Origin: Candidatus Scalindua sp.
GTDB lineage: Bacteria; Planctomycetota; Brocadiia; Brocadiales; Scalinduaceae
DNA length: 32,000 nt
Assembly (NCBI GenBank): GCA_031316235.1
Contig: JALDRA010000001.1
Coordinates: forward strand, 1,350,001-1,382,000
Reading direction: 5' to 3'
The position numbers and the translations under genes were made by a program. This document shows positions 1 to 32,000 of this stretch, piece after piece (within the stretch, counting starts at the first letter, position 1; each line of letters opens with the position of its first letter). The notes below the pieces were generated by a model. The model did not search any database. It saw nothing but the letters and a program-made list of their open reading frames with translations, and was not told where the DNA came from.

Positions 1-361
1 CCACCATCCCACTGCCCTTCATCTCCTCAATGCTGTCTTTATAGAATCTATTAAAGGTGACTTCAAGTTTTGGATACTGTTGACAAAAATGATAATTGAC
101 ATAGGCCTGTTCAAGTGTATCCAAAGCACTGGATTCTTCAGAATTCAGATCCCTGAGAGAAACCTCGGTGCTGAACATAACGTGGGCAACTTCATGAAAC
201 GCCTCCTTGAGGATCATGAAGAAATCGTATTGGTAGTTTGGGAGCACTATCTCCTTTTTACCTGGAAGTGCATATCCGACGGGAACGTCTTTAAAATCGA
301 TCCGTATCTCGGGATCTAAAACTTGAACACATTTCACAACCATTTGGTGAATTTTTTCCAT
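1..361 (-). CDS. Partial CDS (first ~120 codons; continues beyond window start): hypothetical protein with an HExxH metallopeptidase-like motif
   Basis: Absent from the ORF track because it runs off the edge. Manual reverse-complement translation from ATG at 361..359 gives MEKIHQMVVKCVQVLDPEIRIDFKDVPVGYALPGKKEIVLPNYQYDFFMILKEAFHEVAHVMF... with no stop seen down to base 2. The HEVAH motif is at about nt 196-182. No family recognised. Confidence 0.45.
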   Translation of the reverse strand, partial: MEKIHQMVVKCVQVLDPEIRIDFKDVPVGYALPGKKEIVLPNYQYDFFMILKEAFHEVAHVMFSTEVSLRDLNSEESSALDTLEQAYVNYHFCQQYPKLEVTFNRFYKDSIEEMKGSGMV

Positions 362-484
362 ACTCAAGACCTCATAAACAGAAATTGATAAAATAGGGAG
401 GAAATCATGTGGGATTCCCGGGCATCCGATCTTACTGAAGAAAGGCAGAAATCCACCGTTAATTTCAGTAACATAGTGGATTGA

Positions 485-528
485 CCAATAAAGAAAGGCC
501 TTCTTACTCCATTTCGATAAGAAGGCCT
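485..528 (-). terminator. Rho-independent terminator candidate downstream of the cupin gene
   Basis: Perfect 11-bp inverted repeat AGGCCTTCTTA (496-506) / TAAGAAGGCCT (518-528) with an 11-nt loop. On the minus strand the stem is followed by TTCTTTATTGG. It lies about 80 nt after the cupin stop at 607. Confidence 0.55.
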
Positions 529-606
529 GAAACTATGCATCTGCATGAACTTGAACTGTCCACCAGACCGTTAACGTTTTTTTCTTATTTCCGCACGGAA
601 ACACAC

Positions 607-1044
607 CTACATTTCTTCACGAAGTGCGATACCCGTATTTAATAACTCGGGCGCATTCTCAAACGTCAGGTATTCAACCACTTCATCATGAGGATTATGA
701 AGCTGATGCCACGACCAGATAGGTACTTCAAAAATGTCTCCTGCCTCATAATTCAATTTGTGCCCCTCAACCACAACATACCCTTTCCCTTTGGTAACAT
801 ACGTTATTGCATGATATGTATGCCGATGTTTCCTCCCCTGTGACCTGGGAGTTATTTCAGAGAACGTCACACTGTATTTTTTCGATGGCAGATCTGCCAT
901 TGCAATTGGATGCTGTCTCTCGGCAGAAAACGTTTTATCGATACCGGTTTTTCTGACCTGCCGATGTATCAGTTTCTCCGGATCATCGGGAATCTGTGAT
1001 TTAAGGGTTGATCCAACCTTTGGAAAATCTTTTGCGGTAAACAT
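607..1044 (-). CDS. Cupin-domain protein (146 aa)
   Basis: Cupin-like core GRKHRHTYHAITYVTKGKGYVVVEGHKLNYEAGDIFEVPIWSWHQLHN. I shortened the track ORF (607..1167) to the ATG at 1044 because it is preceded by AAGGAGATATATAATG. The longer version also reads into the repeat at 1159-1270. Confidence 0.8.
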   Translation of the reverse strand: MFTAKDFPKVGSTLKSQIPDDPEKLIHRQVRKTGIDKTFSAERQHPIAMADLPSKKYSVTFSEITPRSQGRKHRHTYHAITYVTKGKGYVVVEGHKLNYEAGDIFEVPIWSWHQLHNPHDEVVEYLTFENAPELLNTGIALREEM

Positions 1045-1158
1045 TATATATCTCCTTACTTTGAGTGATCTGAAAATTCTGCTTCCCCTTGATTGCCATA
1101 CTCCCGGGAAAGCTTTCACCAGTTTACAATCGATACAAATCCATAATTGCAGTCCTGA

Positions 1159-1270
1159 TATACTCATCTCATACTGGATTTCGGATAAAATCCGAGATAA
1201 AATTGAGCGAGTATACCTTCACCAGGATTTGGTTTCCGGTAAAACCGAAAACCAAATCGGTTTTAGTATA
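1159..1270 (-). repeat. Two-hairpin mosaic repeat, complete copy (R1), reverse orientation
   Basis: TATACTCATCTCATACTGGATTTCGGATAAAATCCGAGATAAAATTGAGCGAGTATACCTTCACCAGGATTTGGTTTCCGGTAAAACCGAAAACCAAATCGGTTTTAGTATA. Near-identical to the copies at 6551, 28072 and 30774. GTATAC-type sites at 1158-1163 (ATATAC), 1211-1216 and 1266-1271. It lies 24 bp downstream of the glnN stop. Confidence 0.9.
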
Positions 1271-1294
1271 CCTGTTTCTTACCCGGCGGAAAAA

Positions 1295-3403
1295 CTACAA
1301 TGAGAACAAGATATCAGCATACGTTGGTACCGGCCACAGCCTCCGGGGGATAATTGCCTCCAGCTTATCAATATCTCCCCGCAAATCATTCATAGTCACC
1401 AATACTTTTTCCCTGTATTCAGTTGCCCGTTTAAAACCATGAGATACATCGTGTGGAATCTGGTATGCGTGCTCTAACTCAGCCTCCAGTTTCTCTGCCT
1501 TCCGATATGCTGATTCCAGAAGGGCCGAAACCTTGGCAAGCAGCTCTTTCTGGACCACCGAGGATCCTTTCACTGCTTCCAGATACTGGATCGTTTCTGC
1601 AAGCTCACTTGTATACTGTATAACTGCGGGGAAATACAGACTTTTCACCATATCAAGAGAAGCCCTGGCTTCGATGTTAATCTGCATAGAGTACAGATCA
1701 ATATAAATTTCATACCGGGCATGCACCTCTCCTTTTGTAAGTATCTTATACTTTTCAAACAAATCTATCGATTTTTTGTCAGTAAAATTCTTAAACGCTT
1801 CTATTGTGGTACGTAAATTCGGTAATCCCCGCCTCTCAGCCTCTCTGGTCCAATCATCTGAATAGTTATTACCATTAAAGATGATTCTCCCATGCTCCTT
1901 CATAATATCCCCGATGATTGCTTTTGTCTCCTGGTGGATATCCTTCGCTTTCTCCAGACGGGTTGCCATCTCATCAAGCGCTTCCGCCACTATAGTATTC
2001 AATACAATACTCGGACCCGAAATCGTATTTGATGAGGGAACCATTCGAAACTCAAATTTATTACCCGTAAAGGCGAATGGAGAGGTCCTGTTTCTATCAC
2101 TGTTATCTTTTGGTAAAGGAGGCATGGTATCAACGCCTATTTCAATGCTCATAGAGCTTTTTGAAGTTGCTTCCTCTCCCTTCGCAATTGACTCTAAAAT
2201 CTTCGTTAACTCCTCTCCCATAAAGATCGAAATAATTGCGGGCGGAGCCTCATTTGAACCAAGACGGTGATCATTACCTGAATTCGCTGCGGACCTTCTC
2301 AATATATCTGCGTGGCGGTCAACGGCCTTAATAAGTGCGCAGATCATAAGCAGAAACTGTGCGTTATCGTGTGGAGTCTTCCCTGGTTCAAGCAGATTCA
2401 TCCCGTTATCAGTGATTAACGACCAGTTTAAATGCTTCCCGGAACCATTAATCCCAACATAGGGTTTTTCATGGAGAAGGCAGACAAGACCATGCCTGAG
2501 TGCAACTTTATCCAGAATCTCCATGACAAGCTGATTTTGATCTGCGGCTATGTTTGTTGTGGTAAAAATCGGGGCCATCTCAAACTGCGACGGAGCAACT
2601 TCATTATGCTTTGTTGTTGCCGCAATCCCCAGCTTCCATAACTCTTTATCAACGTCCTTCATGAAATGGGCAATACGGTCCTTAATCTGTCCGAAATAGT
2701 GATCTTTCATCTCTTGCCCTTTTGGTGCCAGTGCACCAAAAAGAGTTCTTCCTGCAACGATCAAATCCAATCTTTTTTTATACATATCCTTATGTATTAA
2801 GAAATACTCCTGTTCCGCACCAACCGTTGAAGTAACTTTCCTGGCTGTTTTATTCCCCAATGCACGTAAAAAGCGAAGAGCCTGTTTTGAAACAGCATTC
2901 ATTGATCGCAGTACAGGTGTTTTCTTGTCCAGAGCCTCTCCCTTGTACGAACAGAACGCTGTCGGAATGCACAGGGTAACCCCTCCGGCTCCATCTTCTT
3001 TTAAAAAAGCAGGAGACGTATAGTCCCAGGTGGTATATCCTCGCGCTTCAAAGGTGGCCCTGAGTCCGCCGCTCGGAAGGCTTGATGCATCAGGTTCTCC
3101 CTTTATAAGCTGTTTCCCTGAAAATTCCATAACCACTCCACCCTGCTCGGTTGTTGCAATAAACGAATCGTGTTTCTCTGCGGTACTCCCGGTCAATGGT
3201 TGAAACCAATGGGTATAATGGGTAGCGCCTTTTTCAATTGCCCAATCTTTCATGGCATTTGCAATAACATCTGCCGCCCTCGATGGTAAAGAGACATTTT
3301 TATCAATAGACTGCTTGAGCAGTTTATACGTATCTCTCGGCAATCTTTTTCTCATCGTTTCATCATTAAATACGTTTAAACCGAATATCTTTGTGACATC
3401 CAT
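1295..3403 (-). CDS. glnN: Glutamine synthetase, type III (GlnN-like), ~702 aa
   Basis: Its length of about 700 aa and N-terminus (FGLNVFNDETMRKRLPRDTYKLL...ATHYTHWFQPLTGSTAEKHDSF) match type III GS as I recall it from the Bacteroides and cyanobacterial GlnN proteins. Start moved from 3457 to the ATG at 3403, which is preceded by AAAGGAGAAGAGGAATG. A strong promoter lies inside the longer ORF version. Confidence 0.9.
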   Translation of the reverse strand: MDVTKIFGLNVFNDETMRKRLPRDTYKLLKQSIDKNVSLPSRAADVIANAMKDWAIEKGATHYTHWFQPLTGSTAEKHDSFIATTEQGGVVMEFSGKQLIKGEPDASSLPSGGLRATFEARGYTTWDYTSPAFLKEDGAGGVTLCIPTAFCSYKGEALDKKTPVLRSMNAVSKQALRFLRALGNKTARKVTSTVGAEQEYFLIHKDMYKKRLDLIVAGRTLFGALAPKGQEMKDHYFGQIKDRIAHFMKDVDKELWKLGIAATTKHNEVAPSQFEMAPIFTTTNIAADQNQLVMEILDKVALRHGLVCLLHEKPYVGINGSGKHLNWSLITDNGMNLLEPGKTPHDNAQFLLMICALIKAVDRHADILRRSAANSGNDHRLGSNEAPPAIISIFMGEELTKILESIAKGEEATSKSSMSIEIGVDTMPPLPKDNSDRNRTSPFAFTGNKFEFRMVPSSNTISGPSIVLNTIVAEALDEMATRLEKAKDIHQETKAIIGDIMKEHGRIIFNGNNYSDDWTREAERRGLPNLRTTIEAFKNFTDKKSIDLFEKYKILTKGEVHARYEIYIDLYSMQINIEARASLDMVKSLYFPAVIQYTSELAETIQYLEAVKGSSVVQKELLAKVSALLESAYRKAEKLEAELEHAYQIPHDVSHGFKRATEYREKVLVTMNDLRGDIDKLEAIIPRRLWPVPTYADILFSL

Positions 3404-3445
3404 TCCTCTTCTCCTTTGGTTATACACTTTTTCCAATGTTGTGCG

Positions 3446-3475
3446 ATTATACACCACAATAAACTATTTTGTCTA
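3446..3475 (-). promoter_or_regulatory. Sigma-70-type promoter candidate for glnN
   Basis: Minus-strand reading is TAGACA (3475-3470), an 18-nt spacer, then TATAAT (3451-3446), about 43 nt upstream of the ATG at 3403. The -10 element sits inside the palindrome TTGTG-N11-CACAA (3439-3459). Confidence 0.5.
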
Positions 3476-3677
3476 TGGATACTTTGAAAAAATTGTGACA
3501 GTAGCAATAACCCTTTTTTGAATTGATTTTATCGGAGGGATTGTTCGATTTCGGGTTTCTGTTTGGAAATCAGGATTGATATCCTTGTAACATAATTGAA
3601 ATTATAGTAAAGTGATATATACTATTCTAACCGCTTACAGGAAACACCATTATGCAGATTCCCAGCAGGAGAAAACG

Positions 3678-4223
3678 ATGAAAAAATACCGGCACTCAAT
3701 TATCTTATTCATTATTCTGTTCGGATGTTCTCAAGGGAGCAAAGCTGACACCATTGACGATTTTATCATGAACATCAATCCAGAACTGAAAAGGGAAGAG
3801 GCGATACGGTTCGCAATGGAAAAGACCTTTGAAATGCAATCACAAAATACTCTTAAAAGAATCCTGACACTGTTTTCCAACAGTGCAGCTGACATCAAGA
3901 TCGTAGCAGAATCTATCGGATTGCGGCAGGAAATGTCAGACACAATTATTCATGCCCTTGGTTACATCTTCGCTAAAGACATCGTATCCGAGGGAATATA
4001 CGGCATTGAAGAGATCAGAGAATATACAGCACAGATAGATGCTGACAGGCAAAGTTTTAGAGAGATAATAGAAGGGATGAAATTGGAGATTGAATTGAGA
4101 AGAAGGAGAGAACGCAGTAAAATAATCAGAGAGCTGATCAATGCAGGCTTCCCGCCAAATATTGCAGAAAAGGCTGCCGAACTTGAAGAGAAAGATAATC
4201 TGCCGGCAAAGACTGATGATTAG
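3678..4223 (+). CDS. Hypothetical lipoprotein (181 aa)
   Basis: Start moved to ATG 3678, preceded by AGGAGAAAACGATG. The N-terminus MKKYRHSIILFIILFGCSQG has a signal peptide and a lipobox LFGC. The rest is charged and helical with no recognised family. Confidence 0.6.
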   Translation: MKKYRHSIILFIILFGCSQGSKADTIDDFIMNINPELKREEAIRFAMEKTFEMQSQNTLKRILTLFSNSAADIKIVAESIGLRQEMSDTIIHALGYIFAKDIVSEGIYGIEEIREYTAQIDADRQSFREIIEGMKLEIELRRRRERSKIIRELINAGFPPNIAEKAAELEEKDNLPAKTDD

Positions 4224-4385
4224 TTCCTTTTATTAAGCAAAAAGCGTTTAACGCGGCGGCTGGCAGGGAAACAAAGCGTCAACCACAAACACTCTCGAAT
4301 GGCCCTGTATTGCACCTGAGACTTGATAAACACTCAACCGGGATTATCGTTAGCAAGCTGGTAATAAACTGGCTGCAGTGCGTAT

Positions 4386-4418
4386 GGTTGAGCAGGCGAA
4401 AGAGCCACCTGCTCAACC
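4386..4418 (+). other. Strong hairpin in a 558-bp non-coding gap
   Basis: GGTTGAGCAGG (4386-4396) pairs perfectly with CCTGCTCAACC (4408-4418) across an 11-nt loop. It is followed by AAGGAG (4424-4429) and an 18-codon ORF at 4436-4492. Confidence 0.4.
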
Positions 4419-4682
4419 CGTAAAAGGAGAAGAAAATGTTTTTAACATTTACAGGAATTAAAACATTTTTCAGTTCCTATTTGTTCCCGTAAATTATTTT
4501 TTTTTTACACCATGGCAAAAAACGGGTTCAAGCAGACACTCCAAAATGAAGAAAATCAGAGGCTGCCCGCCTGATTGAAGCAGGAGGAGGGGGATCCCTC
4601 GCGGCTACAAAGGCAGGCTATATAGTTATTTAAACCAAAACTACCCATCTACCGCGTTGCGCTAATAATTCGTCAATCATCA

Positions 4683-4748
4683 GGTATACTCATCTCTCCC
4701 ATAGATAACGATACAGATCATCTGAGGGTGCCATCCTGAGATGAGCAC
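4683..4748. repeat. Repeat-family variant (R9): module-B termini in inverted orientation around a different core
   Basis: Begins GGTATACTCATCTC (4683-4696) and ends GAGATGAGCAC (4738-4748). The core holds an imperfect hairpin, TCATCTGAGG...CCTGAGATGA. It lies 34 bp downstream of the stop of the 461-aa gene. Confidence 0.55.
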
Positions 4749-4781
4749 GGTTCAGCACCTATTGTCAATAAAATCAGAACG

Positions 4782-6167
4782 TTATGAATTCGCCTGAATC
4801 CTTTGCCCCATCTGAACAAGCTCCGACTTCTCGATACAATTGCTTCTAAAATCAGGATTGGATAAATATTCAAAGAGGGGGCAAATTGCTTTTTTTCTAC
4901 TCCTCCTTATACCTTCGTCACGAGAATAATTGATAATTTTGGTGAAACTTTCCCACCTCGGAGAAATGCTCTCTACCTCAATCTTCTCTACTTCAACACT
5001 CCCTGCCTTTTCTACCCTTATACCATAGGTTAAAGAACGATTGGTGATAATGAGCAATGCGCGCGCTCTATCGAAGTAAATCTCTGGGAATCTTGGTCTG
5101 GCATTTCTAAACAGATTCATTGTCACATTAACTTTTCCAACAATTTCCTTTGCCTGTGTTATCGGAACGTCTCCAAAAAGAGAGAATGCATATGAAGAAA
5201 ACTTCTCTGGAGGCTGTTCGGCAATAATACGGACCTTGTGGTTCGGAAAAAGTCCGACCATAACGACTTTGTCCATGGTTTTGCGATAATCCCAGTAATA
5301 GGGTAACATTATACTTCGGTCATCCTTGTCTGGTCCATAGAATACATCCCTCTTTCTTTTCCCTTGACCATCACCTTTTCTGAAAATAACCCCTATTTCC
5401 CATAAGAGCTGTTTAAAATCATGCGACTTCGCGAACAGCTGAGGATCAAATCGGGCACTTAACCTGCCAATGTAAACTTCCGGATTACCCTGAAACATCA
5501 CTCGCACATTCTTCAAGGAGAATAGATGTTTCCGGCCATTATGAATAATTATATACTGAAAACTCTTCCCAAAATCCTCAACAATAGAGAGAGGAACATA
5601 TTCTCCCGATTGTAGTCTTCCCAGGCAATTCAACCGGGCATGATTCTTCACCAGACTAATGGCCGCCTCCATTTCAGCTTCGTTATCATTCATTACAACC
5701 TGAGAATCGATAAAATGATTAACAATCTCACCCATTGTGCCATGGTACTTTTCCGGCACTTCGTGTTGCATCAACGTAGTAAGCCATTTCTCAGGTATCT
5801 TCCCCCGGGTTGGAAAGGAGGAGTGCGTTCCTGTTGCAGCCTCTTTTTTTGGTTGAGAAATTTCTTTTTTTGAATGTAACGTCTGTATCTCTTGGATGAT
5901 TGTAACTGCTTCGCGCACGCTATCCTTATTTTGTAAGGCATGCAGATTGCCGATCCACGGTTTTACACGCAGGTGCCTCCCGCCGCTTCTCTTTAACAAC
6001 TTGAGATTTTTTACTATCTCTCTATCTTTGGCTTTGATGATTTTCGATTTTTCAGGATTTCCCGTTTGAGAAGCCTCTCTATCAATTTTCTTTTCAGTTT
6101 TTTTCAATTTCCCTTTCTCGACCTCCTTTCCTGTGCTTATTGACCCGTCCAGTTTGGGTGGCAGCAT
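4782..6167 (-). CDS. Hypothetical protein, 461 aa, Lys-rich N-terminus, no family recognised
   Basis: Long uninterrupted ORF with protein-like composition. The N-terminal ~120 aa are K/E-rich (KGKLKKTEKKIDRE...KIIKAKDREIVKNLKLLKR), followed by a globular part. I recognise no catalytic motif. Confidence 0.7.
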   Translation of the reverse strand: MLPPKLDGSISTGKEVEKGKLKKTEKKIDREASQTGNPEKSKIIKAKDREIVKNLKLLKRSGGRHLRVKPWIGNLHALQNKDSVREAVTIIQEIQTLHSKKEISQPKKEAATGTHSSFPTRGKIPEKWLTTLMQHEVPEKYHGTMGEIVNHFIDSQVVMNDNEAEMEAAISLVKNHARLNCLGRLQSGEYVPLSIVEDFGKSFQYIIIHNGRKHLFSLKNVRVMFQGNPEVYIGRLSARFDPQLFAKSHDFKQLLWEIGVIFRKGDGQGKRKRDVFYGPDKDDRSIMLPYYWDYRKTMDKVVMVGLFPNHKVRIIAEQPPEKFSSYAFSLFGDVPITQAKEIVGKVNVTMNLFRNARPRFPEIYFDRARALLIITNRSLTYGIRVEKAGSVEVEKIEVESISPRWESFTKIINYSRDEGIRRSRKKAICPLFEYLSNPDFRSNCIEKSELVQMGQRIQANS

Positions 6168-6550
6168 CAGGAATCATACTACAGATTTACCATTAACTTA
6201 TTCGCCGTCACTATGCGCCCCTGTATTCAGGACATTACCTGAGTACTATACAAAATATATCACCATTGTAAAACCTTTATTTCGTAAAGCCGCTGGCAAT
6301 CGCAGATCCTGAACCATATGCAGGCAGAAATCAGATGCACTGGAAAAAAGGGCAGTGAACTTGAAACCGGAGCGCACCGTTTAATGATGAAATATTGGAC
6401 AATCCCTGATTATCAGAACCGGAATGGCCCGTTTCATCAGCCGATATGTCCCTCCTGGTTTGTGTCAAATAGTGAACGTCAAGAATTTTGTAGTAATAAA
6501 AGCCCTCAAATGTTAAATAATATGGTGTTATCAAATGTGTGAAGCGAATA

Positions 6551-6692
6551 TATACTAAAACCGATTAGGTTTTCGGTTTTACCGGAAACAAAATCTTGGT
6601 GAAGGTATACTCGCTCAAATTTTTCTCGGATTTTATCCGAAAACCATTGTGAGATGAGTATACCATTAACCAGGCTTTGGTTCTTACCAAGG
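6551..6692 (+). repeat. Two-hairpin mosaic repeat, complete copy (R2, 6551-6662) plus an adjoining partial module-A-like hairpin (6664-6692)
   Basis: TATACTAAAACCGATTAGGTTTTCGGTTTTACCGGAAACAAAATCTTGGTGAAGGTATACTCGCTCAAATTTTTCTCGGATTTTATCCGAAAACCATTGTGAGATGAGTATA. The module-A stem carries two mismatches, consistent with a decaying copy. It is followed by AACCAGGCTTTGGTTCTTACCAAGGG, which matches the module-A variant seen at 27357 and 14820. The region ends 8 bp before the GNAT::deacetylase start codon. Confidence 0.9.
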
Positions 6693-6699
6693 GTTACCT

Positions 6700-8445
6700 A
6701 TGATCAGAATAAGAATTTTAAGAGATACCGGTTCTCTTTTATCCAGTGACCGGGTGAAACAGATTCAGGAAATCTTTGCACAAAGCTTCCCAAAGCTGGC
6801 AGGCTACGCGGAAAAGATTCCGCTGCTGATACGTGATCCCATCCGCAACAGATACTGTACAATCCTGGTTGTAGCTGAAGGCGCTCTGGGACGGGTGGAT
6901 GGGTTTGCCCTTGTCATGCATTTCCCTGAGATAAATTGCTGCTTTCTGGATTTCATAGCCACACGATCAGGATTGCGTGGCAGGGGAGTAGGGAGCGCAC
7001 TCTATGAGGCGGTCAGTGAAAACTGCAGAAACCTTTCCGTTAAAGGACTCTATTTTGAAGCGCAGCCTGATCTACCGGATTTGACCCCCGACCCATCAGA
7101 GTTAAAACAGGCAGGGATAACCATCCGTTTTTACGAACTGCACGGCGTAAGGGTAATAGAGAATCACGCATATTCTGTTCCTGTAGGTGATCCTCCTACA
7201 ACCGCCATTCTGTTATTCGACGGCCTGGGGATTACCCATACCCTTGCAAGGGAGGAGGCCCGGGAGGCGATTAAGATTATTCTTACAACCCGTTTTGCCA
7301 AGGCTACCGATTCAGAGTACGTTGACCGGGTTATTGAATCCTTCAGGGACGATCCTGTTAATTTCCGTCCTCTTCGTTACATAAAAGCCGTTAAGGAGCC
7401 CCTGTTAATACGCAATTTTAACTCCCCTCTCGCGTATACTTCCGTGTTCAGCCCTAAACACGAAATTCATCATGTCAAGGAACGTGGATATTTCGAACGC
7501 CCGATACGGGTGGAAGTCATTCGGGAGGTTATCGGCGACATTGGCGATTTTGTATCAGCTGCTCCGCGTGAATACGGCGAGAAATGGATCCTTGCTGTTC
7601 ACGATAAAATATTTGTTCATTACCTTCGTACGGTTTGCGCTTCACTGCGGCAGGGACGGCCTGTATACCCGGATACTTTTCCTATCAGGAGGCCGGATAA
7701 TCGGCCAAAGGAGTTGCCGGTACAGGCTGGCTATTATTGCATTGACACCGGAACTCCTTTGTACGCAAATGCTTACATAGGGGCACGCGCAGCGGTAAAT
7801 ACAGCCCTGACAGGCGCGGATGAAATCCTGTCCGGAAAACGGCTGGTATACTCGATATGCCGGCCTCCCGGCCATCATGCCGGAAAACGTTTCTTCGGCG
7901 GATTCTGTTACTTTAATAATGCGGCTATCGCGGCAAACTATCTCAGCCGGGAGGGAAAGGTGGCTATTCTTGATATTGATTTTCATCATGGCAACGGCAC
8001 CCAGGATATCTTTTATCACAGGAAAGATGTCCTGACCGTATCTATCCATGGCCATCCTGATTACTCATATCCCTATTTTTCCGGTTATGAGTCTGAAAGA
8101 GGGGAAGGGGAAGGAGTAGATTTCAATCGGAATTTCCCCCTGCCTCCGCGGACAGAGAATGATAAATATCTTCGTGTGTTTGATAAAGCGGTAAATTTGA
8201 TCTTGAACTTCAAGCCGGATATCCTGGTTGTCTCTCTCGGATTTGATATCCTTAAAGGAGATCCGACAGGCACGTTTCTTTTGAGTCCTAAAATATTTGA
8301 GAGTATTGGAAGCCGCCTGATATCGACAAAGAAACCTTTGCTTGTTGTTCAGGAAGGAGGCTACAACATCAGGGGCATACGCAACGGATCAAGAGCTTTT
8401 TTTAAAGGCTGCAGAGAAAAAAAGGGGAGTTCAATTCTCCATTAG
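6700..8445 (+). CDS. Fusion protein: N-terminal GNAT acetyltransferase domain plus C-terminal histone-deacetylase/acetylpolyamine-amidohydrolase family domain (581 aa)
   Basis: GNAT motif A is present (LRGRGVGSALYEAV) in the first ~175 aa. Deacetylase signatures are intact: RPPGHHAGKRFFGGFCYFNNAA, ILDIDFHHGNGTQDIFY, VVSLGFDILKGDP, VVQEGGYN. Single uninterrupted ORF. Confidence 0.85.
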   Translation: MIRIRILRDTGSLLSSDRVKQIQEIFAQSFPKLAGYAEKIPLLIRDPIRNRYCTILVVAEGALGRVDGFALVMHFPEINCCFLDFIATRSGLRGRGVGSALYEAVSENCRNLSVKGLYFEAQPDLPDLTPDPSELKQAGITIRFYELHGVRVIENHAYSVPVGDPPTTAILLFDGLGITHTLAREEAREAIKIILTTRFAKATDSEYVDRVIESFRDDPVNFRPLRYIKAVKEPLLIRNFNSPLAYTSVFSPKHEIHHVKERGYFERPIRVEVIREVIGDIGDFVSAAPREYGEKWILAVHDKIFVHYLRTVCASLRQGRPVYPDTFPIRRPDNRPKELPVQAGYYCIDTGTPLYANAYIGARAAVNTALTGADEILSGKRLVYSICRPPGHHAGKRFFGGFCYFNNAAIAANYLSREGKVAILDIDFHHGNGTQDIFYHRKDVLTVSIHGHPDYSYPYFSGYESERGEGEGVDFNRNFPLPPRTENDKYLRVFDKAVNLILNFKPDILVVSLGFDILKGDPTGTFLLSPKIFESIGSRLISTKKPLLVVQEGGYNIRGIRNGSRAFFKGCREKKGSSILH

Positions 8446-8467
8446 GCGTATATAAATCAATAAGGAC

Positions 8468-8513
8468 AAGTTTTTCTCGGATTTTATCCGAAATCCAGTA
8501 TGAGATGAGTATA
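8468..8513 (+). repeat. Solo module B of the repeat family (R3)
   Basis: TTTTTCTCGGATTTTATCCGAAATCCAGTATGAGATGAGTATA is identical to the right half of the 28072 copy. No module A is present. It starts 23 bp after the GNAT::deacetylase stop. A degenerate GTATATA at 8448-8454 may be the inner boundary. Confidence 0.8.
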
Positions 8514-8616
8514 TTTGCGTTTTTAATTGACATAATCATTATATAGGGTAGGATTCAGTAATTGTTATACTATTTATCTTTTTCCACAAGTACCAGCTTT
8601 ATTAAAGGGGAGAATC

Positions 8617-8850
8617 ATGTCTATAAATTATAAAGGTTACGATCTGGATCCTTCAACATCAAAATCAGCCGGCAGTGATGAATGGATGACTTCTATTCAT
8701 ATCAGCAAGATCAGTTCTGATGCCTATAAAATAAAACCATTTTACTATAAAGATGCTTTTAAAACCAAAGAAGAGGCAGACGATTATTCAGTAAATTTAG
8801 GTAAACAGATAATTGACGGCACCCATCCTGCTTTTAAAATTGATTTTTAG
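8617..8850 (+). CDS. Small hypothetical protein (77 aa)
   Basis: Preceded by AAAGGGGAGAATCATG. Soluble, protein-like composition. No family recognised. Confidence 0.5.
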   Translation: MSINYKGYDLDPSTSKSAGSDEWMTSIHISKISSDAYKIKPFYYKDAFKTKEEADDYSVNLGKQIIDGTHPAFKIDF

Positions 8851-9033
8851 TTATTGCCCCGACTTGACCAAGACATTTTCTCGTATGCCGGCAAGCTTAT
8901 TTGATCAAGCGTGGTAATCTGCTGATATTCCGCTCTCCCTGCTTTAAGAGACGGTACAGACAGAGATCATCTCCTGGCACCACGGACCAGGGCTGATCGA
9001 ATGAACCATTTGACATCTGAATAGAATGGCAGA

Positions 9034-9372
9034 TTACAATTCCGGTGATTTGTTTTTGTGACCAGACCATTTAGGCAGATTATCATCGATATCAATAATA
9101 CGCATACTAGAGAAAATATGGCACGTTGCCCTGGATGTCTCTGGAACTTTTGACGTACCTCCAAAATTAAAGAAGGATGGAAACGCAAGCCACATAGTAC
9201 GCCCTTCATCCGCAATAAGCGTTCGACAGTCACCACAGCTGACTTTGCAGGGAAGAATCCTGTCATGTTTGCCGGACTCACTGCTATAAAAGTGCAGACG
9301 CTCTATCCCTTTTGTTATTCTGACGTCGTGTTTGTGAAATATCGCTGCCCACTGCACAGGAGCGCCATGCAA
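9034..9372 (-). CDS. Hypothetical Cys-containing protein (112 aa, TTG start), possibly a truncated GFA/Mss4-like zinc-binding fold
   Basis: More protein-like than the overlapping 8967..9281 ORF. The segment FYSSESGKHDRILPCKVSCGDCRTLI loosely resembles the C-terminal Zn site of GFA-family proteins. The N-terminal half expected for that family is missing, and a stop lies about 20 codons upstream of the TTG. Same strand as, and 75 bp downstream of, the RimB-like gene. Confidence 0.3.
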   Translation of the reverse strand: MHGAPVQWAAIFHKHDVRITKGIERLHFYSSESGKHDRILPCKVSCGDCRTLIADEGRTMWLAFPSFFNFGGTSKVPETSRATCHIFSSMRIIDIDDNLPKWSGHKNKSPEL

Positions 9373-9447
9373 TTTCTGGCATTCTGATAAACCAATCCTT
9401 TTGCTTGCCAGTATGTAGACATAATACTGTTTTTCACATCGATTACT

Positions 9448-9990
9448 TTATTTTACCCTTTTTGTTTGTTTCCTCTTCAGTTTTGGCTTGGCGACTGCAT
9501 TGTAAATGGCAAAGGAATCTCTCTTTGTGAGTTTTCCCTGGCAAAAAGATTTTGCGGGATCTACGATGAGCTGACGCATTGCTTCGCGTCCCAGTAACAT
9601 GCGGTAGCTCATAAAATCTCGATTGGTAAGAGTGATATAAATAGTTTGACGCAGGCTGCCGATCTGGATGACACTGCAGATAACATAGCGGCTCTCTTTC
9701 TGACCATTTGAGCTCTTTATCACCCGCTCGCCAGCTACTTCAGCTATGCAGTGCCTGCTGATGCAATTGTTGTTCTGTAATGGATGGATATTGAAGCGGA
9801 CATAACGTTTTCCGAGTTTATAAAATACTGTTACATCAAATGCGTGCAATGCAGATGTCTTTGCACCCGTATCAATTTTCACTTTTATGGCGGGAATACA
9901 GAGTTCCGGAAGTCTTGCCCACTCTCTCCAGCCTACCACCACCTTACTCAGATTTAGATTTTGCTCATTTGTCCGCTTTTTCCGTGCCAT
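9448..9990 (-). CDS. RimB-like retropepsin-type protease (family annotated as putative ATP-dependent zinc protease, DUF785/COG4067), 180 aa
   Basis: VVGWREWARLPELCIPAIKVKIDTGAKTSALHAFDV carries the D-T-G-A aspartic-protease signature in the context typical of RimK-associated proteins. Confidence 0.75.
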   Translation of the reverse strand: MARKKRTNEQNLNLSKVVVGWREWARLPELCIPAIKVKIDTGAKTSALHAFDVTVFYKLGKRYVRFNIHPLQNNNCISRHCIAEVAGERVIKSSNGQKESRYVICSVIQIGSLRQTIYITLTNRDFMSYRMLLGREAMRQLIVDPAKSFCQGKLTKRDSFAIYNAVAKPKLKRKQTKRVK

Positions 9991-10090
9991 CTGATTGGTC
10001 TGCCGTTTTATCTATCCATACCCGTTGCGGTATCGTAGTCTGTGATATTGTCCTGCTTTTCACAACTCTTCCCTCATACCTTCTATACGT

Positions 10091-11116
10091 TTATTCAAAC
10101 GTTTCATCAAAAAATTCTACCTGTTCTTCAACAGCCTTAGAGTCCTCAAAGGTGGCGATATGGAACAGGGCATCACCACTGTTGACGAGCGGCAAATTAT
10201 TTATTCCTATAACAATACCGGTTTCTCTTGCCCTTACTTTTATCCTGCCCATTCCAAATGTGTCGGAGATGACACCAAGTACTTCATCTTTTTTAAATCT
10301 GGAGCCTAACCCTTTCCTGATTCGCAGACTTCCGCTGTGCGGTGCACGTACCCAATGACTGGATCTGGCGACAAACACCTCTTTTTTACGTTGCCTGAAG
10401 TTAATTTTCTCCTGATCAATCATGCCAATAGCATTCATAATCGAGATAATACCCCGCTTTGCTGAACGAATGACCTTTTCTTCATAGCGCAGCGCTTCAC
10501 CGCCTTCAAAGAGTAACATCCGGATCTTTCTATCTGAGGCAGCCTGCCTTAGCGATCCGTCACGCAAGTTAGCATTGAGGACGACGGGCACACCAAAAGC
10601 AAGGGCAAGGAGCTTTGTTTGAGGATCTTCTGTTGAGGCACGGATTTGCGGTAAATTACTGCGATGGATAGGCCCCGTATGCAAATCAATGCCATGGGTG
10701 CATTTTTCCACGATCTCCTTCATGAAAATGTGAGCAATCTGTCCTCCAAGGGAACCGAGCTTGGATCCCGGAAAACAGCGGTTTAAATCTCGCCGATCCG
10801 GCAGGTATCGTGCATTCTGGTGAAAACCGAAAACGTTTACTATGGGTACCGCAATTAATGCCCCCCTGATACCTGAGAGTAGGGTTTTTTGTGCCAGCAA
10901 GCGTTTGATCGCTTCTGTCCCGTTAATTTCATCACCGTGAATGGCGGCTGATACAAACAAAACCGGTCCCTTCTTTTTCCCATGCACAACTTCTACAGGA
11001 ATAGTCATTCCCGTATAATCATAGAGTTGTGCGACTTCAATCCCTACCCGTTTACGTTTTCCCGGTGGTATGGAAACACCGCCAATGACTATATCTTCTG
11101 CCTGAGATAACGGCAT
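10091..11116 (-). CDS. Succinylglutamate desuccinylase/aspartoacylase-family zinc deacylase (M14-like fold, COG3608-type), 341 aa
   Basis: Zinc and catalytic signatures are present: SAAIHGDEINGTE, DLNRCFPG, GIDLHTG. The start codon lies 1 nt after the rimK stop (11118), suggesting translational coupling. Confidence 0.85.
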   Translation of the reverse strand: MPLSQAEDIVIGGVSIPPGKRKRVGIEVAQLYDYTGMTIPVEVVHGKKKGPVLFVSAAIHGDEINGTEAIKRLLAQKTLLSGIRGALIAVPIVNVFGFHQNARYLPDRRDLNRCFPGSKLGSLGGQIAHIFMKEIVEKCTHGIDLHTGPIHRSNLPQIRASTEDPQTKLLALAFGVPVVLNANLRDGSLRQAASDRKIRMLLFEGGEALRYEEKVIRSAKRGIISIMNAIGMIDQEKINFRQRKKEVFVARSSHWVRAPHSGSLRIRKGLGSRFKKDEVLGVISDTFGMGRIKVRARETGIVIGINNLPLVNSGDALFHIATFEDSKAVEEQVEFFDETFE

Positions 11117-11117
11117 A

Positions 11118-12032
11118 TTATCCTCGTCCTTTCATTTTATTCGGCCCTCTTAAAGCATCCTTTTCGACATATTCAATGATGGCATTGGCAACATCTTTTC
11201 CCGTTGAAGCTTCAATCCCCTTCAGCCCCGGAGATGAATTAACTTCGAGTACTAGAGGACCATGTGCTGAGCGGATAATATCCACACCTGCAACATCAAG
11301 ACCCATGACCCCGGCAGCACGGACAGCTAACGCCCTTTCATCAGGTCTCAGTTTCACGACAGTTGCAGTTCCTCCCAGGTGCAGGTTTGACCGGTATTCC
11401 CCCTCTTTCGCCTGGCGCTGCATGGCAGCAACGACTTTATCACCGATAACAAAACAGCGTATATCAGACCCACCCGCTTCTTTAATAAATTCCTGTACAA
11501 GAAAATCCGCATCCAAACCACGAAATGCATTGATAACGCTTTCTGCAGCTTTATTGGTTTCAGCCAGTACCACACCACTGCCATGAGTGCTTTTCAGTAC
11601 CTTAACAATCAATGGTGCCCCCCCTACGAATTCAATCAAATCTTCGGTTGCATTTGCGGCATGTGCATACCCGGTCATCGGCATACCGACACCTTTGCGG
11701 GCGAGAAGCTGGTGAGCCCTTAATTTATCCCGCGAACGGGAAATAGCTACCGACTCATTGACCGAATACACACCGCTAACCTCAAATTGACGCAGCACAG
11801 CTGTACCATAAGCTGTTACTGATGCCCCGATACGCGGAATTACTGCATCAAATTCTAACTTTTCCTTTTTATCCTTTGGTTTGTAATAGACGGTTGGCTT
11901 GTTTGCCGTGATATTCATATAACACTTCAAGACGTCAACCACTTTCACACTATGTCCCCGTTTTCGTGCTGTTTCCACCAGGCGGCTTGTGGAATAGAGT
12001 CGAGCATCGCGGGACAAAACACCCATTCTCAT
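11118..12032 (-). CDS. rimK: RimK-family ATP-grasp alpha-L-glutamate ligase, 304 aa
   Basis: Typical RimK N-terminus ([24 protein letters not shown]) and ATP-grasp core ([17 protein letters not shown]...[25 protein letters not shown]...[10 protein letters not shown]...[23 protein letters not shown]). RBS GAGGAGTAAAAACATG. Confidence 0.9.
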
Positions 12033-12106
12033 GTTTTTACTCCTCGTTAAAAATTAAATATATTTGTAAAATATAATAGCTAACCACCGGGAATGGATGC
12101 AAGAAA

Positions 12107-12131
12107 TATACTCCCTCTAGCAACCAGCCTG
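12107..12131 (-). repeat. Possible degenerate, internally deleted remnant of the repeat family
   Basis: TATACTCCCTCT joins directly to AGCAACCAGCCTG. The first part resembles the module-B terminus (TATACTCCTCTC in the 30774 copy). The second resembles the module-A variant AGCAACCAGGCTTTGG, the reverse complement of the 27357 copy. Short and imperfect. Confidence 0.3.
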
Positions 12132-12229
12132 CCCTGAACATCTCTCTCTGTACACCACGCACAGGGAAACCGCAGAAAGCCGGTTTTCAAACTTTACCTT
12201 ATTACTATAAAGAAAAACAGTCTTATTTT

Positions 12230-12892
12230 TCAGCTCAGATAACTTCGTCCCAATAGATATGAAATCAACAATACCTGATTCCGCAGAGAGGTTCTCAGGA
12301 AACCATTATTGCCCCATCGCCTCACAGAAGCCAAGATCTCTTTATCAACTATCATTATTTTCCCATATTTTCTTAATCGACATACAAAATCGAGGTCCTC
12401 GCAAACTGTCATCTTCTTGAAACCTCCCAGTTTGTCGAATAAGGACCTCTTAACGAACAGCCCTTGATCTCCGTACGGCAATTTAAAAATCCTTGAACGA
12501 AGGTTTATGCCGACCTCGATCATCCGGTAGATGAAACTGCCGGATAACAGTTTTATCTTAAATGCACCTCCTGCCACCAGTGAATTTTCAATTACGTGTG
12601 AAATATTCAGGGCAAGTTCCCCGGGCAGGATACAGTCAGCATGAAGAAAAAGCAGAACCCTGCCGTGAGAAATTGATGCCCCCAGGTTCATCTGAACACT
12701 CCGTGCCCTGACAGAAGAGAGAACCTTAACATCTCTATACCCCCTTGCAATCTGAACCGTACTATCAGTACTGCCGCCATCCACAATGATCACCTCAATA
12801 CCAGGAATATTAACCAGCGTTCCCAAACATCTCTTGATATTTTCTTCCTCATTAAACGTTGGTATTATTATTGAAATACATTCCTGCATCAT
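12230..12892 (-). CDS. Family 2 glycosyltransferase-like protein (220 aa), resembling the rSAM/selenodomain-associated transferase 2 family
   Basis: IIIPTFNEEENI, VIIVDGGSTDSTV, RARSVQMNLGA, LFLHADCILP, LPYGDQGLFVKRSLF and ASVRRWGNNG match my memory of that family (TIGR04283). Needs an HMM check. Confidence 0.8.
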   Translation of the reverse strand: MMQECISIIIPTFNEEENIKRCLGTLVNIPGIEVIIVDGGSTDSTVQIARGYRDVKVLSSVRARSVQMNLGASISHGRVLLFLHADCILPGELALNISHVIENSLVAGGAFKIKLLSGSFIYRMIEVGINLRSRIFKLPYGDQGLFVKRSLFDKLGGFKKMTVCEDLDFVCRLRKYGKIMIVDKEILASVRRWGNNGFLRTSLRNQVLLISYLLGRSYLS

Positions 12893-13008
12893 GGTAAGAA
12901 ACTTTATCAGGCAGATGTCAGCACAGCGGGAGAGGATGACATATTTCCTTCAGATTTCGGCAGACCTGCCTGACAGCGTCGTTTAGTGGTTTCAGTCAAC
13001 ACTGGTTA

Positions 13009-13704
13009 TTATCTGATAAAACTATATTTAATAATGGTGAAAATAATTTTAACGCCTGCTTTTATTGTCCCTGACAGCGTACCCGTAATCTTTGATGTTC
13101 CTATTCGTTTTCTGTACCTGACCGGCACTTCAGTTATCCGCAGTCCCTTCTTTATTGCTCTGATCTGCATCTCAACGGTCCAGCCAAAATTTCTATCGCT
13201 CATTCCCAATCCCATCAGTGCATCGTATCTAATTGCCCGGAAAGGACCCAGATCAGTGTACCGGAATCCATAGATCAATCGGATCAGGAAGACTGCAAGC
13301 TTGTTTCCAATAACCGCTTGCGGCAATAATGCACCCTTTTCCCTCTTCCCCAGCAGACGTGAACCAATTACCAGATCTGCTTTATCAATCAACAATGGGT
13401 TTACAAGCACATGGATATCCTGAGGATAATCACTGTAGTCCGCATCAATGAATACCACAATCTCAGTATCGTGATCAAGCACAGAAACGCCTCTCAGGCA
13501 TGCTGAACCATAACCCCTCTCCGGCTCTGCAACCACCTTTGCCCCACGATTCGCAGCTACCTGTGCAGTCTCATCATGACTGCCATTATCTACAACGACT
13601 ATCTCCCGCACCAAGTATCTGGGGATATCGCGGATAACGAGACCAATAGATTCTTCTTCGTTCAGGGCAGGAATTACGACAGAAATTCTGGAGATCTTGC
13701 GCAT
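13009..13704 (-). CDS. Family 2 glycosyltransferase (polyprenol-phosphate glycosyltransferase-like), 231 aa
   Basis: ISVVIPALNEEESIG, VVVDNGSHDETAQVA, GYGSA and VVFIDADYSDYPQD form a GT-A DxD-type pattern. No C-terminal TM segment noticed. Confidence 0.8.
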   Translation of the reverse strand: MRKISRISVVIPALNEEESIGLVIRDIPRYLVREIVVVDNGSHDETAQVAANRGAKVVAEPERGYGSACLRGVSVLDHDTEIVVFIDADYSDYPQDIHVLVNPLLIDKADLVIGSRLLGKREKGALLPQAVIGNKLAVFLIRLIYGFRYTDLGPFRAIRYDALMGLGMSDRNFGWTVEMQIRAIKKGLRITEVPVRYRKRIGTSKITGTLSGTIKAGVKIIFTIIKYSFIR

Positions 13705-13800
13705 GAAATTTTCAATTCTTCCCTATCCTCTTCGTTCCGTCTCGTAAATTCTGAAGCCTTATACCCGAAAGAGTTTCCAGATACTCTTCAATTGTTTTCC

Positions 13801-14622
13801 TTACTGCCGCTTCACAACGATTCCCGCATACCCTACCACATGGTCGTAATCTCCTGAAACAACCCCGCTGGTTTCATATCTTATTAATTCTGCTTTTGTT
13901 GCCGCTCTCTCTTTTGAACAGATAAGCATTGAGATTACCGGATCAATCCCGCACATAGTAATGTTGTTCTCCTGTACCACACGATACAGATCAGCCTCTC
14001 TTAATGCCAAGATCTCAGAAATGGCTAACATATCTTTCCGGTTTGCAGATTGCTGGTTTTCATAATGAGTCATATCGGACGAGGCGATCACAAGGGCGTT
14101 CTTGCGTATTTTCATAAGAACCGTTCCAATAGATTTGCCGAAAACTTGCAAATCCTCATATCTGCCTGAGCGTATAACGACAACGGCAATCTTTACCCGT
14201 GGATTCATGTATTGCAGAAAGGGTAAAATAACCTCGGCAGAGTGTTCACGAATGTGTGCCTCCCTGTTTATTTTCACAAGATTACACGAGGCTGTAATTT
14301 CCTGAACAAGTTCTTCATCCGTAGGAACCTCGCCAAGGGGAGTGCTCCAATACCCTTCAGGCCAGATCGAAAAGGGAGCTCCTGCTCCTGTATGGTTCGG
14401 TGCAAGTATCACTACCGTATCGGGCACCTCTATTCCAGAAAAAAGACTCCCCATTACTCTGCCTGAATAGGTATACCCTGCATGGGGGCTGATGAGTCCT
14501 AAGACCCTTTTCCTCACTGCTTTCTCATCCAGATGCCTCCTCAGCTCCTCTATGAGGGCTGCCTTATCTGCGGGATAAAAACTCCCGGATACTACTGGTA
14601 ATCGAACGGTTTCTCTTCTCAC
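13801..14622 (-). CDS. Memo-like protein (AmmeMemoRadiSam system protein B family), 273 aa, GTG start
   Basis: PVVSGSFYPADKAAL...LGLISPHAGYTYSGRVMG...VVILAPNHTG...SSDMTHYE...MCGIDP is the characteristic MEMO1/AmmeMemoRadiSam-B pattern. Confidence 0.85.
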   Translation of the reverse strand: MRRETVRLPVVSGSFYPADKAALIEELRRHLDEKAVRKRVLGLISPHAGYTYSGRVMGSLFSGIEVPDTVVILAPNHTGAGAPFSIWPEGYWSTPLGEVPTDEELVQEITASCNLVKINREAHIREHSAEVILPFLQYMNPRVKIAVVVIRSGRYEDLQVFGKSIGTVLMKIRKNALVIASSDMTHYENQQSANRKDMLAISEILALREADLYRVVQENNITMCGIDPVISMLICSKERAATKAELIRYETSGVVSGDYDHVVGYAGIVVKRQ

Positions 14623-14705
14623 AATTTCAGGGAAAAATGGAACAATAGATAAATAAAACAGTCACACCCAGTTTAACAATGAGCTTTTTTCATGTCAAAA
14701 CCTTT

Positions 14706-14876
14706 TATACTCATCTTATAATTGTTTAGGGATAAAATCCTGGATAAAGCGGAACGAGTAGAGTCCTCGGCGTTTTTTGTCCGGGAAAAGTCCTCGGCGT
14801 CTGGTTTTGTCCGGTTATACCGGCAGCCAGGCTTTGGTTTTGAGAAAAACCTAAAACCAAATCGATTTTCGTGTAT
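14706..14876 (-). repeat. Expanded, divergent copy of the repeat family (R4) with an internal 27-bp tandem duplication
   Basis: Starts TATACTCATCTTATAATTGTTTAGGGATAAAATCCTGG (module-B variant) and ends AAAACCTAAAACCAAATCGATTTTCGTGTAT (module-A variant). Between them, AGTCCTCGGCGT occurs at 14762 and 14789, and TTTTGTCCGG at 14775 and 14805. It lies in the divergent intergenic region between the Memo-like and ThiI-like genes. Confidence 0.7.
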
Positions 14877-15016
14877 CAGTTTATATCAGCCGTTTTATCT
14901 CACCTTTTATTTGACAAAATAATTATTTCTGTTACCATTGAATTCTTCCATAATCAACGCGGTTTGTGAGAAAAACCTCGAAATCTTTAGAAAAATTTTC
15001 CATATATAATTGAAAA

Positions 15017-16024
15017 ATGACAAAAGCTCTCGCATTGTTATCAGGCGGACTCGATAGTACATTAGCCATCCGTGTAATTCAGGAACAGGGGATAGAGGTA
15101 ATCGCCCTGAACTTTGTGACGGTCTTCTGCCTCTGCACCTCCAAGGGAAGCTGCAAACTTGAGGCAGTCAAGGTTTCCGAAAAACTTGGGATCCCGATCA
15201 AAGTAATAAATACCACCAAGAGTTTTCTGGAAATTGTCAAGAAGCCAAAGCATGGATACGGGAAGAATATGAATCCCTGCATCGATTGCCGCATAAACAT
15301 TTTCAGGGCTGCAGGGGAATATATGAAAGAGATTGATGCCTCTTTTTTAATAACCGGAGAAGTTCTGGGACAGCGGCCCATGTCACAAAGAAAAGAGGCC
15401 ATGAAGACAATTGATAAAGAAGCCGGGTTGACCGGACTTGTTTTAAGGCCCCTTTGTGCAAAACACCTGGAACCTACCATACCTGAAAAGAGTGGACTCG
15501 TTGACAGGGATAAGCTCCTGCAAATTAAGGGTCGTTCACGAAAAGATCAGATACAACTTGCTGATATTTTCCAAATCTCCGATTATCCCTGTGCATCGGG
15601 AGGGTGCCTGCTCACTGATCCCGAATTTGCTAACAGGATGAAGGATTCTCTTGATCACGAAAATCCCAACATAAATGATGTGAATCTGTTAAAAGTTGGA
15701 AGACATTTTCGGATTGATGACAAAACCAAAGTCGTAGTCAGCCGAAATGAAGACGAAAATATCACGATACAGAATTTAGCAAGAGAGAACGATTATCTCC
15801 TTCACCTGAAAGATTTCCCGGGTCCTCTTGCACTTGTGAGAGGAGAAGTCAATGAAGAAAAATTGAAGATTGCGGCACAGCTTACGGCCAGAAGCAGTAA
15901 GGCAAAAGACCTTGAAGATGCCGAAGTCGTCATATCCAGAGCAAATCTGGATTCTCCACAACACATTTTACATGTGCCAAGGATTGACCCTCACATAGCC
16001 GAAACACTCATGATAAGAAAATAA
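15017..16024 (+). CDS. PP-loop ATP pyrophosphatase, ThiI-like sulfurtransferase domain without a THUMP domain (335 aa)
   Basis: PP-loop ALALLSGGLDSTLA at the N-terminus. CIDCRINIFRAAGEYMKEIDASFLITGEVLGQRPMSQ resembles the ThiI adenylation domain. The C-terminal ~150 aa are not recognised. Confidence 0.75.
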   Translation: MTKALALLSGGLDSTLAIRVIQEQGIEVIALNFVTVFCLCTSKGSCKLEAVKVSEKLGIPIKVINTTKSFLEIVKKPKHGYGKNMNPCIDCRINIFRAAGEYMKEIDASFLITGEVLGQRPMSQRKEAMKTIDKEAGLTGLVLRPLCAKHLEPTIPEKSGLVDRDKLLQIKGRSRKDQIQLADIFQISDYPCASGGCLLTDPEFANRMKDSLDHENPNINDVNLLKVGRHFRIDDKTKVVVSRNEDENITIQNLARENDYLLHLKDFPGPLALVRGEVNEEKLKIAAQLTARSSKAKDLEDAEVVISRANLDSPQHILHVPRIDPHIAETLMIRK

Positions 16025-16082
16025 CTTTTTTACAGAATTATTCAATACGAAAAAGTTATCAATTTCCAAGGCCAATATAGTC

Positions 16083-16111
16083 TTGACATTTCGCATCTGC
16101 TTTACTAGAAT
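16083..16111 (+). promoter_or_regulatory. Sigma-70-type promoter candidate for the 16161-19325 operon
   Basis: TTGACA (16083-16088), an exact 17-nt spacer, then TAGAAT (16106-16111), about 50 nt upstream of the ATG at 16161. Confidence 0.55.
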
Positions 16112-16160
16112 TCAACTTACCCATTAGTTCGTAAAAGTATTTTTAAGACCTTCCGATCCC

Positions 16161-17102
16161 ATGAAGAACCCGACTGGTAAATTACGCTACGAGAAAAGGG
16201 CTTCACATCCCATTTTTGGTATATCAATAAACAAACTTGAGGAATTTCATCAGGATTCGATATACTTCAGGGATGTAAAGGCTCGTACGCGTTCACCAAG
16301 TTTAAGATCTGGAGAAACTGCGGGCGGAGAGGAAAAAATATACGCATACGACAGGTTCCTGATGCACCACGATTATGTTATACAGGATGCAATGGGGAAA
16401 AATTTTGTTGAGATAACGAACGATAAGAATGAGATTCACAGGACAGGTAATATAGTTCCCGGTGCCATGACGGCATCAAAAATAATACTGCCTCTTGAAA
16501 TACTCATACCAGAGCTGGAAATATCGAATATAAACGTTAAATTTACAAATACCTCTGTGTATGGTGAGAAAACTAAGAATATTTTTTCTTTTCAGTTCTC
16601 AACACCTTTTTACGTTCACATTGAGGTAAACACTCTTCAAATGCAGGAAACCGTGGCCAGGACCGTAATAACAGGTCAGATTGTCAACAATGAAGGAGAG
16701 AAAAGAACGGTTAATGAAGAAGATGTCAACGAAACAAACCTTAATCTTTTAAGGAAATATTTTGATACTCTGGCAATTGAAAGTGAGGCCTACATACAAA
16801 AAGATAGCTACAGAGACTATACTTACCCGCTTTCTTATATTTCAGCCTTGCCATCTGCTGAAATTGTTAAGCAGATGGAGGGCGAAGGCGGAATGATTAA
16901 TGTCCTGAGGATGAATTTTGGCAGCGCTGACAGAATACCCATAATCGATGCAAAAGGGCCTGAGGTAAAATTGGCAAGGGCCCGTGAAAGGACCACATTT
17001 AATAAGATTATAACAGAAATCTTCACCGATGTTGTTACGTATTACCGTGGACTCGCAATAGTAAATCCGGTTGCTAAATTCAGGGGCGGTACAATCTTGT
17101 AA
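16161..17102 (+). CDS. Hypothetical protein (313 aa), weak hotdog/MaoC-like resemblance in the N-terminal half
   Basis: Uninterrupted ORF downstream of a good promoter. ITNDKNEIHRTGNIVPGAMTASKI weakly resembles the MaoC dehydratase motif (D.NPIH...I.HGM). This is not a secure call. Confidence 0.6.
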   Translation: MKNPTGKLRYEKRASHPIFGISINKLEEFHQDSIYFRDVKARTRSPSLRSGETAGGEEKIYAYDRFLMHHDYVIQDAMGKNFVEITNDKNEIHRTGNIVPGAMTASKIILPLEILIPELEISNINVKFTNTSVYGEKTKNIFSFQFSTPFYVHIEVNTLQMQETVARTVITGQIVNNEGEKRTVNEEDVNETNLNLLRKYFDTLAIESEAYIQKDSYRDYTYPLSYISALPSAEIVKQMEGEGGMINVLRMNFGSADRIPIIDAKGPEVKLARARERTTFNKIITEIFTDVVTYYRGLAIVNPVAKFRGGTIL

Positions 17103-17126
17103 TTTCTCCCCTACAAAAGATCCTTT

Positions 17127-17639
17127 ATGATTGTTTCCCTTCCCATTATGAGAAGTAACGGGCGGCTTTTAAGAAGCTCCCGATTACGATTTCTCCTCCT
17201 TTTGGCTTTGGCATCTTTCCTCTCTAGCTGCACCAAACACCCCCATTCAACCGACAACCCTCTGTACGAAATTTCCGTCAGCGGTAAACGTATCCAGGTC
17301 GAAGTTGCATCCACATATGAGGAGCGGAAATCAGGCTTAATGCATCGAAACAAACTTAAGAAGGACACCGGTATGCTGTTTGTTTTTCCACAGGAAAAGT
17401 ATCTCTCCTTCTGGATGAAAAATACAAAAATACCTCTTTCCATTGCCTTTATAAGCAACAGTGGAGAAATAACCCAGATAGAATCCATGAAGCCGCACAG
17501 CCCCACCAGTCACACATCGAAGGCCAGGGTAAAATACGCTCTTGAAATGAAAGACAAATGGTTCGACAAAAATGAAATAACCGTGGGGAACAAAGTTGAT
17601 TTTTCATCTAAAATTTTCAACATTAACGCAAGCGAGTAA
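17127..17639 (+). CDS. DUF192-domain protein, probable lipoprotein (170 aa; alternative start 17148)
   Basis: VASTYEERKSGLMHRNKLKKDTGMLFVFPQEKYLSFWMKNTKIPLSIAFISNSGEI is the DUF192 (COG1430) pattern. The N-terminus has a signal peptide with lipobox LSSC. Confidence 0.8.
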   Translation: MIVSLPIMRSNGRLLRSSRLRFLLLLALASFLSSCTKHPHSTDNPLYEISVSGKRIQVEVASTYEERKSGLMHRNKLKKDTGMLFVFPQEKYLSFWMKNTKIPLSIAFISNSGEITQIESMKPHSPTSHTSKARVKYALEMKDKWFDKNEITVGNKVDFSSKIFNINASE

Positions 17640-17642
17640 ATC

Positions 17643-19325
17643 ATGAAAGCAATTATTTTTGATCTTGACGATACACTATATGACTGCACGGGCTCACAGC
17701 TTGTCGCATCCCGCAAACGTCTGGCAAAAGCCATGGTACAGACCGGGCTGCCGTGCACCGAAGAGAAAGCATATGCAATGCAAGAAAAACTTTCGGAAAA
17801 ATATGGCCCTCCCTACCAGGTCATCACTGAAATAGCAAAAATTTTCGGACTGGATAACGAATTTATCAAAAACGCCAGCAATGCATACAATAGTAATGAA
17901 GTCTCAGATATCAAACTATTTCCTGATGTCATTCCAACATTAAAAAAGCTGGCGCTTGAAAACTATATGCTGTTTTTGCTGTCGACGGGAATCCATGAAA
18001 GACAACAGAAAAAGGTAAAAATATTGAAACTTGAGCCATATTTTGACGAGATAATTATTAATGACCAGGAAGTTGGTTTATTAATAAAGGATTGTTTTAA
18101 AATGATTTTGAAAAAATACCAGCTGAACCCAAGAAATGTTGTCGTTGTTGGGGATCGGGTAAAAGTAGAGCTGAAAATTGCAAAATCGTTTGGCATGTCA
18201 ACTATCCAGATGCTGCATGGAAGATTTAAGGTCGAAACTGAAATTGATTTTGTTAATAAACCTGACTATAAAATAAAGCGGATTTTTCAATTACCTACCA
18301 TACTCAAATTAAAGAGTATGAAGAAGACGCGGGACAAATTAAAAATTGTGGCTATCGGGGGAGGGACAGGTCTTCCAATCGCATTGGAAGGCCTGAAAAC
18401 ATACAGCGAAAATCTTACCGCCATTGTGACTGTTACTGATTCCGGCAGGAGTTCCGGAATCATAAGGGAACAATACGGGATCCTTCCTCCAGGAGATGCC
18501 AGAAACTGCCTGGTAGCTCTGACTGAAACTGAGGAACAAGAGGATATTTACCGGCTCTTTCAATATCGTTTTAATAAGGGAACTCTCAACGGAATGAGTC
18601 TTGGAAATCTCTTGATGACCGCCTTAACAGATATAACGGGAAGTTTCGAACTGGCAATAAAAAAAGCCAGTGAAATTCTTTCCATAAAGGGAAAGGTCTT
18701 ACCTTCAATGCTTACCAGTACCCATATCTGTGCTCAGCTGGAAGATGGTACCATTGTAGAAGAAGAATTTAATGTCCGGGCACCTCAAAAATCACCCATT
18801 GAAAAGCTTTTTTTACGGTCAAACCATATAGAGTGTCCGCAGGAGGCAATCACAGAAATCAACCAGGCTGATGTGGTCATTATTGGACCTGGAAGCCTTT
18901 ATACAAGCATAATAAGCAATCTGCTTGTCGAAGACATTAAAGAGGCGCTTCAAAAAACAAAGGCTATAAAAATCTATGTATGCAATATCGTTACCCAACC
19001 CGGGCAGACTGACAATTACACCGCATCTGATTGTGTCAAGGCAGTTATTAAATACCTTGGTGAGGGAATATTAGATTATGTATTAATCAATAATAACTTC
19101 CCTAATGAGAGTGTACTAGAAAAATATAGAAAAGAAGGTGCCGAAATCATAGCAATTGACAAAAATCTTGCCAAAATTAATGTGAAAGTTGAAACTGAAG
19201 ATTTAATAGAGAACATTGACCACGACAGGATACTATGGGAAAAGCAAGACCTCATACGCCACGATCCAGACAAACTGGCTAATTCCATCTGCAGATTATA
19301 TTCAGACGCGGTATTGAAAAAATAA
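17643..19325 (+). CDS. Fusion protein: N-terminal HAD-superfamily hydrolase plus C-terminal YvcK/CofD-family (UPF0052, gluconeogenesis-factor-like) domain, 560 aa
   Basis: HAD motif I IIFDLDDTLYD is present, with later VVVVGDRVKVELKIA. The YvcK/CofD signature is KIVAIGGGTGLPIALEGLK...LTAIVTVTDSGRSSGIIREQYGILPPGDARNCLVAL...VIIGPGSLYTSIISNLLV. The start lies 3 nt after the DUF192 stop. Confidence 0.85.
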   Translation: MKAIIFDLDDTLYDCTGSQLVASRKRLAKAMVQTGLPCTEEKAYAMQEKLSEKYGPPYQVITEIAKIFGLDNEFIKNASNAYNSNEVSDIKLFPDVIPTLKKLALENYMLFLLSTGIHERQQKKVKILKLEPYFDEIIINDQEVGLLIKDCFKMILKKYQLNPRNVVVVGDRVKVELKIAKSFGMSTIQMLHGRFKVETEIDFVNKPDYKIKRIFQLPTILKLKSMKKTRDKLKIVAIGGGTGLPIALEGLKTYSENLTAIVTVTDSGRSSGIIREQYGILPPGDARNCLVALTETEEQEDIYRLFQYRFNKGTLNGMSLGNLLMTALTDITGSFELAIKKASEILSIKGKVLPSMLTSTHICAQLEDGTIVEEEFNVRAPQKSPIEKLFLRSNHIECPQEAITEINQADVVIIGPGSLYTSIISNLLVEDIKEALQKTKAIKIYVCNIVTQPGQTDNYTASDCVKAVIKYLGEGILDYVLINNNFPNESVLEKYRKEGAEIIAIDKNLAKINVKVETEDLIENIDHDRILWEKQDLIRHDPDKLANSICRLYSDAVLKK

Positions 19326-19525
19326 AAATGCTCCTGATAGACCTTAACATTTTTCCCAGAATTGAAAGACACCTTGCCAATAACCCTCAGAGTTTTACCG
19401 ATATCAACCCCTCTCCGGTGGCAGGGATTTTCAGGGAAGGGAGGAAGTGGTGAAATAAGATTTCATCTGGAAAGAATATTGCATTATAAAACAACACATA
19501 CAATTTGCCCAGAAACGTAAAAAAC

Positions 19526-19795
19526 TCAAATCATATCTTTGAATTTCTTGCCAACCTTGAATCCTACTGTTTTACTGGCTTTCACCTTGATTATCTCACC
19601 TGTCTGGGGGTTCCGCGCTTTTCTGGCCTTCCTTTTCTTTATCAGAAAACTCCCAAACCCCAATAATTGTACACCCTTGTCCTTTTTTACGCCCTTGCTG
19701 ATGTTGTCCAGCACAGCATTAACGGCTCTCTCTCCTTCTGCCTTTGATATGTCTAGCTCTTTTGATACCGCTTCGATCAAATCTCGCTTATTCAT
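19526..19795 (-). CDS. hup: HU-family DNA-binding protein (89 aa)
   Basis: MNKRDLIEAVSKELDISKAEGERAVNAVLDNISKGV...LLGFGSF...RKARNPQTGEIIKVKASKTVGFKVGKKFKD. RBS AAGGGGGAG. Confidence 0.9.
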   Translation of the reverse strand: MNKRDLIEAVSKELDISKAEGERAVNAVLDNISKGVKKDKGVQLLGFGSFLIKKRKARKARNPQTGEIIKVKASKTVGFKVGKKFKDMI

Positions 19796-19861
19796 TTACT
19801 CCCCCTTTATTAAATTAAAATACCTCTATTTCAGCAACTTCCTCCCCTTACAAACCCCCTG

Positions 19862-20335
19862 TCAAACTACCATACCGACAATAACACCTTCAAAAACAAG
19901 TTTGCCATTTACGATCCCCTGGGTATCAAAAATAGCCCTCCTTGCCCTGAGTTCTCTATTTTTCGCAACGATAATAAATCTATCGCCTGGTATAACTTTC
20001 CCTCTGAATTTTACTTTGTCTATGCCACCAAAACCTAAAAATCTATCATCCTCTATAACTCTTTTATAATAATAGGTACATAGCTGCGCAGCTGCCTCCA
20101 TCATCAGTACACCGGGAAAAAGCGGACGGCCTGGGATATGGCCACGTACCCAGAACTCATCATCTTTTACCTCTTTAAATCCAATGATAATTTTATTCTC
20201 AGGATCAAATTTAATTATCCCATTGAGCTGCTCCATTTCATAGCGATGGGGATTTACCGCTCTGATCCCTTCTCTATCTATCTCTATATCATTGATATCT
20301 ATCTCGTTAATGTTGATGAAAAGTTCCTGTGGCAT
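19862..20335 (-). CDS. FabA/FabZ-family hotdog dehydratase (3-hydroxyacyl-ACP dehydratase-like), 157 aa
   Basis: NPHRYEMEQL...FWVRGHIPGRPLFPGVLMMEAAAQL...GIDKVKFRGKVIPGD matches the FabZ active-site region. The PHRYEM versus PHRYPF difference is why I do not name it fabZ. Confidence 0.75.
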   Translation of the reverse strand: MPQELFININEIDINDIEIDREGIRAVNPHRYEMEQLNGIIKFDPENKIIIGFKEVKDDEFWVRGHIPGRPLFPGVLMMEAAAQLCTYYYKRVIEDDRFLGFGGIDKVKFRGKVIPGDRFIIVAKNRELRARRAIFDTQGIVNGKLVFEGVIVGMVV

Positions 20336-20411
20336 TGCAAAATACTATTATTACCATGCATCTTTGTCAATAAAATTTTCTTGCGGGAACGTATTTAATC
20401 AGGGAAAAACA

Positions 20412-20488
20412 TGGTAGCGGTGCAGGGACTCGAACCCCGGACTCGCGGATTATGATTCCGCTGCTCTAACCAACTGAGCTACACCGCC
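20412..20488 (-). tRNA. tRNA with CAU anticodon (elongator Met, or Ile2 if lysidine-modified), CCA encoded
   Basis: Minus-strand sequence: GGCGGTG TA GCTC AGTTGGTTA GAGC A GCGGA ATCATAA TCCGC GAGTC CGGGG TTCGAGT CCCTG CACCGCT A CCA. It folds as a cloverleaf with G1-U72 and one G-U pair in the T stem. It lacks initiator features (no C1:A72 mismatch, no three G-C pairs at the anticodon-stem base). Confidence 0.9.
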
Positions 20489-20742
20489 ACAACATTATGC
20501 TCTTATGAGGGACTTTTACAATCCCAATTCAGCGGTTTTGCAAAAGCGGAACGTATTATATATTTAAAACAGCAAAACGTCAATTTATAATTACACTCAG
20601 AGGGAAACATTTATTCCCCTCTCTTTCTTCAGAAAAGATGAGGAACTGGTGGGTAGCTGTATTCAGGTATGATGGGAATAAAGAGAGAGAGCGCACACGA
20701 TTAAAGCCTCCATGCAAAAAACCGTTTGCAGATGGCCTTGTT

Positions 20743-21102
20743 TTAATTTCCCTGTTTCCGAACTTCCTTTTTGATCTCTTCCACTTCCGGGCCGAAATGG
20801 CTTCTTCCATATTGATCCAGCAGTTTGTCATATTTATAGCTTCTTGTCGTTATGAGTCCTAATCCGTTCCCCTGTATATTATATTCATACATCATGATAA
20901 CCTCCTGCCTTGTATCGACAAGATAAAAAGATTCCCTGCTGCCTTCAACGTGACCTACCACTCCAAATACATGTTTTGCAAATGCACCTCCGTCTCCCTG
21001 CTGGGCTACTACATAATTTGGTGAATTCTTTATCAGTACGAAAACTAACAGCATTATAATGACTCCCATCAGTATTGTATTCAGTCCATATTTTTTATCC
21101 AT
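20743..21102 (-). CDS. Small membrane-anchored hypothetical protein (119 aa), last gene of the secretin operon
   Basis: Start moved to ATG 21102, preceded by GGGGAGAAAAAGACATG. N-terminal TM helix LNTILMGVIIMLLVFVLI, then a soluble domain. No family recognised. Confidence 0.6.
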   Translation of the reverse strand: MDKKYGLNTILMGVIIMLLVFVLIKNSPNYVVAQQGDGGAFAKHVFGVVGHVEGSRESFYLVDTRQEVIMMYEYNIQGNGLGLITTRSYKYDKLLDQYGRSHFGPEVEEIKKEVRKQGN

Positions 21103-21143
21103 GTCTTTTTCTCCCCATATTTTGCTGGTTCCATCGGTCAAAT

Positions 21144-23444
21144 TTATTCTGAAGGATATCTGAATTGCTTATCTTCCCATTGTGTCGGATTAGCATATCC
21201 CGCCTTCGGTTTTCCCAAGGCATAGGCACGGGTTTCTTCCTCATCCCTTATCAATATCGTAGGCTTTATCAAGATGATAAGATTGCCTGACGCCGCTATA
21301 TCCCTGTCTAATGAATTACTGGAAAACAGCCTCTTTAAGATGGGAATCTTTGAGAGAATTGGCGTACCTGCGGACATTTCCTTCTCTGCCCTGGACCCCA
21401 ACCCACCGATCATCAGGATCCCTTTATCAGGCACACAAACCGTAACTGATAACTCCTGCTTGGTTGTTATCGGAAGCTGAATTGTATTCGTTGCCGGAAC
21501 ACCGCCTGCACCACCAGATGATACTGGACCAACAGTTTCAAATGATATCTGATCAAATTCCACTCTCGTAATAACCGGATGCACTTCAAGATACACATAT
21601 TTCCTGTCAGCACTGACGATTGGTCTTACATTAAATGTTGTACCATCGTCAATTTCCTTTATCACTGGTTCCGGTGTCTGACTTACAATTCTAAAGCTTT
21701 CGATATAATTAAAAGTCGTAACCACCTTGATAGACCCTCGTTGTGTATTGGACAGCGTTATCTTGGGAGAAGTCAAGGACTCGGCTTCATCGCTCTCCTG
21801 TACCGCCCGCAAAAACCCCTTGAGAAAAAATCCCTCTACGATCTGGTATGTCAGATTCAGACCGTTTGCACCGCTGGCCACTGCGCTGCCTGCAAATATA
21901 TCCCCAGGATCGGTAAAGAAACCGCTCACTACACCGCCTGCGTCGTTTTGCCCTGGCGTTCCCTTTGGATTACTTTGGCTGGGGCGCTCAGACGATGTAT
22001 CAAAATCAAGAATACTGCTCCCCACCGATTCCAGAAAATTATCAGAGACTGCTATGAACCTCGCTTCTATGTTCACCTGAAGGTCTGAAGAAGAGCGTAA
22101 TGAGGCAAGCAGGTCTCCAATCTGTTTGTGTACCAGCCAGGATTGTGTCACTACGATATCACCCAGCATGCCTTCACGTGCCGCTATCATACCTCTTCCG
22201 CTGTTTAATGCCCATGAAGAAGGTTCAATCGTATGAACTATCAAGTCTATTATCTCCTGCACACGGTAGAAGGTGTCCTTATTCTCTCCATCAGCGAGGC
22301 TCTTTTCCTCTCCACCATCAACCGGCGCTTGAGCAGATAGATCCTGCCTATCTTCCAGATTTATTAACAAATCACGTACATCATACACTCTTAATTCCAG
22401 GGGTTCCTGGGTAATATAGACAATATCTTCTTTAATGACAGAATCTACTCCTTTGGGTAATATGTACTTCAGGATCACATTTACATCCACATTATCGAGT
22501 TTTAAATTTACGCTTTGATCCGCAGCAGCTTCATCCAGGACAAAATTCAGTTTTGTCTTTTCCTGAAGCAATGCTACCACATCGCGGAGGGGAGTATCAA
22601 TAAATTCAACAGACAGCTTTCTGTTTAATCCGTCTTTCATAACCCGGGAAATTTGATTTTGGGAAGGAGAAGGCACGGTTTGCAACCGCTCTGTGTGGAC
22701 TCTTCCCTTTTCAAGACTTTCGTTTTGCTCTTCTCTCTGAACTCTTTTCTTGATATCATTCCATTCATTTTTTTCCGTATACTGCAGAATATCATTGTAG
22801 GGAATAGATCTCTCACGTAAATTTTCAAAATACTTATCGCGCTCCTGTGCATCAAGTTTTTCTAATTGCCCCATGATTGCAAGGTGTTTTCTATCTTCCA
22901 GTTCGATAAGTGCATTTTCCTTATACGCCAAGGCTGAAGAATCGTTGGGATTGTCTTTCAGTATGGAATCTGTTATATTAATAACATCCACGTATCGCTG
23001 CTCTTTTGTGGCACGTTTCGCCTCCTTAAGCCGATCTTTCAGCTTCTCGTGAGTAACGGTCTCAAAAGGAGCATCTTTAACCTGATTATGACCTCCGATG
23101 TTATCGTCTTTCTCAACAAAAACAGTTTTCTGTTTTACAGCGACCGGGCTTGATCTCTCCTGGTCAAGATATTGCACATTGGTGACGGCAACCGTTTTAG
23201 TCATCTCTTTATTGCCGGCCTTTTCGTTATCTGTTTCCGGTTCTTTCTTGAAGAATCTCTTTTTTATAACATCATACAGGCTTACTTCCTCGTTCTGGGA
23301 TTTTCCCCTATCGAAATCATACGTATCATGCATCTCACCAATTCCGGCCTTTTCGTTACCTACTGCCTGATTTAATAATGTTGTGTTGCATGCGCTCATG
23401 AGAAGGAGAAGTAGAATTGGTATGTAAAAAGAATTTTTTTTCAT
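21144..23444 (-). CDS. Secretin (PilQ/GspD family outer-membrane channel), lipoprotein-type signal, ~766 aa
   Basis: C-terminal secretin domain ...VTVCVPDKGILMIGGLGSRAEKEMSAGTPILSKIPILKRLFSSNS...LIILIKPTIL. Start set to ATG 23444 (AAGGTG 8 nt upstream), giving MKKNSFYIPILLLLLMSAC with a lipobox. Confidence 0.9.
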   Translation of the reverse strand: MKKNSFYIPILLLLLMSACNTTLLNQAVGNEKAGIGEMHDTYDFDRGKSQNEEVSLYDVIKKRFFKKEPETDNEKAGNKEMTKTVAVTNVQYLDQERSSPVAVKQKTVFVEKDDNIGGHNQVKDAPFETVTHEKLKDRLKEAKRATKEQRYVDVINITDSILKDNPNDSSALAYKENALIELEDRKHLAIMGQLEKLDAQERDKYFENLRERSIPYNDILQYTEKNEWNDIKKRVQREEQNESLEKGRVHTERLQTVPSPSQNQISRVMKDGLNRKLSVEFIDTPLRDVVALLQEKTKLNFVLDEAAADQSVNLKLDNVDVNVILKYILPKGVDSVIKEDIVYITQEPLELRVYDVRDLLINLEDRQDLSAQAPVDGGEEKSLADGENKDTFYRVQEIIDLIVHTIEPSSWALNSGRGMIAAREGMLGDIVVTQSWLVHKQIGDLLASLRSSSDLQVNIEARFIAVSDNFLESVGSSILDFDTSSERPSQSNPKGTPGQNDAGGVVSGFFTDPGDIFAGSAVASGANGLNLTYQIVEGFFLKGFLRAVQESDEAESLTSPKITLSNTQRGSIKVVTTFNYIESFRIVSQTPEPVIKEIDDGTTFNVRPIVSADRKYVYLEVHPVITRVEFDQISFETVGPVSSGGAGGVPATNTIQLPITTKQELSVTVCVPDKGILMIGGLGSRAEKEMSAGTPILSKIPILKRLFSSNSLDRDIAASGNLIILIKPTILIRDEEETRAYALGKPKAGYANPTQWEDKQFRYPSE

Positions 23445-23498
23445 TGGAATTTTCACCTTTACCCTTTCAGACAAAAAATGTAGGCATAACGTAATATT

Positions 23499-24380
23499 TT
23501 ACTCAATTTTATTTTCTCCTGGCTTCTTCTCTTTTGTTAGCTTCTCTTTCAGATTTGAGGACACATTGTCATACTTTGACTTCACTGCCCCGACAGGATC
23601 TTCCCGCCAATTTGGTTCTTCTTTCGGTTCTTCCGTAATAATTTGAGATTCTCCCAGCCACAACTCTTTTGTAATACCCTCTTCATCTTTGTATATAATC
23701 TTTGCAGTATTCTTCATAAATGTTTCGCCCGGTTCCATTCTCGTCCCAACAAACTTCCCTGCATCACTTAATACAACAACCTTCTTCATCAATGTTACCG
23801 GCCTTTCCACTTTGTTGATAATGTCTTCAACAACACAATTTGTTGTAAAATCATACTTCACATTCCTGATGAGCTTCTCTGAACCTATCTGGTCACTGCT
23901 CCTCAAGGGGAAACTATATTGACGCCACACTTCATTTATCTTTCTCCGTACGTTAACAAGGGCGAGCTTGTCGGTTACCCCTTTTAATGAAATTTGTGTC
24001 GGAAGCTGGCTCTCAGTTCTCCGTTCGTGAACAATTTCTGTTTCCGAACGATCTACTGTCTCCTCACGGATTTTATTTTCCCATACAGGACCGGCAAATA
24101 TTGATGTCTTTTCGATTAACTTATTGAAGGGGATTGTATTAGTTTTATCCACAAGCTTGGTTTCGGCAGCAGATTCTTCAGGCTCTACTGGAGGATGTGC
24201 CCGTTTCAGGTTCGCTTCTAATGTGCTTGTAATACTTGAAATCCTTGACCACAGCTTCCTCTCCTTCATACGTGAAATGATAAATATACTGACAAGATTA
24301 TATACAATAAAGAGTGTCAATAGTGACAAGACTGCCTTGTACGTATAATCAGAAATTTTTTTCTTTTTTAATATATCCAT
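23499..24380 (-). CDS. Hypothetical bitopic membrane protein (293 aa) of the secretin operon (PilP-position gene)
   Basis: One N-terminal TM (AVLSLLTLFIVYNLVSIFII). Gene spacing to neighbours is 14-24 bp. No sequence family recognised, so the role is inferred from position only. Confidence 0.6.
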   Translation of the reverse strand: MDILKKKKISDYTYKAVLSLLTLFIVYNLVSIFIISRMKERKLWSRISSITSTLEANLKRAHPPVEPEESAAETKLVDKTNTIPFNKLIEKTSIFAGPVWENKIREETVDRSETEIVHERRTESQLPTQISLKGVTDKLALVNVRRKINEVWRQYSFPLRSSDQIGSEKLIRNVKYDFTTNCVVEDIINKVERPVTLMKKVVVLSDAGKFVGTRMEPGETFMKNTAKIIYKDEEGITKELWLGESQIITEEPKEEPNWREDPVGAVKSKYDNVSSNLKEKLTKEKKPGENKIE

Positions 24381-24394
24381 GAGTTAGATTCCAT

Positions 24395-25228
24395 TTACGT
24401 TTTAAAATCTATGGCATGTGTCTCAATAACAACATGCACCCTAGTATCAGGCATATTATTCGTCACATCTGCGGCTGCACCCATCAATCTTATTTTGTTC
24501 AGTTTTCCCTCTATATTTACCGTATCTATTTCAAAACAGAGTTTTGAGTTTAATAACTCATGAATAAAAGCAAGTATCTGTTCAATATCCATAGTTACTT
24601 TTATAGAACAGGGGATGATGTCATAAAACTTCGACGCTGTACCTGCAGGAGACAGATCACCTTCCTGGAAACGAATACTTTCAATGCGGTTTATTTTCAG
24701 CTCTTTCTTTTTCATTATCCCCAACAACTCTTTCACAATCCAGAATCTCTTCTGCTCTCTCACAATGCTGTCCCACGTGGGGATTTCATCACCCCATTCT
24801 TTAAAAGAGAGTGTTCCCTTGCTTACCGGCAGATTACTCCCTGCCATAGTGCCAAGAAGAACATCTGTATTCTCTATATACCTGCTTTTCCAGAGGGCCA
24901 CATCTGTAATTTCCTCTTCATCTTCAAAACCAAATATCTTTTCGAGAGAGAGATCTCTTTTCGCAAATAACTCAATATTTTTCTGTTTCTCCTCTTTTGT
25001 TCTATCCAATTTCTCCTCTTCAGCTTTAATCCATTGCCGGTTTATAATTCCCAGGCCTTTTTTCTCATATCTCTCCAGCTCTGATAATATACGTTCCAGG
25101 GACTCAACTTGTTTCCTGTTTTCAAGCCTGTATGGGTTAGCAAGGAAAACGTATAGAAACGAAAGAAACGCAACTATTCCTCCTGTAATAAACCAGAATG
25201 CATTTTTTTTTATTATCACTATATTCAT
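24395..25228 (-). CDS. Hypothetical bitopic membrane protein (277 aa), PilO-like architecture
   Basis: An N-terminal TM (FWFITGGIVAFLSFLYVFL) is followed by a coiled-coil-like charged region and then a globular domain. It sits directly after the PilM::PilN gene. Confidence 0.6.
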   Translation of the reverse strand: MNIVIIKKNAFWFITGGIVAFLSFLYVFLANPYRLENRKQVESLERILSELERYEKKGLGIINRQWIKAEEEKLDRTKEEKQKNIELFAKRDLSLEKIFGFEDEEEITDVALWKSRYIENTDVLLGTMAGSNLPVSKGTLSFKEWGDEIPTWDSIVREQKRFWIVKELLGIMKKKELKINRIESIRFQEGDLSPAGTASKFYDIIPCSIKVTMDIEQILAFIHELLNSKLCFEIDTVNIEGKLNKIRLMGAAADVTNNMPDTRVHVVIETHAIDFKT

Positions 25229-25252
25229 CTTGATTATCTCTTCCGGAATTAG

Positions 25253-26992
25253 TTAGAAATACTCGTTAATTGTGTTTACTATCCATCGTATTTCAAAGGC
25301 AATACCTCTCATATTCTGACTGATCTCCAAACCACCTGATCTGTTCCGGACAAGCAATGGAATATTGTAAATCGACCCCTTCACAAACTCTACATCCCTA
25401 AAGGAGGGGGATTCATTTTGAAATAATTTCAGATTCGCGATGGGGATTTTAACCCTCTCCTCTAAATATTGCATACCTGGGTCATTACTTTCTCCCTTCA
25501 TAGTCATGACTAAAACTTTCCCACCAGCGTCTACAGGTTTTCCTGCTTTCTTTTTTCGAGAAGAATCATTTTTATTGTTTGATCCATCCATGTAAGGGTG
25601 TTGCATTGACGAATTCAAGCTTAACAAATGAACTTTCTCCGGCATAATCTCAATGATAGTACGAATAGACTCTATCCAGAAACTCCCTTTCGTTCCTATC
25701 GTCGTCAAAGCCCGGAGATCTTCTTCTTCCAGCTCAACCTTCTTTTCTACGTCCAGATACGCCCTTTCAAAATTTTTCACTTTCTTCTGTGTTTCGCTGA
25801 TGGTATTCATGTCCCTTGATAGAGCTCTTGAAGACACATAATCCTTAATACCCTGCGTAAGCAACCCGAAGAAAAGTAAACACACAAGTGTTGCAACCAT
25901 CTCCTTTTGTCTTGGTTTCTGCCGTTCCCTCATGTATTCCAGGGGAAGGAGATTTATTTTTATCTTACTAACACCCAAACCTTGCACTGCAAGACCTATT
26001 GCTGTCCCAAAACTATGAATTGCTTTTTTGTTTTGAACTGCAGAATCCACCTCTTCTGCTATCTCAATACTATCCAATACGTTAAGAAAATGAACTTTCC
26101 CTTCTAGGTTTTCTCTCACAAATTTTACTTTATCATCATCCTTTAATCCTTCTCCCATTAAGAATATGTTTTCAGGCTTTGTATCCTTTGCAATCGAAAC
26201 ATAGTATCCTATTGACCTCTGTATTTCCCGTACCAGATCCATATTCATTTCAGAAATCGGAATGCTCCTGTTCCAATACTTTGATTTTCCAGCAACAATG
26301 AAATCCGTACTATCTTTCTGAACATTTACGACGAAAATATCCTCATCCTGTTCGCACAACAACTGCACAAGATTATAAATTGCTATCGGATTAATTTGTA
26401 TGGCCTCAATGTTCGATTTTATCGGCGTGAGGCTTGACAAAACGCTATAAATGTTTTCCTTTTTCGTGGCAAAAATACCAATTTCAGGTCCATTTCCACT
26501 TTTTGAACTGTCACTGAATTGATGATAATCCCATACAATTTCACTCGAATCAAAAGGAACCTGCTTTTGCAGCTCATATTTTATCGCGTCAACAATCTGA
26601 CCTTTCTTCATGGGAGGAAATGAAACAAACCTTGATAAAACCATCTTGGCAGGGAGCGATACCACTATTCTCTCAGATTTCTCAATTTCATTGCGAGTTA
26701 CGAAATTGTTTATTGCATTTTCAACTATTTCTGCATTTGTAGTGGCAGCACTCTGGTTCATTGTTGAAATTTCAACTCTATCAATCGCCTCTACCAGCAA
26801 TTTTCCATTATGCAATTTAACCTTTGTCGCCTTTAATTCACTGTCACCAATTTCCAGACCCCAGGCACTCTTACTCTTTGCTCTTTTTCCTGAACGAAAA
26901 TATTTTACCGAGTAATTTCCAGATTTCATGTTATTAAGGATATTTTTCATCTTCATATTCTGATAAAAAAAAGTGATGGTCATTTCACACAC
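25253..26992 (-). CDS. PilM::PilN fusion (type IV pilus / T2SS-like inner-membrane assembly platform), up to 579 aa; start uncertain (GTG 26992, ATG 26983, 26956 or 26950)
   Basis: PilM actin-like N-terminus (AWGLEIGDSELKATKVKLHNGKLLVEAIDRVEI...SLPAKMVLSRFVSFPPMKKGQIVDAIKYELQKQVPF). Then the PilN hallmark INLLPLEY with a TM (MVATLVCLLFFGLLTQGI) and about 190 further residues. Confidence 0.8.
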   Translation of the reverse strand: MCEMTITFFYQNMKMKNILNNMKSGNYSVKYFRSGKRAKSKSAWGLEIGDSELKATKVKLHNGKLLVEAIDRVEISTMNQSAATTNAEIVENAINNFVTRNEIEKSERIVVSLPAKMVLSRFVSFPPMKKGQIVDAIKYELQKQVPFDSSEIVWDYHQFSDSSKSGNGPEIGIFATKKENIYSVLSSLTPIKSNIEAIQINPIAIYNLVQLLCEQDEDIFVVNVQKDSTDFIVAGKSKYWNRSIPISEMNMDLVREIQRSIGYYVSIAKDTKPENIFLMGEGLKDDDKVKFVRENLEGKVHFLNVLDSIEIAEEVDSAVQNKKAIHSFGTAIGLAVQGLGVSKIKINLLPLEYMRERQKPRQKEMVATLVCLLFFGLLTQGIKDYVSSRALSRDMNTISETQKKVKNFERAYLDVEKKVELEEEDLRALTTIGTKGSFWIESIRTIIEIMPEKVHLLSLNSSMQHPYMDGSNNKNDSSRKKKAGKPVDAGGKVLVMTMKGESNDPGMQYLEERVKIPIANLKLFQNESPSFRDVEFVKGSIYNIPLLVRNRSGGLEISQNMRGIAFEIRWIVNTINEYF

Positions 26993-27043
26993 TCACGAAG
27001 AGTATGAGCAGGAGTTCTGTCAACCAAAATAAGAAATTTACCG

Positions 27044-27259
27044 TTATGAATCTGTTATCACCTCAAGACTTTTTTCATCACTCAGTGTTGACGGCTGTTC
27101 TGTACCAAAGAAATAATCAATGTCCTGATGTAATAACTGCATATCTTTCTTAAACATACGGTTATGTGCTGCATTGTGGCGCATATCAGATGTGTAGCAT
27201 CCGGAAATACATGCAGAAGCTGCCAGTAAAATAATATAATCTTTGAGGAGTTTGAGCAT
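27044..27259 (-). CDS. Small lipoprotein (71 aa), first gene of the secretin operon
   Basis: RBS AGGAAAGATAAAATG. Signal peptide plus lipobox (ILLAASACISGC). Confidence 0.5.
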   Translation of the reverse strand: MLKLLKDYIILLAASACISGCYTSDMRHNAAHNRMFKKDMQLLHQDIDYFFGTEQPSTLSDEKSLEVITDS

Positions 27260-27356
27260 TTTATCTTTCCTAAAAAACTATAAAACTAAAAGTATGTTAA
27301 GCTGGTGTAAGGTTCTCTGAAAATAAATATCGTTAGTATCGTTTATTTATCATAGT

Positions 27357-27469
27357 TATACTGAAACCGGTTTGGTTTTATGTTTTTCTAAAAACCAAAG
27401 CCTGGTTGCTGATACACTCGCTCCGTTTTTTCTCGGTTTTTATCCGAAATCCAGTATAAGATGAGCATA
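27357..27469 (+). repeat. Divergent complete copy of the repeat family (R5)
   Basis: TATACTGAAACCGGTTTGGTTTTATGTTTTTCTAAAAACCAAAGCCTGGTTGCTGATACACTCGCTCCGTTTTTTCTCGGTTTTTATCCGAAATCCAGTATAAGATGAGCATA. Same ends and architecture as the other copies, but module A has a different inner stem and loop. It lies about 100 bp upstream of the operon start. Confidence 0.8.
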
Positions 27470-27505
27470 CATACCTGAAACAGATTATCATGCTTGGCAG
27501 GGAGT

Positions 27506-27918
27506 TTATTCGCAAACATAATGCCGTTTAGTTTTCTTTTTTTTGAGAGTACTAAGGACTCCTTGGTATACAATATAAAACACTTTGCAGAATTCATTGT
27601 TACCAGTACTCATGCTAAACCCTGTTGTGCTGTCTAATAAATCGACAGATCGAAGTGTTTTGCCATAGCGGTCTCCTGTTTTACATGCCAGTGTGAGTTT
27701 ATTACGAAAGGAATGCGTTATCACCATAATATCAATATATAAAGAGGGTAACTATGGTCCTCATTGTACACACTGACATCCTTGAACTTTGTACGATTAT
27801 TGTGAGAATCATGAAGTTCCGTAAGATTGATTATCACCGCTACCTCATCAGGTAGCTCTTCCAGCTTAAGCCACTTTGCCCCACTGTCTCTGAGTATTCC
27901 GGTATTGCAACAAACCCT
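27506..27918 (-). pseudogene. Possible decayed gene remnant between two repeat copies
   Basis: Two adjacent minus-strand open frames are offset by one frame. 27918-27724 has no start codon and translates to ...NTGILRDSGAKWLKLEELPDEVAVIINLTELHDSHNNRTKFKDVSVYNEDH.... 27727-27506 is the 73-aa ORF in the track. Neither matches a family I recognise. Confidence 0.2.
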
Positions 27919-28071
27919 CTATGCCTTTAACAGCTGGATATTTTCCTTGTAATAATTTTAGTAGCGTGCGGGGAGAACGACAGACATGAAAAACAAACAT
28001 ACTAGTGAGGATACTGATACCCTCTCTCTTGAAACAGAGGAGAACTGAAGGAGAACTGAAATTAGCAGAGA

Positions 28072-28183
28072 TATACTAAAACTGATCTGGTTTTCGGTTT
28101 TACCGGAAACCAGATCCTGGTGAAGGTATACTCGCTCAATTTTATCTCGGATTTTATCCGAAATCCAGTATGAGATGAGTATA
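28072..28183 (+). repeat. Two-hairpin mosaic repeat, complete copy (R6)
   Basis: TATACTAAAACTGATCTGGTTTTCGGTTTTACCGGAAACCAGATCCTGGTGAAGGTATACTCGCTCAATTTTATCTCGGATTTTATCCGAAATCCAGTATGAGATGAGTATA. It ends 5 bp from the decarboxylase stop codon (28189-28191). Confidence 0.9.
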
Positions 28184-28188
28184 CCGCA

Positions 28189-29499
28189 TTAAACAGAAGC
28201 GCTGATTGACTGCTCGTTATACTGAATTCCATTTGAGGCCTTCATAACCTTAATCTCATTATCCATTACAAAAACCTCAGAAGGAAGATTGTGTGACAAA
28301 AAGAGTAAAGGGCTTGCCGTTACTCCATAGGCTCCAGAATTTAAAATGCCAATGAAATCGCCGATCCGGACCTCTGGCAGCAGTATATCAGTTGCAATCC
28401 TGTCAATGGGCGTGCACAAAGGTCCAACAATGTGTACCTTTTCCAGTTCATTCCTGTTGTGTATTTCCAGCGGATACATGATGCTGTTTCTTCTCAAAAC
28501 CTGACCAAGGTTTCCTGAAGCAGCAAGGTGATGATTCATCCCTCCATCGAGTATGATGAACTTTTTCCCTCTTGAGGCCTTTATGTCTGTCACTTTCGCT
28601 ACGTAGACCCCACTCTGTGCCACCAGAAATCTGCCGAGTTCCAGGATAAACCGGGTGTTCCTGAGTTCAGGGGAAGTCTCTCGGGTATACGTTATGATTT
28701 CTTTTATCCCATTACATACTTCCAGTATATTCAATTCCCTGTCGCCCTCGTAGTAAGGGACACCGAATCCGCCACCTAAATTAATGCAGTTCAAGTCTAT
28801 GCCTTCATGGAGAAACAACCGTTTTGCTATCGCTATTGTTTCTGTAATATTCTCTATTATGGCCCTGGCATCCAGGCACTGTGTTCCGTTATATACGTGT
28901 ATTCCCCTAAGGTTCAGCAGACCGTGCTGCTTTATCATCTTTATTATTTCAGGCGCAATTTCTTCATCAATTCCGAATTGGGAAGGAACCCCTCCCATCT
29001 TGAGTAAAAATCTTTCCGGTTTACGGGTTGGATTTATCCGTAACATGATATTTGCTTTCAATGTTGTGGTTTTTACAATTTCAAGAATCTTCTCTATCTC
29101 CCTGCATGATTCAACGCTTATGGCAAATACCCTTTTTGTTATGGCTTCTGAAAGTTCTTTATTGCTTTTTCCCGGACCGGAAAAACTTATCGTCCCAGGT
29201 AAAATCCCCACACTCATGCATCGGGATAATTCACCCCCCGAAGAAATATCAACACCAGATTTAAGCGTTTTAAAAAGAGACAGGATCTCCCGTAGAGGGT
29301 TAGCCTTCACCGCATAGAAGATGTCCAGGTTCTCTGGCAGATGCTCCTCAAGGAGCCTGTACCTCTCTTTAATAGCTCTCGTAAAATAGAGATAGAATGG
29401 CCCTTCTACTTTACGGGCAATATCTAAAAGATCATGTCCACACATCTCAAGGTGGCTGAGTGTATTGATGCGAACAACTGAATTTTCCAGTAATTTCAT
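28189..29499 (-). CDS. PLP-dependent decarboxylase, group IV (diaminopimelate/ornithine decarboxylase fold), ~436 aa
   Basis: FYAVKANP (PLP lysine), NLGGGFGVPY and GPLCTPIDRIA. Start set to ATG 29499 (MKLLENS...) rather than the upstream GTG 29535. Its position after ACP and the ligase resembles the exosortase-associated decarboxylase family (recalled as TIGR03099; not verified). Confidence 0.85.
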   Translation of the reverse strand: MKLLENSVVRINTLSHLEMCGHDLLDIARKVEGPFYLYFTRAIKERYRLLEEHLPENLDIFYAVKANPLREILSLFKTLKSGVDISSGGELSRCMSVGILPGTISFSGPGKSNKELSEAITKRVFAISVESCREIEKILEIVKTTTLKANIMLRINPTRKPERFLLKMGGVPSQFGIDEEIAPEIIKMIKQHGLLNLRGIHVYNGTQCLDARAIIENITETIAIAKRLFLHEGIDLNCINLGGGFGVPYYEGDRELNILEVCNGIKEIITYTRETSPELRNTRFILELGRFLVAQSGVYVAKVTDIKASRGKKFIILDGGMNHHLAASGNLGQVLRRNSIMYPLEIHNRNELEKVHIVGPLCTPIDRIATDILLPEVRIGDFIGILNSGAYGVTASPLLFLSHNLPSEVFVMDNEIKVMKASNGIQYNEQSISASV

Positions 29500-29660
29500 A
29501 ATCTGCCAAAATAGCCTACCGGTGAGGCACTGCACCTGATAGTTCCGATAAAACCCGGTCTAACCGCGCCCTTGAGAGATTTCTGCCCGATAGATGTCAG
29601 GAATCTGCTCTGGTTAGAGTACTGTTCACAATTTAACTGTCAAATCAGCCGCATCCACCA

Positions 29661-31388
29661 TCAGTATAGACCGAAAGCGGCCTTCATACACTGCGAGGCT
29701 TCCTTTCGCAAGAGGGCCCTGTCTATCTTCCCGTTAGGGGTACACGGGATCGTTTCCCTGAATAGTATCTCTCCCGGAATCATGTAAGAAGGAATCGTAC
29801 CTCGTAAAAAATGTACTATTTCTTTTTTGGAACAGGCAGCACCCTCATTCAGGCTGACATAACAGACTATATCCTGTTCAAGATTCTCCTGTTCAACACC
29901 CACAGCAACTACACAACTAAATTTCCCCATACTCAGGAGAACCTCTTCGATCTCCGTCGGACTCACCCGGTAACCCATCTTTTTTATCATCTCATCCCGT
30001 CTTCCAACATAGTAAAGAAAACCCTCTTCGTCTGATTTTACCAGATCACCGGAGTAGACAACCTTCTCCGTAAGCAAGGTCTCTTTGGAGGCAAGAGGAT
30101 TCTGCCTGAACACCTCATCTGTCTTTACCGGATCATCCCAATATCCCAGGGATATCAATGCCCCACGGTGTACAAGTTCTCCAATTTCTCCCGGCCTGCA
30201 CGGCTTATCTTCTTTATCCAGAATATAAATCTCAACCCCGGGGATTGCCTTTCCGATAGAGTCCGGTCTAGACCTTACTAACGATGGGTCCAGGTACGTT
30301 GACCTGTGTGCCTCAGTTAAGCCATACATCAAATACAATTGAGTTTCAGGGAAGAGATCCAAAAGTCTGAATATAGTCTGCCTGGAAAGTTTCCCGCCGG
30401 AATTGGTTATGTATCTCAGGTGTGCAAAATTATCATCCTCCCTCTTGTCCTTCATTTCTGCTATTCGATTCCAGATAACGGGTACTCCAGCAACACCCGT
30501 TATCTTCTGTGCTCCTATGACCTTCAACAGGTCTTCGGGAAAAAGAAAATCATGAAGCACAATCGTCCCGCCTACTTTAATCGTTGTGAGCAACTGGTCT
30601 AAACCATAATCGAAACTGAAGGGCAGGATACTGAGAACAATGTCATCACTATTCATATTCAGATAATTCGAAATTATTTCTGCACCATCCATCAGGTTTT
30701 GGTGGGTAGTCATTATCCCTTTTGGAGAACCGGTACAACCAGAGGTATACATGATTGTTGCAAGATCTGAAGGTATACTAAAACCGATTTGGTTTTCGGT
30801 TTTACCGGAAACCAAATCTTGGTTAATGGTATACTCGCTCAAATTTATCTCGGATTTTATCCGAAATCCAGTATGAGAGGAGTATATACAGACGGTTTCA
30901 ATCAAGCAGTTCTTACTCTCTTCAGGGAGCCCACAAACGGACAGTACCTTTTCTGATCGAATCTCCGGAACAGGTTCAGCGTTTTCTTCAAAAAGGAATA
31001 TTCTTGAGATGGAGGTAAATCTACGTCCCACATAATCAACAGTTCTCAGTTTAAGGCTGTTACTGATGAGTAGTTTTATCCCGCAATCATTTGAAATATG
31101 TTCCAACTGGCTCTCTTTTAAAACGGGATTTAATAAAACGAATATCCCGCCAGCTTTAACAATTGCGAAAATAGATATTGCCTCTTCGATGGATTTTGGA
31201 AGATAGAGACCGATCCGATCTCCCTGTTTTGCGCCATTTTCCCGCAGCAATACTGCAAGCTTGTCGGATAATTCATCAAGTTCTCTGTATGTTATGGATT
31301 TAGAGCCAGAAACAATGGCCTTTTTCTCTGAAAACCCTGCACAGGAGTCTCTAAGAATTGCCTGTGTTGTCATATTCGATTGATACAT
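29661..31388 (-). CDS. Adenylate-forming acyl-CoA/ACP ligase (AMP-binding family) carrying an in-frame repeat insertion; start uncertain (31388 or 31373; track gives TTG 31430)
   Basis: Core motifs are intact: IVKAGGIFVLLNP, MYTSGCTGSPKG, LMYGLTEA, YSGDLV, GRRDEMIKKMGYRVSPTEIE, PNGKIDR. Residues ~181-220 (CIYSSHTGFRIKSEINLSEYTINQDLVSGKTENQIGFSIP) are the translation of the repeat at 30774-30889. Confidence 0.85.
   Translation of the reverse strand: MYQSNMTTQAILRDSCAGFSEKKAIVSGSKSITYRELDELSDKLAVLLRENGAKQGDRIGLYLPKSIEEAISIFAIVKAGGIFVLLNPVLKESQLEHISNDCGIKLLISNSLKLRTVDYVGRRFTSISRIFLFEENAEPVPEIRSEKVLSVCGLPEESKNCLIETVCIYSSHTGFRIKSEINLSEYTINQDLVSGKTENQIGFSIPSDLATIMYTSGCTGSPKGIMTTHQNLMDGAEIISNYLNMNSDDIVLSILPFSFDYGLDQLLTTIKVGGTIVLHDFLFPEDLLKVIGAQKITGVAGVPVIWNRIAEMKDKREDDNFAHLRYITNSGGKLSRQTIFRLLDLFPETQLYLMYGLTEAHRSTYLDPSLVRSRPDSIGKAIPGVEIYILDKEDKPCRPGEIGELVHRGALISLGYWDDPVKTDEVFRQNPLASKETLLTEKVVYSGDLVKSDEEGFLYYVGRRDEMIKKMGYRVSPTEIEEVLLSMGKFSCVVAVGVEQENLEQDIVCYVSLNEGAACSKKEIVHFLRGTIPSYMIPGEILFRETIPCTPNGKIDRALLRKEASQCMKAAFGLY
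30774..30889 (+). repeat. Two-hairpin mosaic repeat, complete copy (R7), located inside the ligase CDS
   Basis: TATACTAAAACCGATTTGGTTTTCGGTTTTACCGGAAACCAAATCTTGGTTAATGGTATACTCGCTCAAATTTATCTCGGATTTTATCCGAAATCCAGTATGAGAGGAGTATATAC. Same family as 1159, 6551 and 28072. Module A is 1 nt longer than in the 28072 copy, and there is an extra TA at the right end. Confidence 0.9.
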
Positions 31389-31626
31389 TTTTTTTTGCCA
31401 GGAGTTTGCCGATTGCATCGATCGTTTCAAAATTTCTGTGTGTCATATCATCAGTTGTGAATTCCACCCCATACACTCTCTGCAGATGAGCAACAAGTTC
31501 AAGGATATTCATCGAATCCAACAATCCACTTTCCAATAAGGATTCACGTATAGTGATACCGGTTTCCTGAGGTGTGACATCAAGAAAAGATAAAATTTCT
31601 GATTTTAGTTTTGCAATCGATGTCAT
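31351..31626 (-). CDS. Acyl carrier protein (91 aa)
   Basis: Phosphopantetheine attachment context GLLDSMNILELVAHLQRVYGV. Its 3' end overlaps the ligase start region, suggesting coupled translation. Confidence 0.8.
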   Translation of the reverse strand: MTSIAKLKSEILSFLDVTPQETGITIRESLLESGLLDSMNILELVAHLQRVYGVEFTTDDMTHRNFETIDAIGKLLAKKNVSIEYDNTGNS

Positions 31627-31760
31627 GTATTACTTTCCCAGGAATTCGCCAGACGTAACCATTACCCTGTTAGAATTTTTTAAAAAGCAATTTCTGGAAA
31701 TATCTGAAATGTTTCTCAACTCCTGCCAGAGAGAATCAAATAAAAACAAAAAACAGCGAT

Positions 31761-31797
31761 GGTATACTCATCTTATAGTGGGTTTCGTATAAATACC
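31761..31797 (-). repeat. Partial module-B-like fragment of the repeat family (R8)
   Basis: GGTATACTCATCTTATAGTGGGTTTCGTATAAATACC versus canonical GGTATACTCATCTCATACTGGATTTCGGATAAAATCC. It shares the CATCTTATA variant with the 14706 copy. It lies between the ACP promoter region and the sigma-54 activator stop. Confidence 0.5.
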
Positions 31798-31812
31798 CTC
31801 AAGGAAACATAT

Positions 31813-32000
31813 TCATTTTGCATCATCCGTCCGAATGCCATAGTCCTCCATCTTTCTATAAATAGTCGACCGGCTGACACCCAGTTTTTCTGCGGCCTCA
31901 GAGATATTGCCTCTCGTAATACTTATTGCCTGGCGAATAAAGACTTCTTCAACTTCACTCAAAGGGATTACCTCTCCTCTTTTAAGGGATACCTCCAATT
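31813..32000 (-). CDS. C-terminal fragment of a sigma-54-dependent transcriptional activator (Fis-type HTH); the gene continues beyond the window end
   Basis: EVFIRQAISITRGNISEAAEKLGVSRSTIYRKMEDYGI is the canonical NtrC-family C-terminal HTH. The M in the track is a TTG at the window edge, not a real start. Its position next to the ACP/ligase/decarboxylase set fits a PEP-CTERM-box regulator (PrsR-like), but this is inference. Confidence 0.75.
   Translation of the reverse strand, partial: LEVSLKRGEVIPLSEVEEVFIRQAISITRGNISEAAEKLGVSRSTIYRKMEDYGIRTDDAK

Follow-up and report, generated by a model that had tools for sequence, protein, structure and literature searches.

The pneumococcal repeat unit RUP, a 107-bp element, was linked to its proposed mobiliser, IS630-Spn1, through TA targeting and matching terminal repeats (PMC2229807), and the same reasoning is applied here to a previously undescribed repeat family of the Scalinduaceae (marine anammox bacteria), which is a TA-inserting MITE, a small non-coding transposon. 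The two families are alike in being non-coding and ~110 bp long, in numbering ~100 or more copies, in bearing terminal inverted repeats and in inserting at TA (PMC2229807); for each of them the mobiliser was deduced from a resemblance between the MITE ends and an IS630-family element, and both families invade other repeats or insertion sequences (IS). They differ in that no sequence relationship is seen between them, the host phylum is not the same, the IS that matches the Scalinduaceae family was found only in another organism, and the Scalinduaceae elements have a modular interior that includes optional units and nested hairpins. The Correia (NEMIS) elements of Neisseria share with the family a TA duplication, inverted repeats of ~24 bp, length variants that differ by internal blocks (107 versus 155 bp in Neisseria; 112, 139 and 166 nt in Scalinduaceae), a short form with open reading frames that is found fused into genes, and a transposase that has not been identified in the host (PMC2229807, PMC10969869). 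Their sequences are different, however, and Correia elements contain promoters together with RNase III sites and an IHF site, with a tendency to lie upstream of genes, whereas in the Scalinduaceae family neither a promoter consensus nor a placement bias was found.

Rickettsia palindromic elements (RPE) resemble the family in being palindromic repeats that lie in frame in unrelated enzymes, to which they contribute a conserved peptide tolerated by the protein fold (PMC10969869). In some RPE families nearly half of the copies are genic, compared with 2/202 here, and a target-site duplication has not been established for RPE, whereas the mobility of the Scalinduaceae family is seen through TA duplication and empty sites. 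The BOX elements of Streptococcus pneumoniae, with the layout boxA-boxB(n)-boxC, likewise combine fixed end modules with a variable count of a short middle module, here A-(C)0-2-B; their sequences are different, and to our knowledge no TA-duplicating insertion of BOX is known. REP/BIME elements with their RAYT are also abundant extragenic palindromes and serve as landing sites of IS110-family elements, as far as PMC1525189 indicates, but they differ in ends, size and insertion chemistry, and neither TA duplication nor inverted-repeat ends are REP features. An initial sequence-only reading had likened the present repeats to REP/BIME, Correia and MITE-type elements; the likeness to the latter two stands, whereas the terminal inverted repeats and the TA target-site duplication speak against a REP/BIME-like mechanism. 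The kind of mobile DNA is ordinary; the host group is new.

The window, a 32,000-nt stretch of Candidatus Scalindua DNA, contains eight statistically solid copies in profile searches, six full and two remnants (E-values 1e-41 to 7e-5), and the 17-mer TCGGATTTTATCCGAAA occurs in it six times with up to 2 mismatches, against 0.00 expected from 100 shuffles. Profile searches recovered 202 family copies in 947 kb from 6 genomes, at least 5 of them other Scalinduaceae genomes, and an exact 22-mer matched at least 119 further 8-kb blocks, every listed match being in a Scalinduaceae MAG, so that the expected interspersed family does extend beyond the window. The sampled DNA represents ~8-13% of each large MAG; a Scalinduaceae genome probably holds hundreds of copies, up to several hundred. 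Elements are 112-223 nt in size and lack an ORF of their own, although two stop-free frames traverse them. In an Rfam search of the window, tRNA-Met was the sole family above threshold, and a single copy searched alone gave best scores of 12-18 bits versus thresholds of 33-100, in agreement with the earlier remark that the sequence was not recognised as a described RNA family. Collections of plasmids, phages and viral contigs contained no match to the family, and literature searches on Scalindua or anammox repeats returned nothing relevant.

Full two-module (A-B) copies in the window lie at 1159..1270 on the minus strand (112 nt including both flanking TA; nhmmer E = 1.4e-41), 24 nt past the stop codon of glutamine synthetase III; at 6551..6662 on the plus strand (nhmmer E = 2.8e-39; also seen in the alignment), between divergent genes, where it lies upstream of the start codon at 6700 by 38 nt; and at 28072..28183 on the plus strand (nhmmer E = 5e-41), at 5 nt from the stop codon of the ornithine decarboxylase gene and 97% identical to the copy at 1159. 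The copy at 14706..14876 (minus strand, 171 nt) had been recognized as an expanded form and is indeed A-C-C-B, with the A match at 14821-14875, the B match at 14706-14760 and, visible in the alignment, two C units of ~27 nt (CCCCGGAC(A)nGGCGCCGAGGACTTT) between them. Another full copy, at 27357..27469 on the plus strand (nhmmer E = 7e-23), belongs to a variant subfamily with a divergent hairpin A tip, TTTTATG-TTTTT-CTAAAA, and the related strain L121 has this copy at the orthologous place; the "swapped cores" formerly described here and at 14820 are such subfamily variants of the hairpin A tip, in some of which both partners of a pair have changed. The sixth full copy, 113 nt at 30774..30886 on the plus strand (profile search), lies inside an acyl-CoA ligase gene. 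The remnants are a 5'-truncated module B at 8467..8513 on the plus strand (profile positions 11-57; nhmmer E = 2e-14), with a sharp right end (GAGTATA) and a ragged left end, 22 nt past the stop codon at 8445; and the right arm of a module B at 31761..31797 on the minus strand (nhmmer E = 7e-5), which arose by internal deletion from a longer, partial-A-C-C-B copy that persists in L121 (9440-9630).

These eight copies had all been listed by the sequence-only reading, together with two that did not hold: a supposed variant copy at 4683-4748, which shares the terminal motif over ~10-12 nt only (E > 1), and a possible fragment at 12107-12131, which the profile search did not match. A third proposed fragment, at 6664-6692, corresponds in part to the right arm of a module A at 6664..6686 on the minus strand (module A profile positions 33-55), with marginal support (E = 0.037); it abuts the copy at 6551..6662 at a common GTATAC (inverted-repeat pairs I18 and I19).

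The ends of the element are sharp: TATAC and GTATA are 97-99% conserved in 120 full copies, with unconserved flanks. Both ends consist of a bipartite inverted repeat comprising a TACT tip, a 10-nt spacer and TGGTTTTCGG; the left end reads TACT-AAAACCGATT-TGGTTTTCGG and the right end, in reverse complement, TACT-CATCTCATAA-TGGTTTTCGG, the two consensus ends being identical at 14/24 positions in two equally spaced blocks. The mobile unit extends from TAC to GTA and inserts at a TA dinucleotide that becomes duplicated, and therefore every copy reads TA-TAC...GTA-TA. The duplicated TA is seen in all five comparisons of filled with empty sites, which represent four or more independent insertions. 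At the ligase gene the filled site is GTCTGTATA-TAC...GTATA-CCTTC and the empty site in L121 (97% identical) is GTCTGTATACCTTC (L121 site for copy 30774, GTCTGTATACCTTCAG). The element has also invaded a second repeat family, R2, whose empty form, CCTTG-TA-CCTGG, is present in at least 20 paralogues and whose filled form is CCTTG-TA-[TAC...GT(A/G)]-TA-CCTGG; among the filled copies, L007 and L013 are a single event in duplicate, L107 lies in a different R2 subfamily and L099 has the opposite orientation, and together they represent three independent insertions at the identical TA. The junction at the ligase site is ambiguous over 5 nt (GTATA), which, in combination with three insertions at one R2 TA, suggests a target preference beyond TA, roughly TG-TA-CC. 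The target-site duplication that had been reported missing lies at the TATAC/GTATA boundaries, each of which has it as its outer TA; what had been taken for GTATAC delimiters consists of the TA duplication and the TAC/GTA tips of the element.

The intergenic region of L043 that is orthologous to the copy at 1159 is ~108 nt shorter and therefore a probable empty site, with a junction unreadable in intergenic DNA that is too diverged; for the same reason L087 was rejected as an empty site for the copy at 28072, in place of which L121 has an unrelated stretch of ~160 nt (13096-13262). The family is recently active, as seen from insertions that are polymorphic between 97% identical strains and from the distinct module B consensus of the window lineage.

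The host gene of the 113-nt copy (29661..31388, minus strand) encodes an AMP-forming acyl-CoA ligase (Pfam AMP-binding and AMP-binding_C) with a product of 575 aa that is 100% identical to P0001, an intact AMP-binding protein in the NCBI annotation; close homologues such as P0005 are annotated as exosortase A-associated. The insertion is in frame, with a net gain of 111 nt or 37 codons, and the gene reads the antisense strand of the element, with a predicted peptide that includes ...GFRIKSEINLSEYTINQDLVSGK.... The 37-residue insert is missing from 9/9 aligned homologues, and L121 lacks the copy. In the AlphaFold model of the ligase, pLDDT falls below 50 across residues 167-206 only, and the insert of ~37 aa is modelled as a disordered surface loop. 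A second genic case, at L111 7488-7601, places the same ~37-aa peptide in a HAD phosphatase. Genic in-frame copies amount to 2/202 (1%); in-frame insertion has changed at least two enzymes, a further natural example of the insertion of a MITE-derived peptide.

No transposase or RAYT was found in the window, as the sequence-only reading had stated. In ~970 kb of Scalinduaceae DNA, tblastn revealed neither an IS630-family gene nor a homologue of the transposase described below, ORF clustering revealed no multi-copy transposase ORFs in the family loci, and solo modules proved to have ordinary genes, not transposases, as neighbours. An end-motif search from which the MITE interior was excluded gave 10 metagenome contigs, and in 3/10 the motif marks one end of an element carrying HTH_23/HTH_33 and DDE_3 ORFs, which when joined score 116.9 bits against the NCBIfam IS630 equivalog NF033545 (cut-off 100). 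The terminal 26 nt of this IS630-family element are identical to the MITE left end at 23/26 positions, a match that the search pattern in part imposes, and the element inserts at TA (filled L138 versus empty L137, with 100% identical flanks). Its copies are defective: the PPYSPELNP...E region is absent, and the copy in L139 is without the left end. L136 (70% aa identity) reaches neither end of the element. The contigs that carry it have 32-36% GC, encode proteins 30-45% identical to those of Scalindua and contain no MITE copies in 12 kb; the matching IS is known from the contigs of another, unrelated metagenomic organism of about 33% GC. An IS110-family element of 1.7 kb (L097, L059) sits inside unit C of the MITE; it was rejected as mobiliser because it uses the MITE as a target and does not have MITE ends.

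The full account that we consider likely combines a TA-inserting MITE, an IS630-family DDE transposase supplied in trans, and decay of copies. The transposase would bind the inner TGGTTTTCGG motif, cut at the element tips and integrate the element at TA, as has been suggested for RUP and IS630-Spn1; copies would then decay through internal deletion between short repeats; selection would purge genic copies, with the exception of rare 113-nt copies that provide exactly 37 codons in a stop-free frame; and any effects of the stable hairpins on neighbouring transcripts would be a by-product rather than the family's raison d'etre.

Placement relative to genes was analysed with crude gene calls (ATG-started ORFs of at least 90 aa; 69% coding). 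Under these calls, 154 classifiable copies are distributed in proportion to intergenic length, tandem, divergent and convergent intergenic regions holding 60/25/14% of the copies versus 60/26/14% of intergenic length, and there is no strand preference with respect to transcription (38 same, 55 opposite). Placement by intergenic length and the lack of strand preference argue for selfish DNA over regulatory RNA. The position "almost always" near a start or stop codon, once taken as characteristic of the repeats, is not a property of the family: the copy at 30774 is genic, the 154 copies track intergenic length, and nearness to codons results from short intergenic regions, not from targeting. No promoter or terminator consensus was found in association with the copies, and a terminator or promoter role was rejected for absence of signal.

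It is accordingly quite unlikely that the copies are genes for structured non-coding RNA, or cis-regulatory RNA such as terminators, mRNA stabilisers or sRNAs, whose positions are kept for function. The two-hairpin architecture is genuine: both strands fold with z about -6, the predicted RNA structure is very stable (-43 kcal/mol, z = -6.6), 94% of the proposed pairs are preserved in 41 distinct copies, a few pairs in the hairpin A tip are altered on both sides in these copies, and two G-U pairs in the master sequence favour folding of the A-to-B strand, all of which an RNA function would accommodate; other MITEs (Correia, ERIC) do affect transcripts (PMC10969869). Covariation, however, shows no excess over shuffles on measures that count pairs or types, and the excess of G-T over A-C was discarded as strand-specific evidence for RNA because it vanishes after removal of two inherited positions. 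Unbiased orientation, proportional placement, the absent terminator or promoter signature, Rfam scores far below threshold for all families, presence or absence between 97% identical strains and the occurrence of copies inside coding sequence likewise weigh against conserved RNA function.

Mosaic behaviour of the family is borne out by its interior, which consists of palindromic modules in the arrangement A-(C)n-B, where the optional C units number 0-2 and the stem tips may bear additional GC-rich hairpins; module A joins the left end to its own inverted copy, and module B is built similarly. The length classes are 112/139/166 nt (120 copies), and the interior modules define subfamilies. A and B are each bounded by TATAC...GTATA, the extra hairpins are located exactly at stem tips, and the pneumococcal repeats BOX, RUP and SPRITE insert into each other (PMC10969869), so modules A, B, C and the rest might be taken for separate small mobile palindromes that nest in one another, with the 112-bp unit merely a frequent cluster. 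That is very unlikely, since units C, D, E1, E2 and F occur 86 times inside elements and 0 times outside, 116/202 loci have the simple A-B arrangement and 30 more have A-B plus a stem-tip hairpin insertion, and module orientation and spacing are fixed across the 202 loci. Solo A or B modules have one end sharp and the other ragged, and the modules previously described as occurring alone are therefore truncations; modules move only as part of the element. An ancient nesting event could conceivably lie at the origin of the composite element. We give little credence to the proposal that the interior may grow by structure-directed addition of GC-rich hairpins at stem tips and that the 113-nt form is a 37-codon cassette repeatedly fixed in enzymes (acyl-CoA ligase, HAD phosphatase) as a functional surface loop, making the family more than selfish DNA; if true, this way of diversifying MITEs and of tinkering with proteins would be undescribed outside Rickettsia.

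The family would be of REP/BIME type if its members were short extragenic palindromes spread by a RAYT, a Y1/HUH tyrosine transposase acting on single-stranded hairpins. The elements are indeed palindromic and mosaic, occur in both orientations and form strong hairpins on either strand; an IS110-family element is inserted in the family, REPs being known targets of such elements in the account given by PMC1525189; and a weak Y1_Tnp-like gene is present in one Scalinduaceae MAG (L098 2721-3281). This gene, however, scores 22 bits versus a cut-off of 23, the GC-rich hairpin that flanks it is a different one, seen nowhere else in the loci, and the gene lies ~3.5 kb from the nearest family copy; tblastn and phmmer searches with E. 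coli RayT yielded only this single weak gene with its unrelated flanks, and the window is without a RAYT. Instead of a GTAG-headed palindrome of 20-40 nt, the ends constitute an inverted repeat whose tip is conserved, and the units are 55-57 nt and bounded by TATAC/GTATA. TA duplication is not expected of HUH/Y1 transposition, yet TA is duplicated on insertion, and a REP/BIME origin is extremely unlikely. It is scarcely credible that the family is a PATE-type derivative of IS200/IS605, in which left-end and right-end hairpins without a transposase move as single-stranded DNA: the two subterminal hairpins with similar tips (A, TCGG-TTTTA-CCGG; B, TCGGA-TTT-ATCCGA) and the absence of a large terminal inverted repeat would suit it, but an IS200/IS605 element inserts without duplication and in one strict orientation, 3' of a tetra- or pentanucleotide that is fixed, whereas the Scalinduaceae family duplicates TA, is found in both orientations at one site (L099 versus L107) and has symmetric tips, and neither TnpA nor TnpB was found near any copy.

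As a TA-inserting MITE, the family has several consequences for the study of Scalindua, which accounts for much of the nitrogen lost through anammox in the sea and has been seen only in enrichments and MAGs. Ongoing transposition is evident in this slow-growing organism, and MITE insertions are strain-level markers. The copies are landing pads for the IS110-family (bridge-RNA) element, and short-read assemblies break at them, as indicated by Logan contigs that end inside MITE copies. The element class itself is ordinary; the finding is of value for annotating and assembling anammox genomes and for their population genetics.

Repeat finding and alignment recovered the copies of the TATAC family (a ~112-bp repeat with two hairpin modules, A and B) previously listed at 1159, 6551, 14706, 27357, 28072, 30774, 8468 and 31761. 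That the family exists is confirmed by a 17-nt core that occurs six times in the window versus zero expected, and by profile E-values of 1e-41 to 7e-5 for the window copies. Profile searches reduced the fragment proposed at 6664 to a marginal partial arm (6664-6686), gave no support to the possible fragment at 12107-12131, and found no significant similarity in the supposed variant at 4683-4748. Positions 4685-4746 comprise 62 nt bounded by a perfect 8-nt inverted repeat (CTCATCTC...GAGATGAG) that matches the tip region at the right end of the family; this may be coincidental, or the stretch may be a copy that has degenerated strongly. The window is ordinary chromosomal DNA, encoding glutamine synthetase III, RimK, CofD, a secretin, PilM, ornithine decarboxylase, an acyl-CoA ligase and tRNA-Met.

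Beyond the window, an exact module B 22-mer matched at least 119 8-kb blocks of a species-representative genome collection; among the matches listed, all blocks are from Scalinduaceae MAGs (Ca. Scalindua sp. SCAELEC01, RBC_AMX3 and OFTM1; Scalinduaceae bacterium CBDCUS01; Ca. Anammoxibacter OFTM134). The coding regions of the window are 82-86% identical to those MAGs, and the window represents a further Scalindua species, distinct from them; its proteins find matches in a Ca. Scalindua MAG at NCBI. Profile searches located 202 element loci in 947 kb; discounting the one copy that recruited each block leaves ~1 extra copy per 12 kb, which suggests a few hundred copies per genome. No match to the family was found in Rfam or in plasmid, phage and viral-contig collections, nor any mention of repeats in the literature on Scalindua or anammox bacteria; the host phyla named in a 2024 review of prokaryotic MITEs do not include Planctomycetota (PMC10969869).

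Across 120 full copies both boundaries (TATAC at the left, GTATA at the right) are very sharp and 97-99% conserved, and the flanks are A+T-rich without conservation. Three length classes (112-113, about 139 and about 166 nt) result from the presence of 0, 1 or 2 units of ~27 nt (the C unit, CCCCGGAC(A)nGGCGCCGAGGACTTT) between modules A and B. In some subfamilies the very tip of hairpin A or B bears an extra GC-rich palindrome (28-85 nt), and one further GC-rich palindrome is located between A and C. The ends are a bipartite terminal inverted repeat, their consensus sequences both having TACT followed, after a 10-nt spacer, by TGGTTTTCGG. Module A consists of the element end and its inverted copy; 57-nt short forms contain the two end arms only, and 29-nt forms derive from deletion between AAAACC repeats.

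Comparison of filled and empty sites reveals the mode of insertion. The sister-strain contig L121 (ENA ERZ25039603), 97% identical over window positions 19703-32000, lacks the copy at 30774-30886: its empty site is GTCTGTATACCTTC, and the filled site in the window is GTCTGTATA-TAC...GTATA-CCTTC, a net gain of 111 nt. Independently, elements are inserted in R2, a second repeat family of about 155 nt present at 42 loci (L044 about 4427-4585 and 41 others, mostly from SCAELEC01): more than 20 paralogues in the R2 family have the empty site CCTTG-TA-CCTGG, and four filled sites read CCTTG-TA-[TAC...GT(A/G)]-TA-CCTGG. The involvement of two R2 subfamilies and both orientations implies three independent events at one TA. 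Thus, TA is the insertion target and is duplicated on insertion; the target-site duplication, which the sequence-only reading had not seen, is the outer TA of the TATAC boundary. The common context TG-TA-CC hints at a target preference wider than TA. R2 is itself MITE-like: it is bounded by TAGTGTTTGAACGAAAAC...GTTTCGTTCAAGCACTA, comprises two or more subfamilies and has its insertion hot spot at the central CCTTGTACCTGG. With TA-duplicating insertion and sharp ends, the TATAC family is very probably a MITE, and the earlier proposal of MITE- or Correia-type behaviour was right.

The family has been active both long ago and recently: there are insertions common to different species (with the same flanks at loci L021 and L106) and others that differ between strains that are 97% identical. 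The window lineage has a module B consensus of its own, and the remnant at 31761-31797 derives by internal deletion from a longer copy, which L121 retains intact. Where the window has a MITE at 28072-28183, L121 has at 13096-13262 ~160 nt that are unrelated to the MITE and absent from all other loci, between the conserved flanks GCGGTATA and TCTCTG; this difference is a replacement more than a simple insertion.

Folding predicts two long hairpins on either strand (z about -6), and 94% of proposed pairs are kept across 41 distinct two-module copies; some two-sided pair changes (CGG/CCG, AGA/TCT, CAG/CTG) occur at the tip of hairpin A, and covariation statistics are not decisive. An excess of G-T over A-C pairs was discarded as a signal, two inherited positions accounting for it. 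Neither placement nor orientation, polymorphism or Rfam lends support to a dedicated RNA function. According to crude ORF calls, 60, 25 and 14% of 154 classifiable copies lie in tandem, divergent and convergent intergenic regions, which make up 60, 26 and 14% of intergenic length; closeness to start and stop codons, earlier taken for a property of the family, tracks intergenic length. Within tandem regions 38 elements are oriented with transcription and 55 against, and no promoter or terminator consensus was found to coincide with copies. This placement is expected of selfish insertions tolerated where genes stay unbroken, unlike regulatory RNA, and copies may have incidental effects on transcripts. 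Neither a REP/RAYT mechanism, as the REP/BIME comparison had implied, nor derivation from IS200/IS605 as a PATE can be reconciled with the duplicated TA, with ends that are symmetric and with insertions in both orientations at a single site. The sole Y1-like gene seen (L098 2721-3281, minus strand, in Scalinduaceae bacterium CBDCUS01) encodes a 186-aa Y1_Tnp/RAYT-like protein (22 bits versus a cut-off of 23; 22% identity to E. coli RayT), and both its internal palindrome GTAGGGGCATGGCGCGCCATGCCCCTAC and the hairpin GGGCAGGTTACAAACCTGCCC downstream of it are unrelated to the TATAC family. Contrary to the sequence-only reading, modules are never found on their own, which defeats the view of them as separate mobile units: the solo A and B pieces are truncations, with one end sharp and the other ragged, and accessory units number 86 inside elements and 0 outside.

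As had been stated, no transposase was found in the window; none was found beside solo modules either, or among the multi-copy ORFs of the loci. Scanning metagenomes with a MITE-end motif, the two bases after which were chosen to leave out the MITE interior, yielded ten contigs: six contain a diverged MITE subfamily (L126 and L130 being syntenic with Scalindua loci at 71-81% identity), three (L128, L131, L133) contain the right end of one IS630-like element at three different sites, and one (L135) has a partial end only. The ORFs of this element possess HTH_23/HTH_33 and DDE_3 domains, score 116.9 bits when joined (NCBIfam IS630 equivalog cut-off, 100), and have 353-aa HTH+DDE_3 transposases as nearest relatives. 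Its terminal 26 nt, TATACTCAAACCGAAATGGTTTTCGG, are identical to the MITE left end at 23 positions, a match partly forced by the search pattern. The element is present in L138 (JGI Ga0272440) and missing from L137 (ENA ERZ27252164) at a TATATA site with 100% identical flanks, and so inserts at TA and did so recently. The insertion breaks an AAA_14 ATPase-like ORF that is whole in L137 (host ~33% GC). From TA duplication and end similarity, the logic that linked RUP to IS630-Spn1 (PMC2229807), we infer that the mobiliser of the TATAC family probably belongs to the IS630 family. The assignment carries serious caveats: the IS copies are defective (the three seen have in common a deletion that takes out the third catalytic residue, and would need moving in trans), their host contigs (32-36% GC, with no MITE copies in 12 kb) are not demonstrably Scalinduaceae, and ~970 kb of Scalinduaceae DNA contains no homologue of the transposase.

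An IS110-family element was rejected as mobiliser, the MITE being its target. RBC_AMX3 has two near-identical 1.7-kb copies (L097 about 3232-4953, L059 about 4498-6221) that match PF01548 and PF02371 (DEDD_Tnp_IS110, Transposase_20); the ORF is frameshifted in L097, and the best NCBIfam match, the IS110 model, at 96 bits, stays under the cut-off of 140 bits owing to the split ORF. Both copies sit at the same point of the C unit in different MITE copies with different flanks, and the MITE appears to be a specific target of this bridge-RNA type recombinase. IS110-family elements are likewise reported to use REPs as targets (PMC1525189, PMC11208160).

On the B-to-A strand the family consensus has two stop-free frames. 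The 113-nt copy at 30774-30886 gives an AMP-forming acyl-CoA ligase, close homologues of which are annotated as exosortase A-associated, exactly 37 extra codons; the inserted peptide, IYSSHTGFRIKSEINLSEYTINQDLVSGKTENQIGFS, lies just ahead of the SDLATIMYTSGCTGSPKG P-loop strand and is missing in nine of nine aligned homologues, one of them 96% identical. In the AlphaFold model (mean pLDDT 85, pTM 0.87) confidence falls below 50 solely at residues 167-206, modelled as coil, consistent with a tolerated surface loop. A second, independent case is a HAD/Hydrolase_3 phosphatase of RBC_AMX3 (L111 6909-7844, minus strand), in which an in-frame 113-nt copy at 7488-7601 encodes nearly the same 37-aa peptide. 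Two genic copies among 202 indicate that such insertions are rare. In a related Scalindua (87% identity), the acyl-CoA ligase and ornithine decarboxylase genes have between them a PEP-CTERM-domain gene (L122 2367-3194) that is absent from the window and L121.

The TATAC family is closest in mechanism and size to RUP and Correia/NEMIS, resembles BOX in layout, and in its rare genic copies is like the Rickettsia palindromic elements (PMC10969869); none of these was seen to be related to it in sequence. It belongs to a previously known type of system, not to a new one. Short-read contigs (Logan, JGI) stop within MITE or IS630-like copies (L001, window 28156-30798; L125, beginning at window 8489; L128, L131 and L133), indicating that both elements fragment Scalindua assemblies. 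The family is useful for annotating, assembling and strain-typing anammox genomes.

Follow-up and report, generated by a model that had tools for sequence, protein, structure and literature searches.

The locus described here raises the question of how an enzyme gene can contain a complete copy of a dispersed repeat and still be read as one open frame, and whether the enzyme is likely to have survived the event. The window (the whole stretch of DNA analysed, 32,000 nucleotides from Candidatus Scalindua sp.) contains, on the minus strand at 29661–31388, an ORF of 575 aa that was assigned by TIGR03098 and Pfam matches to the exosortase-A-associated type of AMP-forming acyl-CoA ligase, and that is 100% identical to an NCBI protein (P0001) from a metagenome-assembled genome (MAG) of Candidatus Scalindua sp. 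An earlier reading made from the letters of the DNA (the sequence-only reading, below) had proposed that a repeat copy is read through by this gene, and this is indeed the case: the ORF runs through a copy at 30774–30886 without a stop, with the AMP-binding (PF00501) and AMP-binding_C (PF13193) domain matches lying on both sides of the repeat.

The ligase gene and its empty counterpart

A contig (L001) that is about 97% identical to the window at the nucleotide level (over 12 kb) has an empty site, GTCTGTATACCTTCAG, in the ligase gene, and the window differs from it there by exactly +111 nt. The empty site reads GTCTG-TATA-CCTTC and the filled site GTCTG-TA-[113 nt]-CCTTC, a comparison consistent with duplication of TA in the ligase gene: of the junction TATA at 30885–30888 (plus strand), one half, whose partner lies at 30774–30775, represents the end of the element or the target duplication, and the other half is original target. 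With one duplicated TA counted in its 113 nt, the copy brings a net gain of exactly 111 nt (3 × 37). These 111 nt (30777–30887, minus strand) encode 37 extra residues, IYSSHTGFRIKSEINLSEYTINQDLVSGKTENQIGFS, which alignment and translation of the protein place at residues 168–204, counted from the ATG at 31388. The insert of 39–40 aa spanning 30774–30889 that was originally described must thus be corrected to an element of 113 nt and a net gain of 37 aa, whereas its lineage-specific nature is borne out by the orthologues: the 37 residues are absent from all 13 that were aligned, the closest of which (P0002, that of L001) has 96% aa identity to the ligase, and the next-closest relatives are of lengths that agree with this absence. 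The insert is found in a single MAG (P0001 has one member and one contig), and an insert-bearing ligase is predicted to yield tryptic peptides such as SEINLSEYTINQDLVSGK. The insertion into the ligase gene is recent, and the reading frame is unbroken. It is scarcely conceivable that a repeat copy was misplaced into the gene during assembly, even though the sequence comes from a metagenome-assembled genome and the repeat is very abundant, given that the boundaries fall exactly at the ends of the element and at TA, that a multiple of three bases was gained between unbroken flanks, and that an analogous event, in a phosphatase gene, is present in a different assembly.

A carrier-protein gene of the same operon (31351–31626, minus strand) lies upstream and overlaps the ligase start; it has weak, sub-cut-off matches to ACP families, and its L001 counterpart has a PP-binding match that was itself called weak. 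The downstream gene of the operon (28189–29535, minus strand) encodes a PLP-dependent decarboxylase of the exosortase-A-associated type (TIGR03099, 436 bits, below the cut-off of 478.45). The order of the carrier-protein-like gene and the decarboxylase gene around the ligase is the expected one, but the family matches of both stay below cut-off. The ligase itself matches TIGR03098 with 588.5 bits in two stretches and, after removal of the insert in silico, with 600.1 bits in one. The curated cut-off is 592.35 bits, and the insert accounts for the sub-cut-off score only in part, since the insert-free P0002 (586.5 bits) also falls just below it. Annotators of Scalindua genomes should nevertheless be aware that a repeat insert can split a family match and lower its score, as it does here.

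The two-hairpin repeat and its mobility

The inserted copy (plus strand, full-length nhmmer match of 120.5 bits) extends from TATAC to GTATA and is made up of two modules. Module A (30774–30829) comprises a hairpin stem of about 15 bp and a linker (RNA folding, z about −6.4), and module B (30830–30886), delimited by repeat alignment and folding, is another hairpin, with TATACTC at one end and GAGTATA at the other. Comparison of linkers showed that the ligase copy has TTAATGG (30823–30829) instead of TGAAGG, and this extra base brings the copy to 113 nt. Eight copies or fragments of the two-hairpin repeat lie within the 32-kb window, and none of 100 shuffled sequences gave a full-length match. 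Intergenic copies of 112 nt were located by repeat search and nhmmer at 1159–1270 (minus strand), at 6551–6662 (plus strand), where the copy adjoins a truncated one with a TTAATGG linker (6656–6686, minus strand), and at 28072–28183 (plus strand), beginning 5 nt past the stop codon of the decarboxylase gene. A solo module B (8467–8513, plus strand) is situated directly past the stop codon of the ORF at 6700–8445, and a long form of the repeat (14706–14874, minus strand) has added sequence where modules A and B meet. The presence of the repeat varies copy by copy between the window and L001: the latter lacks the copy at 28072–28183, having an unrelated 159 nt instead, shares an older and diverged intergenic copy of 113 nt (27357–27469, plus strand), and has a long form in the position of a remnant at 31760–31797 (minus strand).

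The repeat is abundant in the lineage, with at least 119 matching stretches (8-kb blocks) in five Scalindua-lineage genomes and 204 nhmmer matches in 965 kb of loci. Six of these 204 matches lie inside ORFs of at least 120 aa, although such ORFs make up 69% of the DNA searched. Of the 50 short copies taken from genomes of Scalindua, 29 belong to a 113-nt class, the main linker of which is TTGCAGT, and 18 to a 112-nt class; long forms measure 130–172 nt. No match to the element was found in a plasmid collection, and a metagenome scan for the 113-nt linker returned four short contigs and no in-gene case.

The added nucleotide and the additional terminal TA of the ligase copy, both noticed at the outset and both present, had been interpreted as changes that could have put the frame right once the copy was in place. 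Such a history, in which a 112-nt copy broke the frame of the ligase and the added base and TA later mended it, would fit with the ligase copy being otherwise closest to the 112-nt copies of the window and with its linker differing from the main linker of the 113-nt class. It is very improbable all the same, because Scalindua SCAELEC01 has two copies with the TTAATGG linker, which also occurs in the unrelated truncated copy at 6656–6686, 113 nt is the commonest length class, the extra TA belongs to the original TATA of the target, and the copy in the phosphatase gene is also 113 nt long and needed no repair.

This phosphatase came to light through the search for further intragenic, in-frame copies that the sequence-only reading had recommended. 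The mannosyl-3-phosphoglycerate phosphatase of Scalindua RBC_AMX3 has 311 aa, as against 272–277 aa in aligned orthologues, and carries a 37-aa insert encoded in the same orientation and frame as that of the ligase. Its empty site, AAGAATG-TA-ACAGAG, has become TA-element-TA, and the TA duplication is unambiguous. The TA occupies codon positions 2–3 in both genes (ATA and GTA). The insertions into the ligase and phosphatase genes are independent events, although their common orientation and frame is partly built in, as the search could detect read-through copies alone. A comparison of a 40-aa insert peptide with 1.84 billion cluster representatives gave 17 matches, mostly to ORFs of 55–106 aa that are probably miscalled over intergenic copies; insert-bearing enzymes are hidden in such a search, because they are grouped with their insert-free relatives. 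Two proteins, P0133 and P0128, are possible further in-frame, in-gene cases.

The empty sites and this second case with its TA duplication indicate that the element behaves as a TA-duplicating, non-autonomous MITE. It has the small size (less than about 500 bp), the many dispersed copies and the target-site duplication of this class, and codes for no transposase. Its ends share TATACT/AGTATA alone (6–7 nt), and module B by itself is a better inverted repeat (about 10 matches in 13). An autonomous relative with matching ends was sought in the window and in the 965 kb of loci and not found, and neither an IS630-type transposase nor matching long inverted repeats were detected in the window or the loci examined. 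Pairs of modules A and B about 1.7 kb apart were considered as a candidate autonomous parent and rejected: they enclose an IS110-family element that has inserted into the repeat, and this is the sole transposase seen to touch it. Transposons of the IS630/Tc1-mariner family target TA and duplicate it, and the MITEs derived from them resemble the Scalindua repeat in their TA target duplication, a feature that may point to a transposase of this type mobilising the repeat in trans.

Reading frame and enzyme after the insertion

The events at this locus are most probably those of a recent transposition of a MITE into a TA of the ligase gene, with 111 nt added in frame and tolerated as a loop. A bipartite palindromic element of about 112–113 nt would have moved into the TA and duplicated it. 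The 113-nt copy has the one orientation, and the one codon phase (TA at positions 2–3), in which its class is usually free of stops, so that the ligase remains a single ORF. Translation of the insert would give a flexible loop at the protein surface, with the adenylate-forming fold left undisturbed, and the insert may be tolerated for this reason.

The state of the frames varies between copies. The element had been described as closed in all three forward frames and open in two of the three reverse ones, which holds for the 97%-identical copies at 1159–1270 and 28072–28183, but not for that at 6551–6662 (one reverse frame open) or for the ligase copy (forward frame 0 and reverse frame 2 open). 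Reverse frame 2, the frame used by both genes, is open in 24 of the 29 copies of 113 nt, as against 23.1 ± 2.0 expected under neutral drift. Selection keeping the frame open is not supported on this basis, the observed number being indistinguishable from the neutral one, and the suggestion that a bias in orientation might betray a coding capacity was not upheld. At least one open frame is present in 31% of shuffled elements, and the open frame of the repeat is probably an accident of its sequence. As nearly all surviving copies are intergenic, selection would seem to be a filter on insertions rather than a force keeping the element coding.

The AlphaFold model of the insert-bearing ligase (mean pLDDT 86.5, pTM 0.88) resembles solved enzymes of the ANL superfamily, with a target-normalised TM score of 0.82–0.87 for the best matches. 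Residues 169–202 have a pLDDT below 50 and no secondary structure, and are followed by a strand (209–213) and the P-loop. The prediction that had been proposed as a check therefore models the insert as a low-confidence loop in an otherwise normal ligase fold, and a low pLDDT is no proof of a surface position. Solved homologues fail to align across residues 114–190, and the region can thus be regarded as variable. The element was correctly placed in a variable segment before the phosphate-binding loop, in that it lies just before the β-strand leading into the P-loop, in a segment that differs in length between orthologues. The P-loop motif, YTSGCTGSPKG (residues 214–224; 30717–30749, minus strand), starts 10 residues past the end of the insert. 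Columns Y214–G224 and K554 are invariant across 69 family sequences, and the ligase keeps every residue that is invariant among these family members; it has both AMP-binding domains, the P-loop motif and the catalytic lysine near the C-terminus expected of the ANL superfamily. Its dN/dS relative to L001 is 0.20, a value that spans the whole divergence and not the period after the insertion alone. On the strength of these sequence features and the model, the insert appears to be tolerated by the enzyme.

The absence of decay from the rest of the gene, claimed by the sequence-only reading, is confirmed except at the 3' end, where deletions of 3 nt and 2 nt frameshift the last codons relative to L001, leaving a tail that is not conserved. 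This tail could be a hint of relaxed constraint, and it is one of the reasons for considering that the insertion, though real, has inactivated or crippled the ligase, either as a very young pseudogene or in a dispensable pathway, too early for decay to be visible. The existence of a relative about 97% identical without the insert, the restriction of the insert to one MAG, the proximity of the P-loop motif and the chance of landing in an open configuration, which at 1/6 is not small, are all in keeping with such a fate. We consider it rather unlikely, as the gene has remained open over 575 codons with all family-invariant residues kept, P0006, P0007 and orthologues further removed either lack the frameshifted tail or do not conserve it, the carrier-protein and decarboxylase genes beside the ligase are intact, and orthologues already vary in length at the insert site. 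Tolerance of the insert in the protein would be unnecessary if the segment were removed after transcription or translation, in the manner of an intron or intein or by translational bypass, leaving the protein unchanged; in the mRNA, two strong hairpins are predicted for the element by folding. This explanation is extremely unlikely, given that the element matches no Rfam family, that intron or intein features were not found in it, and that the verified copies inside genes keep the frame and contain no stop, although here again the search could detect read-through copies alone.

Comparison with known repeats and significance

Several known families of repeats have features in common with the Scalindua element. 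The Correia elements (CREE) of Neisseria, which are about 100–155 bp long, are non-autonomous, reach high copy numbers and insert at TA with TA duplication; they have terminal inverted repeats of about 26 bp and an IHF site, and to our knowledge no transposase has been assigned to them. The Scalindua repeat is like them in size, copy number, non-autonomy and TA duplication, but differs in having two tandem hairpins and only TATACT in common between its ends. REP/BIME sequences, mobilised by RAYT transposases, are likewise abundant and mostly extragenic palindromes, often located just past stop codons; REPs leave no target duplication. Membership of this group was rejected, the Scalindua repeat having a length of 112–113 nt, a TATAC head and a TA duplication. 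REPs, by contrast, are 20–40 bp long, with a GTAG or CGTC head (PMC3733652).

The parallel drawn at the outset with Rickettsia palindromic elements (RPEs) is a fair functional analogy. RPEs (Ogata et al., 2000 and 2002, as summarised in PMC10969869) are short, mobile palindromes that occupy intergenic DNA and also lie in frame within metabolic genes of unrelated kinds. Their inserts keep the host ORF, add a conserved peptide and were predicted to be compatible with the fold, and in three of the ten families nearly half of the copies are reported to lie inside ORFs. The two are likened by behaviour alone, as palindromic repeats that lie in frame in coding genes with the ORF kept; the host of RPEs is an obligate intracellular alphaproteobacterium, whereas Scalindua is a free-living anammox planctomycete. 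In-gene copies are rare in Scalindua (two clear cases in about 200 sampled), unlike those of these RPE families, and the Scalindua repeat also differs in its demonstrated TA target duplication and in an open frame with no sign of maintenance. Intragenic copies with open frames and in-frame fusions to host ORFs have been called "not unusual" for ERIC and enterobacterial MITEs, Coxiella QMITE1 and Anabaena MITEb/MITEe (PMC10969869), families that differ from the Scalindua repeat in sequence and in host. A literature search found no such repeats or elements of the ERIC, QMITE1 or MITEb/MITEe type reported for anammox bacteria.

The element might, in principle, correspond fully to the "protein-coding palindromes" of Rickettsia, with a 113-nt class shaped for life inside genes and some of the 37-residue grafts (YSSHNGFRIKSEIKLSEYNCNQDLVS.KTENQIGFSI) having gained a function. 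This is decidedly improbable; if it were true, many proteins of Scalindua would have received the same 37-residue peptide, time and again, in their surface loops and at their N-termini, and the repeat would be a source of protein novelty in a lineage that is free-living and important in the environment. In-frame insertion of repeats into genes has precedents in Rickettsia and other bacteria, and no new mechanism is revealed here. The ligase gene provides a clean and datable case in which a mobile repeat has become a new loop of an enzyme while the site is still empty in a near-identical relative, and it extends a Rickettsia-type phenomenon beyond reduced intracellular genomes. It also suggests a simple rule for when this occurs: a length class that adds a multiple of three nucleotides, a single open frame, a target TA in codon positions 2–3 and a length-variable linker.

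Insertion of a repeat into the acyl-CoA ligase gene

The minus-strand ORF at 29661-31388 encodes a 575-aa adenylate-forming enzyme with the Pfam domains AMP-binding (residues 13-417) and AMP-binding_C (479-554), and among NCBIfam models it matches TIGR03098 (exosortase-A-associated acyl-CoA ligase) best. An NCBI protein encoded on a 4.15-Mb contig of a Candidatus Scalindua sp. MAG has exactly this sequence, and the gene is flanked by a carrier-protein-like gene (31351-31626) and a TIGR03099-type decarboxylase gene (28189-29535; 436 bits, under the cut-off of 478.45). A complete copy of a palindromic repeat lies within the ORF at 30774-30886, and the ORF continues across it without a stop codon (VCIYSSHTGFRIKSEINLSEYTINQDLVSGKTENQIGFSIPS), as the sequence-only reading had claimed; the size given there, about 39 residues, is corrected to an element of 113 nt, a net gain of 111 nt and 37 residues. 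In an alignment with 13 orthologues, residues 168-204 (37 aa) were found only in the window protein, and the segment is thus lineage-specific. The closest orthologue, P0002 (96% identical over aligned columns), is continuous at this site, with LIETVC directly followed by IPSDLATIMY. P0002 is encoded by L001, a contig 96-97% identical to window positions 19703-32000, in which the empty site reads GTCTGTATACCTTCAG; the filled site in the window reads GTCTG-TA-(TATACTCC...TTTTAGTATA)-CCTTCAG, and the gap is exactly 111 nt. Judged from these sequence comparisons, segment 168-204 is a recent insertion. The match to TIGR03098 scores 588.5 bits in two stretches (cut-off 592.35) and becomes a single stretch of 600.1 bits when the insert is deleted in silico; the insert-free P0002 likewise scores slightly under the cut-off. 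A PilM-like gene at 25253-26992 is a single 579-aa ORF in the window and is called as two genes (113 and 463 aa) in the 97%-identical L001, indicating a frame difference between the assemblies.

The repeat family and a second intragenic insertion

The window contains further full copies at 1159-1270 (-), 6551-6662 (+), 27357-27469 (+; diverged, common to the window and L001) and 28072-28183 (+; not in L001), a long form at 14706-14874 (-), and fragments at 8467-8513, 6656-6686 and 31760-31797, the last of which is a long form in L001. These differences between the window and L001 indicate that the family has been active since the two lineages split. A copy is built of two hairpins in tandem, a 56-nt module A that includes the linker and a 57-nt module B. 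On either strand the predicted folding is much more stable than that of shuffled sequences (z about -6.5), a match of repeat length was never obtained in shuffled sequence, and the ends have only TATACT/AGTATA in common. In one pattern scan of representative genomes, at least 119 blocks of 8 kb contained a match; those listed came from Scalindua sp. SCAELEC01, RBC_AMX3, OFTM1, a Scalinduaceae MAG and an Anammoxibacter MAG. Among 50 short forms, 18 were 112 nt long (linker TGAAGG) and 29 were 113 nt long (mostly linker TTGCAGT); long forms measure 130-172 nt. No similar element was found in Rfam, in which the sole match in the window is a tRNA gene (20415-20488, minus strand), or in the plasmid collection, and a literature search yielded no description of such a repeat in anammox bacteria.

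Several copies lie directly 3' of genes, where their hairpins may terminate transcription or stabilise the mRNA. The 112-nt copy at 28072 starts 5 nt past the decarboxylase stop codon; at 28072-28188 an unrelated stretch of 159 nt stands in L001, so that the difference is a replacement and not a simple insertion. A solo module B (8467-8513) lies about 20 nt past the stop codon of a GNAT/deacetylase gene (6700-8445). The full copy at 6551 overlaps the end of an opposite-orientation partial module A (6656-6686), and the region 6551-6686 looks like a nested insertion. At two RBC_AMX3 loci, an IS110-family insertion sequence (PF01548 DEDD_Tnp_IS110 and PF02371 Transposase_20) occupies the module A/module B junction (L059, ~4512-6219; L097, ~3242-4951; spacing 1709 and 1711 nt), and it appears to target the repeat. 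Long forms carry extra sequence at the same junction (window 14706-14874; L001 9473-9581; locus L071, ~2454 and 4497) that resembles both ends of the IS110-family element (GGTAT.CCGGACAAAA ... AACCAG.CGCCGAGGAC.TT ACTCGCTC), as if they were its remnants or mini-derivatives.

With an nhmmer model derived from the copies in the window, 204 matches were obtained in 965 kb of sampled loci (126 full length), only two of which are set deep in a long ORF and flanked on either side by genuine protein sequence: the ligase copy and, independent of it, positions 7488-7600 of L111, a locus of Scalindua RBC_AMX3. The host ORF in L111 codes for a HAD-IIB mannosyl-3-phosphoglycerate phosphatase 311 aa long, against 272-277 aa in eight aligned orthologues and 270-291 aa in most of the remaining close homologues. 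The alignment delimits an insert of 37 aa (YSSRNGFRIKSEIKLSEYNCNQDLVSSKTENQIGFSI), missing from all aligned orthologues, one of them 88% identical. The empty site, in L121, reads AAGAATG-TA-ACAGAG and the filled one AAGAATG-TA-(109 nt)-TA-ACAGAG, a net gain of 111 nt that leaves no ambiguity about the duplication of the TA target. The arrangement in the ligase agrees with this, provided that the second TA of TATA is the target. The TA fills positions 2-3 of a codon in both genes (ATA, GTA), and the repeat has the same orientation and reading frame. TA duplication is characteristic of transposition of the IS630/Tc1-mariner type and likewise of Correia elements; no IS630/Tc1-mariner-type transposase was found in the material examined here.

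Two public proteins are probably further read-through cases, with inserts in the frame used by the ligase and phosphatase: P0133 (193 aa), a phosphoribosyltransferase-domain protein with a long-form insert at residues 109-156, and P0128 (241 aa), putatively secreted, in which the repeat-encoded peptide follows the signal peptide immediately. P0133 presumably lacks an internal stretch of the usual family sequence, between PLDVIIV and DDGLASG. Copies just upstream of signal-peptide protein genes (L018 1153-1264; L062 7881-7992, into L053; L074 7205-7372) are stop-free in the gene's frame, so that a stop-to-stop ORF spans repeat and gene; they are possibly N-terminal extensions or wrong start calls, and L074 has no ATG downstream of the repeat.

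Reading frame and probable tolerance of the insert in the ligase

Insertion of a 112-nt copy adds 110 nt and would shift the frame, and that of a 113-nt copy adds 111 nt. The additional nucleotide and the extra TA of the ligase copy had been suggested to be repairs made after insertion, a view that finds no support in the data: the 113-nt class is commoner than the 112-nt class, the ligase linker TTAATGG is also carried by the partial copy (6656-6686) and by two copies of SCAELEC01, the phosphatase insert is likewise 113 nt long, and the TA belongs to the original target sequence. Of the six frames of the 113-nt class, usually only reverse frame 2 is open (in 24 of 29 copies), and both host genes use it, so that one in six random intragenic 113-nt insertions would keep the ORF. 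There is no sign that selection preserves this open frame: the 24 open copies match the 23.1 +/- 2.0 of 29 expected from a neutral simulation placing the observed substitution numbers randomly on the consensus; at least one frame is open in 31% of shuffled elements. Only six of the 204 matches lie inside ORFs of at least 120 aa, although such ORFs make up 69% of the sampled DNA, and four of these are N-terminal or in doubtful ORFs. This scarcity suggests that selection removes copies from genes; the proposed course is TA-targeted transposition into a gene, after which intragenic copies would be subject to a selective filter.

The ligase insert comes after the first conserved block, which reaches to about residue 113, and before the strand ahead of the P-loop, in a segment that varies in length and sequence among orthologues, in agreement with the position first assigned to it, and over which solved homologues do not align at all. 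An AlphaFold model (69 sequences; mean pLDDT 86.5, pTM 0.88) superposes on solved ANL enzymes with target-normalised TM values of 0.82-0.87 for the best matches. Residues 169-202 have pLDDT below 50 and no secondary structure, and are followed by a strand (209-213) and the P-loop YTSGCTGSPKG. This model, like the sequence data that follow, is compatible with a tolerated surface loop but is no proof of one. The main alternative, which we consider rather unlikely, is that the insertion has functionally damaged a still young gene. Every family-invariant residue is present, and the ligases of the window and L001 differ by 25 synonymous and 18 non-synonymous changes (dN/dS 0.20), a ratio spanning the whole divergence, which leaves room for damage by an insertion known from one MAG. 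The 3' end (29661-29700) also lacks 3 nt and 2 nt found in L001, which shifts the frame of the final codons and ends the protein sooner (MKAAFGLY and stop in the window, MKGPLSVYTDGFRASGCG in L001); this may speak for damage, although the tail is not conserved beyond the closest Scalindua. The claim that the rest of the gene shows no decay stands, apart from this tail.

Relation to known mobile repeats

The Scalindua repeat behaves like Rickettsia palindromic elements and other MITEs that form in-frame fusions; such fusions between MITEs and host ORFs have been described as "not unusual", with the Rickettsia elements as the extreme case (2024 review, PMC10969869). It resembles MITEs in size and copy number, in duplicating its target and in showing presence/absence polymorphism. 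The inverted repeats at its ends are very short, and the window and the sampled loci yielded no autonomous partner. It falls outside the REP/BIME definition, and its likeness to named families is one of behaviour. The in-frame insertion in the ligase gene is genuine, recent and sharply bounded; the inserted element is an undescribed MITE of Scalindua, and TA-targeted transposition together with a selective filter explains the case. In-frame fusion of mobile repeats with host ORFs is already known from Rickettsia and other bacteria.
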